From contig DYSM01000001.1 of the NCBI GenBank assembly GCA_020718265.1, positions 1-37,167 on the forward strand: DNA of 37,167 nucleotides, read 5' to 3'. The notes under the pieces were generated by a model. That model was given only the letters and a program-made list of their open reading frames with translations. It searched no databases and was not told the DNA's origin. Numbering within the stretch: position 1 is the stretch's first letter; the number at the start of each line of letters is the position of its first letter. The position numbers and the translations under genes were made by a program. Positions 1-37,167 of this stretch are shown here, in pieces. Source of the DNA: Draconibacterium orientale. Its GTDB lineage: Bacteria; Bacteroidota; Bacteroidia; Bacteroidales; JAADGE01.

Positions 1-130
1 ATGTTGCTTTGCATGTTTTTTCCTAATTTTCACCCGTGAAAATAGATTCCTATTTTATTGATATTAAGCAGTTTATAAAATATTGGTTGGAAATCAATTG
101 CCAATGATATACAAAAAAAATTAAAAGAAA

Positions 131-490
131 ATGTATAATCGTAAAAAAGGCGATATCGTTGTCGCCATTAATCACGAACAAGGCGAGACTAAGCTCTTTG
201 CGGACTTGAAAACAGCTTGCACCGAACTCGGTGTAAGCTACCGAAAAATGGAAGGTGGTGAGAACGGAAGAGAATTCCCGTTCAGAGAAGGTGAGTGGTT
301 TTTCGATTCAATTTCGGTAATAACCTCAAAAGAGGTGAAATATCGTAACGCTGTCATGGACATTATTTCTGATTCCGGAATTAATAGAGAAACTGTTGTT
401 CGTTTTTTTCAAGAACAAGCACCACTGTACACGCCCTATGACGATTATTCTAGTTCCGAATGGGCAGAGATTATTTTGCAGTTTGCTTAA
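131..490 (+). CDS. hypothetical protein, possibly a small DNA-binding protein
   Basis: 119-aa ATG ORF directly upstream of, and probably co-transcribed with, the pentapeptide-repeat gene (12-nt gap). The segments 'KLFADLKTACTELGVSYRKM' and 'GINRETVVRFF' loosely resemble NUMOD1/HTH-type motifs. The resemblance is weak. Confidence 0.45.
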   Translation: MYNRKKGDIVVAINHEQGETKLFADLKTACTELGVSYRKMEGGENGREFPFREGEWFFDSISVITSKEVKYRNAVMDIISDSGINRETVVRFFQEQAPLYTPYDDYSSSEWAEIILQFA

Positions 491-502
491 AATTACAGAA
501 AA

Positions 503-1333
503 ATGAAAGCATTACAAACAATAATTGATAGGTTTTTCAAGTCGGGGCAAAAAGGGCGAGACCTTTACAAGAGATATTCTTACCGTTTCGGGGAGGATTT
601 TTCGGGCACGAATTTTTCGGACGTGGATTTTTCGGACGCGAATTTTTCGGACGTGGATTTTTCCCGCGCGAATTTTTTTCGCACGAATTTTTCTTACGCG
701 GTTTTTTTGGGCACGGATTTTTCGGACGCGAATTTTTCGGACGCGAATTTTTTGGGCACGGATTTTTCGGACGCGAATTTTTCGGACGCTAATTTTTTTT
801 GCACGAAATTTTTCCGCACGAAGTTTTCTGACGCGAATTTTTCGGACGTGGATTTTTCTCGCGCGAAATTTTCCCGCGTGGATTTTTCCCGTGCGAATTT
901 TTCTCGGGCGAAATTTTTCCGCGTGGATTTTTCGGACGCGAATTTTTCGGGCACGAATTTTTTGGGCACGAATTTTTCGGACGCTAATTTTTTCCGAACG
1001 AATTTTTTCTGCACGAATTTTTCACGCACGAAATTTTCGGACGCGAATTTTTCCCGCGTGAATTTTTCGGACGTGTATTTTTTTGATGCGAAATTTTCGT
1101 ACGCGAAAGTCGTAAGGTCGGTGAGTTTCAATATTTATAAGTATGCGTCTTTTTCTTTTGAAATGGACACTGGAACGAGATATATACGTCTCGGTTGCCA
1201 TGTCCGAACTCTCGAAGAGTGGGAGTCTGATTTCTGGGATAATGACGAAGAGTTCCCAGATGATAATTCTGAGAAAAGCAATCTTAGGAAATTAGCTTTT
1301 GAAACACACAGGAAATGGTTCTCGAAATTGTAA
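503..1333 (+). CDS. pentapeptide-repeat protein (34 tandem pentads) with an acidic non-repeat C-terminal domain
   Basis: aa 31-200 read as uninterrupted pentads (EDFSG TNFSD VDFSD ANFSD VDFSR ... AKFSY) with an invariant central F. This matches the A(D/N)LXX pentapeptide-repeat consensus. The C-terminal 76 aa are non-repetitive and acidic (EEWESDFWDNDEEFPDDNSE). Confidence 0.88.
   Translation: MKALQTIIDRFFKSGQKGRDLYKRYSYRFGEDFSGTNFSDVDFSDANFSDVDFSRANFFRTNFSYAVFLGTDFSDANFSDANFLGTDFSDANFSDANFFCTKFFRTKFSDANFSDVDFSRAKFSRVDFSRANFSRAKFFRVDFSDANFSGTNFLGTNFSDANFFRTNFFCTNFSRTKFSDANFSRVNFSDVYFFDAKFSYAKVVRSVSFNIYKYASFSFEMDTGTRYIRLGCHVRTLEEWESDFWDNDEEFPDDNSEKSNLRKLAFETHRKWFSKL
593..1102 (+). repeat. 15-nt periodic coding repeat (units such as aatttttcggacgcg)
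   Basis: This is the DNA image of the pentapeptide repeats. The periodicity keeps several frames open on both strands, which produces the shadow ORFs 525..1061 and 694..1131. Confidence 0.9.
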
Positions 1334-1601
1334 CACAGTGGAAAAAAGTAATAGCTCCGATTATTGAAAAATTGGGGCATACTGAAAAGAAATGTTTCGC
1401 ACATTACCAGGCTCGAAGAAGAACTTGTTAAGAAATAGCCGCGAGTTTTTTTTTGTATTGTCTCTATTCGAAAAAAAGGGTTGATTCATATATATTTGAA
1501 TGTGAGTCGTGGATTGATTTTTTTTTTTTATGATAAGAAGCCGAAAGGCATTAATTTCGTAGTTTCGACTATGCTCTCGCTTTTGCGGTAGCTTTTATTT
1601 T

Positions 1602-1636
1602 GTCCTTTGCTCGGCTGCGGTATATGCTGAGTTTTG
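1602..1636 (+). promoter_or_regulatory. copy A of the recurrent bipartite motif GTCCTTT(TT)GC - N - GAGTTTTG (putative late promoter)
   Basis: gtcctttgc starts at 1602 and gagttttg at 1629-1636, exactly 27 nt from the first G as in the other copies. An ATG follows at 1642. Confidence 0.5.
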
Positions 1637-1641
1637 TAATT

Positions 1642-1887
1642 ATGTTACTCTCTGAGGCAATAGAGCTCGCACAAAACGGACAGCCGCACGATTTCACATT
1701 CGTGTCGCACGGAACTGCCAAGAAGAAACGCGAAGGCGGTTACACTGTGAACATGACGAAAGCTGTTGTAATAAGTTCGTTTAAGGAAAAACAGAAAATG
1801 AATCTAAAATCGTTAGACAGCGGGCAAATTCGTTGGTGCTATTTTGTATTACTCACACATATTGATAATGAAGAGATATTTGTATGA
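1642..1887 (+). CDS. hypothetical protein (81 aa)
   Basis: The track ORF 1600..1887 starts at TTG. An in-frame ATG at 1642 sits 6 nt after the -7-like box. The stop overlaps the portal ATG (ATGA at 1884). Confidence 0.45.
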   Translation: MLLSEAIELAQNGQPHDFTFVSHGTAKKKREGGYTVNMTKAVVISSFKEKQKMNLKSLDSGQIRWCYFVLLTHIDNEEIFV

Positions 1888-3263
1888 AAGAAGAAAAGTT
1901 TGAATTACTTGTGCCATTTTCGGCAAGCTATTTGCCCGGCGCACGTGCAGCGGTAACTTTCGCATCCACAGATTATTTCACGGAACCGGATAAGCCTATT
2001 TCTGTCAGTGAGAAATATCGCGGTGCTGTGCCGTGGGGCTCTGACAATGACTTGCCTAGATATATTACGGACACGCTCGGGAAGAATCCTGTCGGCTCCG
2101 GAAGTATGGAATTGCGCATTGATATTGCTTACGGCGCAGGCGTGAAGTTCGGCGTTATGGACGAAAACGGCGAATTTCGCGAGGCTACTCAGCAAGAAAA
2201 ACAAGGCGTATATGCTGCTGTTGAGCAGTTTTTTCAAGATAACGATATGAACACGTTCATGTCGGAATTGATTACGGACATTAATTTTTTCTACAACGGT
2301 TTCGTTGAAATCATTCTCGATATGAATGAAACAGGCAGTCGTCGCGTTGTTTCGATGGCGGCAAAAGAGGCGTATTTTTCGCGTTGGGAAACTGCAAATC
2401 CTGATACCGGCATTGTTGAAAATCATTTCTATTCTGCGCTGTGGCCCAAAAAACCGAAGGATACTGAGGTTACAATTACACCTGTAATTTGGGCGAAAAA
2501 TGCCGCCAAAGAACTTGAAATTCGTATCGGTCGCCGACCGAATGATGTCGGCAAAACTAAGGATGAAAAGGAATTCCGGTATATTCTTCCTGTTCGCTTG
2601 CCTTCGCCCGGACGAACATACTACACGAAGCCATATTGGTATTCTGTAATAGAATCCGGTTGGATGGAATTTGCGAACAAAATTCCGGAATTTAAAAAAC
2701 AATTTATGCTTTACAGCATAAATATTGCGTATCATATTGAAATTAACGAACAATATTTTCCGAAAATATTCGCCAAAGAAGGCATTACAACCAAGAAAGG
2801 GCAGGAAGAGCGCGTGAAAAAAGAACTCGACAATTTGAATGAGTTCTTGAAAGGCGCAGAAAAAGCGGGCAAATCCATGATTACTTATTTCAAATCTACG
2901 CCCGACGGCAAGGTTGAAATTCCTGATATTAAGATTCATGTCATTGATAAGAAAATTGGCGGCGAATATATTGACGATTCGCACGAAGCCTCTGCAATGA
3001 TTGCTTACGCCATGCGTGTGCATCCGTCGCTCATCGGAACTATACCCGGCAAAACTACATCCAATCTTTCAGGTTCTGACAAGCGCGAACTGTTACGTAT
3101 TGCACAGAGTTTGCAGAAACGAGTTCGAGACCAAATCTTGAAACCGCTGTATCTGGTAAAACAGATTAACAAATGGTCGCCTGAGATTGAATTTTCAATC
3201 CCTGATATTTTCCTGACCACGTTGGATACCAACGGCGAAATCGACAAATCCGCACAAGTATGA
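1884..3263 (+). CDS. putative portal protein
   Basis: 459 aa. It is the first large structural ORF downstream of terL if the contig is circular, and its size is typical for portals. It is translationally coupled to the next gene (ATGA at 3260). No diagnostic motif was recognised, so the call rests on position and size. Confidence 0.55.
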   Translation: MKEEKFELLVPFSASYLPGARAAVTFASTDYFTEPDKPISVSEKYRGAVPWGSDNDLPRYITDTLGKNPVGSGSMELRIDIAYGAGVKFGVMDENGEFREATQQEKQGVYAAVEQFFQDNDMNTFMSELITDINFFYNGFVEIILDMNETGSRRVVSMAAKEAYFSRWETANPDTGIVENHFYSALWPKKPKDTEVTITPVIWAKNAAKELEIRIGRRPNDVGKTKDEKEFRYILPVRLPSPGRTYYTKPYWYSVIESGWMEFANKIPEFKKQFMLYSINIAYHIEINEQYFPKIFAKEGITTKKGQEERVKKELDNLNEFLKGAEKAGKSMITYFKSTPDGKVEIPDIKIHVIDKKIGGEYIDDSHEASAMIAYAMRVHPSLIGTIPGKTTSNLSGSDKRELLRIAQSLQKRVRDQILKPLYLVKQINKWSPEIEFSIPDIFLTTLDTNGEIDKSAQV

Positions 3264-4147
3264 GCCGCACAATTTTCTTAACTATTGCCGAAATTAAGGA
3301 GCAAATCAGTGTTGATATTAGCTCCGATATTCGTACGCTGCAACCTTACATCAAACAAGCCGAAACGCGCTATCTGAAAGAAATTATCGGAACAGATTTG
3401 CTTGAATTACTTCGCGCTGCCGTAAACGACGAAGATGCAATCACGCCCGAACTTGAAGCCTTGCTTCCTGTTGTGCGCTACCCTGCCGCACATTTCGCGT
3501 ATATGTTGGCTGTGCCGCAATTATCGCTGAATGTCGGCGAGACCGGCATCGGCGTAACGATGAGCGGAAACTTTGAACCGGCAGCCGAATGGCGATTGAA
3601 AAACTTTTCAATTTCGCTCGAAAATACAGGCTACGACGGCGTTGAGGAATTGCTTGAATTCCTTGAAACCTATGTTGCCGACTACCCGGAGTGGGTTTTG
3701 TCTCCCGCATATTCGTTCAACAAAAAGTTATTTGTGAATAATGCTGCCGAGTTTGAAACGGCTACGATGATTGACATTCCGCGTCTGAAATTCCTGCATT
3801 TGCGTTCGCATCTGTATATGTTTGAGCAAAATACAGTGAAAAAAACAATTTCGGCGGCACTTGCCGACGAAATAAAGGCGCAAATCATTGCGGATACGCT
3901 CTCGCCTGAGAATGAGTTGCTGCTCAACTCCTACATTCGCCCGGCGGAATGTTATTTCGCACTGTGGAAAATGGAAGATAAGGCCGAATTGAAGCTCGAA
4001 TATACCCGACTGGTTGAAGAATTACAGGCATATCTGAACACGAATGCCGCAACCTATCCGCTGTATGAAGCTTCTGACTGCTACTCAACCTTGAGCGTGA
4101 TTGGGTTGAACGACGAAGCCAGCGGATTTTTCATGATGGGACGATGA
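3260..4147 (+). CDS. hypothetical protein (head/connector module)
   Basis: 295-aa ORF. Its start overlaps the portal stop and its stop overlaps the next start, giving an operon-like arrangement. Confidence 0.6.
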   Translation: MSRTIFLTIAEIKEQISVDISSDIRTLQPYIKQAETRYLKEIIGTDLLELLRAAVNDEDAITPELEALLPVVRYPAAHFAYMLAVPQLSLNVGETGIGVTMSGNFEPAAEWRLKNFSISLENTGYDGVEELLEFLETYVADYPEWVLSPAYSFNKKLFVNNAAEFETATMIDIPRLKFLHLRSHLYMFEQNTVKKTISAALADEIKAQIIADTLSPENELLLNSYIRPAECYFALWKMEDKAELKLEYTRLVEELQAYLNTNAATYPLYEASDCYSTLSVIGLNDEASGFFMMGR

Positions 4148-4881
4148 GGGCCTATGAAATGAATTATAAGCGTTCGATTCCTGTGGAGTGGAACGGACTA
4201 TCGGCAGAGGAACTGTCGTATGCTTTGCATCTGAAAAAATTGAACCTCACAAAAGAGGCATTCAATGTGCTGTTTTTGCGGCACGCGCTGAAAATTCCGC
4301 ATCGAAAATTCTATTTGATTCCTGCCGTAGAAATGGCAAAATATGCCGAAAAGATTGAATTTTTGCACAAAAAAGCGGAATTGACCGTCAATAAGTTCCC
4401 TTTTTTGAAGTTCCGAGGAAAAGAACTCAAAGGACCTTCCGACGGTATGACGGACATCTCGTTCGAGCAATATTTTGGTTATGCGTCCATGTATTTGGAC
4501 ATGTTCGCCGAAACACATAAGGACTATTGGTTGAATCGTTTTGTGTCTGCGCTGTATCATGAAGGCGAGTTCAATGCAGACAACATCGAACGGAATGCGA
4601 TTCTGATTGAGAAACTGCCCGTGTACACGAAGGAAGCTGTGTTGCTGTTCTATACATCTTGCTCCGATGTTTTTCCAAACAGATTCCCGGAATTGTTCTC
4701 GAAATCAGTCGCGCCTGTGCGAGACGACTTGCACTATTTTAAGATGTTGGACAACATTGCGGACGGCGCACTTGCCGACAATCACTTCGTGAAACGCTCA
4801 AATATTATTGAAGTGTTCATTCGCCTACAGGCGATGCACAAGGAAAATGGAGAATTCAAAAACCGCACACATGGATATTAA
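4144..4881 (+). CDS. hypothetical protein (head/connector module)
   Basis: 245-aa ORF with overlapping start and stop junctions on both sides. Confidence 0.6.
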   Translation: MRAYEMNYKRSIPVEWNGLSAEELSYALHLKKLNLTKEAFNVLFLRHALKIPHRKFYLIPAVEMAKYAEKIEFLHKKAELTVNKFPFLKFRGKELKGPSDGMTDISFEQYFGYASMYLDMFAETHKDYWLNRFVSALYHEGEFNADNIERNAILIEKLPVYTKEAVLLFYTSCSDVFPNRFPELFSKSVAPVRDDLHYFKMLDNIADGALADNHFVKRSNIIEVFIRLQAMHKENGEFKNRTHGY

Positions 4882-5377
4882 CGCGTATTTCGAACTGCTT
4901 GCCACCGAGCATAATAAGATATATCACACGGAAGATGCGCCTGCATTCTTCAATGAGTTCAGCACGTCGCGTATTATCTTCGATAATTCCGATTTTCTTG
5001 CAAAAATGCGCTACGTGAAAGATACCGCGCTCATTGCTCAGTGGAACGAGGACGGCGGCTGGGACGGACCAAGCCACGACAAACGCTACCGATATTATAC
5101 CGGTGCAGTGATACTGGTGCAACGTGTGCGCGACGGCGACATTACCGGCGCACGGTCGGAATGTAATTCGATTTTCGAGGATATTATTTCACGAATTGAA
5201 TACGATTCGGAGCAAGGCACGATTCCGCAAAACGTGCAATTCTATCTGAATGAAACCACGGCGCACGCCATCGGGATGATTGCCGATAAGTATTACGGCA
5301 TAATGTATATGATGCGTTACCGCGATTTTGCAAGCTGTACACCTTATAACCCCGACACATGGATATTACCGTCGTAG
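4871..5377 (+). CDS. hypothetical protein (head/connector module)
   Basis: The track ORF begins at 4808. The in-frame ATG at 4871 (MDINAYFELL...) overlaps the preceding stop (4879-4881), as at the neighbouring gene junctions. Confidence 0.5.
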   Translation: MDINAYFELLATEHNKIYHTEDAPAFFNEFSTSRIIFDNSDFLAKMRYVKDTALIAQWNEDGGWDGPSHDKRYRYYTGAVILVQRVRDGDITGARSECNSIFEDIISRIEYDSEQGTIPQNVQFYLNETTAHAIGMIADKYYGIMYMMRYRDFASCTPYNPDTWILPS

Positions 5378-5811
5378 GGCTAAGTCCGAAATCGGATGTT
5401 GATTTGCGACGTTGGGCGGAAATTACCATTGAGAAGTGGCAATTTGTCATCATGAAAAAGAGGCTCATGCACACGGGCGACTTGCTCAACAGCTTCCAAT
5501 CGCATGTTACGATGGATGCCGACGGCAATTCCGCGCTCATTTCGTTTGCATTTCAATACTATTTGCGTATGTTAGAAATGGGCGTGGGCAAGGGCGTGAG
5601 TTTCGGCGATGTGAAAAGTAATACCCAAAACAGACGTGAGGACGGACGGCAGAAAGGCAACCGCCGCAAACAGATACGCGGACTATACAACGGCGTATTT
5701 TTCGGCGAAGCGATGCGCTTACTTGAATTGATGCAGGCGGCGTATGCCAAAGAAGGCGCGAAAATTATTACGGATGAATTTATGCTCGGCTCAGGAAAGC
5801 CGACAGTATAG
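5359..5811 (+). CDS. hypothetical protein, possibly an HK97 gp10-like head-tail/tail-completion component
   Basis: 150 aa. 'MHTGDLLNSFQ' resembles the TG-x-L-x-x-S motif I associate with gp10-family proteins. It is the last gene before a strong terminator. The functional call is weak. Confidence 0.4.
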   Translation: MDITVVGLSPKSDVDLRRWAEITIEKWQFVIMKKRLMHTGDLLNSFQSHVTMDADGNSALISFAFQYYLRMLEMGVGKGVSFGDVKSNTQNRREDGRQKGNRRKQIRGLYNGVFFGEAMRLLELMQAAYAKEGAKIITDEFMLGSGKPTV

Positions 5812-5854
5812 AAAACTAAGTAGCTTTTTCTTCGTTCATATTTTATGCGTTTTA

Positions 5855-5885
5855 CACTCCGAATTCTTGTTCGGGGTGTTTTTTT
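5855..5885 (+). terminator. rho-independent terminator
   Basis: cactccgaa / ttcggggtg stem with one mismatch, followed by T7 (5879-5885), 44 nt after the stop at 5811. Confidence 0.7.
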
Positions 5886-6270
5886 AACTTCTATTTGCAG
5901 CAAGTTACAATCCTTTCGTTGAACCTGCATTTATTTTTTTGAATAATGCAGGTAGGGTAAAATTATTTAGAATGATTCTAAATAATAAACGACTTGAAAA
6001 TAATTTTGCCGATTAAAATAAACGGTTTACATTTGCAGCGTTCCAAATACAGATGACTATGTCATACGCTGAATTTTCAAATATTAACAATACGCCATCG
6101 GGTAAAATCTACCAAGTGCTTCGGCATGGAAGTCTGTTTTTGGAACAACCCGATGGTTTTTTATTTTATAAATTTTTCTATATGTTCCAAAAACAGCAAG
6201 TACAACACGTCGCGAAAGCCCATGTTGTAAATCCGCTCATTCGTGCGGTTATCGTTTCCGTAATTTTGGC

Positions 6271-6298
6271 AACTGCTGCCGCAGTTTTTTTTTTTTTT
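6271..6298 (+). terminator. hairpin plus T14 tract (terminator-like)
   Basis: aactgc-tgcc-gcagtt stem-loop running straight into a run of 14 T (6285-6298). It lies inside the doubtful ORF 6053..6322. Confidence 0.5.
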
Positions 6299-6441
6299 AA
6301 ATTGGAGGTGTGCTATGTATAAGCTCAGCTCCGAAGGCAGCCGCCCGCGCTTTGCCATATTCCGTTGGTTTGCTTTTTTCCGTGCCGGAAAGAGCGCAAA
6401 CCGTAGTAATAAAATTGTATTAGTAGAAAAATTACGCAGAA

Positions 6442-6729
6442 ATGGATAATCAAACCAAACCAATCCGCCCGATGCACAGCTTCGAAGTATTTATCGTTAC
6501 CATCAACGAGCTGCCTATAGTTCAATTGGTAATGCCGTTGCGCTGCACTTCTGAGCAGCTCTCATCGTTTCGTTCCGTAATTTTGGACATGTTAACGGGC
6601 AAAATAATCGAGTTTCAAATTGCCACCGGCGCAAGTCCGTATTACGATAAAGGCATGTTCTCCTTGTCGCGTTGCGGTACCCGCGAGAGCTTCAAAACGT
6701 TAATACTTAGTTCAGCATGGCAATATTAG
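6442..6729 (+). CDS. hypothetical protein
   Basis: 95-aa ATG ORF that overlaps the start of the next gene by 13 nt. Confidence 0.4.
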   Translation: MDNQTKPIRPMHSFEVFIVTINELPIVQLVMPLRCTSEQLSSFRSVILDMLTGKIIEFQIATGASPYYDKGMFSLSRCGTRESFKTLILSSAWQY

Positions 6730-7145
6730 TATACAACGGAATGAAGCTGCGACGCGGCAAATTCTACGATGAAAAAGGCGAGCCGGTTTCGCTACTAATG
6801 GGCAACCCCACACAAATACGCCTGCGCGAAATGGCTGAGGCAATGCACGACGAATATACCGAAGGCAAATTGTTGGACGAAAATGATTTTTTTTTAAGTG
6901 AATCTTCGGCAGAATTGGTTGCATTTTGTTCCTGCGGCGGCGAATTGAATTATGTTATCGAAATCGATGATGTGGATAATGTTTGGGAAGAAGTAGAAGT
7001 TTTCTTGACCAAAGAAAAAAAACCAACAATTGAATGCGTTGATTGCAATCTTCGTTACAAACTGCGCTATAACGAAGATTGCAACCATCCCGAGCTGCGC
7101 AGAGTAAGGACTGAGAGACGTCATGAAATTAAGGCAGACAAATGA
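6717..7145 (+). CDS. hypothetical protein with a possible zinc ribbon
   Basis: 142 aa. Cys pairs C-S-C (AFCSCGG) and C-x2-C (ECVDCN) about 45 aa apart. The stop overlaps the next ATG (ATGA at 7142). Confidence 0.5.
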   Translation: MAILVYNGMKLRRGKFYDEKGEPVSLLMGNPTQIRLREMAEAMHDEYTEGKLLDENDFFLSESSAELVAFCSCGGELNYVIEIDDVDNVWEEVEVFLTKEKKPTIECVDCNLRYKLRYNEDCNHPELRRVRTERRHEIKADK

Positions 7146-7849
7146 AACAGTTCGCAAACAAATACAATTCTTTTCTGTCCGAAAGCGGCGTAAGTTATGC
7201 CTTGTTTTTCGTCATGGTTGAACTGATAGGCATCAATACCTTCTCATTGCGATTCGTTCTGCAATCGCAAAACGAATCGCTTACCAATTGGATGCCTGCA
7301 TTCATCGGCGCGTTGGCGTATAGCATAACTACTATTGTGGTGATGCAACGCCAAGGGCACGCGCAACTTAAACGCATCCTCCCTACCCTTGACGCGCTAC
7401 TTGTTTTGCTCGGCATGAATATCAATATTCTCGACCAAGCCGCCGACGGAACGCTTAACTATGTAGCTGTTATTTTGTCACTGTTATTTGCTGTATTTAC
7501 GGCGGTTATCACATATTCCCTCGGACAAATTAATAACGAAGCTCGCCCCGATATGGTTACGAAAACCGACTACGACCAAGTCGTGCGCAACTCCGCCGGA
7601 CTTGCTTTGCAGGTTACAACAAAGGTTGTAAAGTTGAAGGAAATGAATGTCGAAATAACAGATTTGAGAAGTCAGTTGTTTCTCACAAGGAAAGAACTCA
7701 GCGAAATGCAGCGCACACACAGCATGTATTACGACGGTTGGTTGCGACATAATAAGTCGCGCATTCTGAAAATGAAACCCGAAGCGCGAACCGCCGAGGA
7801 TAACGAAATCTTAGAAAAATTCAATCACTTACAAAATCAAGAATTATGA
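7142..7849 (+). CDS. hypothetical membrane protein with a C-terminal coiled coil
   Basis: 235 aa with about four hydrophobic helices in the N-terminal 130 aa, followed by a heptad-like charged segment. Confidence 0.55.
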   Translation: MKQFANKYNSFLSESGVSYALFFVMVELIGINTFSLRFVLQSQNESLTNWMPAFIGALAYSITTIVVMQRQGHAQLKRILPTLDALLVLLGMNINILDQAADGTLNYVAVILSLLFAVFTAVITYSLGQINNEARPDMVTKTDYDQVVRNSAGLALQVTTKVVKLKEMNVEITDLRSQLFLTRKELSEMQRTHSMYYDGWLRHNKSRILKMKPEARTAEDNEILEKFNHLQNQEL

Positions 7850-8118
7850 TTATTACTGAAGATACATATTTCGTAACTATCTCGAAATACCAAATGGAAT
7901 ACCACTGCCTTGTTCCGAATTCACATCATACTATTTTGCTGTTTTTATTCCAAAAAAAAAATTATGCAAAACTTATCTATAAATTTGTGAATGAATATGT
8001 GTATGATGACCAGGAAAGTCATTACAGAACATACGCGATTAAAACTTACGCATCTACAAAATTGGACTTTCAAAGAGCCGAACAAATTATCAATCGAAAA
8101 TTAAAGTTAGAATTATGA
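7846..8118 (+). CDS. hypothetical protein
   Basis: 90-aa ORF with ATGA overlaps at both ends. It contains an A10 run (7952-7961). Confidence 0.45.
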   Translation: MIITEDTYFVTISKYQMEYHCLVPNSHHTILLFLFQKKNYAKLIYKFVNEYVYDDQESHYRTYAIKTYASTKLDFQRAEQIINRKLKLEL

Positions 8119-8396
8119 AAACAGTCATTGCAACAGTTGTAATAATCGTGCTCGCAGCAGCAGGTTACAATATCTACAAAAGTCAGAACACCGTAACACA
8201 GGATGAGTTTCACGACTACCGCAAGGAGTTCCGCGCCGAAATAGACAGCATCAAAACCGAACTGCGCGACGTTGCCGCCGATGTGGACACACTGAAATTC
8301 GATACTGATACGCTGAAACGTGGTCAGGAAGTTATCTATAAGGAAGTTCGCAAAGTAACTTCTAAACAAACACCGAGTTTTTGGGGTAATTTTTAA
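8115..8396 (+). CDS. single-pass membrane protein with a coiled-coil ectodomain (lysis-associated, i-spanin-like topology)
   Basis: 93 aa with an N-terminal TM helix (VIATVVIIVLAAAGY) and then a charged helical region. It sits immediately upstream of the other lysis-cassette genes. Confidence 0.45.
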   Translation: MKTVIATVVIIVLAAAGYNIYKSQNTVTQDEFHDYRKEFRAEIDSIKTELRDVAADVDTLKFDTDTLKRGQEVIYKEVRKVTSKQTPSFWGNF

Positions 8397-8399
8397 GTT

Positions 8400-8555
8400 A
8401 TGTTTGAAGCAATTTTCTTAATAGATATTATCGGTGCGTTGTATTTCATAGCGCGAATGATCGGCGCAAAAACAAAAACTCAAAAGGTTGCATTTCCAAC
8501 CTTAGTTGTGCTCTCAATTGTTTCGGCTGTTTTGGTAATCTCAATATTAATGTGA
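8400..8555 (+). CDS. unlisted 51-aa two-TM protein, holin candidate
   Basis: Hand translation from ATG 8400 gives MFEAIFLIDIIGALYFIARMIGAKTKTQKVAFPTLVVLSIVSAVLVISILM*. That is two hydrophobic helices separated by a basic loop. The TGA overlaps the next ATG (TGATG at 8553-8557). It is below the 60-aa cutoff of the ORF track. Confidence 0.4.
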   Translation: MFEAIFLIDIIGALYFIARMIGAKTKTQKVAFPTLVVLSIVSAVLVISILM

Positions 8556-8980
8556 TGAAAACATTCACAGCAGAAATTATTGTTCCGTTCAGAATAAAGA
8601 AACGCCCCACTCGTTGGGGCGCGTTCTGGGCGAACCGCTTACTGTTCGATTTCTACGGCGAAGGCGGAAAGGCTTGGCAAGGCGGACTGCTCATGGCTAT
8701 ACAACTCTTACTGATAGTTCCGATGTTGTTACTTGATTTCGGAATTTTGTTAGTTTTTGGTGCATGGAAGTTACTTTTCGGATTCAGCAAAAAGACAACA
8801 GAAGCAGGAATTGACGTAACAACAAGCACATTGAAAACTGCATTTGGATTCATTCTAAAATGGGTTATTGCAATTGGCGCAATTATTTTTCTATACACAA
8901 TAATATCAGACGGATTATGGAAAAAATACTCGGAAAAATTGTCATTCTACTTGGAACTGTTACAATCAGTTTCGTTTTGA
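8555..8980 (+). CDS. multi-pass membrane protein (lysis cassette, second holin/antiholin candidate)
   Basis: The track ORF starts at GTG 8552, with an ATG at 8555. Three hydrophobic segments are present (LLMAIQLLLIVPMLLLDFGILLVFGAW, FGFILKWVIAIGAIIFLYTII). Confidence 0.5.
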   Translation: MKTFTAEIIVPFRIKKRPTRWGAFWANRLLFDFYGEGGKAWQGGLLMAIQLLLIVPMLLLDFGILLVFGAWKLLFGFSKKTTEAGIDVTTSTLKTAFGFILKWVIAIGAIIFLYTIISDGLWKKYSEKLSFYLELLQSVSF

Positions 8981-9576
8981 TTCATTATGTGAATTTCAAA
9001 CTTACCTTGACAGGTTCCGAAAGTTACTTTTCAGAGAAAGTAAGACAGCTTGATATTATCAACGAACTCCGAATGCGTAGCTTATCAATTATCGACATGC
9101 GCGATATCACGAAACAAGGCACACACATGAAAACAACAATTTCACACATCGTCTTACATCACGATAATTATCCTTACGGTCAAGATAATTCGTGGGACAA
9201 TGTGGATGAGTATCACGAAGGCAAGGGCTGGGGCGGAATTGTGTATCACTATTTTGTCAGCAGGTCAGGCAAGGTATATCAAAACCACACCGACAGTGCT
9301 AACACTCCACACGCAGGAAGCCGAAAGTATAATGCCGTGTCCATTAGCGTATGTATGCAAGGCAATTTTGAAACAGACACGCTCCAAGGTGAACAGAAAC
9401 GCAGCGTAATCAAGCTGCTCTACCTCTTACGCCGACGATACCCCGATGCAATCTTAGTCGGACACCGCGAGGTAAGACCTGAGCCGACGGCTTGCCCGGG
9501 GAGGAACATTGACTTAATTAAGCTGAAAGAAGCAAGTTTTCAACCTCACATTAAATTACTGAATTATGAGCATTGA
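8917..9576 (+). CDS. N-acetylmuramoyl-L-alanine amidase endolysin (Amidase_2/PGRP, T7-lysozyme-like), possibly with an N-terminal signal anchor
   Basis: 'ISHIVLHHD', 'GWGGIVYHYFV', 'NTPHAG' and 'VGHREV..PTACPGRN' match the Zn ligands and core of Amidase_2. The start is uncertain. ATG 8917 adds a hydrophobic helix (ILGKIVILLGTVTISFVLI), whereas ATG 9073 would avoid the overlap with the previous gene. Confidence 0.85.
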   Translation: MEKILGKIVILLGTVTISFVLIHYVNFKLTLTGSESYFSEKVRQLDIINELRMRSLSIIDMRDITKQGTHMKTTISHIVLHHDNYPYGQDNSWDNVDEYHEGKGWGGIVYHYFVSRSGKVYQNHTDSANTPHAGSRKYNAVSISVCMQGNFETDTLQGEQKRSVIKLLYLLRRRYPDAILVGHREVRPEPTACPGRNIDLIKLKEASFQPHIKLLNYEH

Positions 9577-10627
9577 ACTATATCGCACTATATTAGTGCT
9601 GTTATCGAACCAATTCACGCACGGTACGCCTGCAATTAACATCTACACGGGCGACATCGTTATTGTGAAAATGATAGGAGAGAGGCATAACGAATTGCAG
9701 GTGTTCCCGATATACGGCGAATCCACTACTACGGTGGAGTTTGACCTGTCGCCGCAAAACTTCTTAACTTTGCCTGAATTATCGGAAAGTAACGGGAAAA
9801 ATAAGGAAGTAATCGGAAAATTAGCGGTGCTGTATCGGAAAATCATCGGCGATTTTTCGGAGCAATATCAGAAATTTAACGGCGTTTTTTCGGAAACTTC
9901 GCAGAAGGTTATCGGAAACGCGGCGGCAGAAAATCAGACTGACATCGGCGAAGTTGCGGTTCCTTATCAGCGATTTGTCGGGAAAGATGTGATTGACCGT
10001 AACAAAGTCAGCCACAAATACACGGGCGAACTCAAAACTGTAATGCACGATATTGAGCGTGTTACTGACAAGATTGTCAAGAACACGCAGAAGGAAGAAA
10101 CGATAAGCAAAACCGCCAAGCGTTACGATAATGCTTGCGTAATTGCCGAAGGAAACGCGAAAGACAAGCTGGCGCAATTGAAAAAGATTCGCCAAGCGCT
10201 GCAACATTCGAGCGATAAGCAAGATCAACGCATTAAGCAAAACACTACGGAAGCACAGGGCGCGTCCGTAGGTTTCAAATTCAAGAAGCTTCTTTGGGCG
10301 GCGGCATTTTTCGCAGTTGCGGCAGGTGCGGTGTGGTTCACATTTTTTGACGAACTTACTTCGGCGAAAAATGAAGTAACATCCGTAGTGCATACCGTAA
10401 TTCCGCAGACGAACACCGCTATAAAAGAAACTAAGAAAACCGATGCGGCGGCTAAGGTTTGGACTGATACTGAATTATTGAGACTTATTGAACTATATGC
10501 CGTGAAGGATAGCAAGAAGATTTTCGACTTCGGTCGAAACAAGTTACTTTCTCAAATGAAAGGCAAGAAACTCACAGACTACGAAGTGAAAATGCAAATT
10601 GAAACGTATCTTAAAAAAATAAAATAG
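9566..10627 (+). CDS. hypothetical protein with one TM helix
   Basis: 353 aa with a TM segment LLWAAAFFAVAAGAVWFTFF near aa 245. The N-terminal third contains the ATCGGAAA DNA repeat cluster. Confidence 0.6.
   Translation: MSIELYRTILVLLSNQFTHGTPAINIYTGDIVIVKMIGERHNELQVFPIYGESTTTVEFDLSPQNFLTLPELSESNGKNKEVIGKLAVLYRKIIGDFSEQYQKFNGVFSETSQKVIGNAAAENQTDIGEVAVPYQRFVGKDVIDRNKVSHKYTGELKTVMHDIERVTDKIVKNTQKEETISKTAKRYDNACVIAEGNAKDKLAQLKKIRQALQHSSDKQDQRIKQNTTEAQGASVGFKFKKLLWAAAFFAVAAGAVWFTFFDELTSAKNEVTSVVHTVIPQTNTAIKETKKTDAAAKVWTDTELLRLIELYAVKDSKKIFDFGRNKLLSQMKGKKLTDYEVKMQIETYLKKIK
9778..9920 (+). repeat. cluster of T(A/T)TCGGAAA repeats inside a CDS
   Basis: Exact ATCGGAAA occurs at 9781, 9812, 9834 and 9911, in all three reading-frame phases. 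TTTTCGGA(G/A) occurs at 9854 and 9887. Related ATCGGCG occurs at 9845 and 9944. Confidence 0.7.
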
Positions 10628-10769
10628 TTGGTTCATGGCATTGTGTCGCCAGACCAATTATAAAATAATCGCTGCACAGTCACGCTGTTTGCCTCATGCA
10701 TAGAAAAACTGTTTTTTTTTTTTTGTTTTTTTTTTGTGCACACGTTTTGAGGAAATTTGTGCACGTTTT

Positions 10770-10804
10770 GTCCTTTTTGCACATGATTTTTAAGCGGAAA
10801 TTTG
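10770..10804 (+). promoter_or_regulatory. copy B of the bipartite motif GTCCTTTTTGCAC - N - GAAATTTG (putative late promoter for the tape measure gene)
   Basis: gtcctttttgcac at 10770 and gaaatttg at 10797-10804 (27-nt offset), with the ATG at 10821. A second ggaaatttgtg copy lies at 10751-10761. The motif is preceded by T13-G-T10 (10712-10735). Confidence 0.55.
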
Positions 10805-10820
10805 TGTAAAATTTCGTATC

Positions 10821-13800
10821 ATGGCAGATATACAAGGCAGAGTAGATTTGAAGGTGAACGGCGACGATGCCGCCGCCGAACTAAAACGCTTACAGAAGAA
10901 GACTTCGGAACTCCGTCAGGAGATTTTGAAAGTGCAAAAAGAACAGTTACTGAAAAAGAGTTCGATTGACGAAGCTTACAAGGCTCTGAAACTTGCACAA
11001 ACACGCGCATCGGATTTGCGCATCGAAATTGTGAAACTCTCACAAGCCGTTGTCATTGACGAAAAAGCATTGAAGCTCGCCAACGCCGAACTTGCCAAGG
11101 CTGATGCCGAAATAAAATCTATCAATAAGGAGTTACGTACCTTAGAGAAAAACCCGGCATTGAACGCACTCAATGCGGAACTCAAAGCAACGAACAACCA
11201 ACTCCGTGCCATTGATAACGCAACTTTCGAATACAGTAAAGTCCTTAAGAATCTATCAGGCGCAACCATTAAAGACTTGAACCGCGCACATGCACAACTC
11301 AGTAAGGAAATTCAAACCATAAACCGTAACACGGACGAATATCGCCAAAAGTCCAAACAACTTGCGCAAATATCTACAACTATCGGGCAAGTGCGCAACG
11401 AGATGCGCGGCGTTGCAAAAGAAACGCTGACATTCAAGGATAGACTCGGCAAGATGGCTGATAATTTCAACCGTTTCGGCGCAATGTCAATCGGCATTAT
11501 CGGTTCACTTACCGGATTAGTGGTCTCGGCACGCAAAGCGGTGGATGCGTTCAACGAGTTTGAATCTTCGCAAGATAATTTGCAGGCATTGACCGGACTT
11601 TCAGAAGAAAAGGTGAAAGGCTTAGGCGATGCCGCGATTGAAATGAGCACATCTGTGCAGGAAGGCGGCGTGCGCATAACGAAATCCGCCAAAGATATTG
11701 TGGATGCGTTCACGTCCGCAGGCTCGAAACGACCGGAACTGCTCGCAAACGCAGAGGCATTGAAAACCGTTACGAACGATGCACTTATCCTTGCCGAAGC
11801 CGCTAAGATGGAACTCGACCCGGCAATCGGCGCAGTTACCGCCGCCATGAATCAGTTCGGACTTGGCGCAGATGAAAGTCGCCGTATTATCAATGTGTTT
11901 GCGGCAGGCTCGAAGGCAGGCAGTGCGGAGGTGGACAGCCTTGGAGAATCGTTCAAGAACGTGGGAACGGTGGCATCGGAAAGCAACATGACTCTCGAAG
12001 AAACGGTTGCGGCATTGGAGGTTTTGGGTGACAAACAAATCTATTCGGAAGAAGCCGGAACGAAATTGCGTGGTGCATTATTGAAATTAAAACAAACCGG
12101 CGTGGGTTACGCATCAGGCACGTTCAACATGCGCGATGCTTTGTTAGAAGCGAACGCACAACTTGAAAAACAAGGCACGGAAGCGCAGAAAGATGCGCTG
12201 AAAATGAAATTGTTCGGTGCTGAAAATATTACGGTAGGTTCTATTTTGCTTGGCAACATCCTAAAATACGACGAACTGACAAAAGCCGTTACCGGCACGA
12301 ACACGGCAATTGAGCAAGCAGCAATTAACACAGATAATAACGCCGCCAAACTCGAACAGGCAAAAAACCGCGCCCAAGAAAATGCGATTGTGCTGGGCGA
12401 ACAGCTCGCCCCTGCCCTCACATTCAGTACGAATGCGTTTTCGTATTTGTTGAAAGTGTTGGTTACGATTATAAAAAATTGGGACACGTTTGCGAAGTAT
12501 TTGAAAATTGCTGTTGCCGGAATTGTAGCTTATACTGTCGTTACGAAAGGTGCGACAATTGCAACTTTTTTGCAAGAAAAAGCAACATTAGTCTTGAAAA
12601 AAGCCAACGACCTTCTTAGTATTTCAATGAAAAAAACGCCTTGGGGTTTGATAATAGCCGGAGTTGCTGCTGCAATTACGGCTTTTATATTATTCCGTGA
12701 AAAGGCTAAAGAAGCTGAAAAACCTCTGCTTAATCTTGCAAAAGCAGGTGATATATATTCTGAAAAAATGGCTGAGGTTGTCGGCGAAAGTGATGCTCTT
12801 TTTGAGATGCTGAAAACAACAGAAAAAGGCACGCAATCTTACGACAATGTATTGAAGGCTGTTAACGAAAAATATAAAACATATTTGCCTAATCTTCTTA
12901 CACAGCAGACTTCATTAGAAGATATTGAAAAAGCTCAAAAAGCAGTAAATGAGGCATTATTACAAAATATTGCGATTGAAAGTAAAAAAGAGGAATTTAT
13001 AAATCTAAACAAGGAATACTTAAGGTCACAACGTGAAATTTTTAAAATTTTCAATGAAACGATTAAACCATCTGTTATTGATAGACTTGATACGTTTAAT
13101 TTCGCTTGGTTTCAAGCTGCGGCAAATGCCGGCTTAACAGCCGATCAGATAAGCGCATCAGTTCAGTCTGCGACAGGATATAGTATTATTGATGATAATC
13201 TTCGGAATCTTGTTTCGGATACAAAACGTGCCGCACTTGAGTTTGAAAATGGGAAAAAAAGTATAGGAGAATTTTATTCTACGCTTATAACAGGAAGCGA
13301 AGAAGCGGCAAATTCAGGGAATGGGACAGGAGGCGGAACCGCAAACGCCCAAGCCAAAGCCGATGATTCTCGTATGCTTTTCGAGCTCATTCAACAATTA
13401 AACATCAATGCAATTGAGGACGAGCGCAAACGCGCTGCGGCTGAATTGGAAATCTGGTTCACGAAAGAGCAGGAGAAAATATTGATGGCGAAAGTATCGG
13501 AAGAGCAAAAGAATTATGCACTCTCGCAATTGGATGCCGCGTATACCGCCAAACGTATCGAGAATGAAAAGGCATATCAAGACGAATTACTGAAACGCTA
13601 CCAAGATATTGAGGCATTCGTAACCGAAGCGCAACGCGGCATCGTAACCGAACAGGAACGATTGAACGAAATTGAACTTGCGGCAATTGACGGAAAATAT
13701 CAAAAGCAAATTGATGCCGCAACGAAGTTCGCATCCGAAGATGTCGCCAGACGTGAGGAATATCTGCGCATTATTTCCGACCTTGAAACCGTGCGCGATG

Positions 13801-14828
13801 CCGAGAAAAAGGCGTATCTCGAAGCTAAGGAAAAAGAACATACAGAGATGATTCAATCCATTCGGGAGCAATACGGACTTATTAGCGATGCAGACAAATA
13901 TCAACAGCAGCTTGACCAACTGAAAGCATATAAGGATCAAGAATTACTGACAGAAGCGGAATACGAACAGGCATTGTTCATTCTGCGAACGGAACATCTG
14001 AAGCAATTGGATGCGCAAGCCCAAGCCGCGCACGATGAAGAAATGCAACGCCGCAGAGAGAACTTGTCGCAAATGTCGTCAGTTATCAGCGCAAGCGAAT
14101 CATTGACGAACGCCGCCAAAGAGCGTGAACTGCAACGTGTGGGCGATGATGAGGAGAAGAAAAAGCAAATCCAAAAGAAATATGCCGATATTGAATTTGC
14201 AATCACACTCGCGCAAATTGCTGCTACAGCCGCCAAAGCCTACATGGAAGCCGCCGCACTTGCATTGACTAATCCTATTGCTGGTGGTCTTGCGTATATT
14301 GCGCTCACTGCGCAAGCCGGCGCATCGACCTTAGCCGCTACCAATCAGCGCAATGCTGTAATGCAGCTCGCCGACGGAAAGTATGACGTAGTAGGTGAGG
14401 ATGACGGCAAACATTACGCCGCGCCGTTGGTTCCGACACTCAGCACCGGCATTGTGCGCAAGCCTACATTGGTAGCGGAAGAGCCGGAGTTCGTGGTGGA
14501 CAATCGCACCTTATATAATGTGAAAACGGACAGATACGGCATGACGGTAATGGATCATGCGCAGGCTATATCAAGGATGCGTAGTTTGCGTGTGCCTCAG
14601 CGCGCACGCGGGAAATACCAAACTGCAGGAACGAATGTTCCTGCAACGATGCATGCGGATAACTCCGAAATGATTGCCGAACTGCGTGCGATGCGCTCCG
14701 AACTCGGAAACATGCGTTCGGACTTACAAAATTTCAAGGGAAAACTGAAAGCGCAAATTGTCTATACGGATTTGGAGGATTACGAGGCGAAAATTAACAA
14801 GGTAAGAAACGATACTTCGGTGTTGTAA
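10821..14828 (+). CDS. tail tape measure protein
   Basis: 1335 aa, largely coiled coil. The core 'AAGSKAGSAEVDSLGESFKNVGTVASESNMTLEETVAALEVLGD...GTKLRGALLKL' matches the TP901-type tape-measure domain. Central TM-like helices are present. Confidence 0.92.
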   Translation: MADIQGRVDLKVNGDDAAAELKRLQKKTSELRQEILKVQKEQLLKKSSIDEAYKALKLAQTRASDLRIEIVKLSQAVVIDEKALKLANAELAKADAEIKSINKELRTLEKNPALNALNAELKATNNQLRAIDNATFEYSKVLKNLSGATIKDLNRAHAQLSKEIQTINRNTDEYRQKSKQLAQISTTIGQVRNEMRGVAKETLTFKDRLGKMADNFNRFGAMSIGIIGSLTGLVVSARKAVDAFNEFESSQDNLQALTGLSEEKVKGLGDAAIEMSTSVQEGGVRITKSAKDIVDAFTSAGSKRPELLANAEALKTVTNDALILAEAAKMELDPAIGAVTAAMNQFGLGADESRRIINVFAAGSKAGSAEVDSLGESFKNVGTVASESNMTLEETVAALEVLGDKQIYSEEAGTKLRGALLKLKQTGVGYASGTFNMRDALLEANAQLEKQGTEAQKDALKMKLFGAENITVGSILLGNILKYDELTKAVTGTNTAIEQAAINTDNNAAKLEQAKNRAQENAIVLGEQLAPALTFSTNAFSYLLKVLVTIIKNWDTFAKYLKIAVAGIVAYTVVTKGATIATFLQEKATLVLKKANDLLSISMKKTPWGLIIAGVAAAITAFILFREKAKEAEKPLLNLAKAGDIYSEKMAEVVGESDALFEMLKTTEKGTQSYDNVLKAVNEKYKTYLPNLLTQQTSLEDIEKAQKAVNEALLQNIAIESKKEEFINLNKEYLRSQREIFKIFNETIKPSVIDRLDTFNFAWFQAAANAGLTADQISASVQSATGYSIIDDNLRNLVSDTKRAALEFENGKKSIGEFYSTLITGSEEAANSGNGTGGGTANAQAKADDSRMLFELIQQLNINAIEDERKRAAAELEIWFTKEQEKILMAKVSEEQKNYALSQLDAAYTAKRIENEKAYQDELLKRYQDIEAFVTEAQRGIVTEQERLNEIELAAIDGKYQKQIDAATKFASEDVARREEYLRIISDLETVRDAEKKAYLEAKEKEHTEMIQSIREQYGLISDADKYQQQLDQLKAYKDQELLTEAEYEQALFILRTEHLKQLDAQAQAAHDEEMQRRRENLSQMSSVISASESLTNAAKERELQRVGDDEEKKKQIQKKYADIEFAITLAQIAATAAKAYMEAAALALTNPIAGGLAYIALTAQAGASTLAATNQRNAVMQLADGKYDVVGEDDGKHYAAPLVPTLSTGIVRKPTLVAEEPEFVVDNRTLYNVKTDRYGMTVMDHAQAISRMRSLRVPQRARGKYQTAGTNVPATMHADNSEMIAELRAMRSELGNMRSDLQNFKGKLKAQIVYTDLEDYEAKINKVRNDTSVL

Positions 14829-14829
14829 T

Positions 14830-14864
14830 GTCCTTTTTGCACTCTGATTTTTTTTAGAAATTTG
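14830..14864 (+). promoter_or_regulatory. copy C of the bipartite motif
   Basis: gtcctttttgcac at 14830 starts 2 nt after the tape-measure stop. gaaatttg lies at 14857-14864 (27-nt offset) and the ATG at 14883. Confidence 0.55.
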
Positions 14865-14882
14865 TATTAAAGTTATTGAGTT

Positions 14883-15323
14883 ATGTTGATGTATCTTCTC
14901 TTTTCAATTCTGTTGCAAGTTCCTGTGGATGTTGCTTCACCCGAAATGAAACTTCTTGATTATGGTTCCTTCGGAATTATGCTTGCATTTTCGATTTTCA
15001 TTATTCGTTACCAAGCGAAAAAAGATCAACAACTACAAGAAAAGCGCGATATTGATTATAAGAATGCAATGGACAGGGCATATAAGGAACGCGACGAAGC
15101 TATCAAGGAAATGAATGTTATTTCTACGCGATTCATTGACCACATGGAGGATAATACGAAGCAGAACTTATCTGTAATTGTTGAAAATACTAAGGTAATT
15201 TCCAAGTTTTCAGATAGTTTCGATATGTTCTCGAAATCGAACGTCTTACTTGCATCTAGCATCGAAAAACTAACAGTGATAACGGAATTCTACTCGAAAA
15301 AATTCAACGATATACATAAGTAA
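14883..15323 (+). CDS. hypothetical membrane/coiled-coil protein
   Basis: 146 aa with a hydrophobic N-terminus and then a charged helical region. The stop overlaps the next ATG. Confidence 0.55.
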   Translation: MLMYLLFSILLQVPVDVASPEMKLLDYGSFGIMLAFSIFIIRYQAKKDQQLQEKRDIDYKNAMDRAYKERDEAIKEMNVISTRFIDHMEDNTKQNLSVIVENTKVISKFSDSFDMFSKSNVLLASSIEKLTVITEFYSKKFNDIHK

Positions 15324-17146
15324 TGCTCGAAATTCGCTTCAACTCACAGCCCATTGAACTGCCGGACGATTTTCAAATTATTATCGTTGAGCACGGGAAT
15401 GTATTCACGTTCGACAAATTAGAAGGTGGCTATTCTTTACCTGTTTCGGCTCCGATGTCGGTGCGAAATCAGCGTATTTTTGGGTTTGCATTTCGACCTG
15501 AAAAACACGAAAACGAAGTTATTGAGGGCGATGCAGAAGTAATTTTTCACGGTATTCCGATTGCACGCGGCATTATGCGTGCGGAAGAAATTAGTCAGAA
15601 GTCGATTGAGTTCACTATTTTCGTGAATAACGGCGGTTTCTATCACCAAATAAAAGACAAGCTGCTCACAGACTTAGACTATGGCGACGACTGCGAATTT
15701 ATTTTGCCAACGTTCGCGGAAAACGGAACGCGGTATCCGCAGAGATATGTTTTGGCTACGATTCAGAACGAAGATTTTTTTAAGGACACTATATATGAAA
15801 ATTATAAGACAGTTGAAGGCGGTGTTTGGAAAGATGCGTTTGAGAAACAGAATACTGTGAATTCGATTGAATCACAAGCTTATGAATTCTTTTTTAAATA
15901 TAACTATCCTGTTGCAGTTACGCCATTCCCTTTTGTCGATGATGTCTTATATAAGGTGTTATCGAATTTCATTACCTTATATGAATCTAAGGTTTCTGAT
16001 AATCAATTCCTAACGTGGTTTCCAAAACAACTTCTATTCACCGTTAATACAATTGTATATGCAAGGCATGAGATAGATTTCGGAACCTATAATGCGAAGA
16101 ATCATGTTCCGCGTACACCCGTTACGGAGTTTTTGTTGTCAATACAAAATTTTTGGAATTTATTTCTCAATGTGCGGCATGGTCATGCTATACTAATTTC
16201 GAGATACGATATGATTATGACAGAAAGTTATATCGATTATTCGTCGAAACATGTCAAGACTACAACGAAGAAAATTACAGGCAAAGCAGACGGATGGGAA
16301 ATTTCTGTGCAACGTGATAGTGCTGACTCATTTGCATCTAATTATCCTGATTTTTCGCAGTCCCAACATAGTCATATTGAATTACCATCGTTAGAATATT
16401 ATCCTGTATATGGGAATTATACAGTGTACGATACCATAGGTTTCGCAAGATTCACTTATCGGATGGATCATACAAAAACACTTGTTTTTTTTGAAAATCC
16501 GCCCGGTATATATTCCATTCTTAGTCAAGGCGAAGAATGGCAAGTCCTTCCGGAAGGTTCAGGTAATTTCCAAGAATTTCGTAATGTTGCAATTTCTAAC
16601 GGAATGTTTTCCGGCAATCTTGACGTGAAAATTCCACTATTTTCTTGCTCAATATCGCACTGGTTATACGGTCAGAACCAATCGAATCTAAGAGCATTAC
16701 CGATAGTTAAACAGAAAGGAAACTTTTTTCAAGGCGCTCTTAACCGGAATGGCACGGAATATCCATATAACGATTTCTCATTACGGTATATGTTTCACTT
16801 TTCGAATGATATGACAGCATTGCCTTTCAGACATATTCCATACGCAGCTTCCGGGTATTTCTTTGGAGTTCCTCCGTCAGGCGATGCTCCGGAAGATGAA
16901 AAAGATACGATAAGCTACTCGGCACAATGGTCTTATTACGAACGCTGGAAAAAGTTTCTAACTTGGTATCTTGATGTTGATGCTGAATATACAATCTACC
17001 TGTATATGAATGCGGCAGATATTTTTAATTTCGATTTCACAAAAAAATATAAAATAGGGGAAAATACCTATTTCATTACGGACTTGGAATATAACTTGAG
17101 TAATAATGGAGTTTCAGTAGTTAAGGCAACAGCAATTCGTTTCTGA
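15323..17146 (+). CDS. putative tail (distal tail/baseplate) protein
   Basis: 607-aa ORF just downstream of the tape measure. The call is by position only. Confidence 0.5.
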   Translation: MLEIRFNSQPIELPDDFQIIIVEHGNVFTFDKLEGGYSLPVSAPMSVRNQRIFGFAFRPEKHENEVIEGDAEVIFHGIPIARGIMRAEEISQKSIEFTIFVNNGGFYHQIKDKLLTDLDYGDDCEFILPTFAENGTRYPQRYVLATIQNEDFFKDTIYENYKTVEGGVWKDAFEKQNTVNSIESQAYEFFFKYNYPVAVTPFPFVDDVLYKVLSNFITLYESKVSDNQFLTWFPKQLLFTVNTIVYARHEIDFGTYNAKNHVPRTPVTEFLLSIQNFWNLFLNVRHGHAILISRYDMIMTESYIDYSSKHVKTTTKKITGKADGWEISVQRDSADSFASNYPDFSQSQHSHIELPSLEYYPVYGNYTVYDTIGFARFTYRMDHTKTLVFFENPPGIYSILSQGEEWQVLPEGSGNFQEFRNVAISNGMFSGNLDVKIPLFSCSISHWLYGQNQSNLRALPIVKQKGNFFQGALNRNGTEYPYNDFSLRYMFHFSNDMTALPFRHIPYAASGYFFGVPPSGDAPEDEKDTISYSAQWSYYERWKKFLTWYLDVDAEYTIYLYMNAADIFNFDFTKKYKIGENTYFITDLEYNLSNNGVSVVKATAIRF

Positions 17147-17149
17147 TTT

Positions 17150-17183
17150 GTCCTTTTTTAGAAGTCTTACTTCCTTAATTTTG
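17150..17183 (+). promoter_or_regulatory. copy D of the bipartite motif
   Basis: gtcctttttta at 17150 starts 4 nt after the stop at 17146. A perfect TAnnTTTG (taattttg) lies at 17176-17183 and the ATG at 17191. Confidence 0.55.
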
Positions 17184-17190
17184 CATCAAT

Positions 17191-18744
17191 ATGAGTTTCG
17201 TAGTTCAATCATATCCGGAAAAAGTAATCCTCAGCGATAATCCTGCTAAGATTGTGATTTCTATTGGTCCGAAATCTATATATTATGCCGATGCCATAAT
17301 AAGAAGGCTTCACGTCCAAATTTTCAACCCTTATATTAACGAATATTATCTCCCTTTTGCAGAGGATTCTTTCATTGTGCAAGAAAATCAAGTCATTACA
17401 ATGGATATTTCAGAATATCTTCGGAATGATACTCGCAAACAATTTATATTATCAGACCTTTTTGTAACCGACATTATTGATGCCGGTCTTACTTCTGAAT
17501 ATACATTCAAGTTTTTTGAGACTTACGACAGTTATAATCAGCCTTGGGATGCAATAATTTCAACTAACTTTTTCGCAATCAACGGCGGACTAAGCCGTGC
17601 ACTTTTACAATATTATGACACTAAGGGCTATACGTTTCTATCGAAATTAATAGGTACAGAAAACCGATTCCTTAGTTGGCAGATGCCGAAAAAGCTTATG
17701 CCGACACAAATTGAGATGTTATATTATCTCAATACGCTGTTGGCAGAATTGAAATATCAATTCGTGCTGTCATTCGACGATGCAACCACGCAGACAATCA
17801 CATCCGCAGCAATTACGGCAACGGAGTGGACAGTCTATACATTAAATGCTTCATTTTTCGCACACCAACTCGAACAATATGAGATTGATAAGCTGATTGT
17901 CAGTTTCGATTTCTATGTGTTGGGCGGTTCGGGCGTAACATTCGAGCAAGTTTCGGAAACGAAAACTTATACGATTGATCGCAGTTACATGCACTTCGCG
18001 CGGCAATTCATATTTCACAACAGCTTAGGCGGTTACGATTGTGTGTTGCTGCACGGCCTTTCGGAGGTTGAAAACAAGTTCAACCGTGAAAGCGGCATAT
18101 CGGACGAAGGACAGAACCGCGTATTTTTCGTGAATTACGATTCCGAAAAAACAACAAATTCGGGTTGGATGAACTCGAAATATACGAACGCACAGCGCGC
18201 GCAAGATTATATGACTGAATTACTTCTCAGCGAAGAAGTGTATGAGGCGTATAAGAATCACATTGTAGAAATTATTCCGCAGTCAGATTCGTTGAAAGTA
18301 TATCAAGACAAGAACTATCTTTTTTCTTTCGAGTTCAAATATAAGACTGCGTATAACGAAGGTCATTATTCTGATTTCCTTGAAACGCCATTTTTGGGTA
18401 TTCCGCAGGCGAAATTCCGATGCCAAGATGCCGAATATAATACAATAACTGAACTGTTCTCGCTTACTATTGTAAGAACGGACACATTCGAGTTGATTGA
18501 CGGTGTAGGCGAAGTAGTTCTGTCCACTGACACGAACCCTGCAATTGTGAAAGTATATCCGATTCTGCTCGATGTGGGAGAAAATACAACGATAACGCTT
18601 GATTTGTCAGCATATTGCCATGTTTCACGCGTAAGTTGGACGGGGTCATGCTCGGGCGAATTGATTTTTGATAACGGGAAATTATTAGACAACAGCTATA
18701 ATTGCTTACAAGACAACAGTTATTCAACATTAATGATCAACTAA
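17191..18744 (+). CDS. putative tail/baseplate protein
   Basis: 517-aa ORF in the tail module. The call is by position only. Confidence 0.5.
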   Translation: MSFVVQSYPEKVILSDNPAKIVISIGPKSIYYADAIIRRLHVQIFNPYINEYYLPFAEDSFIVQENQVITMDISEYLRNDTRKQFILSDLFVTDIIDAGLTSEYTFKFFETYDSYNQPWDAIISTNFFAINGGLSRALLQYYDTKGYTFLSKLIGTENRFLSWQMPKKLMPTQIEMLYYLNTLLAELKYQFVLSFDDATTQTITSAAITATEWTVYTLNASFFAHQLEQYEIDKLIVSFDFYVLGGSGVTFEQVSETKTYTIDRSYMHFARQFIFHNSLGGYDCVLLHGLSEVENKFNRESGISDEGQNRVFFVNYDSEKTTNSGWMNSKYTNAQRAQDYMTELLLSEEVYEAYKNHIVEIIPQSDSLKVYQDKNYLFSFEFKYKTAYNEGHYSDFLETPFLGIPQAKFRCQDAEYNTITELFSLTIVRTDTFELIDGVGEVVLSTDTNPAIVKVYPILLDVGENTTITLDLSAYCHVSRVSWTGSCSGELIFDNGKLLDNSYNCLQDNSYSTLMIN

Positions 18745-18745
18745 T

Positions 18746-20056
18746 ATGGGAAGGGTAATAGATTATACACCAATTGAAAATAACGGACATTCGGTATATG
18801 GAACGAAGTCTGGGTCGGAAGGGCTTATAGATTTGGCAAAGGCGGCAAGGATTGCGAATGACATTGTGACGGTTGGCACAGGAGGCGATTACACTACATT
18901 AAGACTTGCTTTTGCAGCAGGTAAGAAAAAAATTAAGCTAATTTCCAATGTAACAGAAACAAGTGCAGGAACCTCAGGCAGTGACATCTTCATCGACGGT
19001 AACGGATTTTCTCTATCAACAGCTTATCAATTAATAAGTTCTGGAACTGTATCTATTTTAAATTTGAAAATTATAAATTCTTATATTGGGGCTTTTTCAA
19101 CGCCACTATTCAAACTAACATCATTTATTTTTGAGAATGTCAGTTTAACCTTTTCAGCAGTAGTCGAACAATTTGGAATATCCGCCGCTAATGCTTATAT
19201 AGTTAACTCCACTATGACATTCTCAAATATGAATGTCAGAAACTATTTCTCATCTTATTTCTTATTAAGAGATTGCTATATTGTGTTATCTGTTGGAACA
19301 TATAATAATAATATTTTTTACTGTTCAGGGAATTCTTGTATAATTGATAATGTTATAGTTTCCGGCAGTAATACCTTAGCTGTATGGTCGAATTTTTTCT
19401 TCTTTCTTACGGCAACTTATAATAGTATTAATAATCTTAATGCGATTTCGAGCAATAAATTCCCTATATATGCTACCGGTTTGAGATTATCGAACAGTAA
19501 AAACTTGGCTTTTTTGGGGGCTGGGATTACAATTGAATCAATATTGAACTGTTCTAATATTCAAATGTCTATACAAGGAAGTATCACAAATTGTAGCATA
19601 ATCAATAGCTCGAACTTAACTTTTCAGAATGTTAATTTACTAACTGTAACAAATCTTAATATAGTTAATTCAACAGGTATTACAATCAAAAGTGCATCTA
19701 ATGCTTTTTTTAATATCTCATTATTGAAAATAACAAATTCAAATTTCACATTTTCAAATGTATCAGCTTATCTCAGAATCGCGCAGGCTCTTGTCAATAA
19801 CTCTGCAACGTCTGCTCTTACAGTTGATACTAATAATTCTATTTTTTCATCAGTAGTTGTAACAAATACGATTACTAATAACGGAGATTATAATTCGTTC
19901 CGAGATTGTTCGGCGAAGGCCATAGTCAATGCACTCGGCGCAGACTATGCAATTTTCGAGAACGTTACTTATGTTACCACTGCCACAGATAACAGCGGAG
20001 GTACCGCACGCCAGTGGGTTCCGACAACAGATGCCGGCGGAAATTATTTGAAATAA
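18746..20056 (+). CDS. putative tail fibre/tailspike (parallel beta-helix-like, receptor-binding candidate)
   Basis: 436 aa, very N/S/T/I-rich, with short recurring units (NxS/NxT, 'VTNLNIVNSTGITIKSASN', 'ITNSNFTFSNVS') typical of right-handed beta-helix repeats. It is the last large gene of the tail module. By eye it is AT-richer than its neighbours. Confidence 0.55.
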   Translation: MGRVIDYTPIENNGHSVYGTKSGSEGLIDLAKAARIANDIVTVGTGGDYTTLRLAFAAGKKKIKLISNVTETSAGTSGSDIFIDGNGFSLSTAYQLISSGTVSILNLKIINSYIGAFSTPLFKLTSFIFENVSLTFSAVVEQFGISAANAYIVNSTMTFSNMNVRNYFSSYFLLRDCYIVLSVGTYNNNIFYCSGNSCIIDNVIVSGSNTLAVWSNFFFFLTATYNSINNLNAISSNKFPIYATGLRLSNSKNLAFLGAGITIESILNCSNIQMSIQGSITNCSIINSSNLTFQNVNLLTVTNLNIVNSTGITIKSASNAFFNISLLKITNSNFTFSNVSAYLRIAQALVNNSATSALTVDTNNSIFSSVVVTNTITNNGDYNSFRDCSAKAIVNALGADYAIFENVTYVTTATDNSGGTARQWVPTTDAGGNYLK

Positions 20057-20066
20057 TTTTAATAAA

Positions 20067-20555
20067 TTGAATATGAAACTTATCAATACCACAACAGGTA
20101 CAGTTATTGAAATCACCGACGTAAATAACACTCTCAATCGCGTTGTTTTCGTTACGCAAGAATTCAACAGCGTGAAATCGCCTTGTAAGGCGAATTCTCA
20201 TACTTATAATAATTTCAGCATCAATGCAGCTTATAACATTGAATCAGCCTTGATACGACTATGTTACGAAGCATTGAAATTGGAAGTATTTCCGACGTTC
20301 AAAGTATCGGAAAATGAGAACTGGCTGTTCCCGTTGCGTCCGATCCGCGTGTATATTCCGGACGGAATTGTGAAATCGGCAACAAACTCCGGCAATGCGC
20401 TCGGTCAATTGCTTATGGCAATGCAGTCGGATATTCCGGCTGAGTTCCGAAAAGCGACAGAAACAGGTGTAGTAACTTATCTTGAATTACTATTGCCGGA
20501 ACATCGCGCAATTATGGAGGCATATCCAGAAATTATTTTAGAAGAAAAAGCTTAG
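20067..20555 (+). CDS. hypothetical protein
   Basis: 162-aa ORF following the fibre gene. It converges on the integrase stub with a 4-nt overlap. Confidence 0.5.
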   Translation: MNMKLINTTTGTVIEITDVNNTLNRVVFVTQEFNSVKSPCKANSHTYNNFSINAAYNIESALIRLCYEALKLEVFPTFKVSENENWLFPLRPIRVYIPDGIVKSATNSGNALGQLLMAMQSDIPAEFRKATETGVVTYLELLLPEHRAIMEAYPEIILEEKA

Positions 20556-20815
20556 AACTTACCGGCTTTTCTCATGATTTGCGAGTTCGCAGTCTTTTTA
20601 GCGTGCAGGGCATAGATACTTGTTATTTCAATAGAGCTATGCCCTGCTTGCTTTGCCACTTCATCATGGCTTATGCCGTCACGAAGCATCTGGATTATAC
20701 CTGTATCGCGCAGGCTATACATGTGATATTCAGGTTTCAGCTTCAAATCTTTTCGGAGCTGTAACCATCTGCGACCTGCGTATTTTGTCTGTTTTTCATT
20801 CATACCTGGTTTCAT
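20552..20815 (-). pseudogene. tyrosine recombinase (phage integrase) C-terminal fragment only
   Basis: The 87-aa ORF contains 'YSLRDTGIIQMLRDG...AKQAGHSSIEITSIY'. This is the box II region, with an H-x-x-R-like element, the GHS histidine and the catalytic Tyr. The roughly 200-300 N-terminal residues of a normal integrase are absent in all three upstream frames. Confidence 0.7.
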
Positions 20816-20917
20816 TTTGTCCGAAAACGCACATTGATTTTCAGCATATTATAAATGCAACTTTTGTAATATTTGCATCATTTTGTGCCGATTTCATGCC
20901 GATATTGCGGCTATAAT

Positions 20918-21271
20918 CTACTGTTTTTCAGTAGGCTTAATGATATTGTCAGTCAATATCTTCTTAATTTCGATTACTTCTTTCAATACTTTCCGAATAT
21001 CAGTTTCTTGCTGTATAGACTTCTTATACTCTGCGATTTCTTCGCTAACAATGCTTTTTTGTTCTGTTGTTTCATATTCATTCGGGTATTCTTGAAATAA
21101 TTCTTCAAGGCTCATTGGTAGTAACTTAGAGAGTATTTCTATCTTTTCGCTCGGCATCCTTCTTTCGTTTATATAATTCTGCTATGTGCTGGCTGAAATC
21201 TCAAGTACCTCACTTATTTGTTTTGACGTATAGCGTTTGAATTTTACAACCTTCTCAATATTAGCGGTATT
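20918..21271 (-). pseudogene. XRE-family HTH repressor-like gene interrupted by an in-frame TAG and lacking an ATG
   Basis: Hand translation of the minus strand gives NTANIEKVVKFKRYTSKQISEVLEISAST*QNYINERRMPSEKIEILSKLLPMSLEELFQEY... This is a contiguous HTH_3-like domain with TAG at 21182-21184. Only the distal 79 aa (20918..21157) form an ATG-initiated ORF. Confidence 0.55.
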
Positions 21272-21275
21272 CTAT

Positions 21276-21343
21276 TTTACTTAATTTAGAATAATTCTTA
21301 ATTAAGTAAATATTTACTTTAAATTTTGTTTTTACTTATTTAA
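21276..21343. promoter_or_regulatory. operator-like TTTACTT(A/T) repeats in the divergent intergenic region
   Basis: An 11-bp inverted repeat tttacttaatt (21276-21286) / aattaagtaaa (21300-21310). Direct copies of tttactt lie at 21313 and 21331. The region sits between the decayed repressor (-) and the early genes (+). Confidence 0.45.
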
Positions 21344-21385
21344 TTCCGTATTTAGCGATTAATTTAAACGTTTAAATTATTTCGC

Positions 21386-21748
21386 ATGGACAAAGAAAAT
21401 GAAAATAATCGGATTTGTAAAAGCGATTACACATCTGAAAATCTTCCGCCGCTTATTGCCGGGAAATATTTTGGTATCATTCCGCCGGATGGACGTAAGG
21501 ACATGTTCAAATGGCTCAACCAATTCTTAGGGGAAATGGGCGAAATGAACTATCAGACTTGGAAAGGACGGTTTCATAATCCGAAATTAATTCCGACAAA
21601 AAAACAAGGAATGATTATCGCAATAATGGAAGATGCGCTTGCGCTGCAACTGTATAAGTTAGCAGAATCAACAACAAAAGTAATATCCGATGCTTCGGAA
21701 TTGCAAGTGAAAATAAGAAAAGCAATATCCGAGTATGAGCAAGAGTAA
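21386..21748 (+). CDS. hypothetical early protein
   Basis: 120-aa ATG ORF, the first + strand gene after the divergent region. Confidence 0.55.
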   Translation: MDKENENNRICKSDYTSENLPPLIAGKYFGIIPPDGRKDMFKWLNQFLGEMGEMNYQTWKGRFHNPKLIPTKKQGMIIAIMEDALALQLYKLAESTTKVISDASELQVKIRKAISEYEQE

Positions 21749-21899
21749 GCACGGGAACAGCTGCGAAATTTGCGGCGAAAAAGGCTTTTGGTCAGCCTTA
21801 TTACAAAAGCTATTGTGCGACAAGCATCGTGCTAAGTTAATTTTTGCTTTGCTGTTTGGCGGAGGCGGTATTGCACTATTTTTTATATATGTATTATGA
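21735..21899 (+). CDS. unlisted 54-aa protein with a C-terminal TM helix
   Basis: Hand translation gives MSKSKHGNSCEICGEKGFWSALLQKLLCDKHRAKLIFALLFGGGGIALFFIYVL*. It overlaps the preceding stop, and its own stop overlaps the next ATG (ATGA at 21896). Confidence 0.35.
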   Translation: MSKSKHGNSCEICGEKGFWSALLQKLLCDKHRAKLIFALLFGGGGIALFFIYVL

Positions 21900-22072
21900 G
21901 CATCAAGGAACTTATCAATCAGATTATCAGTGAAATTCCAATTTATAGGTACCTGGAAACATCCTATGAGTTAGCTCGCATTGAGTTGCAGGCTGACTTG
22001 AAAAAGTGGGAGATTACCTATAATCTATACCTTGAAAAACAAGGTATTAATCCAAAAGAATATGAAGAATAA
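21896..22072 (+). CDS. unlisted 58-aa hypothetical protein
   Basis: Hand translation gives MSIKELINQIISEIPIYRYLETSYELARIELQADLKKWEITYNLYLEKQGINPKEYEE*. It fills an otherwise unassigned gap and overlaps the next ATG (22062). Confidence 0.35.
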   Translation: MSIKELINQIISEIPIYRYLETSYELARIELQADLKKWEITYNLYLEKQGINPKEYEE

Positions 22073-22574
22073 CATCCATAATATTATGTTATTCAAAGGA
22101 GTTACGCTTGAAGAAGCTGCAAATGCTCTCAAAGTTACACGCAAATTTCTATTGCGTATTATACAGGGAGAGCTTATTCCTGACTTGACTCTTGCAATCA
22201 ATATCAGCGAAGTTCTTGCTGAATCGGTCAATTCTATTTGGTCTAAAAATGAACAAGCCTCTTTACTTGTCATATTGAGCCGAGTTGCCAACATTGCAAA
22301 TGTGCCTGATTTTTCAATGAAATCGAAACTTCGTAAACGCTATCTTGTTTCTTCAAGATACGCTTTTTGTTATATAGCAAATCGCGATACCAAAGCTTCG
22401 CTTTCTGAAATTGGAAATCTTATAGGAATAGACCATTCGACTGTGCTATACGGCTTGAAACATAGCTTTTTGCCAGAAGTTTCTGAAATTATTACGACTT
22501 ACTATGCCTTATTCTCACAACCAAACACGCAAAAAAATGAAACCTCTCAAAATAAAGTCTCAAAACACGCATAA
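22062..22574 (+). CDS. DNA-binding protein with an N-terminal HTH plus a DnaA C-terminal (domain IV)-like HTH, putative replication initiator/origin binder
   Basis: 'VTLEEAANALKVTRKFLLRIIQGE' is an XRE-like HTH. 'RYAFCYIANRDTKASLSEIGNLIGIDHSTVLYGLKH' matches the DnaA domain IV signature (..IG..fg.DHsTVlha). The track start at 22032 is TTG, so ATG 22062 is preferred. Confidence 0.6.
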   Translation: MKNNIHNIMLFKGVTLEEAANALKVTRKFLLRIIQGELIPDLTLAINISEVLAESVNSIWSKNEQASLLVILSRVANIANVPDFSMKSKLRKRYLVSSRYAFCYIANRDTKASLSEIGNLIGIDHSTVLYGLKHSFLPEVSEIITTYYALFSQPNTQKNETSQNKVSKHA

Positions 22575-22860
22575 CTATTTCGTATTTGTGAAAGCCGATT
22601 CCGAGATTGATGCAGAATGGGCAAATATATTTGAGCCAAAAGAAATTGAAGCTCAAATCGACGAAAAAAAGGCTGTTATCAGAATTGAAGATTATCACAA
22701 AATCCATTTCAGCATGTTGCAATTGGTAGAATTCATTATCAAACTCTGTTTCGGAGTTGATATTTCCGAATTCAAAAAGTTACTTGTTAAGAAATACGGC
22801 TCTGAAATTCAGACACATGATATTTATTTTGGCTTATACAAATTAATTGAAATCGAATGA
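22537..22860 (+). CDS. hypothetical early protein
   Basis: The track ORF starts at 22504. The in-frame ATG at 22537 (MKPLKIKS...) reduces the overlap with the upstream gene. The stop overlaps the primase ATG. Confidence 0.45.
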   Translation: MKPLKIKSQNTHNYFVFVKADSEIDAEWANIFEPKEIEAQIDEKKAVIRIEDYHKIHFSMLQLVEFIIKLCFGVDISEFKKLLVKKYGSEIQTHDIYFGLYKLIEIE

Positions 22861-25800
22861 TACAGGTATCCACCATAAACCACTTGAAATCAATCGTCAA
22901 GATTGAAGATGTCGTCGGCGATTTCATTAATTTGCGGCGAAAAGGCACAGCACATCTCGGACTTTGTCCGTTTCACAACGAAAAAACCCCGTCATTCTCG
23001 GTATCTCCGGCAAAAGGCATCTACAAATGTTTCAGTTGCGGCGAAAGCGGCAATGCGTTCAGTTTCGTAATGAAACACGAAGCAATGAATTATCCGGAAG
23101 CAGTGAAATGGATTGCGAAAAAATATAACGTTCCCGTTGCAGAATCAGAATCCTCCGACGATGCCGCTCGCCGAACGCACAAGGAAAGCCTTGCAATTGT
23201 TACTGAATTTGCACAGAAAGTCTTTCTACATTCGTTCGATAAATCCGCAGCACACCAATATATGAGCATTGAGCGCGGTTTCAATGCTGAAATTTTGCGC
23301 GATTTCAATATCGGCTATGCGAAAGATGATTGGCAATTCCTGAGCGTTGCCGCACTTAAACGCGCATACAAAGCTGAATTATTGACGGAAAGCGGACTTT
23401 CCGGAACCAAGAAAACAGACGGCTCACTATATGACCGTTTCCGAAATCGCGTTATGTTTCCGTATTTCGATTTATCCGGAAAAGTTATCGGTTTTACAAG
23501 CCGTATTCTTACCGCCGACAAAAGCGAAGCGAAATACATAAACAGCTCAAATACAGAGCTTTTCGACAAAAGCAAAATACTTTTCGGCTTATTTCAGGCA
23601 AAAAAAGCGATTGTTGCCTACGATGAGTGCTTCTTAGTTGAAGGCAATACCGACGTGATGCGTTTCCATCAGCTCGGCATTGCGAACACCGTTGCCACAT
23701 CCGGAACCGCTCTGAGCACTATGCAAGTGAAACTGATTCAACGCTTCACATACCACGTGATTCTGCTGTTCGATGCCGATAATGCCGGCAAAAATGCGGC
23801 AATGAAAAGCATTGACAAGTTTCTTTCCGAAGATTTCGTGGTTAATGTTTGCATCCTGCCCGAAGGCGAAGACCCGGACAGCTTCGGTAAGTCGCGCACA
23901 AAGGATGAAGTGTTGAATTATATTCTTGAAAACAAAGTTGATTTCTTTGAATTTCAGGCGAAAACGCTGTTGAACGGCAGCGTTTCCGCAAAAGATATTG
24001 TGAAAGTTGCCGAAACCATTGCAACCTCAATTTCATTCATTGACAATGAAGCCGAACGTATTATTTTGAGAAAAAAACTTTCTCAAAAATTCGGCATCGA
24101 AGAAAAGCTCCTTGACAAAAAAACTGCAAAACTTTCCGAAGAAAAAGAATGCGTTATAGGCTTTTTTGCCTGGGAAGAAGCGAAGGAAGCTATCAAGGAA
24201 AAGAATGTTGCAAATCTGGTTTTTTCTAATGATTTCGTTATTGAAAAGCATTTCAATAACGAACTTAACACTGTCGGATTCACAGAAAATACAGCTTATT
24301 CATATTTCAATGAGCTGCATAAGCTTACGAAAAATATTAGCGTTTCAGAATCGCTTGGGCAATTTGATTTGATTGATACAAACGGAGAAACGAAGCTTTT
24401 GAAACTTTTCAAGCAACTTATTTCAGTTGGGTTTAACCTTGAGATTACATATTTCAATGAGATCGACGATAAAGAAGATACTACTTCATTCATTGACTTC
24501 TATTTTGAACTGCAAATAGGTTCAATCAAAGGTAGTAATGATAAGTCTAAGAAATCAGCAATTGAGAAATCCGCAGAAATAATATCATTCTTATCTGAGA
24601 CTGAGCGGATGTTAAAAATTAATCATGTTGTTTCAAGATTCAAAAGTAATGGATATGTCATCAATCAAGGCGATTTCAAAAAGATCGTTTCAGATTATCT
24701 CAAAGAGAACCAACGTTCCGATAATAAGGAAGTTACCATATATGCGAATAATCCGCACGGATTGACGAAAGAACAGCTCGAATCGCTTGACAAATACGGC
24801 TTGTTTGAGAAAGATAATCAGTTGTTTTTCGAGGAAAAAAGCGGCGGTTCTGTTCCTTATTCTAACTATATTATTCGCCCGCTCTTCCATATAGAAAGCA
24901 TCAACGAAACGCGCAAACTATTTGAAATCATAAATTTCAAGAACGAAAAACAGATTATCGAAGTTGATATTGAAAGCATGGTCAAGATTGACAAATGGCA
25001 AATATTCTGCGAAAGTAAAGGCAATTTCCTTTTTTGGGGAGACAAAACGAAATTCACTCGATTGAAACAACGCCTGTATGCCGATACGAAATTTTGCAAG
25101 AATATCGAAAACTTAGGCTGGCAAAAGCAAGGTTTTTGGGCATGGGCGAACGGAATTGTGTATGAACGTCAGTTTGTGCCTGTGGACAGTTACGGAACTG
25201 TAACCGTCCTAAATACGAATTATTACATCCCTGCATTTTCGGAGTTGTACAAACATGATAGAACAGTATTCAAGGCTGAGCGCAAATTCGTTCGCAAACC
25301 GCAAGACATTTCGTTTTTTCAATGGTCTGAAAAGTTCATTTCTGTCTATGGTGAAAATAGCAAACTATCTACCTGCGCACTGCTTACGTCTGTGTTTTCG
25401 GATTATATTTTTTCGATTACTGGGAACTTGCCTTTGGTAAATTTTTTCGGTGTGAAAGGCACCGGAAAAACAGAACATGCCAAGAGTCTGCTTAACTTTT
25501 TCGGAGATGAGCAGAACCTGCTCAACATTCACAAAGGCACGGAATATGCCGCCGCAGTGCACATGGAGAATTTCAAAAACGCATTTGCATTGATTGACGA
25601 GTATAAGAATTCGTTAGACATCAATAAGTTGGAATATCTGAAATCTATCTATAACCGCGACGGACGTGTGCGCGGTTCAATCAAGGCAGGAATTAAGACC
25701 GAAACGACACAAGTTAATTCCATGGCATTACTGTGCGGTCAGGAAATGCCGACGGCGGATGTCGCCTTGTTTTCGCGTCTTGTTTTCCTCCCTTACTATA

Positions 25801-26594
25801 ATCCGGAATATTCGCAAACGCAAAAAAACAAGTTCAATGAACTGAAAGCGATTGAGAAAAAAGGATTAACACACTTAGTTGAAGAGCTGCTCGGATTCCG
25901 TTCGCTTATTGAAAAAGAATACGAACAAACGTTCTACGATGTTGAGAAGGATTTGTCGGAGCAAGTATCTTCGTCGGTGGACGGGCGATTGATTAAGAAT
26001 TATGCGATTCTTATAGCGACATTCAAGATATTGGAATCGCGCGTGAGTGTCGCGTTCAAATACGAAGATGTGTTTCAACTCTCACTGAATCGCATTCGTG
26101 AGCAATATACGATTATGAACAGCTCCAACGAAGTCAGTGCATTCTGGGAAAGCCTTGTATCTCTTGCCGAACGCGGCATAATTCGACACGGCGATAATTA
26201 CCGAATCATTGACGAAATCTTCATCACCTTGCTTGTGAAGAATGGTGCATCAACGGAAGAAAAGAGATTTGATTTCTCAGGCTACAAAAACGGAAGTAAG
26301 CAAATATTGTATCTGAAAATGAGCACAATCTATAATTATTATGCCGAACTGTGCGCAAAAACGCGACAAGAAATTATGCCGAAACGCTCGCTTGAATATT
26401 ACATCGAACACAGCAAGACCTTCTTAGGTCGCTCGAAAAGCACACGCTTCGACAACGTAACCACAGGTTGGGCATTTGACTACGATATGCTCGGCATTGA
26501 CCTCAGCAGCCGTAACGATACACTGCAACCATATCACGAAACTCCGCAACCACTTCCTAACTATGAACCAAAAGATGATAATTCACCATTCTGA
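22857..26594 (+). CDS. DNA primase / P-loop helicase fusion protein (DnaG-type zinc finger + TOPRIM + C-terminal NTPase)
   Basis: CHC2 zinc finger '[30 protein letters not shown]'. TOPRIM 'LVEGNTDVM...TSGTALS...[13 protein letters not shown]'. Walker A '[12 protein letters not shown]' and Walker B 'FALIDEY' lie in the C-terminal half. 1245 aa. Confidence 0.9.
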   Translation: [1245 protein letters not shown]

Positions 26595-26741
26595 TATTGA
26601 ACAAATTACACACGGAAGCCTGTTCAGCGGCATCGGAGGCTTTGAACTTGCCGCAGAGCAGCACTCGGGAACGTCATAGTTCCAGAAGTAGCAGATAGAA
26701 TTTTTCAATCAATTATTTTCAAACAATACATTTTTCAATCA
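26563..26741 (+). pseudogene. C5-cytosine DNA methyltransferase remnant (motif I fused out of frame to motif X, core deleted)
   Basis: One frame gives MNQKMIIHHSDIEQITHGSLFSGIGGFELAAEQHSGTS*, carrying motif I FxGxGG. The frame starting at 26667 gives GNVIVPEVADRIFQSII..., the C-terminal GN(A/S)V.P.VA motif X. Nothing between them encodes the PC catalytic motif IV or the target-recognition domain. Confidence 0.65.
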
Positions 26742-27547
26742 TGCAAAAATCAAAAATCCAATGGACAGATTACACGTGGAATCCCGTGTGGGGTTGCTTG
26801 GGCGGATGCAACTACTGCTATGCACGCGGCATAGCGAAGCGATTTGCGAAACCTATTGCAGAGCGTGAGGCTACGCTTAACAAAAGAAAAAACATATTTG
26901 AAGATGTAGCGAGATTTACACCTACAATGTTAGACCATAGACTGTTTGCGGAATTTCCGAAAAAACCTTCGCGTGTGTTTGTTAATTCAATGTCTGACCC
27001 GGCATTTTGGAACAGAACTATACGCCGAGCAGTTCTTGACCGCATTCATTTCAATGAGTCTCATTCTTTTCAGATGCTTACGAAATTCCCGCAAATATTA
27101 GAGTTTGATTATTACCCGCCTAATTTATGTTTTGGCACCTCGTGCGAGAATCAGGAATCGGCAGATATGCGCATTCCGGCATTATTGGAACGTCCGGCGG
27201 CTTTGCATTTCGTTTCTTTCGAGCCGCTTACGGGGCATGTGAATCTGAAAACTGAATGGACAGAAAAAATTAAATGGGTAATCATCGGCGGCATGTCAGG
27301 CACGAAAGCCACACCGATGCGCATGGAGTGGGCTGAATCACTAATAGAAGAGTGCGAGATGTTCAATATACAGGTATTCTTCAAGAGTTGGGGCAAGTAT
27401 GTTCCGATAGAGAATCTGACTGTAAAAGAGCGCAATGCAATTATGTTGAAACCGCCAAAAATAACCGGCGAATATTGTTACAATGCCTCTGAACAAGTCA
27501 GCTATGAGCACGTGAGAGGGTTTGAGTATCGTAATTTCCCAAAATAA
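26741..27547 (+). CDS. DUF5131 / phage Gp37-Gp68 family protein (three-Cys motif, here CxxxCxxC)
   Basis: The N-terminus 'IQWTDYTWNPVWGCLGGCNYCYARG' matches the family signature (IEWTD.TWNP..GC....GC..CYA). 268 aa. Confidence 0.8.
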   Translation: MQKSKIQWTDYTWNPVWGCLGGCNYCYARGIAKRFAKPIAEREATLNKRKNIFEDVARFTPTMLDHRLFAEFPKKPSRVFVNSMSDPAFWNRTIRRAVLDRIHFNESHSFQMLTKFPQILEFDYYPPNLCFGTSCENQESADMRIPALLERPAALHFVSFEPLTGHVNLKTEWTEKIKWVIIGGMSGTKATPMRMEWAESLIEECEMFNIQVFFKSWGKYVPIENLTVKERNAIMLKPPKITGEYCYNASEQVSYEHVRGFEYRNFPK

Positions 27548-27560
27548 TATATCTGAAATC

Positions 27561-27821
27561 ATGGAAAAAAAAAAAATGAGAAACGTTGTGATTATTCCCG
27601 AAGAAAAAATCGATCATCCACAGCATTACGGCGGTGCTGATAATGTGTATGAAGCAATCAATGTTATTGAAGCTTGGCAATTGAGCTTTTGCCTCGGCAA
27701 TGTGCTGAAATACATTTCGCGTGCCGGAAAGAAGGGTCCCACTCTTGTAGACCTCCGAAAAGCGCAATGGTATTTGGTGCGGGAAATCAGACGCATAGAA
27801 AAGGATTCAATTAGCGCCTAA
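27561..27821 (+). CDS. DUF3310-family phage protein
   Basis: 'HYGGADNVYEAINVIEAWQLSFCLGNVLKYISRAGKKG...DLRKAQWYL' matches the DUF3310 pattern (HY.....e.i.vie......gn.iKYi.Rag.K....dl.KA..Yl). ATG 27561 is followed by an A12 run, so ATG 27577 is an alternative start. Confidence 0.7.
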   Translation: MEKKKMRNVVIIPEEKIDHPQHYGGADNVYEAINVIEAWQLSFCLGNVLKYISRAGKKGPTLVDLRKAQWYLVREIRRIEKDSISA

Positions 27822-27832
27822 CGCAAAATAAT

Positions 27833-27864
27833 AGCTTACGTGCCGAAATATCCGCACGTAAGCT
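27833..27864. terminator. perfect 11-bp stem hairpin at the end of the early operon
   Basis: agcttacgtgc - 10-nt loop - gcacgtaagct, 12 nt after the stop at 27821. There is no clean T tract on the + strand, so its terminator function is uncertain. Confidence 0.4.
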
Positions 27865-27921
27865 AAGAAAAAGTTAAAAAGTTTAATAACGGATAAAAGT
27901 ATCTAAATAGCACAAAAGCAA

Positions 27922-27951
27922 GGCATTAACGGCTATTATATGTTATCGGTA
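27922..27951. repeat. left arm of the imperfect inverted repeat bracketing ORF 27976..28461
   Basis: ggcattaacggctattatatgttatcggta. The reverse complement of the right arm is ggcattacggctattatttgccgttatcggta. Shared blocks are ggcatta, cggctattat and ttatcggta. Confidence 0.65.
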
Positions 27952-27975
27952 TTTTTATCATAATATCAATCTTTT

Positions 27976-28461
27976 ATGAAAATTAATATAGAAAATCAAA
28001 CAGTTTTGCAAGCAAATATATTAGTAGATGCAATCGAAAATTTTTTTTTAAAAAAATCGGCAGAGTTTGAAAAACTAACTTATTATTCTTCTTCTTATGA
28101 AATATCAAAAAGAACATTTAACGAATACAATTTAGATGAAATGATAAGGAACTCCGATATATTCGCTTTTTCTGCAATGTTAATCAAAGATTTAGTTGAA
28201 CTAACAATTTATAAAAAATTATACAAACTTAATTTAGAAATAACGAAAGAATATCATAATAAAATCGGGGCATTACAACATAGAGAATGTCATTCTGAAA
28301 TAGAATTTGTTGAAAAAGTTTATAAATTCATTAAACCAATAATTGCTAAAAAATTAGAACTATATTTAATCAAATATAATTTCGTAGAAAAATGTGTTTG
28401 GATTGATGAATTTAAAAGTGATTTTTCAAGTTTAATAAAATTATTTGATAATCCTATTTGA
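27976..28461 (+). CDS. hypothetical protein, very AT-rich moron-like gene
   Basis: 161-aa ORF, K/I/N/E/L/Y-rich and predicted helical. It has its own upstream spacer and a strong terminator downstream, and is flanked by inverted repeats. No motif was recognised. Confidence 0.55.
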   Translation: MKINIENQTVLQANILVDAIENFFLKKSAEFEKLTYYSSSYEISKRTFNEYNLDEMIRNSDIFAFSAMLIKDLVELTIYKKLYKLNLEITKEYHNKIGALQHRECHSEIEFVEKVYKFIKPIIAKKLELYLIKYNFVEKCVWIDEFKSDFSSLIKLFDNPI

Positions 28462-28462
28462 T

Positions 28463-28494
28463 TACCGATAACGGCAAATAATAGCCGTAATGCC
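28463..28494. repeat. right arm of the inverted repeat bracketing ORF 27976..28461
   Basis: taccgataacggcaaataatagccgtaatgcc begins 2 nt after the stop codon. Confidence 0.65.
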
Positions 28495-28520
28495 CATACT
28501 AAGCTCACTCCACTATCTTC

Positions 28521-28550
28521 AAGCCTCGCCAACTCGGCGGGGCTTTTTTT
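28521..28550 (+). terminator. rho-independent terminator
   Basis: aagcctcgcc - aactc - ggcggggctt 10-bp stem with one G-U pair. The terminal tt runs into a T tract through 28550 (nine consecutive T, 28542-28550). Confidence 0.8.
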
Positions 28551-28611
28551 GTGTATTTTGTTTTTGTAATTTTTGATATTTTTATTTTCGCGTTCAAATT
28601 ATAAAATTCGC

Positions 28612-28860
28612 CGGCTACACCGGCTACAGCTCCGACAAAATGTAAGTTGTTAATATTTAATATATTATATTAATTAGAATACTAATAACTGAAGCTATTC
28701 TGAAGCCGCTGTAGTTTTAGTAATTAAATACAAACATGTCTGAAATAGTTTTGTAGTTTTTTTAAGTTTCAAAACTACAGGTTTTTTACATGTATTTCAA
28801 ATGTCTAAGCGTTTTTAATCCTTATTTTCAGATAGTTGTATTTTTGTAGTTCTTGTAGCT
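28612..28860. repeat. TGTAG-core repeat field in ORF-free DNA (iteron/operator candidates)
   Basis: Forward TGTAG at 28710, 28752, 28845 and 28854. Reverse CTACA at 28615, 28624 and 28775. Tandem cggctaca at 28612 and 28621. A 9-bp palindrome tgtagtttt (28752-28760) / aaaactaca (28771-28779) is followed by ggtttttt. Confidence 0.6.
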
Positions 28861-29029
28861 GGCGTAGGTGCACTTTTAAACTATTTTATAGAAACTAAAA
28901 TAAATGTTTTTGTTGGTGTTTTAAGTCTAATAATTACTACACAATAAATCTATATTTTTGGGGATCGTTACATACAACTAAACTTGTTAATAACTCACAA
29001 TAACTTTGCGTTTTGAGATGCTTATTTAT

Positions 29030-29059
29030 GCGTAAATTTGATTTGAATTTCAAATACGC
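29030..29059 (+). promoter_or_regulatory. Bacteroidota-type -7 box (TAAATTTG) embedded in an imperfect palindrome
   Basis: taaatttg at 29033-29040 matches TAnnTTTG. TTTG elements lie upstream at 29005 and 29012. The arms gcgtaaatttga / tcaaatacgc overlap the box. The ATG is at 29065. Confidence 0.5.
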
Positions 29060-29064
29060 AAAAC

Positions 29065-29523
29065 ATGATAATTCAAGCCACCATTCCTGTTCGCCCACAC
29101 TTGAAGAAGTATATCGTCAAGAAGTTCAAGGCGCAACACATCATCAAGATCTCACACCACAGTATTTTCGGTAAGTTAGTTGTGAAAAGCTTTTCGGAGC
29201 ACTTTGCGCGTGCGCGTGAAACTTCCGCTTTTCGCTCATCCATTTTCATTGAGTTCGACCATGAATTTGAACTCACACTCTCTGCCGGTAATATATACGA
29301 CTTCAATTCGTTGGTCGAAGATATCTATCGGCAGGAGCTAATTCAATATGTGATGCATGAAAAATTATGGAATCCGCACTTCGAGCGAAAGCGTTCAATT
29401 GAGACGTTCAATTCGTATTTTGGCATCACCGAAGATGACATTGCACTTGAAACCATCATAAAATTCATGCAAAGAAGTGCGGAGGACAGGCATTACTTTG
29501 ATTTTCAGAACTATAAAAAATAA
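29065..29523 (+). CDS. hypothetical protein (first gene of the head operon)
   Basis: 152-aa ATG ORF following the ORF-free region. Confidence 0.55.
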   Translation: MIIQATIPVRPHLKKYIVKKFKAQHIIKISHHSIFGKLVVKSFSEHFARARETSAFRSSIFIEFDHEFELTLSAGNIYDFNSLVEDIYRQELIQYVMHEKLWNPHFERKRSIETFNSYFGITEDDIALETIIKFMQRSAEDRHYFDFQNYKK

Positions 29524-29569
29524 AATACGTTTTGTCCTCTGCTATTATTCATTATCTATACATTACAAA

Positions 29570-30040
29570 ATGAGTATCTCCCAAAAAAAAAGAAACAGTT
29601 TTCAGCCAGCAATTAGAATTTACTATGCCGAACAAAAAAGAACAGACCCGGACATCGAACAACTGACCGATAACGGAAACGGAAACTTCTCAGCGGTATT
29701 TGCGCCTGCAAAAGATTGGAAGCAGATTTTTGCAACTATCGGTTCAATCTCAGTTTCTACAAAAGCAAGCCAAAGCGACGAAGGCAAAATTTATGAGCAC
29801 GAAATTACATTTTCTGCTCCGGGCGATGACATTGAAACGCTCTTAGAATTAGAATCGCTTCTTAATATACCTCTTATAATAAGGTGTGATTTTGCAGAAG
29901 TCGTTCCGAAATTATTCGGAGACCTGATGAATTTCTGCTTTCTTGAATTTGATAAAACTAACGAAGGTTATATCTCCGGAACTGATTTAATTTTGAAGTT
30001 CGCATCAGAGCACGATGCACTCACCCTTATAACCGATTAG
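29570..30040 (+). CDS. hypothetical protein
   Basis: The track ORF starts at 29477, inside the preceding gene. The in-frame ATG at 29570 (MSISQKKRNS...) follows the stop at 29523 and a degenerate gtcctctgc box at 29534. Confidence 0.5.
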   Translation: MSISQKKRNSFQPAIRIYYAEQKRTDPDIEQLTDNGNGNFSAVFAPAKDWKQIFATIGSISVSTKASQSDEGKIYEHEITFSAPGDDIETLLELESLLNIPLIIRCDFAEVVPKLFGDLMNFCFLEFDKTNEGYISGTDLILKFASEHDALTLITD

Positions 30041-30047
30041 AAAAAAC

Positions 30048-30082
30048 GTCCTTTTTTCATACTGTATGAATTCTGAATTTTG
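30048..30082 (+). promoter_or_regulatory. copy E of the bipartite motif
   Basis: gtccttttttcat at 30048, 8 nt after the stop at 30040. gaattttg lies at 30075-30082 (27-nt offset) and the ATG at 30117. Confidence 0.5.
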
Positions 30083-30116
30083 CAATTTCTAATAGTGTAT
30101 CACTAATAATTACTGC

Positions 30117-31337
30117 ATGAAAATCGGAATACCGACAGCTCTATCAAAAGGAGTTTGGGCAATATCACCTGAGGTTGCATTTGTTTATGGAAGTTTCGTA
30201 TCAAGTTTGCTTGCTGGTGAAAATGTCCAAATGGACGTGATAGCCGAATCTCCTTATACAACCGTTGCTTCTGATTCTTCCGGAACGCAAAAGCGCGTTC
30301 GGGTAATTCCTATCAAAGGTCCGCTCACTAAAGAAACTCAGATGTGCGGCCCTATCGGCATGGCTGAAATTGGAAACCAAATCATGCGTGCTGATTCAAG
30401 TTTCGATATTGATGCGATTCTTCTGGACATTGATACGCCCGGCGGAACTGTGGACGGCACAATTGCCTTGGCTGAAGTAATCCGAAATACAAAAAAACCG
30501 ATTGTCGCATTCGTAAACGGTATGGCGGCATCTGCAGGCATGTGGATTGCTTCCGCCGCCGACAAAATTATTGCTTCTACGAATTTCGATTCTGTCGGAA
30601 GTATCGGCGTAATGACTTCGTTCTTGGACATGCAACCGATGTGGGAAGCTGCCGGCGTGAAATTCCATACCTTACTTGCTGACCAAAGCTCTGATAAAAA
30701 TAAAATGTTCGACGAAATTCGCGCAGGCAAATATACGGACTATATCAAGGAGCGACTTAATCCGTTGGCGGACGCATTTCGCACATTCATCCGCGAAAAC
30801 CGTCCAAATATCACAGATGACATGCTTTCAGGAAAAGTCTATCACGCAAAAGATGTGATAGGCTCATTGGTTGATTCTATCGGCTCATTCGATGCCGCTA
30901 TTGAATCTACTATTTCTATCTTTCCGAAATCTTTTTCTAATCAAAATAATCAAGCCATGAGTAACTTCCAATTCCAAACCGAAGAGGATGCACGCAATTG
31001 GTTTCAAAAAATGTTTGGTCTGAAACCTCAAAAAGAGGTCGCAGCTGAGCAATTGGAACAATTGAAAGCAGACCGATTCATTCAAGATTCTGAAATCGCC
31101 CATCTGACTAAGCAATTAGCAGAGGCAGAAGCCGACAAAACGGCAATGCAACAAGAAATCTACATGCTCGAGCAAAACATCGCCGCGTTGAAAAGCCAAC
31201 CCGGTGCGCAAACTGCCGTAGCTACCAAAGCCACAGACGGTTATGTTGCTTCACCTACAGTAATTGATTTGCCGGAAGGTTCTTTCGCAGACCAATTCGC
31301 AGCGTTCAAGACTGTCTTAGATAACGCACGGAAATAA
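30117..31337 (+). CDS. S49 (SppA/ClpP-fold) prohead protease fused to a coiled-coil scaffold-like C-terminal domain
   Basis: 'ILLDIDTPGGTVDGTIALAEVIRNTKKPIVAFVNGMAASAGMWIASAADKIIA...VGSIGV' matches the S49 peptidase core. The C-terminal 120 aa are heptad-rich (EQLEQLKADRF...EADKTAMQQEIYMLEQNIAALK). It sits immediately upstream of the capsid gene. Confidence 0.85.
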   Translation: MKIGIPTALSKGVWAISPEVAFVYGSFVSSLLAGENVQMDVIAESPYTTVASDSSGTQKRVRVIPIKGPLTKETQMCGPIGMAEIGNQIMRADSSFDIDAILLDIDTPGGTVDGTIALAEVIRNTKKPIVAFVNGMAASAGMWIASAADKIIASTNFDSVGSIGVMTSFLDMQPMWEAAGVKFHTLLADQSSDKNKMFDEIRAGKYTDYIKERLNPLADAFRTFIRENRPNITDDMLSGKVYHAKDVIGSLVDSIGSFDAAIESTISIFPKSFSNQNNQAMSNFQFQTEEDARNWFQKMFGLKPQKEVAAEQLEQLKADRFIQDSEIAHLTKQLAEAEADKTAMQQEIYMLEQNIAALKSQPGAQTAVATKATDGYVASPTVIDLPEGSFADQFAAFKTVLDNARK

Positions 31338-31355
31338 CTCGAAAATTATACCATT

Positions 31356-32390
31356 ATGGCAGACATAATCACCGTAAACGGCTTATCTGAGGAAGCCAAA
31401 AAGTATCAAACCCAACTCAGAATGTTGCCTTACTACATCTTAGGTGAAGAACTTGCTAAACAAGGGATCTCTCTGATGCAAGTGCGCGGCATTGATGTAA
31501 TGATTCAGGCGCAACGTCGCGGCGACATGCTGCGCCCGTATGTTGCAGGTTTTATCGACCAAAATGATGATGCAATGCGTTTTCGTGAGGTAACTCTCGA
31601 AACGAAAACTGCATACATTTCTATGCAAGACAACATCACGAACTATGTTACGAAAAAGATGTTGAACCAACCGCAAGGCGGAACAGGTATTAACCAAACG
31701 AAAAAACATCCGTTCGAGGATCTCATAACTGCGAATGTTGTGAAAACCGCATCGGAAGATGCGTTGGACGCATTGTTCACGGGTGTGTATAATACAGGCG
31801 CTGTAACGCCGAGTGCGCAAGACTGCTTCGACGGTTTTGAAACAAAAATTGCTGACATGGTAACTGCCGGAGATATTTCCGCAGGAAACAAGAACCTCGT
31901 AACCACAGGTGCGATTGTTGCGCCGGTGGACGAAACGGACTTCACTGCGATTGAGCAAGTTGTAGCTTTCATCCGAAGCGCAAGCAAATTGTTGCGCCGC
32001 TCAGGTATGCTTTCATTGCCGCTTGGTATCTATCAGTTCATGATGGATGCGCTCGAAAACAAATACTCGGCTCGCGCTTGGGATTTGAACGGCGTTGAAA
32101 ATTACATCAACCAAAAATCCGCATCGAATATTCGTTTGGTTACGTCTAACCACATGGGCATAGGCGACCGATTGATTCTGACCACACCCGGCAACTTGCA
32201 TTTCGGTATGGACACCATGAGCGATCTTGACTTCGTTCAAGTGCGTAACGTTAAAACTGACCCAAACACCGTTCAATTCTGGTTACAAGCCGGATTCGGA
32301 ACGCGAATATTCTCAATTCATCCGAAGGAATTCCAAGTGAACGACGGTTCATTAACTGCAGTCGCACTTTCCGGAGATTATACCGTGTAG
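31356..32390 (+). CDS. putative major capsid protein
   Basis: 344 aa, directly after the protease/scaffold gene and followed by a strong hairpin terminator. The size and position are typical. No database confirmation is possible here. Confidence 0.65.
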   Translation: MADIITVNGLSEEAKKYQTQLRMLPYYILGEELAKQGISLMQVRGIDVMIQAQRRGDMLRPYVAGFIDQNDDAMRFREVTLETKTAYISMQDNITNYVTKKMLNQPQGGTGINQTKKHPFEDLITANVVKTASEDALDALFTGVYNTGAVTPSAQDCFDGFETKIADMVTAGDISAGNKNLVTTGAIVAPVDETDFTAIEQVVAFIRSASKLLRRSGMLSLPLGIYQFMMDALENKYSARAWDLNGVENYINQKSASNIRLVTSNHMGIGDRLILTTPGNLHFGMDTMSDLDFVQVRNVKTDPNTVQFWLQAGFGTRIFSIHPKEFQVNDGSLTAVALSGDYTV

Positions 32391-32393
32391 CAT

Positions 32394-32421
32394 AGGCGAG
32401 CCGAAAGGCTCTCCTTTTTTC
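32394..32421 (+). terminator. rho-independent terminator after the capsid gene
   Basis: aggcgagcc - gaaa - ggctctcct stem with a GNRA loop and one mismatch, followed by T6. Confidence 0.75.
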
Positions 32422-32443
32422 CTAATTTCATAATTATTTACAC

Positions 32444-33388
32444 ATGAAAAAATTATCAGAATTCCACAGAAATATCTTAGCCATTGCCATGATTCTTATG
32501 CTTTTATGTTTGGCTGTCATCGACACAATGTTTAATACGTCGATATTTTCTGTATCAATGTATACCGTGACACTCGTGCCTTTGGTATCGCTCGCGAAAA
32601 CTCCAGCTTGTAACATGGCAGGGGTTGCAACCATTGTGTATGTTATTCCGTTGGATGACATTGCTGCATTTCCAAGTATAGGCGCACTTGTTACCCCTGC
32701 CGACCTTGTGAAATATGTCGGCGATTTCTCGCTGAATGCGAATAAGTATTGGTACACGCTGTATAGCACGAAGGAAATGGGCGAACTCATTGCCGAAACC
32801 GACGGACCTACTGACGGAAAATTTTTTAGAGGCACTGTTACTGCTTTCCACCCGCGCACATCGGAAGATGCGGTAGGACTTGCAACGACCTTGAAAGATA
32901 GAGACGTAGTCGTTATCGTGAAAGAAGTTAGCTCAGGAAAATTAAGAGTTATCGGAACTTCCGATATACCTGCAACTGTTTCGCCGAGCGAAAACTCAGG
33001 AAAAGCGTATTCGGATGAAAAAGGTATTACCTTCACGTTTGAAGCTGCTTCCTGCAAAGCTCCAATGTTCTATTACGGTTCTGTTGTAACTGAAAATGAA
33101 GTTGTATATGCGCCTGTTCGTTTGGCTGTTGATGCTACGACCTTAGATTATAGTCTTGGTTCACGCGTTGTAGTCGGAGCAAACACTGCAAGCAAGATAT
33201 TAGCTTCTGTTACGAACATGTCAGAAGGCGATGTTCTGCGAATTGAATTTGATGCACTTTCGGCTGAATCGTTGGCATTCTCCGGAGCATTCGGTGCAAC
33301 TGCTACAATCGACGCGGCTGGCGAATGGTTCGAGATAACCAAATTCGATACTACTACCTACATCATCACCGGAGGAGATTTTGCGTAG
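32444..33388 (+). CDS. abundant virion protein candidate (major tail or decoration protein)
   Basis: 314-aa ORF bracketed by two strong terminators, an arrangement typical of highly expressed structural genes. The first 57 aa are hydrophobic and odd, and ATG 32615 (MAGVATIVYVIPLDD...) is an alternative start. The function is inferred from context only. Confidence 0.45.
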   Translation: MKKLSEFHRNILAIAMILMLLCLAVIDTMFNTSIFSVSMYTVTLVPLVSLAKTPACNMAGVATIVYVIPLDDIAAFPSIGALVTPADLVKYVGDFSLNANKYWYTLYSTKEMGELIAETDGPTDGKFFRGTVTAFHPRTSEDAVGLATTLKDRDVVVIVKEVSSGKLRVIGTSDIPATVSPSENSGKAYSDEKGITFTFEAASCKAPMFYYGSVVTENEVVYAPVRLAVDATTLDYSLGSRVVVGANTASKILASVTNMSEGDVLRIEFDALSAESLAFSGAFGATATIDAAGEWFEITKFDTTTYIITGGDFA

Positions 33389-33404
33389 TTGAATTTTTTA
33401 TATC

Positions 33405-33433
33405 AGGAGGGACTTCGGTCTCTCCTATTTTTC
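33405..33433 (+). terminator. rho-independent terminator with a UUCG tetraloop
   Basis: aggagggac - ttcg - gtctctcct (one G-U pair) followed by atttttct. Confidence 0.7.
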
Positions 33434-33455
33434 TAACGTTCTAATTCATAACACA

Positions 33456-33770
33456 ATGGCACAAAAACCGAAATATAAACAGTTGTTAGATACCTTCGAG
33501 AATGAAGGCAAATCGCATCCGAGTTACGATAAGAAACTCAAATTCTACAAGAATGCCGGCGTAGCTGACCGCACAGAAGAAGGAATGCACTATCGTATGC
33601 TTGTCAATGACATAGCCTATGTTGAACGCACATCTAAAAAAAAATCTTCCGAAAAGCCGAAAGCCATGTTGAACTTGAAAGCAGAGAAATCAGCTCAGAA
33701 AGTACAAGAGTTTCCGACACCGGAAACGGAAATATCGGAATCGGAAAGCGAGAAAGAAATCGTCTCCTAA
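33456..33770 (+). CDS. hypothetical protein, zero-frame product of a candidate frameshift gene
   Basis: 104-aa ATG ORF. It contains an A9 run (33636-33644) read as KKK in the zero frame. Confidence 0.55.
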   Translation: MAQKPKYKQLLDTFENEGKSHPSYDKKLKFYKNAGVADRTEEGMHYRMLVNDIAYVERTSKKKSSEKPKAMLNLKAEKSAQKVQEFPTPETEISESESEKEIVS

Positions 33771-34009
33771 GTTCTGAGTGGTCGAATCTGACATACAAGG
33801 AAAAACAAACATTTCTGAACAACGAAAGCCTTTTTCTCGTTGGGAAGAAGGCTTTTCTTGATAATACAAAACTGTATCGGGAGTTGAAAGCGTATCACGC
33901 GAAATTGAAACTCATAGCCGACGGCACTGAAAAACAGCAACTTGCAACACTTATAGTTGAAACAAACGAAACCATTCAATCAAATTGGAAATTAATTGAC
34001 ACACAATAA
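33638..34009 (+). CDS. -1 frame extension without a start codon (candidate trans-frame C-terminus reached by slippage at A9)
   Basis: I translated this frame codon by codon. It is open for 124 codons from the TAA at 33635-33637 to the TAA at 34007-34009. It has no ATG or GTG, and its first TTG is at 33884. The distal part (SEWSNLTYKEKQTFLNNESLFLVGKKAFLDNTKLYRELKAYHAKLKLIADGTEKQQLATLIVETNETIQSNWKLIDTQ) looks protein-like. Confidence 0.45.
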   Translation, partial: KKIFRKAESHVELESREISSESTRVSDTGNGNIGIGKRERNRLLSSEWSNLTYKEKQTFLNNESLFLVGKKAFLDNTKLYRELKAYHAKLKLIADGTEKQQLATLIVETNETIQSNWKLIDTQ

Positions 34010-34096
34010 TATATGGCAGTCTCATTCACAAAAATCAGCAACGGTAACGTTATTGCAAATATAGTGCCTTGAATTCTTATCCGCACATACCACAGA

Positions 34097-34576
34097 ATGA
34101 CAAAACATGAGTTACTGACAGACGTTATCGGCGATATTTCACAATCGCCGAAAGTCTTTTTCACGGAAGGCAGATGGAGCTCATACCATCTGCTCTCCTA
34201 TTTGCTGTCGAAAACAGGAGAAGCGGATGTTTACATTTCAACATTTTCATACTCTGAGGAGTTCATTCGCACTGTAATGAAGTTGAAATCAGAAGGCTTA
34301 ATTCGATTGTCATTTCTGTATGCAAATGTTGCTGTTAAGCGGTATAAGTCTGATATTAACAGATTTGTAACGAATGTTTTCTATGGTGTATTTGTCGGTA
34401 ACTTTCACGAAAAAATGTTCTATATTAAGTCAAAAACTCACAGAATTGGTGTAATTCAGACGGCAAATGCAACTCCGAATCCTGCTTATGAGTCAGGTAT
34501 TATTTTTTTCGGTGATGATGCCGATTGTATAATGAATCAATTCACCTCGTTAGATTTGAATTCTAAGATGATATGA
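34097..34576 (+). CDS. PLD-like (single HKD-type motif) protein, putative nuclease
   Basis: 159 aa. 'FHEKMFYIKSKTHRIGVIQTANATPNPAYESGIIF' resembles the HxK(x)4D(x)6G(S/T)xN ... N.E pattern of Nuc-type phospholipase D nucleases. The D position is K here and the spacing is slightly longer. The size matches single-domain Nuc. Confidence 0.4.
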   Translation: MTKHELLTDVIGDISQSPKVFFTEGRWSSYHLLSYLLSKTGEADVYISTFSYSEEFIRTVMKLKSEGLIRLSFLYANVAVKRYKSDINRFVTNVFYGVFVGNFHEKMFYIKSKTHRIGVIQTANATPNPAYESGIIFFGDDADCIMNQFTSLDLNSKMI

Positions 34577-34830
34577 TTGAAGAAATTAAGAAATATGCAG
34601 GTTTATTTTTCAAGCCGCGCGAAATTGCATATCTGATTGATGTAGATGTAGATAACTTCATTGATAAGATTAACGATGACAGCACCGACGAACATCGCGC
34701 CTACTTTATTGGTATATTATCCGCAGAAGTGAAATTACGAACTGAATTAGTGGAAATGGCTGAATCCGGAAGCCCAAAAGCTCAGGAAGAATTAGCTCGA
34801 ATTATTGTAAAAACAAAGGCGAACTTATGA
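34573..34830 (+). CDS. small hypothetical protein, possibly an HTH/packaging accessory
   Basis: 85 aa with ATGA overlaps at both ends. It lies upstream of the terminase genes. 'PREIAYLIDVDVDNF' is HTH-like. Confidence 0.4.
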   Translation: MIEEIKKYAGLFFKPREIAYLIDVDVDNFIDKINDDSTDEHRAYFIGILSAEVKLRTELVEMAESGSPKAQEELARIIVKTKANL

Positions 34831-35402
34831 AAATAGATCAAGTCATAGCCAAAATTCTTGATTCTTACAAGGATGAATCTGTTGTGCTCAACACGGCTGA
34901 AACTGAATATCGGAAGCGCATTGAGTTTATTATGGAAGAGAAATTGAAAAACATTGCTCTTTCAGATTTTGATCTTTATAAGCGTCTGAAAAAAAACGGT
35001 TTTCGAGGCGGATTCCCGGAGGCAGTACGCTACATTTCTGTTGCCGAACGGATTATTGCATTCGAAAAAGATCCAAACGGAGATCCGCATAGGACGTGGG
35101 ACAGATATTTCATTTCTGAAGTTACGAAAATGGCTATTGCAAAAGCAATTGTGAACGGAAATGAGTATAACATGGCGTATGCAGTTAACATCTACGGTAA
35201 GCATAAGCTTACCGACAAAGAAGACACTGTTCGGTTGCCTTACGACCAGATTATTCCTTTTATGCCTGAAATTACTTCGGATGTCAGCGTATTGGGAATT
35301 GAACCTATAAAGAACTTAGAAGCTCGGAAAGCTGAGCTTATGAAAAAATACGGAATTATTCAAGATGCTGAAATATTGAAACATGGACGCACCGAAGTGT
35401 AA
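34827..35402 (+). CDS. putative terminase small subunit (by position)
   Basis: 191-aa ORF immediately upstream of, and overlapping, terL. No diagnostic motif was recognised. Confidence 0.35.
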   Translation: MKIDQVIAKILDSYKDESVVLNTAETEYRKRIEFIMEEKLKNIALSDFDLYKRLKKNGFRGGFPEAVRYISVAERIIAFEKDPNGDPHRTWDRYFISEVTKMAIAKAIVNGNEYNMAYAVNIYGKHKLTDKEDTVRLPYDQIIPFMPEITSDVSVLGIEPIKNLEARKAELMKKYGIIQDAEILKHGRTEV

Positions 35403-37029
35403 GAAGTTCTATATGAACAAGGCGCAACGGTATGTGCATACTATTGCAGCTCGAAATAATTATATCATTGCCTCTCGGCGGTTCGGAAAGTCCGAAGGCA
35501 TTATCATGCCGCGATTATTACAGAATGTGCAGTCCATGCCGCGCTCATCGGGCGGGCTTATCGGCTCAACCTATAAGCAAGTTCTCACGCGAACTTTGCC
35601 CGCTACACTATTTGCATTGGAACGCCTTGGCTATCGCGAAGGGATTCATTATTTTGTAGGGCGAAAAGCCCCTAAGACATCCGGATTTGCCGATCCTTTT
35701 ATAATGCCGCGTTCTTGGGATTATTTCATTCATTGGTATAATGGTTCGGTTAATCCGATTATCTCTCAAGATATTCCGTATTCGTCCAACTCTCTGACAA
35801 TGGATTACTTAATCGGAGACGAGGCGAAAACACTGAACCGCGATAAGCTAATCAATGAAACACTTCCTGCTGTTTCCGGCTTGCCGCAATTCAAGAATAA
35901 TCCTTGGCATACAGGCGTGATGTTCGTTACAGACATGCCCACGAACAAACGCGGATTATGGATATTGAAGGAAGAGCAGAACATGGACAAAGAACTGCTG
36001 ACTGTGTTAGTAGGCATGATGCACAAGTATTTCCGCATGAAACTCGCAAATACAGGTTATGATACCAAGCCTATATTAGCATTGCGAAATCAGATAGACT
36101 TATTCCGAAAAGAACTTACATTGTATCAAGTATTTAATATCCTTGACAACCTTGAAATTGTCGGCGAGCGTTATGTTGCCGACATGCACCGAAATTTAAC
36201 CCCGTTCGTGTTCAGAACAGGGCTATTATCACAGCAAATCAAAACCACAGAAGGCGCATTTTACGGCGCGTTGGATGAAAAAAAACATTACTATGATGCT
36301 GTGAATATTTCAAAACTGAACAAATTCCGCTCGGATTACGGCGATATTGATTGGAAAGTTGCTACAAATCATTCATTCTCATGCGAAGATGATACCGACA
36401 TCAATCACAGCTTACCGTTAGTCATTGCTTCTGATACCAATATCAATATCAACTGGTTAGTTGTTGGACAAGCGGACTACCAAGAGAATAGGCTTAACAC
36501 ATTGAAATCATTCTTTGTCAAGTCTCCTGCGATGTTGCCGGAAGTCGTTAAGAAATTCACTGAATATTATTCGAGCCTCCCAAATAAGTCAGTCATATTC
36601 TATTATGACCACACATTCTTACAAGGTCGCTCAGGTAATTCAACAGAGACATTCTACCAAACTATATCGAACGAGCTTACAAAAGTCGGATGGATTGTAA
36701 CAGAACAATACATTGGTCAAGCCCCGAAGCACGATGATAAGCACAAGGACATTGATGATGCTCTCAAGGGCAGACGCGGATTGTTACCTATGTTTAATCA
36801 TTCTAACAATGAAGACTTGCTTACGGGCATGGAGAACACAGGGACACGCATATCGCCAAACGGTTGGGGCAAAGACAAATCAGGAGAGAAGACAGAAGAT
36901 TCTTCTGAAGATCCAGTTGAACATCGCACCGACGGCGGCGATGCTTGGGATACTTTGTTCATTGGTTGTAACAATTTCAGAGTGTCGTCGGTACATTCGC
37001 ATTTGTCGTTAAGCAATATGTTTCAATAA
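35383..37029 (+). CDS. terL: terminase large subunit
   Basis: Walker A 'ASRRFGKSEG', Walker B 'DYLIGDEAK', and a C-terminal nuclease-sized domain. 548 aa. ATG 35413 (MNKAQRYV...) is an alternative start that avoids the overlap. Confidence 0.88.
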   Translation: MDAPKCKKFYMNKAQRYVHTIAARNNYIIASRRFGKSEGIIMPRLLQNVQSMPRSSGGLIGSTYKQVLTRTLPATLFALERLGYREGIHYFVGRKAPKTSGFADPFIMPRSWDYFIHWYNGSVNPIISQDIPYSSNSLTMDYLIGDEAKTLNRDKLINETLPAVSGLPQFKNNPWHTGVMFVTDMPTNKRGLWILKEEQNMDKELLTVLVGMMHKYFRMKLANTGYDTKPILALRNQIDLFRKELTLYQVFNILDNLEIVGERYVADMHRNLTPFVFRTGLLSQQIKTTEGAFYGALDEKKHYYDAVNISKLNKFRSDYGDIDWKVATNHSFSCEDDTDINHSLPLVIASDTNININWLVVGQADYQENRLNTLKSFFVKSPAMLPEVVKKFTEYYSSLPNKSVIFYYDHTFLQGRSGNSTETFYQTISNELTKVGWIVTEQYIGQAPKHDDKHKDIDDALKGRRGLLPMFNHSNNEDLLTGMENTGTRISPNGWGKDKSGEKTEDSSEDPVEHRTDGGDAWDTLFIGCNNFRVSSVHSHLSLSNMFQ

Positions 37030-37050
37030 GATACTTTGGGCGAATACCGT
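36996..37050 (+). repeat. copy 1 of an exact 55-bp direct repeat (spans the terL stop)
   Basis: ttcgcatttgtcgttaagcaatatgtttcaataagatactttgggcgaataccgt is identical to 37113-37167. Confidence 0.95.
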
Positions 37051-37112
37051 GCTATCCGCTATATCTTTTTTCGCATACTCAAAAAGGATAACGCTACTAT
37101 CACTATCGCAAT

Positions 37113-37167
37113 TTCGCATTTGTCGTTAAGCAATATGTTTCAATAAGATACTTTGGGCGAATACCGT
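37113..37167 (+). repeat. copy 2 of the exact 55-bp direct repeat, ending exactly at the window end
   Basis: The sequence is identical to 36996-37050. The period is 117 bp (39 codons). Confidence 0.95.

Follow-up and report, generated by a model that had tools for sequence, protein, structure and literature searches.

A phage pentapeptide-repeat gene from an unnamed family that pairs a conserved C-terminal domain with variable repeat rods

Introduction

The nearest experimental analogue of the protein described here is gp60 of Vibrio phage 24 (24_60), a protein active against Sucellos, a RexAB-like system of abortive infection: phage 24 becomes sensitive to Sucellos when the gene is deleted, and the mutations of escapers map to this same gene (bioRxiv 10.1101/2024.07.02.601686). 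Phage-encoded gyrase inhibitors of other kinds are also known, namely Igy and Gip (PMC10886550), and the pentapeptide-repeat proteins McbG and QnrB have been found to give no relief from BREX and do not substitute for Ocr in this respect (PMC7261183). As a rule, phage genes for pentapeptide-repeat proteins are named after their repeats and receive no further attention, or are mislabelled as Qnr-like resistance genes. Caution is warranted here: to find a pentapeptide-repeat fold is not to show that a protein mimics DNA or targets gyrase. The mimics Ocr, ArdA and Arn are strongly polyanionic.

The gene considered herein, ORF 503..1333, lies on a 37,167-nt stretch of DNA (contig DYSM01000001.1, positions 1 to 37,167), which is referred to below as the window. 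A first-pass annotation had taken its product for a candidate DNA mimic with a role in anti-defence, or else for an accessory protein aimed at topoisomerases.

Results

The gene and its surroundings

The features of the locus are collected in Table 1.

Table 1. Features of ORF 503..1333 and of the DNA upstream of it, with positions given within the window
Feature	Position (nt)	Strand	Remarks
82-nt intergenic element with palindrome TTTTCACCCGTGAAAA	3..84		Marks cassette boundaries in relative L004
Co-oriented 119-aa ORF upstream	131..490	+	Variable neighbour, not a conserved partner
Complete gene	503..1333	+	ATG start, 276 aa plus stop codon (from ORF list and sequence)
N-terminal cap MKALQTIIDRFFKSGQKGRDLYKRYSYRFG, aa 1–30	503..592	+	Basic (net +6), predicted helical, low confidence
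34 uninterrupted pentapeptide repeats, aa 31–200	593..1102	+	Consensus A-N-F-S-D, invariant central Phe
DNA tandem array, 15-nt unit ATTTTTCGGACGCGA	597..1107		34.1 copies, 73% matches (TRF)
Conserved C-terminal domain, aa 201–276	1103..1330	+	Family-defining module
Cys232 codon, invariant cysteine of LGC motif	1196..1198	+	72-sequence alignment A6
Conserved loop DFWDNDEEFPDDNS, from short helix to C-terminal helix	1229..1270	+	Family consensus DFWNNxxEFPNDGS

The phage origin first proposed for this DNA is supported, since the genome is phage-like: among the products encoded in the window are a tape-measure protein, an S49 head protease, DUF5131 and a DnaG primase. ORF 503..1333 is situated at the start of the contig. 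It lies upstream of genes that look structural, namely a 459-aa gene, DUF6712 and, after these, the tape-measure protein, and not within any clear early array. Other early labels fare less well. Those of terL and portal are accompanied by no sequence match in Pfam, PHROG or the PDB, with only a Walker-A-like IIASRRFGKS being seen in the 548-aa ORF; the upstream 119-aa ORF, described as HTH-like, has no significant family match, its best Pfam match (E=0.047) falling below the cut-off; and neither Bacteroides nor Escherichia is supported as a host. Circularity, with the two ends of the window contiguous, or adjacency to terL is not supported; the 50 nt that precede window position 1 in L005 occur nowhere else in the window. 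Scans for promoters of the sigma-70 type and of the Bacteroidetes type (TTTG...TAnnTTTG), and for terminators, returned chance-level results.

Comparison with relatives places the gene in a variable cassette region, in keeping with the accessory slot suggested for it. The 119-aa ORF is nearly identical in relative L004 (1 nonsynonymous and 2 synonymous differences) and is missing beside the homologue in L040. In addition, L004 holds two copies of the 82-nt element (96% and 91% identity), which bracket extra genes. Despite these changes of neighbour, the repeat-protein gene is kept in all three relatives. A second JGI contig encodes an identical 276-aa protein, and the non-repeat parts of the gene, for which pN/pS against L004 is 0.31 (10 nonsynonymous, 8 synonymous), are under purifying selection.

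A setting of this type could also house a moron, i.e. a phage-carried gene for defence or superinfection exclusion that acts against competing phages or for host benefit. The cassette hotspot, bracketed by the repeated element in L004, is consistent with this, as are the position of a P22-like sister gene near superinfection-exclusion genes and the presence of pentapeptide repeats in the defence effector Hailong HalA, which takes part in phage–host conflict. HalA, however, is a host defence effector with an ion-channel domain, whereas the product of ORF 503..1333 has neither channel nor membrane segment, scores 37.1 against 250 with the NCBIfam model for HalA and finds no match in PADLOC. Furthermore, no integrase or lysogeny module was identified among the window ORFs scanned, the gene persists in three relatives while its neighbours change, and the sole genetic evidence on this architecture, that from gp60, points to counter-defence. 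We regard a moron as decidedly unlikely.

The pentapeptide-repeat rod

The 276-aa product has three parts: an N-cap, a pentapeptide-repeat β-helix and a conserved C-terminal domain (hereafter C-domain). Within the N-cap, AlphaFold places helices at aa 2–13 and 16–24 (pLDDT about 48). This cap type is also found in P0001, L040 and P0071, and is unlike the 'IEIKNRFTGxVLF' cap carried by most family members. In the full-length model, packing of the C-domain against the rod is of low confidence.

When parsed from aa 31, the rod resolves into 34 in-register pentads with F at position 3 in 34/34, as had been described. The other positions (n=34 for each) are occupied by A15, T11, V7 and E1 (position 1), by N18, D8, K6, V1 and Y1 (position 2), by S24, F7 and L3 (position 4), and by D14, R11, G5, Y2 and C2 (position 5). 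The protein is a member of Pfam Pentapeptide PF00805, its 131.5 bits (E=6.5e-39) lying well above the gathering threshold of 20.2, and single-sequence AlphaFold2 yields a regular β-solenoid with pLDDT >90 for roughly residues 31–190. In Foldseek, the rod model matches all solved pentapeptide-repeat structures (HetL TM 0.72, MfpA TM 0.64), with a probability of 1.0 against HetL, MfpA, Qnr, AlbG and designed beta1 solenoids. On these models the rod is confidently predicted to be a right-handed quadrilateral β-helix of approximately 8.5 coils, in agreement with the β-helix initially claimed.

Such a helix might imitate B-DNA and, as a decoy, titrate restriction enzymes, BREX or RexA-like sensors, which was the original proposal. 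In fold the rod agrees with MfpA, Qnr and AlbG; it is mildly acidic, with a net charge of −6 (of its 170 aa, 23 are acidic and 17 basic), and its L040 homologue is more so (−14); relatives lie near methyltransferases and ral; and gp60 provides a precedent for action on a RexAB-like system. A DNA mimic would, however, be expected to be strongly electronegative in a phosphate-like pattern, and the rod is not: by a sequence-based count, as distinct from a computed surface, it has no acidic face, all four being mixed, and 10 Phe/Leu are exposed at i+1 positions. Nor is charge conserved within the family, where the net charge of the rods lies between −22 and +10 per 100 aa, with a median of −4.7 and 23 rods net positive; the GenBank entry for gp60 likewise shows a net positive repeat array, at +10 per 100 aa. 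The C-domain is also borne by hexapeptide helices, which are triangular, and by leucine-rich arcs, and for neither is a DNA-like shape known; rods that span 0 to 35 pentads are hard to square with the imitation of DNA of one set length; and McbG and QnrB failed to relieve BREX (PMC7261183). Mimicry of DNA by the rod is thus considered unlikely.

The C-terminal domain

AlphaFold predicts four β-strands, a short helix (LEEWES), the conserved loop and, at the C-terminus, a long helix for the C-domain (72-sequence alignment; pLDDT 92.7, pTM 0.81). The region had been described as 76 aa of acidic, non-repeat sequence. It is indeed non-repeat, but its acidity is only local, with 11 acidic residues in the stretch EEWESDFWDNDEEFPDDNSE and a net charge of −2 (pI 5.6) for the domain as a whole. 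In the 72-sequence alignment C232, W240, N247 and R262 are invariant, and F244, W245, N246, N247, E250, F251 and P252 are nearly so among 150 members. The family signature residues Y212, Y214, G231, C232, R235, W240, F244, W245, N247, E250, F251, P252, S259 and R262 are all present in ORF 503..1333, with N246→D being the only deviation from the signature.

A profile search of the C-terminal 76 aa, as proposed in the first-pass annotation, produced no match in Pfam, PHROGs, NCBIfam, PADLOC or the PDB, and Foldseek against the PDB gave no significant fold match (best E=0.96). AcrF2 was rejected as a candidate fold match, being at chance level (E=0.96, TM 0.35). The best BFVD matches reach a probability of at least 0.9 and TM 0.5–0.65, none with a significant E-value, and are mostly phage proteins annotated as β-solenoid or repeat. 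Repeat proteins of Bacillus phages Bp8p-T and phiAGATE and of uncultured Caudovirales are matched by the C-domain in Foldseek with TM 0.47–0.65 and probability 0.87–1.0, at E-values of at least 0.02, which are not significant, and 9–16% identity. These targets are labelled 'polymer-forming cytoskeletal protein', 'hexapeptide repeat transferase-like' and 'beta solenoid repeat protein'. Matches of this type to phage repeat proteins suggest that the plan of a solenoid plus C-domain may be a broader one.

A single invariant Cys could mean catalysis, not binding, and the C-domain might then be a small Cys-dependent catalytic module that the solenoid merely delivers or positions. Cys232 is invariant and is followed three residues on by the nearly invariant Arg235, the loop contains many conserved Asn, Glu, Asp and Ser residues, no invariant feature other than the Gly-Cys pair is held in common with the sister family (see below), and C-domains also occur alone, all of which would suit an enzyme. 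Against this, the domain has only ~70 residues and matches no known enzyme fold or profile, and the putative escaper mutations of gp60 would appear to lie in the repeats, not in the C-domain. A targeted enzyme is accordingly judged distinctly improbable.

A family defined by the C-domain

An exhaustive phmmer search with the C-domain of ORF 503..1333 returned 242 representatives (50% identity clusters) at E≤1e-3, with E-values running from 1e-17 to 1e-3, and 55 at E≤1e-10. A profile search adds 262 proteins with the C-domain, and the C-domain profile detects it on 79 IMG/VR viral contigs. Initially viewed as an unrelated add-on, the domain is instead the conserved core of a family of 242 clusters. 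A word-indexed search with the C-domain alone gave no match because its index is limited. One candidate member, P0176 (3972 aa, 6 stretches), was discarded as a false positive, since it is a retroelement-like, concatenated polyprotein in which a stretch is acidic. A tblastn search of 50,697 deposited phage records gave no match to the C-domain at E≤1, and genome matches are to MAG contigs only. Scans of the full protein and of the 119-aa ORF against IMG/VR returned no relatives. A literature search for functional studies of the C-domain family returned none, its sole result being phage 24 gp60, which has the sister architecture.

The C-domain is always C-terminal, with a tail of ≤10 aa behind it in most members, and the proteins are of modest size (median 152 aa). 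Repeat partners amongst 150 members comprise 59 Pentapeptide, 25 Hexapep and 1 LRR; L008 represents another leucine-rich fusion, and P0062 and P0112 are stand-alone C-domains of about 70 aa. The family plan is an optional N-cap, an idealised repeat solenoid and a conserved ~70-aa α/β C-domain. Within it the C-domain is the constant module, and the solenoid, be it pentapeptide, hexapeptide, leucine-rich, of another kind or absent, is the variable one.

With regard to gene context, the family gene is solitary and co-oriented within early replication/recombination arrays on 7/7 long contigs. These arrays hold SSB, RusA, YqaJ, NinG, ERF, RecT and primase, and in 3/7 a DNA methyltransferase is 0–2 genes away. 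A conserved partner gene, sought across 106 family loci, was not found. TerL neighbours the family gene in 5 of the 106, and also in L007. This association could be taken to indicate a virion or assembly part, in which the β-helical rod would serve as a piece of fibre, spike or needle or as a length ruler; the position just upstream of the 459-aa gene, DUF6712 and the tape-measure protein, and one weak PHROG match, in which the target is a repeat segment from a tape-measure family, point the same way. Most relatives, however, reside within early arrays, the proteins are small and extend to the stand-alone C-domains, and sister genes occupy the P22 early-left operon and Autographiviridae early regions. 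A difference of 20 versus 34 pentads between near-identical phages would, moreover, be hard to tolerate in a fitted structure. A virion role is scarcely credible.

Changes in repeat number

At the DNA level each family solenoid corresponds to a near-perfect tandem array, the copy number of which varies between close phages. Arrays on a 15-nt unit occur in 16/16 family and sister genes tested. Three relatives with N- and C-domains that are 83–95% identical possess 20 (L004), 34 (ORF 503..1333) and 35 (L040) pentads, with the shorter array of L004 being explained by two in-frame gaps (11 + 3 units) between flanks that are about 90% identical. Phages L and ST64T are likewise one 15-bp unit apart in genomes that are otherwise >99.9% identical. 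Rod length across the family spans 0 to 35 pentads, and the solenoid of ORF 503..1333 is the longest of the 268 family members retrieved. The 15-nt tandem array is thus a substrate for repeat-number changes, although such variation could be neutral.

A sister family in cultured phages

The sister family contains Vibrio phage 24 gp60, a protein of Vibrio phage CP-T1 and the P22-like orf232, the latter being carried by phages L, ST64T, epsilon34, ST104 and Salfasec13b. The P22-like homologue adjoins ral in the early-left operon, near superinfection-exclusion genes, and sister genes are also located in Autographiviridae early regions. When the two C-domain profiles are compared by hhalign, 10 sequences give a probability of 79.5% (E=1.5e-5) over only 28 columns, corresponding to the strand-GC-xxx-EW core, and 4 sequences give 68.8%. 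G-C is the sole invariant pair in the sister-family alignment (A8). Merging the C-domain of ORF 503..1333 with the P0010-type tail was attempted and abandoned; MAFFT misaligned the GC motif, and the two C-domain types were therefore left as separate profiles. Judged by sequence, homology between the C-domains of the gp60-type and ORF 503..1333 families is probable, and the C-domain is probably linked, at a distance, to genes in P22-like, CP-T1-like, T4-like and T7-like phages. Residues N110, Y112 and N115, at which gp60 escapers are altered, would seem to fit outward positions of an ANLYGAN repeat.

Discussion

We infer that the product of ORF 503..1333 is a soluble accessory protein of the phage, from an unnamed family, that binds a host protein, most probably a component of defence or DNA metabolism, and hold this reading with middling confidence. 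With a conserved C-domain on interchangeable, fast-expanding rods, the protein is likelier to be an accessory for counter-defence or host binding than to mimic DNA in the classical manner. Analogy with gp60 makes counter-defence plausible, and the early idea of an accessory, counter-defence gene gains an experimental precedent in this protein of the same architecture, loss of which exposes its phage to Sucellos.

On this favoured explanation, the protein would bind a host protein within the infected cell, its likeliest target being part of a machine for anti-phage defence or for DNA metabolism. The C-domain may provide the constant anchor or effector, its candidate active surface being formed by the invariant Cys, Trp, Asn and Arg together with the DFWNN..EFPNDGS loop. 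The rigid solenoid would offer an interaction or steric surface that is readily resized and resurfaced, and may evolve fast via repeat slippage or recombination.

More tentatively, and with some doubt, the C-domain may represent a new fold and mark a widespread counter-defence class, in which plug-in solenoids diversify by tandem-repeat change and to which gp60 and orf232 are distant sisters. If this is true, it would constitute a repeat-based, programmable system of binders directed against host immunity, present mostly in uncultured viruses; and, if counter-defence is indeed the role, a large reservoir of immune inhibitors with diversification by tandem-repeat length change built in. Irrespective of this, an unannotated C-domain ties together hundreds of metagenomic phage genes across differing repeat scaffolds.

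Comparison with known systems

Qnr, MfpA, AlbG and McbG are akin to ORF 503..1333 in having a right-handed quadrilateral β-helix of about 8–9 coils. A modulator that binds gyrase or topoisomerase IV in their manner, whether inhibiting or protecting it, might therefore be envisaged, and would be compatible with the generic pentapeptide-repeat fold, with the comparable length (8.5 coils) and with the fact that phages do encode gyrase inhibitors, as exemplified by Igy and Gip (PMC10886550). The NCBIfam scores, however, are far under the cut-offs, at 44.5 against 240 for Qnr (NF033086), no more than 50 against 425–500 for the subfamily models, and 22.8 against 360 for MfpA (NF000349). Qnr has helix loops and a C-terminal dimerisation helix; ORF 503..1333 has no loops of this type, because its array is uninterrupted, and ends not in such a helix but in a globular domain of four strands and two helices. 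Also unlike these proteins, the family is phage-borne and variable in repeat number, and conserves neither charge nor the type and length of the solenoid. The gyrase reading of the first-pass annotation is thus very unlikely.

Ocr, ArdA and Arn are DNA-mimic anti-restriction proteins of phages and plasmids. The product of ORF 503..1333 is comparable in being a small phage accessory protein with a plausible counter-defence role and some surface acidity, but their folds are unrelated to its own.

Closer likenesses are found in the sister family. Its proteins and ORF 503..1333 have a common plan of N-cap, idealised pentapeptide repeats and ~70-aa C-domain with a strand-GC-xxx-(E)W core, and the two families have in common 15-nt arrays of varying copy number and a location in early or accessory regions. 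Differences are nonetheless evident. The sister C-domain bears the motifs GCQxH ... MDG ... FYPRLL, whereas that of the ORF 503..1333 family bears LGCxxR ... DFWNN..EFPNDGS, and ORF 503..1333 itself has LGCHVR without MDG and FYPRLL. The repeat centre is Leu in the sister family and an invariant Phe in ORF 503..1333, and hexapeptide and leucine-rich rods occur in the family of the latter. The sister family is represented in 37 cultured-phage records, and the ORF 503..1333 family in none. As an anti-Sucellos factor, gp60 is the only sister member with genetic evidence, and such cultured sister genes, gp60 and orf232, provide a tractable route to the respective roles of the rod and the end domain.

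Architecture of the repeat protein

Parsing of the 276 aa protein places 34 pentads in register (aa 31–200), with Phe at position 3 of all 34, A, T or V at position 1 of 33, and N, D or K at position 2 of 32. Position 4 is S in 24/34 and F or L in 10/34, and position 5 is D (14), R (11) or G (5). The protein scores 131.5 bits against Pfam Pentapeptide (cut-off 20.2), and AlphaFold2, from the single sequence, predicts a regular solenoid (pLDDT >90 over approximately residues 31–190). In Foldseek this rod model matches all solved pentapeptide-repeat structures, including HetL (TM 0.72) and MfpA (TM 0.64), with Qnr, AlbG and designed beta1 solenoids amongst the further matches. The pentapeptide-repeat observation of the first-pass annotation is confirmed far beyond chance. 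Two overlapping ORFs in alternative frames are spurious rather than independent genes, their frames being open because the 15 nt unit contains no stop codons in them.

Coordinates of features in the window and in related loci
Feature	Sequence	Coordinates	Strand	Details
82 nt intergenic element	window	3..84		perfect palindrome TTTTCACCCGTGAAAA (TTTTCAC-CC-GTGAAAA)
Pentapeptide-repeat gene	window	503..1333	+	276 aa, 34 pentads; exact copy on L005
Alternative-frame ORF	window	525..1061	+	178 aa
DNA tandem array	window	597..1107		15 nt unit × 34.1 copies, 73 % matches
Alternative-frame ORF	window	694..1131	-	145 aa
ORF labelled portal	window	1884..3263
Tape-measure protein	window	10821-14828		PhageMin_Tail
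DnaG-type primase fusion	window	22857-26594		1245 aa
DUF5131	window	26741-27547
S49 head protease	window	30117-31337		putative capsid gene also at 30-32 kb
ORF labelled terL	window	35383..37029		548 aa
55 nt direct repeat	window	36996-37050, 37113-37167		exact; 117 nt spacing
Repeat protein (P0001)	L004			212 aa, 20 pentads
82 nt element copies	L004	256-337, 2298-2379		96 % and 91 % identical
Diverged second copy of window 1318-1537	L004	2891-3141
Repeat protein	L040 (IMGVR_UViG_3300000236_000003)	3404-4270		288 aa, 35 pentads, central Phe in all
Phage 24 gp60	L020 (KJ572844.2)	12900-13322		141 aa in GenBank, ~8 pentads
Salfasec13b sister gene	L018	3651-4648
Phage 1.184.A repeat region	L039 (MG592550)	~1380-1735

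A conserved C-terminal domain with exchangeable solenoids

The C-terminal domain (C-domain; aa 201–276), taken in the first-pass annotation as an unrelated addition, is instead the conserved core of a family, always at the C-terminus. As sole query in an exhaustive phmmer search it recovers 242 clusters (50 % identity) at E ≤ 1e-3, 55 of them with E ≤ 1e-10, and a profile search adds 262 proteins. One of the 242, P0176, was rejected as a false positive. The domain occurs on 79 viral contigs in an IMG/VR scan and at only 15 loci in 185,579 species genomes, all on MAG contigs of scattered taxonomy. Its consensus is ..LYKY........I.LGC..R...EWE.DFWNN..EFPNDGS..S..R..AF....W., with C232, W240, N247 and R262 being invariant; the window protein departs from the conserved residues only at N246, which is D. 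It is missing from Pfam-A, PHROGs, NCBIfam and PADLOC. A confident AlphaFold2 model (72-sequence alignment; pLDDT 92.7, pTM 0.81) predicts four strands, a short helix, a conserved loop and a long C-terminal helix. No PDB structure is a significant Foldseek match for this model (best E=0.96, TM <0.4), and a sequence-profile search of the PDB found nothing. Among predicted viral structures, those that match best by probability and TM-score reach a probability of at least 0.9 and TM 0.5–0.65, with E-values that are not significant, and are mostly annotated as solenoid or repeat phage proteins (bactofilin-like, hexapeptide, pentapeptide).

The solenoid is the interchangeable part of the family. 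In 150 members scanned, the C-domain is partnered by Pentapeptide (59), Hexapep (left-handed beta-helix; 25) or LRR (1) repeats, others having Cys-rich or GGYISS-type repeats, or none; locus L008 is a clear fusion of a leucine-rich repeat to the C-domain. The 268 members retrieved have medians of 152 aa in length and 9 pentads per run, with the window protein being the longest. The related protein P0071 has the same unusual basic N-cap, followed by only a few pentads. Two C-domain genes share the Sulfurimonas MAG contig JAKISX010000030.1 (L031, L035), and another two share IMGVR_UViG_3300042114_000016 (L096, L097), where they occupy the two ends, perhaps owing to a terminal repeat or circular permutation.

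Repeat lability and the surrounding genome

The repeat gene occurs on three related phage contigs, which come from sister JGI samples. Between the window and L004 the flanking DNA is ~90 % identical and the N- and C-terminal protein parts ~95 % identical, with in-frame blocks of 11 pentads and of 3 pentads separating the two repeat genes; pN/pS in non-repeat codons is 0.31, from small counts. DNA tandem arrays (15 nt or multiples, 73–97 % matches) are present in each of the 16 genes tested from the family and its sister family, and phages L and ST64T lie one 15 bp repeat apart in genomes otherwise >99.9 % identical.

The neighbours of the repeat gene also change. A 119 aa ORF present in L004 is missing in L040, which keeps the downstream 81 aa and 459 aa genes, and in L004 two copies of the 82 nt element flank extra small genes. 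The region of this element therefore looks like a hotspot of cassette gain and loss, in which the repeat gene itself is kept, or else a repeated regulatory site. For the HTH label previously given to the 119 aa ORF there is a sub-threshold match (E=0.047).

A divergent, tailed-phage-like genome makes up the window. It has tape-measure, DnaG-type primase, DUF6712, DUF5131 and S49 head protease genes, and none of 50,697 deposited phage records matches it at the nucleotide level. Its module order is unusual, the primase fusion and DUF5131 lying between the tail genes and the head protease and putative capsid gene. The terL and portal labels of the first-pass annotation find no sequence support in Pfam, PHROG or PDB. 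The putative terL has a Walker-A-like IIASRRFGKSEG at aa 28–39, including IIASRRFGKS, and does not resemble the Terminase_3 TerL of contig L007; no evidence for contiguity of the window's two ends was found. The direct repeat overlaps the end of this ORF without a join to window position 1, and the window ends inside its second copy, probably an assembly break at the repeat.

On all seven long contigs the C-domain gene is co-oriented within arrays of small early genes (among them SSB, RusA, YqaJ, NinG, ERF, RecT, Prim-Pol and DnaB), with a DNA methyltransferase 0–2 genes away in three. It precedes the terminase in L007 and in 5/106 loci. Clustering of 1,479 neighbouring ORFs gave no conserved partner gene, the largest cluster being ERF (8 loci).

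A sister family in cultured phages

Several cultured phages encode proteins with the same three-part plan and another C-domain, ..R(A/I)GCQxH...W..F...EI..MDG..AL.FYPRLL. Carriers are Caulobacter phage RapA, Acinetobacter phages Acba, Ralstonia phage DU_RP_II, Vibrio phages CP-T1 and 24, Edwardsiella phages, the P22-like L and ST64T (orf232) and Salfasec13b, T4-like Providencia phages and, as stand-alone proteins, T7-like E. coli phages. The profiles of this C-domain and that of the window family align at 79 % probability (E=1.5e-5) over 28 columns around a strand-GC-xxx-EW core, and distant homology is probable. In P22-like phages (Salfasec13b) the gene follows ral immediately, with an overlap in the annotation, and belongs to the early-left operon, ahead of kil, arf, erf, abc2 and a Lar-like gene; this is the classical anti-restriction and host-takeover neighbourhood. 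In Vibrio phage 1.184.A the repeats (AKLNH/AELNY) and sister C-domain lie in different frames, which could reflect a frameshift in the array or a sequencing error; the region has no gene annotation and the GenBank record places a 'CRISPR spacer' inside the tandem repeat, likely a misannotation.

In V. cholerae, phage 24 escapers of the RexAB-like Sucellos system are mutated in the pentapeptide-repeat gene 24_60, and its deletion renders the phage much more sensitive, from which the authors, who found the repeat hard to assemble, proposed an anti-defence role (bioRxiv 10.1101/2024.07.02.601686). The positions given for the escapers, N110, Y112 and N115, fit ANLYGAN of the GenBank protein (N40, Y42, N45) shifted by 70 aa, or 14 pentads, which suggests that the deposited array has collapsed by that length; if so, they would occupy outward-facing repeat positions.

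Probable function and relation to known systems

What is shown is the architecture, the family, the lability and the genomic context; the function is inferred from this context and from gp60. The most likely reading, at about even odds, is an intracellular accessory protein that would bind a protein of the host, probably one that takes part in defence or DNA metabolism. The C-domain would be its constant anchor or effector, and the solenoid an interaction or steric module, quickly resized and resurfaced. That the rod is a DNA-mimic decoy, as first proposed, is unlikely: its 23 acidic and 17 basic residues are mixed on all four faces, with 10 Phe/Leu at the exposed i+1 position, and although the L040 allele, which retains the canonical FWNN loop, is more acidic (net charge −14), net charge across the family's rods spans −22 to +10 per 100 aa (median −4.7; 23 net positive), the gp60 array as deposited carries a net positive charge, and hexapeptide and leucine-rich rods replace the pentapeptide rod. 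Lambda RexA does bind DNA (PMC11077077), which favours mimicry, but the pentapeptide-repeat proteins McbG and QnrB gave no relief of BREX (PMC7261183). Gyrase targeting by a Qnr-like topoisomerase modulator is very improbable, as NCBIfam scores fall far under the Qnr and MfpA cut-offs and the protein lacks loops and a dimerisation helix. Set beside the accessory-protein reading, a phage-carried defence or exclusion gene and a Cys-dependent targeted enzyme are equally improbable, a little less so than the Qnr-like role, and a virion or assembly part is the least credible of all.

Pentapeptide-repeat genes are common in deposited phage records (60 matches), and one has a reported counter-defence phenotype; the headline of the first-pass annotation is therefore no novelty in kind. 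The features that appear new are a conserved, unannotated C-domain family without a significant fold match in the PDB, its pairing with interchangeable repeat scaffolds, repeat lability across the whole family, and its probable link to orf232 and to Vibrio phage 24 gp60, whose GenBank protein shares the architecture of the window family.

Follow-up and report, generated by a model that had tools for sequence, protein, structure and literature searches.

The stretch of DNA analysed here (the window, 37,167 nucleotides, positions 1 to 37,167 of contig DYSM01000001.1 in assembly GCA_020718265.1, Draconibacterium orientale) carries the virion genes of an uncultured Bacteroidota phage, and five blocks of these genes are preceded by the same two-part element, in which a GTCCTTT box lies upstream, at a near-fixed distance, of a box resembling the -7 element of host promoters. 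The features considered are as follows, with start positions predicted from the published distance between the -7 box and the transcription start.

1602..1636 (+), predicted late promoter A: GTCCTTT box 1602-1608 (beginning GTCCTTTGCT; here GTCCTTTG, so that it also holds a host-type -33 TTTG), -7-like box GAGTTTTG at 1629-1636, predicted start about 1641, ATG 1642 (near-leaderless), ahead of an 82-aa gene plus the portal (1884-3263), adaptor (3260-4147) and following genes, portal and adaptor being named by homology to gp06 and gp07 of Polaribacter phage Leef_1; a hairpin plus T-run lies just upstream.
6005..6035 (+), a canonical host-type promoter, TTTG-N19-TACATTTG, 17 nt before gene 6053; it heads the block that contains the lysis cassette and has no GTCC box.
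10770..10804 (+), predicted late promoter B: GTCCTTT 10770-10776, GAAATTTG 10797-10804, predicted start about 10809, ATG 10821 of the 1335-aa tape measure gene.
14830..14864 (+), predicted late promoter C: GTCCTTT 14830-14836, GAAATTTG 14857-14864, predicted start about 14869, ATG 14883 (146-aa and 607-aa tail genes).
17150..17183 (+), predicted late promoter D: GTCCTTT 17150-17156, TAATTTTG 17176-17183 (the only one of the five copies with a fully canonical -7 box), span 34 nt instead of 35, predicted start about 17188, ATG 17191 (517-aa and 436-aa tail genes).
20552-21274, integrase and XRE remnants of a decayed lysogeny module.
29065..29523 (+), gp29065, 152 aa, first gene after an ORF-free region, behind a host-type -7 box TAAATTTG (29033-29040); candidate reader of the GTCC box.
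29534..29569 (+), GTCCTCTGCT, a GTCC-like sequence not counted as a member.
30048..30082 (+), predicted late promoter E: GTCCTTT 30048-30054, GAATTTTG 30075-30082, predicted start about 30087, ATG 30117 (S49-type head maturation protease, then the capsid module).

An earlier note, made from the sequence alone, had listed these five copies as a phage-specific late promoter or RNA element, and its observation is confirmed, with all five copies found at the positions it gave. The offset from the first G to the distal box is 27 nt in four copies and 26 nt in copy D, and copies B and C are identical over GTCCTTTTTGCAC and GAAATTTGT. The pattern GTCCTTTN{20,21}ANNTTTG gives 5 matches in the window, all on the + strand, which is the gene strand, and all intergenic, whereas shuffled sequences give a mean of 0.01 and 0 of 100 shuffles reach 5. 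The heptamer alone is not enriched (7 against 4.45), and what matters is that every + strand heptamer carries the distal box. In the whole 3.4-Mb MAG a stricter bipartite pattern occurs 6 times, 4 of them in this contig. Some details of the note require correction. It had placed all copies 2-12 nt after the upstream stop codon, but only C, D and E lie close to it, at 1-7 nt, with A and B lying 268 and 142 nt after the last ORF; the degenerate sixth copy that it proposed at 29534 has no -7-like box at the right distance (+27); and the ATG follows the distal box by 5 nt in A and 7 nt in D, rather than by 6-8 nt.

To assess whether the element is shared, we searched related phage and prophage DNA with a pattern of fixed 35-nt span. 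We found 61 sense and 0 antisense copies in 1.23 Mb of IMG/VR relatives, and 51 sense and 2 antisense copies in prophages of named genomes, all in Bacteroidota and none in 18 loci from other phyla. Pooled over 2.4 Mb, there are 110 sense and 2 antisense copies, while a control with the pattern written backwards gives 1 and 5. These counts come from a regular expression that fixes A at -11 and T, T and G at -7, -6 and -5, so that conservation of those bases is partly by construction, and related phages are not independent samples. The span is exactly 35 nt in 16 of the 17 copies listed from the six phages compared first, and it is found in phages of 30 to 62% GC. A scan with a weight matrix added nothing beyond the regular expression and is circular. 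Among cultured phages, Polaribacter phage Leef_1 has the element, and Flavobacterium psychrophilum phage 6H has a GTCTTAA variant.

The copies sit at homologous junctions. A GTCC box lies upstream of the head protease in most Bacteroidota relatives, at the place of copy E, and before the small gene that precedes the portal in the window, in the relatives G401 and G402 and in Leef_1, at the place of copy A; Leef_1 also has the element before its neck and tape measure genes. The tail protein at 15323-17146 has no homologues except in a near-identical contig (L007, 98% identity in this protein, which neighbours copy C), so the tail junctions could not be compared widely. In L007 both boxes of copy C are unchanged while substitutions fall in the spacer and the leader, and the homologue of copy D has the 35-nt span and unchanged boxes. 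A search with the protease in 400 genomes of the order mostly hit host SppA and gave little.

The spacing is promoter-like. The distance from the G of the -7 box to the ATG clusters at 3-7 nt, with the commonest value, 4 nt, placing the AUG at +1, and at 15-25 nt, which fits the published 4-5 nt between the -7 box and the transcription start (PMC6847099). The suggestion in the note that A and D give leaderless or near-leaderless mRNAs also fits this published distance. In the host MAG, the -33 TTTG peaks at offset -23 from the -7 box, and the TTT of GTCCTTT occupies that same place, so that the box would lie at -39..-33 and the note's inference that it replaces or extends the -33 element is geometrically correct. 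TTT is at the host position in all copies, but the G that follows it in the host element is present only in copy A within the window and in 6% of copies in relatives. The box itself is not used by host genes: GTCCTTT at offset -27 occurs in 0 of 1041 TAnnTTTG promoters of the host MAG, and in 400 Bacteroidota genomes the pattern is no more common than its control. The -7 boxes that accompany GTCCTTT also depart from the host consensus. Only copy D fits in the window, with A, B, C and E having G at -12 and A also G at -10, and among relatives 1 of 100 unique copies fits TAHHTTTG, the others almost always missing it by one base. A sigma-70-type promoter scan is irrelevant for Bacteroidota.

We interpret the five elements as the late (virion-gene) promoters of a temperate-type siphophage related to Leef_1 (Helgolandviridae-like) that infects a Bacteroidota host, and we give this reading, including its dependence on an activator, a probability of about 0.6. 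In this view, each element has a -7-like box (nAnnTTTG) read by the host primary-sigma RNA polymerase and an invariant GTCCTTT box that overlies and extends the host -33 position, its place at -39..-33 being predicted from the published distance between the -7 box and the transcription start. Both halves are one near-invariant base short of the host consensus (G, C or A instead of T at -12, or A instead of T at -8, or G at -10/-9; almost never G at -32), so that the promoters would be weak for host polymerase alone, and we infer that they are switched on by a phage-encoded protein that binds GTCC(TTT) and recruits or remodels the sigma-A holoenzyme, as T4 MotA/AsiA does at middle promoters. 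The fully canonical -7 box of copy D does not agree with this, and a conserved host factor reading the box is not excluded. Terminators or short gaps in front of the boxes would split the late region into separately fired operons, two of which (A and D) would give near-leaderless mRNAs. What the analysis itself shows is the motif, its statistics, its conservation and its absence from hosts, whereas promoter activity, the need for an activator and the identity of that activator are inferred from sequence alone. The note's interpretation of the element as a phage-specific promoter is supported, by strand bias, fixed geometry, positional homology in distant relatives and start-codon spacing, and its alternative of an RNA element is rejected.

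The note had also proposed the product of 29065..29523 as the regulator, and this speculative candidate gains circumstantial support. Its family is present in 49 related loci, mostly about 1 kb upstream of the protease, and in 7 of 10 records chosen by motif alone, including all 5 that are at least 90% complete; where mapped, it lies zero or one gene upstream of a GTCC promoter, even when far from the protease. The proteins are basic (median pI about 9.2), and gp29065 would be made from a host-type promoter at the head of the late region. Its AlphaFold model has pLDDT 91 with no fold match in the PDB, and its structural twin is an uncharacterised Leef_1 protein (TM 0.83), identified by sequence as gp39. 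Searches of Pfam and PHROGs gave no function, a PDB sequence search was negative, and the predicted fold gives no hint of DNA binding. On the other hand, the GTCC core is invariant across very divergent phages while the gp29065 family averages 22% identity and, apart from the start Met, has a single invariant residue, R137, which is not what a conserved DNA-reading surface would suggest and argues somewhat against the candidate. Genes like gp29065 also occur in prophages with no recognisable GTCC box before the protease, for example in Mariniphaga. Searches of cultured phages with gp29065 and Leef_1 gp39 (tblastn) were too insensitive. No alternative early regulator emerged, as none of the early proteins of the window recurs in the other complete phages with the motif, and the LuxR-like gp22 of Leef_1 and the DnaA_C/HTH protein of the window (22062-22574) are unrelated and have no relatives in the set.

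It is possible, though doubtful on present evidence, that the gp29065 / Leef_1 gp39 / 6H gp40 family, of basic proteins of about 150-190 aa, is a new kind of late-gene activator, which would read the GTC(C) core at -39..-36 and redirect the unusual Bacteroidota primary sigma to promoters built to be unreadable by host polymerase alone. This would imply a phylum-wide and previously undescribed counterpart of sigma appropriation.

The best surviving alternative, which we consider unlikely, is that these are ordinary host-dependent promoters in which GTCCTTT is a lineage-specific, perhaps strong, form of the -33 region read by region 4 of the host sigma-A or by another conserved host factor, without any phage protein. 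The coincidence of the TTT with the host TTTG, the invariance of the core across phages of many Bacteroidota orders, which suits a conserved host reader, the TTTG kept in copy A, the canonical -7 box kept in copy D, and the lack of any known activator family among the phage proteins searched all agree with it. However, hosts were not found to use the box, and the avoidance of the host -7 consensus by 99 of 100 copies and of the -33 G by 94% looks like selection against recognition by host polymerase alone. The phage also uses clean host-type promoters at 6005-6035 and 29033, so two promoter classes coexist. Less likely still, the box may be an operator on which a phage repressor or another negative regulator sits to keep the late promoters silent, for example in lysogeny. 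The overlap with the -33 region, a classical operator position, and the temperate lineage (integrase and XRE remnants in the window, an integrase in Leef_1) would allow this, but the box is a short asymmetric heptamer without dyad symmetry, the defective -7 and -33 halves call for activation and not only repression, and the boxes are intact although the lysogeny module of the window is decayed. A role at the RNA level or as part of the preceding terminator, suggested by strand specificity and by a hairpin plus T-run often lying 2-4 nt before the element (G401, G402, Leef_1 and copy A), is rejected, because RNAalifold on 30 instances gives 0 pairs and 0 kcal, single-sequence folds do not differ from shuffles (z from +0.3 to -2.1), three window copies have no convincing terminator in front, the exact 20-nt distance to a -7-type box is polymerase geometry, and the box would lie upstream of the predicted start and so outside the downstream mRNA.

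The arrangement resembles T4 middle promoters, in which the host-type downstream element is kept, the -35 element is replaced by a phage-specific asymmetric box at a fixed distance, the promoters are weak for host polymerase alone, and a temporal class of phage genes is driven. It differs in the host system (Bacteroidota sigma-ABfr, with -33/-7 elements), in a box at -39..-33 rather than one centred at -30, in driving late and structural genes, and in having only a candidate activator, as no MotA or AsiA homologue was detected with Pfam and PHROGs in any window protein searched. Bacteroidota housekeeping promoters (-33 TTTG / -7 TAnnTTTG; reportedly Bayley 2000; Baez 2019, PMC6847099) have a similar -7 box, the same distance between elements, with the T's of the box aligning with the host TTTG at a 19-nt spacer, and short or absent leaders, but in the phage element GTCC is added upstream, the G of TTTG is lost and the -7 box nearly always deviates. 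The activator-dependent late promoters of Mu (protein C), P2/P4 (Ogr/Delta) and phi29 (p4), which have a poor -35, similarly place one shared upstream site before each of several late operons, with the activator gene at the start of, or just before, the late region, but those sites are mostly dyads further upstream bound by known protein families, rather than a 7-nt asymmetric box overlapping the -33 position. Putative GTCC-type boxes of different Bacteroidota phages (GTCCTTCA+19 nt, a TGTCC-T run, GGTCCTT) have the same core, fixed distance to a -7 box and position before late operons, often after terminators, with other box tails. Literature searches found no description of the motif, and the Leef_1 paper does not mention promoters. 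What is new here are the host-side controls, the systematic defect of the -7 and -33 halves, the cultured examples and the co-occurrence with gp29065.

Gene timing is almost unknown in Bacteroidota phages, which include abundant gut and marine viruses, and a conserved and easily recognised late-promoter signature lets late operons be marked in uncultured genomes, supports a Bacteroidota host call and points to an unidentified switch protein. As the two cultured systems carry the element (Leef_1) or a variant (6H), the question is directly testable, and if the switch is confirmed, the box plus its reader would give an orthogonal, inducible promoter for Bacteroidota genetics.

A megablast of 25 kb of the window against cultured phages found nothing. 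The window and Leef_1 share core proteins in the same order (gp39-like, protease, gp48-like, portal, adaptor) [phmmer E-values: portal 2e-52, adaptor 3e-18, gp39 1e-8, protease 8e-42, gp48 1e-51].

The longest contig (40,595 nt) of the 3.4-Mb, 626-contig MAG, of which the window covers the first 37,167 nt, has a GC content (0.405) close to that of the MAG (0.398). Apart from two decayed lysogeny genes, all genes read on the + strand. Few of the encoded proteins match known families, and besides a 1335-aa tape measure candidate and a DnaA_C/HTH protein these are an S49-type head maturation protease, an amidase and a DnaG-type primase. Polaribacter phage Leef_1 (Helgolandviridae) has the same gene order as the window, and homology to this phage names three further genes. 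Named genes with their coordinates, all on the + strand, are:

1884-3263, portal (by homology to Leef_1)
3260-4147, adaptor (by homology to Leef_1)
8860-9576, amidase
22857-26594, DnaG-type primase
30117-31337, S49-type head maturation protease
35383-37029, gp48-like protein, probably the large terminase (by homology to Leef_1)

The five copies of the two-part element (A to E, in their order along the window) lie where the earlier note placed them, with an offset of 27 nt between the first G and the distal box (26 nt in copy D), so that the observation is confirmed. The pattern GTCCTTTN{20,21}ANNTTTG matches five times, always on the + strand, against 0.01 expected, and none of 100 shuffled sequences contains more than one match. 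The heptamer alone is not enriched (7 occurrences against 4.45), but all five heptamers on the + strand carry the distal box. In the MAG as a whole, four of the six matches to a stricter bipartite pattern fall in this contig, which makes up 1.2% of the assembly. Two details of the earlier note did not hold: it had placed every copy directly after the stop codon of the upstream gene, whereas only copies C, D and E follow a stop codon closely, and the degenerate sixth copy that it had listed at 29534 lacks the distal box. Just upstream of promoter B, at 10728-10765, lies a partial duplicate of its -7 region (GAGGAAATTTGTGCAC against GCGGAAATTTGTGTA), in which GTGCAC occurs twice, with TGCAC a third time in promoter B, and there is no GTCC box for this upstream copy.

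The tail genes are orphans, but the protease has many relatives. To assess whether the element occurs in other phages, we retrieved 80 IMG/VR loci with an alignment of the protease and completed three of the records. Sense copies greatly outnumber antisense copies in each of the collections, and the same pattern read backwards shows no such excess.

Table. Sense and antisense counts of GTCCTTT-N19-21-AnnWTTG in related phage and prophage DNA.
Data set; sense; antisense
IMG/VR relatives, 1.23 Mb; 61; 0
80 prophage loci from named genomes; 51; 2
Pooled, strict 35-nt pattern, 2.43 Mb; 110; 2
Backwards-pattern control, same 2.43 Mb; 1; 5

In the named genomes every copy is in Bacteroidota (Bacteroidales, Lentimicrobiaceae, Prolixibacteraceae, Chitinophagaceae, Cnuella and Sphingobacteriaceae), and none is found in 18 loci from other phyla. 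The span of the element is exactly 35 nt in phages ranging from 30% to 62% GC, and the related phage record G401, with 62% GC, has five copies, each after a GC-rich terminator. The positions are also homologous: a GTCC box lies 50-90 nt before the protease ATG in most Bacteroidota relatives, and another lies before the small gene that precedes the portal in the window (copy A), in G401, in a second related phage record, G402, and in Leef_1. In many relatives (the loci L053, L056, L050, L094, L061, L071 and G402, the last being the same as L077) the protease promoter is followed, just upstream of the protease ATG, by an inverted repeat, TTGTAyyy...rrrTACAATG, which pairs the 3' part of the -7 box with the bases just before the start codon, and which could be an operator or a hairpin that occludes the start codon in read-through transcripts. 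In L007, a near-identical contig with 98% identity in the neighbouring tail protein, substitutions fall in the spacer and the leader and not in the boxes, and its copy D has the regular 35-nt span.

Lineage variants of the box exist, and all keep the same geometry: GTCCTTG in Draconibacterium prophages, GTCCTAC in Cytophagales, GTCCTAA in a high-GC genome, and CATGTCTTAAA in the cultured Flavobacterium phage 6H (NC_021867). In 6H, four late operon starts on the minus strand, upstream of the genes ending at 13578, 20547, 29391 and 31061, carry CATGTCTTAAA 20 nt before a -7-like box, and this is a GTCT variant of the same design. The cultured phage Leef_1 has six TGTCCTTTT(T) boxes, several of which follow terminators, and they precede gp02, gp04, gp05 (then the portal), gp13 (neck, then tape measure), the protease and gp46. 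Within the window, the gaps at 32391-32443 and 33389-33455 both hold a good terminator hairpin whose 3' arm ends in CTCC and is followed by a T-run (CTCCTTTTTT, CTCCTATTTTT), but no -7-like box lies 20 nt further on. Relatives have an intact GTCC promoter after the homologue of gene 32444-33388, so these may be decayed copies.

The distance from the last G of the distal box to the next ATG clusters tightly at 3-7 nt and at 15-25 nt, and the commonest short value is 4 nt. In Flavobacterium johnsoniae the -7 element is T-12 A-11 .. T-8 T-7 T-6 G-5, with 4-5 nt to the start (PMC6847099), and a 4-nt gap therefore puts the AUG at +1. Copies A and D would then give leaders of about 1 and 3 nt, and copies B, C and E would give leaders of 12, 14 and 30 nt. 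This geometry, the strand bias and the intergenic positions are what promoters show, although promoter activity itself is inferred here from sequence alone. A structured RNA element finds no support, since RNAalifold on 30 instances finds no pair at all and single folds of the window copies and their upstream flanks are not significant.

To compare the element with the promoters of the host, we collected from the host MAG 1041 TAnnTTTG boxes lying 13-68 nt before an ORF of at least 100 aa. In this set TTTG peaks at offset -23, which is a 19-nt spacer, while GTCCTTT at offset -27 occurs 0 times and GTCC occurs there twice, which is background. In 400 Bacteroidota genomes the bipartite pattern is no more frequent than the same pattern read backwards, and only the window's own MAG has four copies on one strand. 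The T's of GTCCTTT (-35..-33) coincide with the T's of the host -33 TTTG, and the box therefore overlies and extends the -33 element, as the earlier note had inferred. By sequence the window also holds clean host-type promoters, so that two promoter classes coexist; examples, on the + strand, are:

6005-6035, TTTG-N19-TACATTTG, before the block with the lysis genes
29033, TAAATTTG, before gene 29065

Both halves of the element show a systematic defect with respect to the host consensus. Among 100 unique GTCCTTT promoters the commonest -7 boxes are TAATATTG, TAACATTG, TATCATTG, TATGTTTG, GAAATTTG and GAATTTTG, and only one of the 100 fits the host rule TAHHTTTG, the rest having a non-T at -12, an A at -8, or a G at -10/-9. 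The base at the host -33 G position is G in only 6%, and in the window four of the five copies have G at -12. Both halves thus stop one near-invariant base short of the host consensus, which is the usual mark of activator-dependent promoters, and this is our main reason to prefer a phage-encoded reader over recognition by the host alone.

In searching for a protein that might read the box, we found that none of the window's early proteins recurs in the other complete phages carrying the motif, and that the HTH proteins of Leef_1 and of the window are unrelated to each other. The only conserved gene that is not obviously structural is the one that the earlier note had proposed as a candidate regulator:

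29065-29523, + strand, gp29065, candidate reader of the GTCC box

Iterated HMM searches find its family in 49 of the related loci, usually about 1 kb before the protease. Among ten records picked by the motif alone, seven encode it, including all five that are at least 90% complete. Where it is far from the protease (G401 and the Cnuella prophage), or in records found independently of the protease, it still lies zero or one gene upstream of a GTCC promoter, and in two Cytophagales prophages it is transcribed divergently from the protease operon, with the GTCC promoter in between. The family is basic, with a median pI of about 9.2, and 6H gp40 is one of its members. The protein is modelled confidently (pLDDT 91) as a beta-alpha-beta-alpha-beta unit plus a helical C-terminal half. 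The model has no PDB fold match (best E 1.3) and matches only an uncharacterised Leef_1 protein in BFVD (TM 0.83), while by sequence the Leef_1 member of the family is gp39. In several relatives the gene's own promoter has the same geometry, but with a deviant box (GACC, GGCC or ATCC, then TTT) and a canonical -7 box (TACATTTG), and that would suit a gene that must fire before its product exists.

Other observations speak against this candidate. The family averages 22% identity, and apart from the start Met only one residue (R137) is invariant, while the DNA core is invariant. Family members also occur in prophages with no recognisable GTCC box. One prophage without a GTCC box, L324 (contig C30 of genome G447), instead has, downstream of its gp29065-like gene, two copies of GACTTTGTCACA, which contains the near-palindrome TGAC-TTT-GTCA and may be a different regulatory site. 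Searches of Pfam, PHROGs and the PDB gave no annotation for the family, co-occurrence among related phages is weak evidence, and only 2 of 200 other Bacteroidota genomes sampled carry the family. We regard the assignment of the gp29065 family as the reader as tentative and less likely than not.

The design works like the middle promoters of T4, where a host downstream element is paired with a phage box in place of the -35, but it is not a member of that system, since no MotA or AsiA relatives were detected, and it is not a standard sigma-ABfr promoter either. The papers that we could search, including the description of Leef_1, do not mention the motif, and the promoter class appears to be undescribed and phylum-wide. 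What the present analysis contributes is the host-side controls, the systematic defect of both halves, two cultured test systems and a sharpened candidate for the reader. The motif, its strand bias, its conserved positions and its absence from the host promoters examined are direct observations, while promoter activity, dependence on a phage-encoded factor and the identity of that factor are inferred. That the elements form a promoter class is very likely, and the interpretation of the earlier note, which had read them as phage-specific late promoters with an RNA element as the alternative, is supported in its promoter reading. Dependence on a phage-encoded factor is less certain, and we place its probability at about 0.6.

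Repeats and a paralogy were also observed. The 156-aa protein just upstream of the protease (29570-30040) is paralogous to part of the 314-aa protein that follows the capsid gene (32444-33388), and an iterated HMM merges the two families across about 100 loci. The first ~95 nt of the window (1-95) recur, with one mismatch, near the end of the same contig, at 39841-39935 and beyond the window, and each copy lies in front of a different gene (131-490 and 40008-40565). This may be a repeated regulatory region or att-like repeat, or an assembly overlap of a circular genome. From 37030 to 37167 in the window, and continuing to contig position 37650, a direct repeat of about 120 nt (GATACTTTGGGCGAATACCGT...) is interrupted by Ns, and the word TTTTTTCGCATACTCAAAAA occurs three times, once as the loop of a long perfect hairpin of about 25 bp at 37571-37650.

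Follow-up and report, generated by a model that had tools for sequence, protein, structure and literature searches.

A probable relic of a lysogeny module in an uncultured Bacteroidota-type siphophage

Setting of the leftward gene pair

Can a phage that carries an integrase gene beside a repressor-like gene still become a prophage when both genes are fragments? The question is raised by a leftward gene pair at 20552-21274 of the window, by which we mean the whole stretch of 37,167 nucleotides that was analysed. The window begins at the first base of contig C322, which is 40,595 bases long and belongs to a MAG of 626 contigs. No bacterial flanks were found on this 40,595-base contig, and sequence from its first ~150 bases recurs within the last kilobase, at 39840-39923 and 40509-40578; the contig looks like a complete phage genome, circularly permuted or terminally redundant. 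The gene pair sits where the tail genes meet the early operon and, as first described, is alone on the minus strand, since all other sizeable, non-overlapped ORFs of the window are on the plus strand. On one side the last gene of the late/tail block (20067..20555, plus strand) converges on the integrase fragment with an overlap of 4 nt, and on the other the rightward early operon opens with a gene for a 120-aa protein without a family match (21386..21748, plus strand) and includes a gene for a 1245-aa primase-helicase (22857-26594, plus strand). The integrase fragment was the only integrase match on the 40.6-kb contig (hmmsearch, six frames).

The spacer between the gene pair and the early operon (21275..21385, assigned to neither strand; 111 nt, 16% GC) has the features of a divergent control region. 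It holds three operator-like palindromes, namely a 35-bp element with 17-nt arms at 21276-21310 (16 of 17 arm positions matched in the window), a perfect 16-bp element at 21304-21319 and a perfect 20-bp element at 21360-21379, in keeping with the original prediction that the module faces the early operon across operator-like repeats. Of 5000 shuffles, only 6 yielded as many as three palindromes whose arms were perfect over 8 nt or more, and four of the window's seven TTTACTT/AAGTAAA half-sites fall within this interval. The 35-bp palindrome lies beside the repressor start and is perfect in a sister lineage (lineage B), from which the window differs at 21299. Taken together with the results below, the best explanation, which we hold with considerable confidence, is that the locus represents a non-functional relic of a leftward lysogeny module that consisted of repressor, attP and integrase.

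The integrase remnant and the interval missing upstream

The 87-aa ORF at 20552..20815 (minus strand) was identified as the C-terminal stub of a tyrosine integrase by its match to Pfam Phage_integrase (PF00589; 32.8 bits, cut-off 27.1) and by alignment to the 379-aa integrase P0006 (residues 296-376, 62% identity). The Pfam match covers positions 108-170 of 172 only, which upholds the proposed reduction to a C-terminal segment, and the stub corresponds to the last ~23% of a ~380-aa tyrosine integrase. A phmmer search of 1.84 billion representative proteins returned as best matches ~375-385-aa integrases that align through their last ~80 residues at 62% identity or less; the stub alone gave no match among PDB sequences. 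When the family profile was placed onto the XerC-like structure 4a8e, the stub was found to have the catalytic motifs of the C-terminal part: Arg II of the HxxR box as YSLRD, His/Trp III as GHSS and the Tyr nucleophile as SIY; in the segment YSLRDTG the His II position is occupied by Tyr, as in the whole integrase subfamily. The catalytic domain is nevertheless incomplete: Arg I (box I) and the beta-hairpin Lys are missing, as are the 'LLRPkEI' and 'sKN' motifs of full-length relatives, and so are ~290 N-terminal residues including the arm-binding and SAM-like core-binding domains. No SAM-like core-binding or arm-binding sequence was detected in any frame, and only ~100 nt separate the stub from the previous gene. 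Lacking Arg I, the beta-hairpin Lys and the N-terminal DNA-binding domains, the stub is therefore predicted to be incapable of catalysing recombination. Its ATG corresponds to an internal Met codon of the ancestral gene (compare 'DRMFPG' in full-length P0006). A candidate terminator inside the stub was also considered and rejected: the hairpin at 20579-20592 does not exceed chance expectation, and lineage B has not kept its T-run.

Integrase homology does not stop at this ATG. The claim that no integrase-like sequence exists upstream in any frame had to be given up, for the read-through translation upstream of the ATG, 'MMQILQKLHL*YAENQCAFSDKM', aligns to P0006 residues 272-293, 'LIKYIKALQLEQYDIKDYVFSDRM'. 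This untranslatable remnant (20816..20881, minus strand) lies in the same frame as the stub and adds ~22 decayed integrase codons, to ~20881, reaching beyond an in-frame TAA at 20849-20851; in a six-frame hmmsearch the integrase match likewise reaches profile position ~70, with two stops inside. The whole integrase remnant aligns to P0006 residues 272-376 with 54% identity (E = 4e-35). It is followed upstream by a short interval (20882..20917, minus strand) that has neither integrase nor repressor homology, contains a TGA at 20894-20896 and represents the deletion junction: homology to full-length integrases begins only at ~20881, and from the repressor stop codon (20918-20920) integrase residue ~272 is reached within ~36 nt. 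By this alignment, the missing piece measures ~0.9-1 kb and comprises the repressor-int spacer, where attP would have lain, and ~270 integrase codons.

The placement of attP in the missing spacer draws on the integrase family. In integrated copies int is preceded, at a distance of 100-150 nt, by a gene for tRNA-Pro or tRNA-Met, and in free forms such as L081 and L047 the repressor-int spacer contains 15-19 nt that copy the 3' end of tRNA-Pro, so that the family attP lies between repressor and int, the very interval that is missing from the window. For the ancestor of this phage the attP position is inferred from these relatives; in the window's lysogeny module, where the spacer is deleted, no tRNA 3'-end copy was found. 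The overlap of the integrase gene with the convergent gene 20067..20555 had been taken to leave no room for an attP. The overlap is real (4 nt), but the conclusion drawn from it fails: it is equally present at the intact integrase of the relative L028 and in Polaribacter phage Leef_1, and the family attP lies upstream of int, so the overlap is uninformative on attP. The 4-nt overlap with the convergent tail gene is, on this comparison, evidently an ancestral trait.

Relatives with complete modules indicate what the locus once contained. Among the best 80 viral-contig loci of the integrase family, 78 encode proteins of 375-420 aa; the two short exceptions are the 87-aa stub of the sister lineage and a partial copy in tandem. 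Two of the relatives, L027 and L028, share the fused primase-helicase with the window phage (27-32% identity) and carry at the same site, divergent from the primase operon, an intact gene for a 129-133-aa HTH/coiled-coil protein, followed after 91-168 nt by a gene for a 383-412-aa integrase with SAM-like domains. The gene order repressor to integrase on one strand, between tail genes and a divergent early operon, is the same in L027, L028, L108 and Leef_1, and the arrangement of the convergent last tail gene and int seen in the window recurs in Leef_1, L028 and L108. More widely, in 14 of the 25 loci sampled int directly follows a gene for a 103-146-aa HTH/coiled-coil protein. The search for an intact module and its attP in relatives was thus answered by the whole modules of L027 and L028 and the tRNA-linked site of the family; the full-length state of the family, these intact modules and the stub shared with lineage B also speak for the original proposal of a formerly temperate phage whose lysogeny module has decayed.

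Shortened integrases were also found elsewhere in this phage group. L108 (P0005), with the same synteny, encodes a 253-aa HTH-integrase fusion, a singleton whose relatives are 376-aa integrases, and further HTH-integrase fusions are P0010 and P0054. As a separate observation, Leef_1, P0012, P0046 and P0050 form a class of ~158-aa integrases that start just before Arg I. Judging from the 87-aa stub, the 157-aa stub of Leef_1 and the HTH-integrase fusions, the repressor-int interval appears to collapse repeatedly in this group. The notion that the window encodes a member of a conserved mini-integrase family was rejected, since short homologues are scattered from 58 to 253 aa, yet the best viral loci are, with the two exceptions above, full length; an equally truncated, diverged family with shared boundaries was not found, a word-based search returning lineage B only.

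The repressor remnant in two sister lineages

Upstream of the integrase remnant lies what is, by its homologies, probably a former gene for an XRE-type HTH and coiled-coil repressor of ~117 aa (20918-21274). The 79-aa ORF at 20918..21157 (minus strand) starts from an internal Met and covers the C-terminal two thirds of the repressor, that is, the last helices of the HTH and a long predicted helix. It is called as a gene in public assemblies, is 96% identical in lineage B and aligns with the C-terminal halves of 103-146-aa HTH/coiled-coil proteins encoded upstream of intact integrases. The N-terminal HTH part occupies 38 codons (21158..21271, minus strand), has no start codon and is interrupted by a TAG at 21182-21184 in the recognition helix. 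The earlier description of a repressor cut by this TAG and lacking an ATG held and could be extended: a second TAG (21272..21274, minus strand) stands at the position of the start codon, which in lineage B (L007-L010) is TTG, and no ATG, GTG or TTG occurs between the two. An intact translatable repressor ORF is thus absent from the window.

The same description had called the domain a textbook HTH_3. The HTH-like stretch is real; 'textbook' was an overstatement, as the single-sequence Pfam HTH hits all remain below the gathering score (HTH_19, the best, 22.3 bits against 30.2; HTH_26, 18.8 against 22). Support comes instead from wider comparisons. The HTH part matches the PHROG regulator/repressor families 8, 3 and 4 (E = 7.5e-8 to 5.5e-5), and a profile of positional orthologues, which includes the read-through repressor of the window, matches XRE repressors of the PDB (SinR, P22 C2, ImmR and lambda CI; E = 1e-9 to 1e-3); HTH_26 itself is matched by 8 of the 15 aligned positional-orthologue proteins. 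A single-sequence AF2 model of the read-through repressor, although of low confidence (pLDDT 50), contains the expected helices, including one at 69-110.

The order in which the two genes decayed can be read from lineage B, which is ~97% identical to the window phage and was the only other close lineage found. Four assemblies made independently of one another (IMG/VR UViG_3300000236_000003; GCA_020721145.1, 42.3 kb; Logan contigs SRR1559353 and SRR404114) contain the module of this lineage in identical form. The integrase stub, the TAA at 20849-20851 and the TGA at 20894-20896 are common to the window and lineage B; because the same remnant with the same two stops is found in both, the integrase truncation took place before the split of the two lineages. 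The repressor genes, in contrast, are broken at different codons. At 21272-21274 the TAG of the window corresponds in lineage B to TTG, which could serve as a start and stands two codons behind a TAA; at 21182-21184 the TAG of the window corresponds to TGG (Trp); and at 21173-21175, where the window has TAT (Tyr), lineage B has a TAG, three codons downstream of the window's TAG at 21182-21184 and 9 nt from it. The simplest ancestor would therefore read TTG ... TGG CAG AAT TAT, an open gene of 117 codons with 'STWQNY' in the recognition helix, and the HTH-integrase fusion P0010 likewise has a Trp near the matching recognition-helix position ('TTVWRW'). By this reconstruction the repressor was intact at the lineage split and was then knocked out separately in each lineage.

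Sequencing or assembly error could in principle mimic such decay, the true module then being intact, and the MAG from which the window comes is indeed fragmented, into 626 contigs. The integrase truncation, together with its TAA and TGA, is found again, however, in four further assemblies obtained independently, and the repressor TAG of lineage B is identical in all four of its assemblies. Since five assemblies agree, an assembly error is unlikely for the stub and, likewise, for the sister lineage's stop. The window's own two repressor TAGs are known from one assembly only; for both to be false, the assembly would have to contain two base errors that each happened to yield TAG. As an account of the stops and the truncation as a whole, artefact is highly improbable.

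All three disabling changes in the two lineages are TAG, never TAA or TGA, which raises the alternative that a suppressor tRNA or a TAG-reassigned code allows a full-length repressor to be made, perhaps conditionally. Some Bacteroidota phages are known to reassign TAG, and this lends the idea some background support. In the window, however, TAG ends 8 of 35 long ORFs and occurs in-frame in neither the 1335-aa nor the 1245-aa gene; neither the contig nor the record of the relative yielded a tRNA, and none of the 31 tRNAs detected in the MAG has a CUA anticodon. A TAG-recoded phage was ruled out on this stop-codon usage and the lack of a suppressor tRNA. Given the single-step mutation paths, moreover, three TAGs out of three have a chance of ~1 in 4, one of the window's TAGs replaces the start codon and is beyond repair by read-through, and even with a working repressor the integrase and attP would be gone. 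Read-through of the stops is accordingly a very improbable explanation.

The surviving ORFs could alternatively be domesticated small proteins, the 79-aa fragment acting as a truncated regulator, as the original prediction allowed, and the stub having acquired some new role; one option is that the 79-aa fragment pairs with the repressors of related resident prophages and poisons them in a dominant-negative manner. Both ORFs are open with an ATG start in both lineages and five assemblies, the operator palindromes are retained, and the 79-aa ORF has accumulated 3.5 synonymous versus 3.5 non-synonymous changes (pN/pS 0.22). These substitutions are too few to tell constraint from chance: with only two lineages at ~3% divergence, the selection tests are without power, and the ratios of both the 79-aa ORF and the stub (pN/pS 0.42) are indistinguishable from neutrality. 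Among 15 segments compared, non-synonymous divergence is highest in the HTH part (pN 0.066, pN/pS 1.5), from small counts. Furthermore, the 79-aa fragment lacks the recognition helix, the ATGs of both ORFs are ancestral internal Met codons, no diverged family of truncated proteins with the same boundaries was found, lineage B being all that the word-based search returned, and the short integrase homologues scatter in length (58 to 253 aa). We therefore regard domestication as unlikely, and the 79-aa and 87-aa ORFs as most likely gene-caller leftovers.

A joint reading, which we consider more doubtful still, combines selection for repressor loss in both lineages with retention of the 79-aa fragment as an anti-immunity factor. 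After loss of int and attP a working repressor would be harmful, causing only abortive, non-heritable repression, and selection might then have favoured the nonsense mutations that arose 9 nt apart in the recognition helix, one per lineage. The 79-aa dimerisation fragment would in addition inactivate the repressors of related resident prophages through mixed dimers.

For the preferred reading, that of a non-functional relic, the relatives and the two lineages suggest the following course of events. The ancestral module would have encoded a CI/XRE-like repressor of ~117-130 aa, with an HTH and a coiled-coil tail, followed by a spacer of ~100-170 nt with attP in the form of a tRNA 3'-end copy and then by a gene for a tyrosine integrase of ~380 aa, with its stop codon overlapping the last tail gene, the whole being transcribed away from a palindrome-rich divergent control region. 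In a first step, common to both lineages, a deletion of ~0.9-1 kb took the spacer and ~270 integrase codons, and with them the domains for arm and core binding and that half of the catalytic domain which bears Arg I and the beta-hairpin Lys. About 110 integrase codons were left, and the subsequent gain of the TAA reduced them to the 87-aa ORF starting at an ancestral internal Met. In a second step, separate in each lineage, the now useless repressor was inactivated, by changes of the start TTG to TAG and of the Trp codon TGG to TAG in the window lineage, and by a change of TAT to TAG three codons downstream in the sister lineage.

Lifestyle, annotation and comparison with known systems

Through this module the phage can, as far as its sequence allows us to infer, neither integrate nor establish repression, so it probably behaves as obligately lytic, with no dormancy in the host. 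A plasmid-like or pseudolysogenic carrier state may be imagined instead, but no partition family was recognised among the proteins scanned. Integrated copies were sought as well. No prophage relatives were found in 25 host-family genomes (24 besides the MAG itself), where the primase search returned host DnaG only, and a species-representative genome collection gave one unrelated hit; a scan of metagenome contigs with the read-through repressor returned no match either, although all of these collections may mask near-identical records. A DNA search of a phage collection was likewise without a match.

The main value of the locus is one of caution in annotation. The stub passes the integrase threshold of Pfam, and the public gene calls tag it with PF00589, so lifestyle predictors would call this phage temperate, exactly the false flag that had been anticipated. 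Bartlau et al. (PMC8776804) took the integrases encoded by Helgolandviridae, to which Leef_1 belongs, to indicate a temperate lifestyle, and the syntenic 157-aa integrase of Leef_1 is without its DNA-binding domains; the same annotation problem probably affects published inferences for related flavobacterial phages.

Leef_1 (MT732473, Helgolandviridae, ~37.5 kb) is also instructive as a relative, because its genome is collinear with the window (identities of 30% for portal, 26% for adaptor, 31% for protease and 28% for the last gene). Like the window, it has a minus-strand pair, Leef1_17 'integrase' and Leef1_18 'DNA-binding protein', which separates the tail genes from the early operon, and its integrase is likewise N-terminally truncated and overlaps the convergent tail gene by 4 nt. 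Unlike the window phage, Leef_1 retains nearly the whole catalytic domain in its 157-aa integrase and an open 72-aa DNA-binding gene, and it encodes a second, complete 287-aa Xer-like recombinase elsewhere.

Among the ~380-aa Bacteroidota integrases that target tRNA genes (P0006; those of L027 and L028; those of Porphyromonas gingivalis prophages, for example BK068108), the last ~85 residues are 37-62% identical to the stub, with which they share YSL(R/K)D(T/S)GI, AxHSS and the catalytic Tyr as well as genome position and orientation; in a functional sense, however, the stub is not a member of this group. The former repressor resembles XRE, or Cro/C1, repressors such as P22 C2, the N-terminal domain of lambda CI, SinR and ICEBs1 ImmR in that its gene adjoins int and faces the early operon, whereas the copy in the window lacks a start codon and is interrupted by a nonsense codon within the recognition helix. 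Towards the C-terminus it has one long predicted helix in place of a peptidase S24 domain.

Loss of the lysogeny module by deletion is a well-known route from a temperate to a lytic lifestyle, and lytic derivatives that arose by module deletion or decay include mycobacteriophage D29 relative to L5 and the Sfi21-type deletion derivatives of Streptococcus thermophilus phages. As in those cases, the module of the window phage was lost or inactivated by deletion and point mutations with the rest of the genome intact, and operators remain between the relic and the early operon. It differs from them in that both steps are visible in one locus of two sister lineages, and in that the host is Bacteroidota-type and uncultured, the lifestyle being predicted here from sequence. 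The kind of event is thus already known, and the new instance is an uncultured Bacteroidota-type siphophage, in which the locus offers a clean, ordered example of a temperate phage turning lytic, with int and attP lost first and the repressor later, in parallel.

Integrases homologous to the stub

Four proteins homologous to the 87-aa integrase stub, namely P0012, P0046, P0050 and P0003, the last being the integrase of Polaribacter phage Leef_1, were compared, revealing lengths of 157–159 aa and 28–45% identity of each to the stub. All four start a few residues ahead of the Arg I motif '(M/L)LxYYxxIRPxEI'; such common boundaries at this level of divergence hint, at the level of sequence, at a conserved integrase form with the catalytic domain only. 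L045 (IMGVR_UViG_3300033463_000285; 287–2269) carries a full-length integrase of 398 aa and, ~400 nt further downstream in the same orientation, an incomplete second copy of 129–149 aa. In L108 (JGI 3300063142 contig Ga0598273_0000546; 8001–8762), a 253-aa protein carries an XRE HTH domain (HTH_3, above threshold) fused in frame to a complete integrase catalytic domain, and its gene lies at the tail/early boundary, as does the window module, in another phage. This fusion is a singleton whose relatives are 376 aa long; it may have arisen by deletion, or it may represent a recombinase whose DNA-binding domain was exchanged.

Operator-like palindromes and the early operon

A 35-bp palindrome (21276–21310) adjoins the repressor start and is 17/17 palindromic in the ~97% identical sister lineage versus 16/17 in the window, owing to a change at 21299. 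Since the operators are retained despite the dead repressor, these operator-like palindromes are probably still used by some early-operon protein. The window also encodes a 1,245-aa primase-helicase (22857–26594), the first ~430 residues of which share 42–46% identity with the chromosomal DnaG of essentially every host-family genome, suggesting from protein similarity that the phage obtained its primase domain from the host lineage.

Contig ends

The full contig measures 40,595 bp versus 37,167 for the window, with 37168–40595 lying outside the latter. Contig positions 39840–39923 and 40509–40578 are copies of positions 1–84 and 82–151, respectively (~99% identity), and an insert of ~585 bp separates the two segments; these end repeats and the insert suggest that the genome is circular or terminally redundant and carries a strain-variable insert. 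Separately, 55-nt repeats were observed near 36996–37322, and positions 37168–37267 are N.

Recombinases of Leef_1

In the collinear Leef_1 genome (MT732473), the syntenic 'integrase' and the adjoining gene for a 72-aa DNA-binding protein occupy 17391–18144. The integrase is only 157 aa long, covers Pfam positions 30–170, is devoid of a core-binding domain and has Arg II replaced by Lys. The Leef_1 early region encodes a second, complete, Xer-like recombinase of 287 aa (28136–28999). The published 'potentially temperate' label for this phage may be based on the wrong gene.

Follow-up and report, generated by a model that had tools for sequence, protein, structure and literature searches.

Remnant of an orphan phage C5-cytosine methyltransferase gene beside an intact, radical-SAM-like DUF5131 gene

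The locus belongs to a phage genome of a Bacteroidota-type siphovirus lineage and lies within a 37,167-nt stretch of DNA, the whole of which is called the window here, and consists of a primase gene, the two ends of a C5-cytosine DNA methyltransferase gene and an intact DUF5131 gene (Table 1). The relatives of the primase carry the annotation DNA primase and come from Bacteroidota MAGs and from phages of Porphyromonas, Flavobacterium and Cellulophaga; the stop codon of the primase gene falls within the methyltransferase remnant. A scan of 26300-27700 for sigma-70 promoters and terminators gave only background levels. The coordinates and sequence items of the initial annotation were all present where it had placed them.

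Table 1. Features at the methyltransferase remnant and its neighbours in the window.
Feature	Position	Strand	Evidence
Upstream DnaG-type primase gene, 1245 aa, with a helicase-like domain fused at the C-terminus	22857..26594	+	Pfam Zn_ribbon_DnaG, DNAG_N, Toprim
N-terminal remnant of C5-cytosine DNA methyltransferase: start region and motif I (LFSGIGGFELAAE)	26563..26658	+	translation, homology, profile
Deletion junction, approximate	26659..26660	.	alignment of each piece to the profile
Methyltransferase C-terminal remnant with motif X and tail (ALGNVIVPEVADRIFQSII)	26661..26717	+, +2 frame	translation, homology, profile
A/T-rich tandem array, period 14-15 nt, 2.8 copies	26700..26741	+	Tandem Repeats Finder
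DUF5131 (PF07505) gene, intact, 268 aa, radical-SAM-like	26741..27547	+	Pfam, PHROGs, alignment
CX3CX2C codons, C19-L-G-G-C23-N-Y-C26	26795..26818	+	translation, model secondary structure

Translation of 26563-26679 gives MNQKMIIHHSDIEQITHGSLFSGIGGFELAAEQHSGTS*, an ORF of 38 aa in which the SAM-binding motif I (F-x-G-x-G-G) is found as LFSGIGGFELAAE at 26620-26658. The frame of this piece is recognisable as methyltransferase up to GAG (E, 26656-26658) and stays open beyond it, to a stop at 26677-26679. The frame of the C-terminal piece is recognisable from GCA (A of A-L-G-N, 26661-26663), with an offset of +2 at the junction, and from 26667 onward it reads GNVIVPEVADRIFQSII..., which is motif X (G-N-(A/S/V)-(V/I)-x-P near the C-terminus) in a different frame from motif I. 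No single ORF covers both pieces, and the exact breakpoint could not be fixed because there is no intact close relative. About 30 N-terminal and about 20 C-terminal codons survive, and nothing is left of motif IV with the PCQ catalytic cysteine, motif VI (ENV), motif VIII or the target-recognition domain. The missing portion, at about positions 20-270 of the 298 in the profile and some 0.6-1 kb in length, corresponds to ~84% of the gene. Translation, profile and end alignments uphold the initial reading of the fragments as the two ends of a C5-methyltransferase with the core deleted and the junction out of frame.

The homology was assessed with a subfamily profile built from 19 intact phage relatives; the search covered each of the 1645 stop-to-stop pieces that the six frames of the window contain. 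The two top matches were the two adjacent, collinear remnant pieces, the N-terminal one at profile positions 1-19 (E 1.2e-7) and the C-terminal one at positions 271-290 (E 0.006); the third-best match in the window had an E-value of 2.1, and the core fragment had no counterpart elsewhere in the window in any of the six frames. When joined, the remnant matched the DNA methyltransferase family phrog_363 in PHROGs (E 7.2e-6). With Pfam PF00145, the artificially joined pieces scored 14.5 bits, under the cut-off of 22, which is what ~40 residues would lead one to expect; the Pfam E-values of the pieces were 0.024-0.12, and the NCBIfam dcm model was not significant on the remnant alone. Alignment to full-length phage methyltransferases, which had been proposed as a check, matched both extreme ends in the right order: the N-remnant shares 18 of 21 residues with the N-terminal end of an intact methyltransferase of 258 aa from MT836332, and the C-remnant 10 of 16 with the C-terminal end of gp43 of Bacteroides phage BS-TP4. 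In 23 complete genes of this subfamily, 242-404 aa long, the termini are the same, and the remnant belongs to the M-x-HGSLFSGIGGFELAAEW...KAYGNAIVPQVAYQIFKAI subfamily. Among the best 30 of 274 phage records matching the remnant, every one that is annotated under the match names a methyltransferase there. The remnant is of a Dcm-type enzyme, not TcmP.

The same methyltransferase junction, with extra damage, is present in a sister contig, IMGVR_UViG_3300000236_000003 (L001), which was assembled independently and is 97% identical to the window. There, GIGG of motif I has become GIGD, and a 1-bp indel abolishes the start of the remnant and fuses it to the primase frame, so that the N-terminal piece reads as a 29-aa primase extension. 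Between the two contigs, the remnant is 92.1% identical, compared to 97.8% for the primase and 97.4% for DUF5131, and none of the 118 primase windows of the remnant's size was as divergent. The downstream DUF3310 region is also divergent (88.8%), therefore local divergence alone is no proof of neutrality. As the same junction occurs in an independent, 97%-identical contig, it is an inherited pseudogene rather than an artefact of assembly or a small protein that has been conserved. The DUF5131 ORF is intact in both contigs, with 12 nonsynonymous and 7 synonymous codon differences between them (28 and 45 in the primase), so that its constraint looks weaker than that of the primase as far as these small counts go.

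The 12-bp direct repeat that had been noticed in the scar was verified by an exact-match search, which found exactly two copies of ATTTTTCAATCA (26700-26711 and 26730-26741), the final A of the second being the A of the DUF5131 ATG. Both copies belong to the tandem array in Table 1, and in the alignment the last array copy, overlapping this ATG, bounds a 227-bp indel relative to L001, in which 13-nt TTTTTCAATCATG repeats flank the 227 bp missing from the window. The 12-bp repeat is part of a short array at the gene boundary, whose last copy marks the junction of a second, repeat-flanked indel.

An intact methyltransferase at this position in a close relative was not found in GenBank phages, IMG/VR, JGI metagenomes or GTDB. 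Megablast of 25500-28500 against GenBank phages gave no match, and the search for close primase relatives returned only the sister contig in IMG/VR, none in the JGI metagenomes and one irrelevant short match in the GTDB genomes. We infer the deletion from the remnant, since there is no before-and-after pair. The closest primase relatives in the protein database were rejected as well: P0001 (primase 61% identical) lacks DUF5131, and the methyltransferase located 3.8 kb downstream of its primase is from another lineage; in P0002 (69%) and P0004 (42%) no methyltransferase follows the primase. In IMG/VR, a degenerate DNA pattern for GSLFSGIGGFELAAEQ gave 0 matches, and a pattern describing the scar, in which at most 30 nt separate motif I from motif X, found the sister contig only; in the JGI metagenomes the latter found nothing. 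One unrelated contig, L012, has a 53-aa mini-ORF (protein P0121) that joins motif I to motif X in frame; it was found by a query fusing the N- and C-terminal pieces and the search was therefore biased to that architecture. Beyond L012 there was no evidence that motif I-motif X scars are frequent.

The downstream gene was identified as an intact DUF5131 gene with a CxxxCxxC motif, as initially annotated. The Pfam match (E 9.4e-51, 173.1 bits against a cut-off of 28.9) spans profile positions 1-230 of 243, the ORF also matches phrog_2045 (E 1e-61), and the protein keeps each of the 27 residues that are invariant in the CX3CX2C subfamily alignment, C19, C23 and C26 among them. The three-Cys motif GC-x(n)-C-x2-C-Y-A is present as GC19LGGC23NYC26YA. 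Among the 150 best DUF5131 representatives, 99 have GC-x6-C-x2-C and about 48 GC-x3-C-x2-C, which agrees with the statement in the initial annotation that a longer first spacer is commoner in the family; the C-x3-C-x2-C spacing is that of a common subfamily, and DUF5131 divides by Cys spacing, x3 or x6, into two large groups. DUF5131 (PF07505) was formerly known as phage Gp37/Gp68. To our knowledge, none of the tens of thousands of members of this family has been characterised, and a literature search for DUF5131, PF07505 and Gp37Gp68 found no functional study.

An AlphaFold2 model of the ORF (pLDDT 91.8) places the C19-C26 motif in a loop between beta strand 16-18 and helix 27-44, after the first core strand. 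In a comparison bearing on the partial TIM barrel of radical-SAM enzymes, the best matches of the model among solved folds were spore photoproduct lyase 4fhf (probability 0.98) and 4rh0 (0.96), a weak match (TM 0.38, E 1.3e-3), and others included QueE, TigE, the nitrogenase FeMo-co biosynthesis protein (7bi7) and viperin. A sequence profile search found no solved DUF5131 structure in the PDB. Pfam Radical_SAM (PF04055) did not match the ORF, PF07505 being the only family reported at E <= 1; the NCBIfam model TIGR04471 (radical SAM mobile pair protein A) aligned to residues 13-216 with E 1.4e-21, its 77 bits falling below the equivalog cut-off of 355. Radical-SAM membership of DUF5131 rests on the SFLD and RadicalSAM.org listing, in which it is Megacluster-5-2 and spore photoproduct lyase is 5-3 (PMC9477430); the CxxxCxxC observation is therefore not new, DUF5131 being already a listed radical-SAM subgroup. 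The gene most likely encodes a radical-SAM-type enzyme, in which C19, C23 and C26 would, by inference, hold the SAM-cleaving [4Fe-4S] cluster. As the nearest solved fold is spore photoproduct lyase, a nucleic-acid substrate is a concrete first hypothesis, and by analogy with this enzyme the substrate of DUF5131 may be a nucleic acid.

If the methyltransferase resemblance were due to chance, or the junction to an assembly chimera, the shortness of both pieces and their Pfam E-values of 0.024-0.12 would be accounted for. However, two independent pieces that are adjacent, collinear and the two top profile matches in the window, the PHROGs match and the uniformly methyltransferase annotations among the best 30 of 274 records all argue against this, and the same junction in an independently assembled contig differing by about 3% effectively refutes it, leaving this reading scarcely credible. 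A functional remnant, acting as a small protein (the 38-aa ORF itself, or a frameshift product joining the N and C pieces) or extending the primase at its C-terminus, could draw on the in-frame mini-ORF of L012 and on the primase extension of L001. It is nevertheless highly improbable. The three cases show three arrangements (separate ORF, primase fusion and in-frame fusion), and methyltransferase chemistry is not possible without motifs IV-VIII. A -1 frameshift at the junction was ruled out, as there is no correctly phased slippery heptamer. The remnant is more divergent than any of the equal-sized primase windows, and the loss of the start and of the motif I glycine in L001 speaks against a conserved functional small protein, the finding that had been named as one that would overturn the scar interpretation.

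The initial annotation had further suggested that the two genes may be the wreck of a DNA-modification module of a methyltransferase and an Fe-S enzyme, with DUF5131 now perhaps working with a host methyltransferase. The direct adjacency of the remnant and DUF5131 is in its favour, as is another locus, L051, where about 120 bp separate the end of a Dcm-like ORF from the DUF5131 gene downstream of it. Neighbours were surveyed at 79 IMG/VR DUF5131 loci by phmmer and Pfam scans, which replaced a motif-regex search for Dcm neighbours that was too crude. DNA methyltransferases of any class were the most frequent identifiable nearest neighbour, being 10 of 151 nearest same-strand neighbours, but at the control position, three genes off, the rate was no different (5 of 135; p = 0.30 by Fisher's test), and C5 methyltransferases alone showed no difference either (4 of 151 against 1 of 135; p = 0.37). 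Moreover, the neighbouring methyltransferases span three chemically different classes (N6/N4, D12/Dam and C5), and more than 90% of the DUF5131 loci have no methyltransferase neighbour. Reciprocally, of 30 loci that carry an intact methyltransferase of or near the remnant type, none had DUF5131 in the fetched stretch; 26 of these loci bear the subfamily signature, 3 being cut by a contig end, and 4 are related. Among the 25 most frequent families per list, there was no other recurrent DUF5131 neighbour and no TcmP, and none of the 11 window ORFs scanned, downstream neighbours included, matched TcmP (NCBIfam TIGR04474); the pairing of three-Cys proteins with TcmP mentioned in the initial annotation was not seen here. 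A former two-gene module is thus very unlikely, and the neighbour evidence fits the other option initially raised, a role of DUF5131 independent of the methyltransferase.

The locus is therefore very probably a dead orphan phage C5-methyltransferase beside an unrelated intact DUF5131 gene, the product of ordinary decay. One internal deletion would have removed ~84% of the methyltransferase, including the PCQ cysteine, ENV and the target-recognition domain, leaving a dead stretch at about 26563-26720. This deletion would be older than the split of the window phage from L001, its one known close relative, and the remnant would have drifted neutrally since then. DUF5131 would be an unrelated intact gene in the same replication and DNA-metabolism module that does not depend on the lost methyltransferase, adjacent to it by chance.

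Decayed methyltransferase genes are common in phages. As DUF5131 is also already catalogued as a radical-SAM subgroup, the finding matters little, except that the function of DUF5131 should not be inferred from methyltransferase adjacency. It is conceivable, though doubtful, that DUF5131 proteins, including the CX3CX2C form, are radical-SAM enzymes of phages, have spore photoproduct lyase as a relative and take DNA itself as their target, perhaps repairing or chemically editing bases during replication. If so, the early-module company of several methyltransferase classes could reflect a shared substrate, replicating phage DNA, and not a shared pathway. In a weaker variant of this reading, recurrent core deletions in this methyltransferase subfamily (in the window and L001, and independently in L012) may be selected, for which methyl-dependent host restriction may be the driver, and the gene ends may be kept because they carry the stop and start signals of the neighbours.

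Compared to known systems, the remnant resembles the orphan phage C5-cytosine DNA methyltransferases (PF00145, phrog_363) of the HGSLFSGIGGFELAA...GNAIVPQVAYQIFKAI subfamily, such as BS-TP4 gp43 (XPO95461.1) and the 258-aa ORF of MT836332, in that its motif I N-terminus and motif X C-terminus match closely and in the correct order. Unlike these enzymes, it is without motifs IV, VI and VIII and the target-recognition domain, has its two ends in separate frames and is a pseudogene, not a member enzyme. The DUF5131 protein is homologous to TIGR04471 over residues 13-216, whereas pair protein B of those systems was not found in the scanned neighbouring ORFs. It matches DUF5131 (PF07505) over its full length, with the three-Cys motif followed by YA and the SMSD and S-x-EP motifs kept; it differs from the commoner CX6CX2C form in being CX3CX2C, and has a C-terminal extension of about 45 residues that only some relatives share. 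Spore photoproduct lyase (4fhf, 4rh0), a DNA-repair radical-SAM enzyme, is only 12-13% identical (TM 0.38) and DUF5131 is about 70 residues shorter, but both belong to Megacluster-5 (PMC9477430) and in both the CX3CX2C motif follows the first core strand.

The locus is one of ordinary phage gene decay beside a gene from a radical-SAM subgroup that is known but uncharacterised. The initial annotation had read it as the possible wreck of a two-gene modification module, a methyltransferase paired with an Fe-S DUF5131 protein. Of that reading, the gutted methyltransferase and the intact, independent DUF5131 gene stood, but no evidence was found for a broken module. The coordinates, translations, 12-mer copies and Cys positions it described were all found in the sequence.

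Features of the methyltransferase scar, its surroundings and related loci
Feature	Location	Strand or frame	Remarks
Pentapeptide-repeat protein, 276 aa	window 503-1333		Pfam E 6.5e-39
Small ORF, 58 aa	window ~21898-22072		
119 bp absent from L001	window 21915-22033		
DnaG-primase/helicase-like fusion, 1245 aa	window 22857-26594	+	Pfam; replication module
Remnant, N-terminal ORF	window 26563-26679		MNQKMIIHHSDIEQITHGSLFSGIGGFELAAEQHSGTS*
Remnant, C-terminal reading	window, from 26667	+2 frame	GNVIVPEVADRIFQSII...
12-mer ATTTTTCAATCA, two copies	window 26700 and 26730		exact; copy 2 ends on A of ATG 26741
Tandem array	window 26700-26741		14-15-nt unit, 2.8 copies (Tandem Repeats Finder)
DUF5131 ORF, 268 aa	window 26741-27547	+	C19-x3-C23-x2-C26; Pfam E 9.4e-51
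DUF3310 gene	window 27561-27821 and beyond		begins with A12 run, ~27566-27577
P0121, 53-aa ORF	L012 662-823	in frame	motif I fused directly to motif X tail (MTHGSLFSGIGGFELAAAIVPQVAYRIFESIQ...)
C5-methyltransferase gene, 85 aa	L005 (MT839835.1) 2218-2475		stops after motif IV
100-aa ORF	L016 (IMGVR_UViG_3300000236_000002) 3476-3775		weak match to IscB-like sequences in the HNH region, E 4e-7

The short remnant matched PF00145 below threshold (E 0.024-0.12, Pfam) and was assigned to phrog_363, DNA methyltransferase, at E 7.2e-6 (PHROGs). With the joined pieces as tblastn query, 274 GenBank phage records matched, and among the best 30 all those annotated under the match were DNA methyltransferases. 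The N piece aligned to residues 2-22 of the intact 258-aa enzyme of MT836332 (18/21 identical) and the C piece to residues 234-249, while in Bacteroides phage BS-TP4 gp43 (440 aa) residues 5-24 and 419-434 are their counterparts. A codon-degenerate search of IMG/VR for HGSLFSGIGGFELAA gave 26 loci, 23 with complete genes (242-404 aa) sharing recurring termini, M-x-HGSLFSGIGGFELAAEWMGW... at the start and ...KAYGNAIVPQVAYQIFKAI... at the end. When a subfamily HMM (298 positions, 19 non-identical members) was run against the window's 1645 six-frame stop-to-stop pieces, the two top matches were the adjacent pieces, at positions 1-19 (E 1.2e-7) and 271-290 (E 0.006), and no other piece matched below E 2. 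As only these positions were matched, ~84% of the methyltransferase gene is gone; the lost part takes in the catalytic PCQ motif, ENV and the target-recognition domain. The last codon recognisable in the N frame is GAG 26656-26658 and the first in the C frame is GCA 26661-26663, which places the deletion junction at about 26659-26660 with a frame offset of +2.

An assembly artefact and a conserved functional small protein were the alternatives considered for the short ORF, and the single close relative in the collections searched, IMGVR_UViG_3300000236_000003 (L001, L004, L014 and L015; proteins 96-97% identical to the window's), bears on both. Its stretch L001 has the same junction with further damage: a 1-bp indel kills the remnant's own start, turning the N piece into a 29-aa primase tail, and motif I reads GIGD. 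Nucleotide identity was 97.8% for the primase, 97.4% for DUF5131 and 92.1% for the remnant (87.8% for the C piece by itself), and none of 118 equal-sized primase windows was as divergent as the remnant, although the downstream DUF3310 gene is likewise divergent (88.8%). It follows that the deletion was inherited rather than introduced in assembly and that the remnant is drifting; the short ORF does not behave as a conserved functional small protein. The DUF3310 gene is much more divergent from L001 than the genes on either side, and the end of similarity to L001 at 27815 suggests a mosaic boundary. Elsewhere, L001 keeps only ~11 codons of the 58-aa ORF because of the 119-bp absence; the two genomes seem to have diverged repeatedly through short internal deletions.

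A further difference lies directly beside the scar, where the first 12-mer copy codes for R-I-F-Q-S-I of the methyltransferase tail. In L001 the 13-nt TTTTTCAATCATG precedes an extra 69-aa ORF (5774-5983) and again DUF5131 (ATG 6001), and precisely the 227 bp lying between the copies are missing from the window (L001 5763-6003 compared with window 26728-26743), which has one copy and lacks the 69-aa ORF. Such a pattern is the mark of a direct-repeat deletion. The alternative is that a small gene was gained at a shared gene-start motif. Within the window, gene starts in general do not carry the repeat motif.

When the joined pieces were used to search proteins, P0121 (MTHGSLFSGIGGFELAAAIVPQVAYRIFESIQDHE...) came up, in which positions 1-18 of the subfamily HMM are fused in frame to positions 275-296; it lies on a 1231-bp ENA contig (L012; ERZ23499175 scaffold_64671) whose neighbouring genes are unlike the window's. 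Because its breakpoints differ from the window's, it is very probably an independent core deletion in the same subfamily; the query was the N+C fusion itself, which biases the find towards this architecture. A pattern scan for more scars returned L001 alone in IMG/VR and none in JGI metagenomes. In L005, two opposite-strand tyrosine-recombinase genes follow the short C5-methyltransferase gene, which looks like interruption by an integrase-bearing element.

For the proposed module, 79 further DUF5131 loci were taken from IMG/VR, and a Dcm-like ORF lay within ~4 kb of DUF5131 in only 3 of 81 loci (phmmer, three Dcm queries). With neighbours defined as the closest ORFs on the same strand (80 aa or longer), Pfam identified N6_N4_Mtase (4), D12 (2) and PF00145 (1) in 74 upstream neighbours and PF00145 (3) in 77 downstream ones, compared with N6_N4 (3), PF00145 (1) and Dam (1) in 135 control ORFs, third away on each side. 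Methyltransferases of all classes thus made up 10/151 neighbours vs 5/135 controls (p = 0.30; C5 enzymes alone, p = 0.37), figures that are rough because gene calling was crude (longest ORFs). Neither TcmP nor any other recurring family besides DNA methyltransferases appeared among the 25 most frequent families in each list of neighbours (NCBIfam). Conversely, 30 loci whose intact methyltransferase is of the remnant's type or close to it (26 with the subfamily signature, 3 of them cut by the contig end, and 4 related) contained neither DUF5131 nor this primase. The neighbour figures give no support to a functional pairing, and the most fitting view of the adjacency is that two accessory genes, independent of each other, sit in the same early module.

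The window resembles the genome of a tailed phage. Nearly all genes are on the + strand, and it codes for a tape-measure protein, S49 prohead protease and amidase (Pfam), with a DnaA_C/HTH protein also in the replication module. Relatives of the primase (26-61% identity) came from Bacteroidota MAGs and Porphyromonas, Flavobacterium and Cellulophaga phages. No further DNA methyltransferase was detected by Pfam among the 30 larger ORFs. As pentapeptide-repeat proteins are able to mimic DNA, the one encoded here might counter defence systems or gyrase.

The DUF5131 gene is unbroken in the window and L001, and its protein keeps all 27 invariant columns of the CX3CX2C-subfamily alignment (21 members), including C19, C23, C26, Y27, A28, the SMSD motif and S-x-EP. 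Codon differences from L001 (12 nonsynonymous/7 synonymous; primase 28/45) suggest weaker constraint on DUF5131, the counts being small. Searched exhaustively with HMMER, 1.84 billion representatives yielded 26,802 relatives at E <=0.001; in the best 150 (P0127-P0276), GC-x6-C-x2-C occurred in 99 and GC-x3-C-x2-C in ~48, so the longer first spacer given as the more usual in the initial annotation was borne out and the canonical spacing marks a common subfamily. These 150 split cleanly into GC-x3-C-x2-CYA and GC-x6-C-x2-CYA, and in many of the x3 sequences an I-x-W-C-D motif just ahead of the Cys motif supplies one more Cys. A second phage contig from L001's metagenome, L016, also carries DUF5131 (38% identical), ~230 bp downstream of the 100-aa ORF.

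No functional study of DUF5131 was found in the literature and no solved structure in the PDB; its radical-SAM chemistry and any DNA substrate are putative. In NCBIfam, radical SAM mobile pair protein A showed sub-threshold homology (E 1.4e-21) and other radical-SAM families gave faint N-terminal matches. RadicalSAM.org and SFLD place DUF5131 as a radical-SAM subgroup, Megacluster-5-2, with spore photoproduct lyase as Megacluster-5-3 (PMC9477430). In the AlphaFold2 model (pLDDT 91.8) the Cys loop follows a strand and precedes a long helix, and spore photoproduct lyase gave the top solved-fold matches (4fhf, probability 0.98; 4rh0, probability 0.96; TM 0.38), with QueE, TigE, a nitrogenase FeMo-co biosynthesis protein (7bi7) and viperin lower in the list.

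Follow-up and report, generated by a model that had tools for sequence, protein, structure and literature searches.

How a single, strikingly AT-rich gene came to lie in a phage genome, and what the inverted repeat around it represents, are the questions raised by positions 27922-28550 of the window, the 37,167-nt stretch of DNA that was analysed. An earlier note had taken the gene for an independently acquired one, either moved as a miniature element bounded by its inverted repeats or enclosed by these repeats in the mRNA. The evidence gathered here leads to a different account of the repeat: the segment 27822-28471 is probably an integron-type gene cassette in a phage genome, consisting of an attC-like site of ~129 nt and one cargo gene (Table 1).

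Table 1. Features of the putative cassette and its surroundings, in window coordinates.
Feature	Position	Strand	Basis or remark
Putative integron-type cassette, whole, 650 bp	27822..28471	-	homology with L004/L273, divergence of L064
Full attC-like palindromic unit, TAACG-AAAATAATA ... TATTATATGTTA	27819..27945	+	all 129 positions of covariance model R1 matched
Perfect 12-bp hairpin	27832..27865	+	within the attC-like unit, overlapping its 5' arm
Outer left arm, GGCATTAACGGCTATTATAT	27922..27941	+	predicted 3' stems of the unit (helices 2, 3); model alignment, pair counts
Predicted R-box half adjoining the unit, GTTATCGGTA; minus strand R'' = TACCGATAAC	27942..27951	+	inner left arm
Cargo ORF, 161 aa	27976..28461	+	21.8% GC; opposite to canonical cassette direction, so attC upstream
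Predicted other R-box half, TACCGATAA; canonical cassette start TTATCGGTA	28463..28471	+	inner right arm
Truncated attC-like site, stem AATAATAGCCGTAATGCC	28472..28524	+	outside cassette; model positions 1-57 only
Intrinsic terminator, transcript end	28521..28550	+	outside cassette; replaces remainder of truncated site

The gene differs from its surroundings as sharply as had been judged by eye. The ORF at 27976-28461 has a GC content of 21.8% against 40.6% for the whole window, and in 486-nt sliding windows along the 37 kb (mean 40.6%, sd 5.1%) the global minimum (21.4%) coincides with it. Contigs with arrays of related sites have 25-29% GC, in agreement with the composition of the cassette and consistent with a foreign origin from low-GC donors. 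Independent acquisition, as proposed in the earlier note, is upheld by comparison with other genomes. A close phage relative (L064) is 95-97% identical over 13882-27815, diverges exactly at 27815, and has a different small ORF at the place of insertion, while the 654 bp from 27820 to 28473 recur in L004 at 91.3% identity between unrelated flanks; homology with L004 and L273 is limited to this segment. A second cassette, of 2049 nt and extending from (T)AACG to ...TGCTTATAAC, is present in L325 and L336 with 100% identity, again between unrelated flanks. The breakpoints of both shared cassettes fall exactly at G|TT, so that the pattern expected of a mobile unit, the same cassette in different contexts with a crossover at G|TT, is seen in two independent pairs only. 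The identical L325/L336 pair comes from sister samples and could be an assembly artefact, which counts against the integron reading. A blastn search of INPHARED phages with window 26700-30100 gave no match, and IMG/VR had no relatives of the 152-aa protein or of the protease. In the phage, the locus is a hot spot situated where the replication module meets the structural one.

The imperfect inverted repeat of ~30 bp is real. Its arms, 27922-27951 and 28463-28494, pair as GGCATT(A)ACGGCTATTAT.T(---)GTTATCGGTA with two gaps, and the local alignment scores 41, compared with a mean of 14.9 (sd 2.2, maximum 27) in 2000 shuffles, none of which reached 41. The right arm does begin 2 nt past the stop codon (TGA at 28459-28461, arm from 28463). 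As the bounds of a mobile unit running from 27922 to 28494, however, the repeat does not hold: the shared segment ends at 27820 and 28473, the unit is 27822-28471 instead, the end of the cassette falls in the middle of the right arm, and ~100 bp upstream of the left arm are included. The hairpin that had been taken to separate the gene from the early operon sits inside the cassette, in these ~100 bp. The hairpin itself exists (-20.6 kcal/mol, z = -6.05), but with 12 pairs (27832-27843 with 27854-27865) rather than 11 bp at 27833-27864, and it is restricted to the window copy, the middle four pairs being broken in the L004 copy.

A MITE- or IS-derived miniature transposon ending in inverted repeats, or an inverton flipped between the repeats, would explain an inverted repeat around a single gene and an element present at different loci. 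Either is extremely unlikely, as the repeat does not bound the shared segment, target-site duplication is absent beyond the shared (T)AAC core, no copy is inverted relative to its unit, and the indels between the arms are unusual for invertons; the combination of terminal repeats at the element ends with a target duplication, by which a MITE or IS is recognized, was thus not found. The 37-kb window has no detected transposase or invertase, and no recombinase either, the last of which also counts against the integron reading. An IS200/IS605-type hairpin transposon was likewise rejected, having neither a second hairpin end nor an HUH protein here, and complementarity across the cargo being unexpected for such elements.

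If the repeat does not bound the mobile unit, then its arms need another identity. The inner 10 bp (GTTATCGGTA / TACCGATAAC) are, as far as can be judged from sequence, the two halves of the R box of the cassette's recombination site; 27942-27951 complements 28463-28472 perfectly (10/10). The outer left arm appears to be the stem of the cassette's own palindromic site and the outer right arm the stem of a neighboring truncated site, and because this second stem is complementary to that of the cassette site, the repeat is extended to ~30 bp. The covariance model R1 matches the unit at 27819-27945 with 90.9 bits (E = 4e-16), the sole significant match in the window, while the truncated match at 28469-28524 has 15.9 bits (E = 7e-4 when searched within that stretch); the R1 search finds a single full unit and a single truncated one in the window. 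The truncated site has a direct repeat shared with 27819-27835, and it is here, directly after ...TAACG, that L004 departs from the window. The terminator beyond is as strong as first described (28521-28545, 10 pairs of which seven are G-C, then a T-run). The canonical attC top strand of the unit is the minus strand; read in this direction, the canonical order is TTATCGGTA..., the cargo, and then the attC-like site ending in G, with G|TT crossovers at 28472|28471 and 27822|27821.

The same arms could be read at the level of RNA, the 5' UTR pairing with the 3' UTR so that the ORF is enclosed by a ~28-bp helix serving as an RNase III site or protecting the mRNA ends, with complementarity selected in the transcript. 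Such pairing, suggested in the earlier note, is physically possible: the MFE and centroid folds of 27900-28556 both pair the arms (z = -5.8), and the covariation in the unit stems is compatible with RNA structure. It is not conserved in the L004 copy, though, where the left arm is retained and the right arm is just 11 nt long, nor is it needed. The same complementarity rule applies in bacterial-like arrays despite their genes lying on the other strand, the recurrence of an identical cassette between unrelated flanks is left unexplained, and Rfam 15 has no match at gathering score in 27400-29300, L004, or L001, sub-threshold matches being driven by the terminator. An RNA element is very unlikely as the origin of the repeat.

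The reading of the segment as an integron-type cassette draws on a family of palindromes to which the full unit belongs. Approximately 40 non-identical copies are present in metagenomes and viral contigs, mostly in co-oriented arrays between genes, with a unit length of 127-131 nt and end motifs spaced by 95-102 nt; the R1 model finds three to five co-oriented units per contig in L282, L270, L309, L302, L284, L276, L329, L289, L083, L095, and L265. The family structure has three helices with 21 pairs, 94.9% paired, and eight of the pairs have changed on both sides. Compensatory cells number 72, compared with 27.2 +/- 2.9 in shuffles (0/500 as high), and drop to 13 or fewer once the 3' partners are slid along. 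The family thus has the property by which attC sites are recognized, a conserved fold rather than a conserved sequence in an imperfect palindrome of ~57-141 nt.

A further property of attC is that the start of a cassette is complementary to its own site across the cargo. With a match defined as at most one mismatch in 10 nt, the reverse complement of GTTA+N6 (N6'+TAAC) is found beyond the cargo in 18 of the 30 units counted, compared with 2/30 for the upstream control and a permutation mean of 2.3 (maximum 6). The N6 varies between cassettes, and in the L282 and L095 arrays the complementary partners flank the ORF, not the unit. A cargo-specific N6 of this kind is, on the sequence evidence, the classical R'/R'' signature of integron cassettes. 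Across the family, TAAC and GTTA hardly vary. The full RYYYAAC-type consensus is seen in GCCTAAC at window 27816-27822 and in L095 unit 2, and the full GTTRRRY-type consensus in GTTAGGC, GTTAGAC, and GTTAGGT of L111 and L095; the halves of the window cassette (TACCGATAAC / GTTATCGGTA) agree with RYYYAAC/GTTRRRY only at TAAC/GTTA, a point against the integron reading.

Several other identities for the unit were considered and rejected. The motifs called box A/B are confined to this locus within the window and are not a genome-wide phage promoter; scans with box B (GTATCNNAATAGCACA and AAAAYAATA...AATAGCACAAA) returned mostly chance matches, and a 20-mer genome scan gave approximately the chance number, its Cyclobacteriaceae matches being uninformative. 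A replication origin with iterons for the DnaA_C-like protein (22032-22574) does not fit units that occur three to five times per contig in unrelated genomes. A leader belonging to the downstream ORF does not fit either, as the orientation of the arrays puts the canonical cassette reading on the opposite strand.

A related possibility, that of a regulatory cassette like the promoter-early stem-loops (PeSL) of phages (PMC2839356, PMC4122927), has more in its favor, and is unlikely nonetheless. The ~129-nt unit would then be a composite terminator/promoter in front of accessory genes, which would be exchanged through ordinary homologous recombination at conserved intergenic repeats with no dedicated recombinase, as happens in the hyperplastic regions of T4-type phages. 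The units of phage-like contigs do follow a stop codon and precede a small ORF of the same orientation, and a -10-like TATTAT/TATAAT is found 35-45 nt upstream of the ATG; in the window, TATTAT is at 27934-27939, 36 nt 5' of the ATG, and a promoter may lie inside the site at this position. The window has no integrase, and at the corresponding position the close relative carries a different gene. Chimeric units exist (L095 unit 2; in the window unit, the 5' arm), and identical frames of unit and R box surround different cargo (window and L004 compared with L264/L267; also L302, L317, and L325), as recombination within units would produce. In L264/L267, for example, the 10-mer of the right R-box half comes after a YopX gene that has the same type of unit as its frame. 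The chimeras would point to additional homologous recombination inside units, and with the shared frames they count against the integron reading. Homologous exchange does not, however, predict a cargo-specific N6 complementary across the cargo, nor the same G|TT breakpoints in two independent cassette pairs. Most units, moreover, are in bacterial-like arrays, where the ORFs run in the opposite direction and the unit comes after its gene, and an IntI-like recombinase adjoins one of the cassettes. A PeSL is recognized by a phage early promoter joined to a terminator stem-loop and repeated where close relatives differ by indels. Of these features, the stem-loop and the -10-like hexamer are present and the relative differs at this point, but no matching promoter consensus emerged and there is only one full unit in the window, so the unit is not a genome-wide regulatory motif.

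The recombinase in question is a tyrosine recombinase in L336 that ends 115 nt from the 2049-nt cassette and is co-oriented with the cassette ORFs. Integron integrases are tyrosine recombinases that carry an extra domain specific to IntI, lie next to attI, and recombine the folded bottom strand. For the L336 recombinase, the best NCBIfam match is the integron integrase TIGR02249 (E = 4e-61, 207 bits, below the curated cut-off of 265); it is as close to XerA (XerA_Arch, 203.7 bits, cut-off 220), and its alignment to IntI4 is split in two pieces. The sub-threshold score, the split alignment, and the equal proximity to XerA all weigh against the integron reading. In L340, one gene and then an R1 unit come after a homologue with 67% identity; in L344, a homologue with 63% identity has small ORFs behind it, with canonical RYYYAAC...GTTRRRY sites between them and complementarity across the ORF (GTTAGGTTC/GAACCTAAC). 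Homologues of the recombinase precede attC arrays in Bacteroidota chromosomes, and in the assemblies with arrays the recombinase genes are at contig ends. An IntI/XerA-like recombinase of the L336 type may move the cassettes, with the folded single strand as the presumed substrate of recombination.

The cargo gives few clues to its function. The earlier note recognized no motif in the 161-aa helical protein, and this stands: Pfam, PHROG, PADLOC, a PDB sequence search, and Foldseek all gave no match, the genome collection searched has no member of the ORF family, and an exact look-up of the window protein returned no record. The protein belongs to a very small family, and AlphaFold2 models it as a helical bundle (pLDDT 86.7). 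Other cassettes carry N6_N4 DNA methylases, a His-Me restriction nuclease, and YopX, and phage-borne cassettes with comparable cargo have been described (PMC9892861); some of the cassette cargo, whether methylases, nucleases, or ORFans such as the 161-aa protein, may act in defence or counter-defence. The window ORF runs in the direction of all phage genes, away from the site, and has a terminator of its own. This orientation, the reverse of that in canonical cassettes, counts against the integron reading; the ORF would probably be transcribed by read-through or from the -10-like TATTAT within the site.

In the proposed mechanism, the site is an imperfect palindrome closed by an R box (N6'-TAAC / GTTA-N6), with two further stems and a variable middle of ~75 nt, and the cassette would move by site-specific recombination at the conserved G|TT. 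Because recombination at this point puts one R-box half on each side of the cargo, the split R box would be what was reported as the inner 10 bp of the inverted repeat. The predicted junction of a circular cassette is ...TACCGATAA|CGCAAAATAATAGC... and that of the empty site is ...TTAGCGCCTAA|CGGCAAATAATAGCC...; no circular form was seen, and the viral contigs searched did not contain the empty site TTAGCGCCTAACGGCAAATAATAG, the latter a further point against the integron reading. Likely donors would be low-GC Bacteroidota chromosomes, or phages of such hosts, with arrays of R1-type units downstream of an IntI/XerA-like tyrosine recombinase. The presence of the putative cassette in a Bacteroidota-type phage suggests that such phages and the chromosomal cassette arrays of their hosts exchange genes. 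A broader scheme is less likely than not. According to this scheme, a Bacteroidota lineage would have chromosomal integron-like platforms run by an XerA/IntI-like recombinase missed by current IntI models, and phages would have co-opted the ~129-nt sites for exchanging morons, with the cassettes systematically reversed and the site doubling as an upstream leader/promoter. The phages behind L083, L095, and L265 would keep arrays of three to four units, the (A/T)GCAC repeats spaced by 20 nt would bind an accessory factor, and the window cassette would be one snapshot of host-phage and phage-phage traffic.

Among known systems, integron cassettes and their attC sites are the closest. Isolated attC sites have been reported in virulent phages, including one infecting the flavobacterium Polaribacter (Qi et al. 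2023, PMC9892861), and CALINs are attC clusters without an integrase (PMC9892861; IntegronFinder 2.0, PMC9024848). Compared with these few reports from virulent phages (PMC9892861), the locus adds a distinctive site family, represented by ~40 further copies, together with a candidate clade of recombinases and two cassettes that each occur in different contexts, and it ties a phage hot spot to cassette arrays of the Bacteroidota, a phylum in which complete integrons are reported to be rare (PMC9024848). Cassettes and their cargo can be mined from Bacteroidota phages and genomes with the R1 model and the split-R-box rule. Like integron attC sites, phage CALINs included, the family has one structured imperfect palindrome of ~60-140 nt per cassette, in which nothing but the fold and the terminal motifs (..TAAC / GTTA..) is conserved. 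In both, the crossover is at G|TT, each cassette opens with bases that complement the beginning of its site, co-oriented arrays lie downstream of a tyrosine recombinase, and the cargo is made up of small ORFans, methyltransferases, and R-M parts. Unlike integron attC sites, the family is one homogeneous type of ~129 nt with a long conserved interior of three to four repeats ~20 nt apart ((A/T)GCAC..AAG..TTTCAA), and in many copies, that of the window included, the R box departs from RYYYAAC/GTTRRRY beyond TAAC/GTTA. The recombinase found with it runs in the same direction as the cassettes and scores under the curated IntI threshold, the ORFs of phage contigs are reversed so that the site is upstream of the gene like a leader, and the window has one full and one truncated site in place of an array.

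Vibrio cholerae repeats (VCRs), the repeats of a sedentary chromosomal integron, are a species- or lineage-specific family of highly similar attC sites of ~125 nt that separate many ORFan cassettes. The family described here resembles them as a homogeneous attC-like family between cassettes at whose arrays assemblies break, but its hosts belong to the Bacteroidota and its site sequences are unrelated to VCRs. The PeSL of T4-type phages are similar in being conserved intergenic stem-loop/promoter-like motifs beside ORFan genes at variable spots, with close relatives differing by gene replacement exactly at the motifs, and circular intermediates have been proposed for them (PMC2839356, PMC4122927). 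Their exchange, in contrast, is homologous recombination between short promoter/terminator motifs, without a cargo-specific split R box or a fixed G|TT crossover; they have no link to a tyrosine recombinase and are absent from bacterial chromosomal arrays. A phage moron is a gene made autonomous by a promoter and a terminator of its own, and is thus defined by expression signals. The window gene is similar to a moron as a single extra gene of deviant composition between functional modules, with its own terminator. While the acquisition of single accessory genes by phages is usually obscure, the window cassette appears to differ from morons in that the machinery of acquisition, and not only the expression signals, is visible in the sequence.

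The earlier note had described an AT-rich gene between imperfect inverted repeats of about 30 bp, with a hairpin upstream and a terminator downstream, and all four features were recovered by computation. ORF 27976-28461 has 21.8% GC against 40.6% for the window, and it holds the global minimum among sliding 486-nt windows (mean 40.6%, sd 5.1%). The inverted repeat (27922-27951 and 28463-28494) aligns with a score of 41 and two gaps, while the highest score among 2000 shuffles was 27 (14.9 +/- 2.2), and 0/2000 reached 41. The hairpin has a perfect 12-bp stem, and the terminator is a strong intrinsic one.

The repeats are not the ends of the element, as had been supposed. L004, a 1.8-kb metagenome contig identical to L273, matches window 27820-28473 at 91.3% identity and has nothing else in common with it; since this segment starts about 100 bp outside the left arm and stops 11 nt into the right arm, the arms cannot be its termini. 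The L004 copy has an unrelated 130-nt hairpin ahead of it and, behind it, a different terminator and a fragment of a dus-like gene, the latter suggesting a bacterial or prophage setting. From 13882 to 27815 the window is 95-97% identical to IMG/VR contig 3300000236_000003 (loci L001 and L064), which diverges abruptly past 27815 and has a different small ORF after DUF3310. The proposed independent gain of the gene is upheld by this close relative with another ORF at that place and by L004, which holds the cassette in other flanks. Two further contigs, L325 and L336, have a 2049-nt segment in common at 100% identity between completely different flanks, extending from (T)AACG at the unit end to ...TGCTTATAAC. 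The crossovers lie at the same two unit-relative positions in both pairs, these being the only two independent pairs and one of them coming from sister samples. Neither an empty site nor a circular form of the cassette was found.

The unit is the attC-like palindrome that fills the window stretch from DUF3310 to the ORF, with conserved ends (T)AACG-AAAAATAATA ... TATWATATGTTA. A search with this pair of ends as the pattern and a permitted spacing of 93-104 nt returned about 40 non-identical true units, whose ends are 95-102 nt apart, and a few obvious chance matches. Every unit folds into a long hairpin. An alignment of 39 units has a 21-pair structure (the TAAC/GTTA helix, a 10-bp helix and a 7-bp helix) that is 94.9% paired, with 8 of the 21 pairs varying on both sides; compensatory cells number 72, compared with 27.2 +/- 2.9 in shuffles (0/500 as high) and at most 13 with the 3' partners slid. 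The interior carries 3-4 repeats of the form (A/T)GCAC..AAG..TTTCAA, whose spacing of about 20 nt suggests candidate binding sites for an accessory protein; classical attC sites have no such interior repeats. The perfect 12-bp hairpin falls within the attC-like site and is peculiar to the window copy. At many loci 3-5 co-oriented units matching R1, the covariance model of the family, lie on one contig. Among the four units of the viral contig L083 (1242-1520 and 3734-3935), two lie ahead of almost identical copies of one small gene (MKAKLELSSIMSFGKKEIHIFENYDEKYFP...); one of these units is compound, with two unit types fused.

The sequence GTTA+N6 at the unit end (R box) recurs beyond the cargo as its reverse complement, N6'+TAAC, in 18/30 non-redundant units, compared with 2/30 upstream and a mean of 2.3 (maximum 6) for permuted 10-mers. 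N6 varies from cassette to cassette, and in the arrays of L282 and L095 it is the ORF and not the unit that lies between the complementary partners. Complementarity across the cargo is the feature by which integron cassettes were classically defined: because integron recombination falls at G|TT within the R box of the folded site, each cassette opens with bases complementary to the beginning of its own attC. The window pair (GTTATCGGTA and TACCGATAAC) is the inner 10 bp of the repeat. Read canonically, on the minus strand, the cassette runs from 28471 to 27822, starting with TTATCGGTA and followed by the antisense cargo, R'' TACCGATAAC (27951-27942), the attC-like site and the end ...TTTTGCG, which joins G|TTAGGC made by the end of DUF3310. 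Ahead of it, 28524-28472 corresponds to the 3' portion of a further site of this type, and since its stem GGCATTACGGCTATTAT is complementary to the stem of the cassette's site, the repeat of about 30 bp is made up of 10 bp from the split R box and about 20 bp from the stems of two neighboring sites. The earlier note had also proposed that the arms pair in the mRNA. They could do so, but this pairing is not kept in L004, and it leaves the array-wide complementarity rule unexplained.

Bacterial-like arrays (25-29% GC) carry ORFs of 200-700 aa on the strand where the unit comes after its gene, as in the canonical integron layout, with N6_N4 methylases, a His-Me restriction nuclease and a flavodoxin among the cargo. 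On phage-like contigs the small ORFs (72-180 aa) are reversed, with the site ahead of the gene. L264/L267 (1870-2420) has a unit and R box almost as in the window and L004 cassette, with a YopX gene as cargo. Three different gene sets lie inside identical GTTATAAGCA/TGCTTATAAC frames in L302, L317 and L325. Both cases reflect either a very homogeneous site family or replacement of cargo within a constant frame.

No recombinase was detected in the window. L336 encodes a 374-aa tyrosine recombinase whose gene ends at a distance of 115 nt from the 2049-nt cassette and is co-oriented with the three cassette ORFs; the spacer contains a GTTATAAG direct repeat. The best NCBIfam match of the recombinase is TIGR02249 integron integrase (207 bits, E = 4e-61, below the cut-off of 265), followed by XerA_Arch "tyrosine recombinase/integron integrase" (203.7 bits, below the cut-off of 220); XerC and XerD models score much lower. 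A PDB search placed XerA and IntI4 at the top, the IntI4 alignment being split in two. Homologues of 63-67% identity have housekeeping and T9SS-domain genes as neighbors, which places them on Bacteroidota chromosomes, and they are often at contig ends, as expected beside repeat arrays. In L340 one gene and then an R1 unit in canonical orientation come after the homologue. The small ORFs that come after it in L344 have canonical RYYYAAC...GTTRRRY sites between them and show the cross-ORF complementarity GTTAGGTTC/GAACCTAAC.

Most likely, the cassette would have been excised by an IntI/XerA-like recombinase from a low-GC array, in a host chromosome or another phage, and recombined into the phage at the G|TT of a site already present there. 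By analogy with integrons, these units would be the substrate of the recombinase, which would act on folded single strands. Chimeric units and identical frames with different cargo were also seen, sequence patterns which indicate that homologous recombination within units occurs as well, so a contribution from exchange like that of PeSL, the promoter-early stem-loop cassettes of T4-type phages (PMC2839356, PMC4122927), is possible. The cargo ORF is probably expressed by read-through or from a -10-like TATTAT (27934-27939), ending at the terminator.

Features of the window and of related loci
Feature	Position	Strand	Remarks
Full unit	27819-27945		R1 90.9 bits, E = 4e-16; next window match E = 0.18
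Truncated second unit	28469-28524		R1 model positions 1-57 only
Perfect 12-bp stem	27832-27843 / 27854-27865		-20.6 kcal/mol, z = -6.05
Interior repeats	window 27846-27920; L276 2291-2419; L282 12136-12264		(A/T)GCAC-N4-AAG-TTTCAA; AATAGCACAAAAG in window
R-box pair	27942-27951 / 28463-28472		GTTATCGGTA / TACCGATAAC
Terminator	28521-28545		followed by T-run
DUF5131 and DUF3310			directly upstream of cassette locus
S49 head protease			~1.6 kb downstream of cassette locus
Other recognizable window genes			tape-measure protein, amidase, DnaA_C/HTH protein, 1245-aa primase-helicase
Pentapeptide-repeat protein	503-1333		276 aa, PF00805, E = 6.5e-39
Hairpin in tape-measure gene	12649-12692	+	ATAATAGCCGGAGTTGCTG/CTGCAATTACGGCTTTTAT; R1 17.7 bits, E = 0.18
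HTH_3 and DnaA C-terminal DNA-binding domains	22032-22574		just upstream of primase-helicase
AT-rich non-coding stretch (500 nt)	28560-29065		tandem CCGGCTACA x2 (28611-28628); inverted ctgtagtttt / aaaactacag at about 28708-28783
Flavo-1 RNA (RF01705)	37041-37114	-	43 bits, gathering score 42; window end
Direct repeat (~50 nt)	36996-37047 / 37117-37167		cgcatttgtcgttaagcaatatgtttcaataagatactttgggcgaataccgt; brackets Flavo-1 RNA
Phage-like contigs with reversed ORFs			window, L004, L083, L095, L111, L265, L267, L296, L310
Stable 85-nt hairpin	L004 1-130		positions 1-135: -62 kcal/mol, z = -6.6; no match in Rfam search
dus-like fragment	L004 1201-1413	-	70 aa, resembles N-terminus of tRNA-dihydrouridine synthase
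Contig end of close relative	L001 7640-7715		GC-rich, structured-looking (ccaaagggtgcaagtccctgatgcgcggggtcgtgcccgaagcatagcaagtcgcaagggcg); no window counterpart; no Rfam match at gathering score

The statement that the 161-aa helical protein has no recognizable motif was borne out, as searches of Pfam, PHROG, PADLOC and PDB sequences gave no match. AlphaFold2 (8 sequences) predicts a confident helical bundle (pLDDT 86.7, pTM 0.79), for which Foldseek found nothing in PDB or BFVD (best E = 0.95 and 1.5, TM < 0.35). The family is tiny, with 4 clusters in 5.8 billion proteins and 5 representatives in 1.84 billion. Remoter homologues (72% and 48% identity) lie in rows of closely spaced genes that contain no repeat.

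All genes of the window, a tailed-phage genome, lie on the plus strand, and the Flavo-1 RNA points to a flavobacterial-type host. The direct repeat around this RNA may be terminal or packaging-related, and the non-coding stretch that separates the terminator from the following ORF is a possible origin or late regulatory region. The tape-measure hairpin resembles both stems of the attC-like unit without the unit interior, and may be a chance match, or a relic or secondary site. Pentapeptide-repeat proteins, one of which is encoded in the window, are a class that can include DNA mimics.

AttC sites and CALINs (attC clusters without an integrase) have been described in phages, for example in a Polaribacter phage, and some phage attC sites recombine with IntI1 (PMC9892861). 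Complete integrons are reported to be rare in Bacteroidetes (PMC9024848). Compared with these known systems, the sites here form one homogeneous family of about 129 nt with a repeat-bearing interior, the R box is non-canonical beyond TAAC/GTTA, the associated recombinase is co-oriented and scores below the IntI threshold, and the ORFs are reversed in phages. Because of these four differences, the window element is provisionally assigned as a variant that works like an integron cassette.

Follow-up and report, generated by a model that had tools for sequence, protein, structure and literature searches.

A two-frame gene with a conserved poly-A run in the capsid/packaging module of tailed phages: probable programmed slippage by RNA polymerase

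The window, that is, the whole stretch of 37,167 nucleotides that was analysed, is a tailed-phage genome. It contains genes for an S49 head protease (30117..31337; PHROG 53, E 2e-50), for a 344-aa protein (31356..32390) that corresponds to the annotated major capsid protein of Microcystis phage Mea-Yong924-1, and for a 314-aa protein (32444..33388, + strand) that matches no family and is the conserved upstream neighbour of the gene described here, as seen by tblastn synteny in 12 related loci. A terminator scan placed a terminator-like hairpin with a T-run (33405..33426, + strand) after the 314-aa gene and 30 nt 5' of the ATG of the gene of interest, which occupies 33456..34009. This gene is followed by genes for a 159-aa protein with a weak PHROG match to an endonuclease and for an 85-aa protein, then by the gene of a 191-aa protein, the conserved downstream neighbour in tblastn synteny (34827..35402, + strand), and by the large terminase gene (TerL; 35383..37029, + strand), recognized by tblastn to annotated phage terminases. 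The terminase shares 28-38% identity with those of phages of Porphyromonas, Flavobacterium, Cellulophaga and Polaribacter, and 34% with that of Mea-Yong924-1; judged from these relatives, the host is probably a member of Bacteroidota.

Tblastn also revealed that the gene has a fixed place in related phages: it lies 3' of the capsid gene, typically after the homologue of the 314-aa protein, and 5' of a protein of ~190-210 aa and TerL. The capsid and terminase neighbours thus assign it to the capsid/packaging module and not to the tail module. The tape measure gene (10821..14828; PHROG 28, E 6e-42) is ~19 kb away, and the remark in a preliminary description of this DNA that the gene does not adjoin the tape measure gene is correct. 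From the fixed position, our guess is that the gene may encode an accessory protein for the assembly of heads or the packaging of DNA.

The ORF list and the sequence show a zero-frame ORF that starts with ATG and encodes 104 aa (33456..33770, + strand); the identical protein was called on two assemblies. Within it is a run of nine A's (33636..33644, + strand), the proposed slip site, which is read in frame 0 as TCT AAA AAA AAA TCT. In the -1 frame, stop codons are found at 33608, 33623 and 33635, the last of which is a TAA that overlaps the A9 run. Past this TAA, 123 sense codons are open until the terminating TAA at 34007-34009. Both ATG and GTG are absent from the open -1 frame; a TTG is first met at 33884, in the middle part of a conserved C-terminal domain. 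Apart from that on the conserved domain, these sequence statements had been made in the preliminary description and were confirmed on the sequence or the ORF list; its claim that no further ORF covers 33771-34096 holds for the + strand, and the - strand has only two ORFs of 62-70 aa with TTG or GTG starts. Stop-free + strand segments of at least 100 codons match genes near-exactly across the window, and the segment 33638..34006 plugs an otherwise empty gap.

Translation of the open -1 frame gives a linker, KKIFRKAESHVELESREISSESTRVSDTGNGNIGIGKRERNR (33638..33763, + strand), which is predicted to be disordered and overlaps the zero-frame tail, and then the conserved C-terminal helical domain (C-domain), LLSSEWSNLTYKEKQTFLNNESLFLVGKKAFLDNTKLYRELKAYHAKLKLIADGTEKQQLATLIVETNETIQSNWKLIDTQ (33764..34009, + strand), which is matched by a domain HMM, ends at the TAA 34007-34009 and has no start codon of its own. 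The zero-frame tail after aa 63 comprises 41 codons, is rich in K, E, S and P, and would be read only without slippage. Because the linker is purine-rich and T-poor, the openness of its first ~40 codons in both frames is weak evidence when taken alone; the long open overlaps of related loci, whose linkers have the same composition, are likewise partly compositional.

A word-indexed protein search for homologues returned only the window's own ORF and a domain profile used with it gave two matches; only an exhaustive phmmer search with the hypothetical fused protein of 184 aa as the query succeeded, with 28 database proteins beyond the window's own ORF and matches to the C-domain from E 1.3e-13 upward. 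In 18 of the 28, which are more distant homologues, an N-terminal domain (N-domain) and the C-domain are found in one contiguous chain of 181-418 aa, and many alignments of these long homologues cover the query from residue ~20-45 to ~182, crossing the junction at residue 63/64. The other ten are proteins of 47-85 aa consisting of the C-domain only. The N-domain of the long homologues has the motif L..WL..P.R.Y..G..LY...FF...P...MH..ML..RL..I.RI and is joined by a K/E/P-rich linker to the C-domain of ~80 aa, whose motif is NKLL...W..L...K..F.N....F..KK...........LHAKLK.............NW..ID. Long contiguous homologues usually end in a C-terminal coiled-coil extension, which is absent in members split between two frames.

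Both halves of the window's gene are homologous to these single-chain proteins. The C-domain profile matched the -1 frame segment with E 1.6e-28, and in the C-domain alignment an F and a D are invariant and a KK is near-invariant; the earlier impression that the downstream frame is protein-like is thus borne out by its conservation and by the 28 homologues. The N-terminal ORF of the window is a divergent member, with 15.6 bits over aa 25-63 against the N-domain profile of the homologues, a weak but specific match obtained in a targeted test. The window junction KKKIFRK resembles the contiguous GDKKIFK of one homologue (P0006, locus L014). In L011, L013 and P0006, the shifted frame is conserved for ~10 residues 5' of the C-domain (IP[KR][ST]KA[VM]TNKLL).

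Other searches had no such yield. Against 50,697 phage records, neither blastn of the region nor tblastn with the fused protein found a match. A scan of viral contigs using domain alignment A4 and a first metagenome scan were without result, and a search for related loci with the capsid protein found nothing. Two scans of bacterial genomes were also empty, so they offered neither a prophage copy nor a clue to the host. Pfam, PHROGs and NCBIfam contain no match for either frame or for the long homologues, and a profile search against PDB sequences found nothing.

AlphaFold with the family alignment modelled the fused 184-aa protein with a mean pLDDT of 88. The predicted N-domain has four helices within residues 7-65 (7-20, 24-32, 36-39 and 44-65; pLDDT 90-96), the predicted C-domain is helical over residues 98-183 (pLDDT 95-98), and the linker between them, residues 66-97, is predicted to be disordered, with pLDDT 51-70 over fused residues 61-100. 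Foldseek searches of PDB and BFVD with the full model and the N-domain gave a best E of 0.16 and no hit below 0.1. Standard decoding would give a 104-aa protein made of the N-terminal helical domain and a non-conserved tail. A slipped reading would give a 184-aa protein with N-domain, disordered linker and conserved C-terminal helical domain. The two predicted products share a 63-aa N-terminus, and the fusion junction would be ...ERTSKKK-IFRKAE..., contained in the predicted peptide ...RTSKKKIFRKAE... of the 184-aa product.

We then compared related loci at the DNA level. DNA was fetched for the obtainable short C-domain matches, and loci from pattern scans were added. Twelve distinct loci, the window and 11 relatives, are split; they come from different samples and have diverged sequences. 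Each has an upstream ORF of 90-115 aa (incomplete at the edge of the contig in L017 and L019), with the C-domain in another frame, and the interval open in both frames measures 41-265 nt. When the N-terminal ORFs of split loci were compared with a profile made from contiguous homologues only, seven matched with E values of 1e-9 to 1e-12; that of L002 had no match to the N-domain profile.

A run of at least nine A's is present within the two-frame overlap in all 12 split loci, with A9 in ten and A10 and A11 in one each. The C-domain is in the -1 frame at all ten A9 loci: TCT AAA AAA AAA TCT in the window, GGT AAA AAA AAA TTA in L002, GCA AAA AAA AAG in L005 and L017, GCA AAA AAA AAT in L006, GCT AAA AAA AAA GGG in L008, GAC AAA AAA AAA GAG in L009, TCA AAA AAA AAG in L011 and L013, and CAA AAA AAA ACA in L018. 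It is in the -1 frame also at the A10 locus (L019, GAA AAA AAA AAT) and in the +1 frame at the A11 locus (L004, GAA AAA AAA AAA CAG TAA). At three loci (the window, L002 and L008), a TAA composed of the base 5' of the run and the first two A's marks the opening of the shifted frame. The run directly follows the N-domain in most split loci, in L004 and L009 it is placed at the distal end of the linker, and the sequences flanking the runs cannot be aligned among split loci.

The 129 kb of these loci contain eight runs of at least A9, a background of 6.2e-5 per nt, from which 0.3-1.6% would be expected by chance per overlap and locus; these per-locus chances cannot simply be multiplied, since the loci are related. 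The test proposed in the preliminary description, whether homologous phages keep the two-frame architecture, had a positive outcome, with A9-A11 at the junction of every split locus. Other A9-A12 runs are also present in these phages, including an in-frame A9 inside the C-domain of L011 and L004. That they are tolerated implies either that slippage of the host polymerase on A9 is slight or that some truncation does no harm.

Contiguous relatives differ at this point. In all six whose DNA was read (L007, L014 at this junction, L015, L016, L020 and L021), the linker has no run longer than A8; in L020, QQKKKQK is written CAG AAG AAA AAA CAG. The TerL proteins of contiguous L007 and L021 are 53-59% identical to that of the window, and those of split loci are 57-63% identical. 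These two contiguous loci belong to the clade of the split loci, and the switch between contiguous and split states must therefore have occurred within the clade. The K/E/P/T/S-rich zero-frame tails are at least as similar to contiguous linkers as the R/G-rich shifted linkers are, and they look equally or more protein-like. In L017, the zero-frame tail extends for 82 codons and is coiled-coil-like, and an overlap of this type may be truly dual-coding in some members.

It appears very improbable that no recoding takes place, that is, that the frame break is a homopolymer sequencing or assembly error, that the gene is a decaying pseudogene, or that there are two genes, the second with its own C-domain start or translated by reinitiation. 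Homopolymers are error-prone, and broken copies do occur in such contigs (L014 has a second frame break without a homopolymer), but in 12 diverged loci, which stem from different projects and were made with different assemblers, the break coincides exactly with a run of at least nine A's. This region of the window recurs unchanged in an independent Logan assembly (L001). Run length is kept in L009 and L010 and in L011 and L012, pairs from different samples with one or two substitutions in the gene between them, and L002 and L003 are identical over a shared 3.8 kb with the same run length. No single true length can explain all loci, since L019 is out of frame at A10 and L004 at A11; the reading of a true length of A10 that was miscalled as A9 was rejected on account of L019. 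An assembly error at the A9 is thus unlikely on the sequence evidence. Decay is argued against by the conservation of both halves.

As to two genes, an ATG is found near the C-domain start in three of the 12 split loci (P0004, P0011 and P0026), and gene callers annotate the C-domain as a separate protein of 72-85 aa. However, the callers mostly chose as start a Leu codon of the conserved LLxxxW motif, which truncates the domain. The window offers no ATG or GTG in the -1 frame and its first TTG is within the domain; as far as the sequence can tell, independent initiation of the C-domain would be impossible there.

A hypermutable tract at the DNA level, in which the length of the A-run would switch the full-length protein on and off and the assemblies would show the OFF allele, is quite improbable. 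DNA polymerases, too, are prone to slip on long A/T runs (PMC1088944, PMC3711429), and run lengths of 9, 10 and 11 are found among relatives. Against such phase variation, all 12 split loci are out of frame, no relative has a long in-frame run at this junction, the contiguous ones having A8 at most, and near-identical strains from separate samples have the same run length. A consensus that is always OFF would mean selection for the OFF genotype, which is sensible only with a rescue at the RNA or ribosome level.

Such a rescue may come from the ribosome. E. coli dnaX and lambda G/GT are examples of -1 ribosomal frameshifting, and a -1 shift on a faithful A9 mRNA (A_AAA_AAA or A_AAA_AAG) would yield the same 184-aa fusion. 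A phased A_AAA_AAN heptamer ending in AAA, AAG or AAT is present in all 11 loci with a -1 frame, including the classic A_AAA_AAG in L005, L011, L013 and L017, so that ribosomal frameshifting fits these loci equally well. Poly-A heptamers are also the commonest bacterial shift sites (PMC3711429). We nevertheless consider ribosomal frameshifting as the main process rather unlikely. Folding of the 70 nt 3' of the run in nine loci revealed no conserved hairpin or pseudoknot of the kind that stimulates a shift from 5-9 nt downstream (MFE 0 to -18 kcal/mol, z +1.3 to -2.8), and several loci are essentially structureless, for example L011 with MFE 0 and the window with z +0.45 and, for a 121-nt fold, +0.9. 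The 30 nt upstream share no GGAGG-like or Shine-Dalgarno-like motif in the nine loci. Moreover, the run is kept at nine or more A's where seven would suffice for a ribosomal shift, its codon phase varies between split loci, and L004 requires a +1 or -2 shift, which means that the direction is not always -1.

Several candidate signals were discarded. An Rfam search of the window region found no element, and neither this search nor folding revealed a stimulatory RNA structure at the run. An imperfect inverted repeat at 33824-33857 is unsuitable as a terminator or stimulator: it lies ~190 nt downstream, within the conserved coding motif ESLFL..KKAF. A shift site near the zero-frame stop was also considered, and no slippery motif common to the loci was found there.

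The reading that we favour, and hold to be probable, is programmed slippage at the A9 of 33456..34009, most likely by RNA polymerase. The same split with an A9-A11 junction in 11 related phages makes deliberate slippage rather than a sequencing error look right. In this model, 33456..34009 would be one gene written across two frames. The host RNA polymerase would slip on the A9 in some transcripts and add one non-templated A (or four, or omit two), and the slipped mRNAs would then be translated normally into the -1 frame. The A9 tract would thereby fix the ratio of the N-domain-only protein to the two-domain protein from one promoter, and some of the fusion may also come from ribosomes that shift by -1 on A_AAA_AAA. 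The proposal of ~104-aa and ~184-aa products sharing a 63-aa N-terminus, put forward in the preliminary description, is supported by the comparison of loci, both proteins being predicted and putatively functional.

We infer that the polymerase, and not the ribosome, would be the main agent. Several observations were counted for it: the run is held at nine or more in split loci although A7 is enough for a heptamer; it occurs in all three codon phases (0, 1 and 2); it occupies at least two different linker positions; it is followed by no conserved or stable structure; and L004 with its A11 needs a change of -1 or +2 nt, which is beyond a -1 ribosomal shift. This only case in the opposite direction is one metagenomic contig of 2.2 kb. 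In 11 of the 12 split loci an insertion is needed, in agreement with the insertion bias reported on runs of nine A's or T's. More generally, the sequence-level properties of a slippage site are found together here: a homopolymeric run of the length required (about 8-9 nt or more; PMC1088944, PMC3711429) exactly at the point of frame change, the presence of the run in split loci and its absence from contiguous ones, independence of codon phase and RNA structure, and a shift into either frame.

Such behaviour has precedents. Runs of nine A's or T's give rise to mRNAs with up to 6 extra nucleotides (PMC5009743), and slippage usually sets in at nine nucleotides, a length at which selection against it can be seen in many bacteria and of which IS elements make use (PMC1088944). 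Programmed transcriptional realignment has been described for An with n>7 (PMC3711429). The extended product amounts to 25-30% for Shigella spa13, and the corresponding figure for T. thermophilus dnaX is about 50% (PMC5009743, PMC1088944). We found no documentation in the literature of how the RNA polymerase of Bacteroidota behaves on A9.

Taken together, a plausible though tentative picture is that of an uncultured phage clade, probably with Bacteroidota hosts, in which slippage of RNA polymerase on runs of at least nine A's would set the ratio of N-domain-only to two-domain forms of a protein of the head/packaging module, and in which contiguous ancestors would have given rise to the split state repeatedly, or its site would have moved. 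The last point is suggested by slip sites at two linker positions, one of them in the opposite frame.

Neither this gene family nor a conserved slippage site in the capsid/packaging module of a phage was described in the literature that our search found. The class of mechanism is already known; the putatively recoded gene family is new. If the proposed mechanism is true, this would be, as far as we found, the first instance in which a morphogenesis module of tailed phages has a programmed transcriptional slippage that comparison shows to be conserved. To our knowledge, textbooks treat recoding in tailed phages for the tail chaperone and a small number of capsid genes only, and the present gene would add a second, unrelated recoded family, recognized by comparison alone, whose slip site is conserved. 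We also know of hardly any study of slippage by RNA polymerases of the Bacteroidota type, for which the gene could serve as a test system. The presence of contiguous and split versions in one clade allows one to ask what is gained from an excess of the N-domain alone. Annotation is affected as well: gene callers give an ORF of ~100 aa and a start-truncated ORF of 72-85 aa, or, as in the window, miss the second half.

Four known systems can be compared with this gene. Xu, Hendrix and Duda are said to have described in 2004 the -1 frameshift of the lambda G/GT-type tail assembly chaperone, to which the preliminary description had likened the present pair. Both are tailed-phage genes in which a protein of ~100 aa and a C-terminally extended fusion arise from overlapping frames with a slippery site, and only this short/extended anatomy fits. 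The analogy fails on locus, since the gene lies among capsid and terminase neighbours, whereas a chaperone gene would be flanked by those of the major tail protein and the tape measure, and it fails on sequence and on fold, with no similarity in either. In addition, the shift is located mid-gene at an A9 tract in most loci, whereas that of lambda G/GT is at a heptamer near the 3' end, and contiguous unsplit homologues are common here. The lambda system itself is described in PMC5009743.

A second comparison is with genes expressed by slippage in insertion sequences and in Shigella. OrfA and OrfAB of IS transposases in Deinococcus and others are fused by slippage on A/T runs (Baranov 2005, PMC1088944), and the Shigella type III secretion genes spa13, mxiE, spa33 and mxiA also involve slippage on A/T runs (reviewed in PMC5009743). 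As in our loci, a run of ~9 A's is located at the junction of overlapping frames, a short standard product is accompanied by an N-terminally identical fusion, the run is kept in split homologues, and RNA structure is not needed. On the other hand, our case concerns a two-domain helical protein in a phage capsid/terminase module for which slippage is predicted from sequence, the host is probably a member of Bacteroidota, and the slip site is found at two or more linker positions among relatives.

The tau and gamma products of dnaX offer a third comparison, through A9 slippage in T. thermophilus and a two-ORF dnaX with A10 in Chlorobi-type genomes (PMC3711429, PMC1088944). There, too, an A9-A10 tract sets the ratio of long and short forms with a common N-terminus, and the two-ORF variant needs a slip to make the long form. 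The dnaX gene shares no homology with our phage gene, and in T. thermophilus the unslipped mRNA yields the long form, whereas here it would yield the short one. Finally, the methyltransferase gene of Campylobacter phage CPt10 has a frameshift at a poly-A tract, and its authors suggested a rescue by slippage (PMC2853527). It is the nearest precedent from a phage that we found and resembles the present gene as a phage gene broken at a poly-A tract; however, it is a single gene in a single genome without comparative support, whereas the split state described here is conserved in 12 diverged loci.

The two frames of the slippage gene (33456..34009, forward strand) are proposed to join at the A9 run 33636-33644. 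In two split relatives, L011 (3089-3097) and L004 (1475-1483), a second A9 run is present in frame within the C-domain, in both cases at the conserved FLEKK(K) motif, and slippage at this site would shorten the fused product by truncation. In another split relative, L017 (Logan SRR26786784, 30-276), 82 further codons of the zero frame follow the A9 run and encode a coiled-coil-like sequence (…LMDELDALEEKNEKLQLQNKALSEANEQLNKQLEQ…). Because the -1 frame is likewise without a stop along this same stretch, both frames may truly be coding.

The contiguous relative L014 (JGI 3300063009, 150-800 of a contig of 923 bp; protein P0006) has a junction homologous to that of the window, with an in-frame A7 and the sequence GDKKIFK, compared with SKKKIFRK in the fused product of the window. 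Its N-domain changes frame approximately 20 codons upstream of the junction, where no homopolymer is present; either faulty assembly or decay of the gene is the probable cause of this break.

Strong terminator-like GC hairpins followed by T-tails were found at 32398-32411, 3' of the capsid gene, and at 33405-33426, 3' of the upstream neighbor of the slippage gene, a 314-aa ORF. These two hairpins suggest that both genes are highly expressed and separately terminated. The slippage gene starts 30 nt past the second hairpin. The C-domain coding sequence (ESLFL..KKAF) contains an imperfect inverted repeat (GAAAGCCTT … AAGGCTTTTC) in the window (33824-33857) and in its closest C-domain relative, L002 (2937-2980); L004 and L005 lack this repeat. 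The 314-aa ORF begins with ~25-45 codons (32444-32570) for an unconserved hydrophobic N-terminus, and alignment with homologs of this ORF from 12 loci begins only at residue ~25-54; either the true start may be located later, or the N-terminus may serve as a signal or membrane segment specific to this lineage.

Should A9 runs cause slippage of the host polymerase, heterogeneous mRNAs would also be expected from the other long homopolymers of the window. These include an A10 run (7952-7961) in frame within ORF 7846..8118, where both remaining frames reach stops within ~12 codons, an A12 run (27565-27576) directly 5' of the ATG of a DUF3310-like gene, an A9 run (29583-29591) at codons 5-7 of ORF 29570..30040, and T14, T13, and T12 runs at 6285, 10712, and 1518, respectively. 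Separately, a 142-aa GTG ORF (8552-8980) overlaps the amidase/endolysin gene (8860-9576, PHROG 822) by 120 nt in a different frame.

The protease/capsid/terminase module present in the window is common to Bacteroidota phages, "Microcystis phage Mea-Yong924-1" (MZ447863.1, 19873-33453), and a human-fecal phage contig (MT835542.1). The latter two each carry a distant, contiguous homolog of the slippage gene at the syntenic position; one homolog, QXN68079.1 (226 aa), is annotated as hypothetical. Microcystis looks odd as the host of Mea-Yong924-1 beside the terminase relatives.
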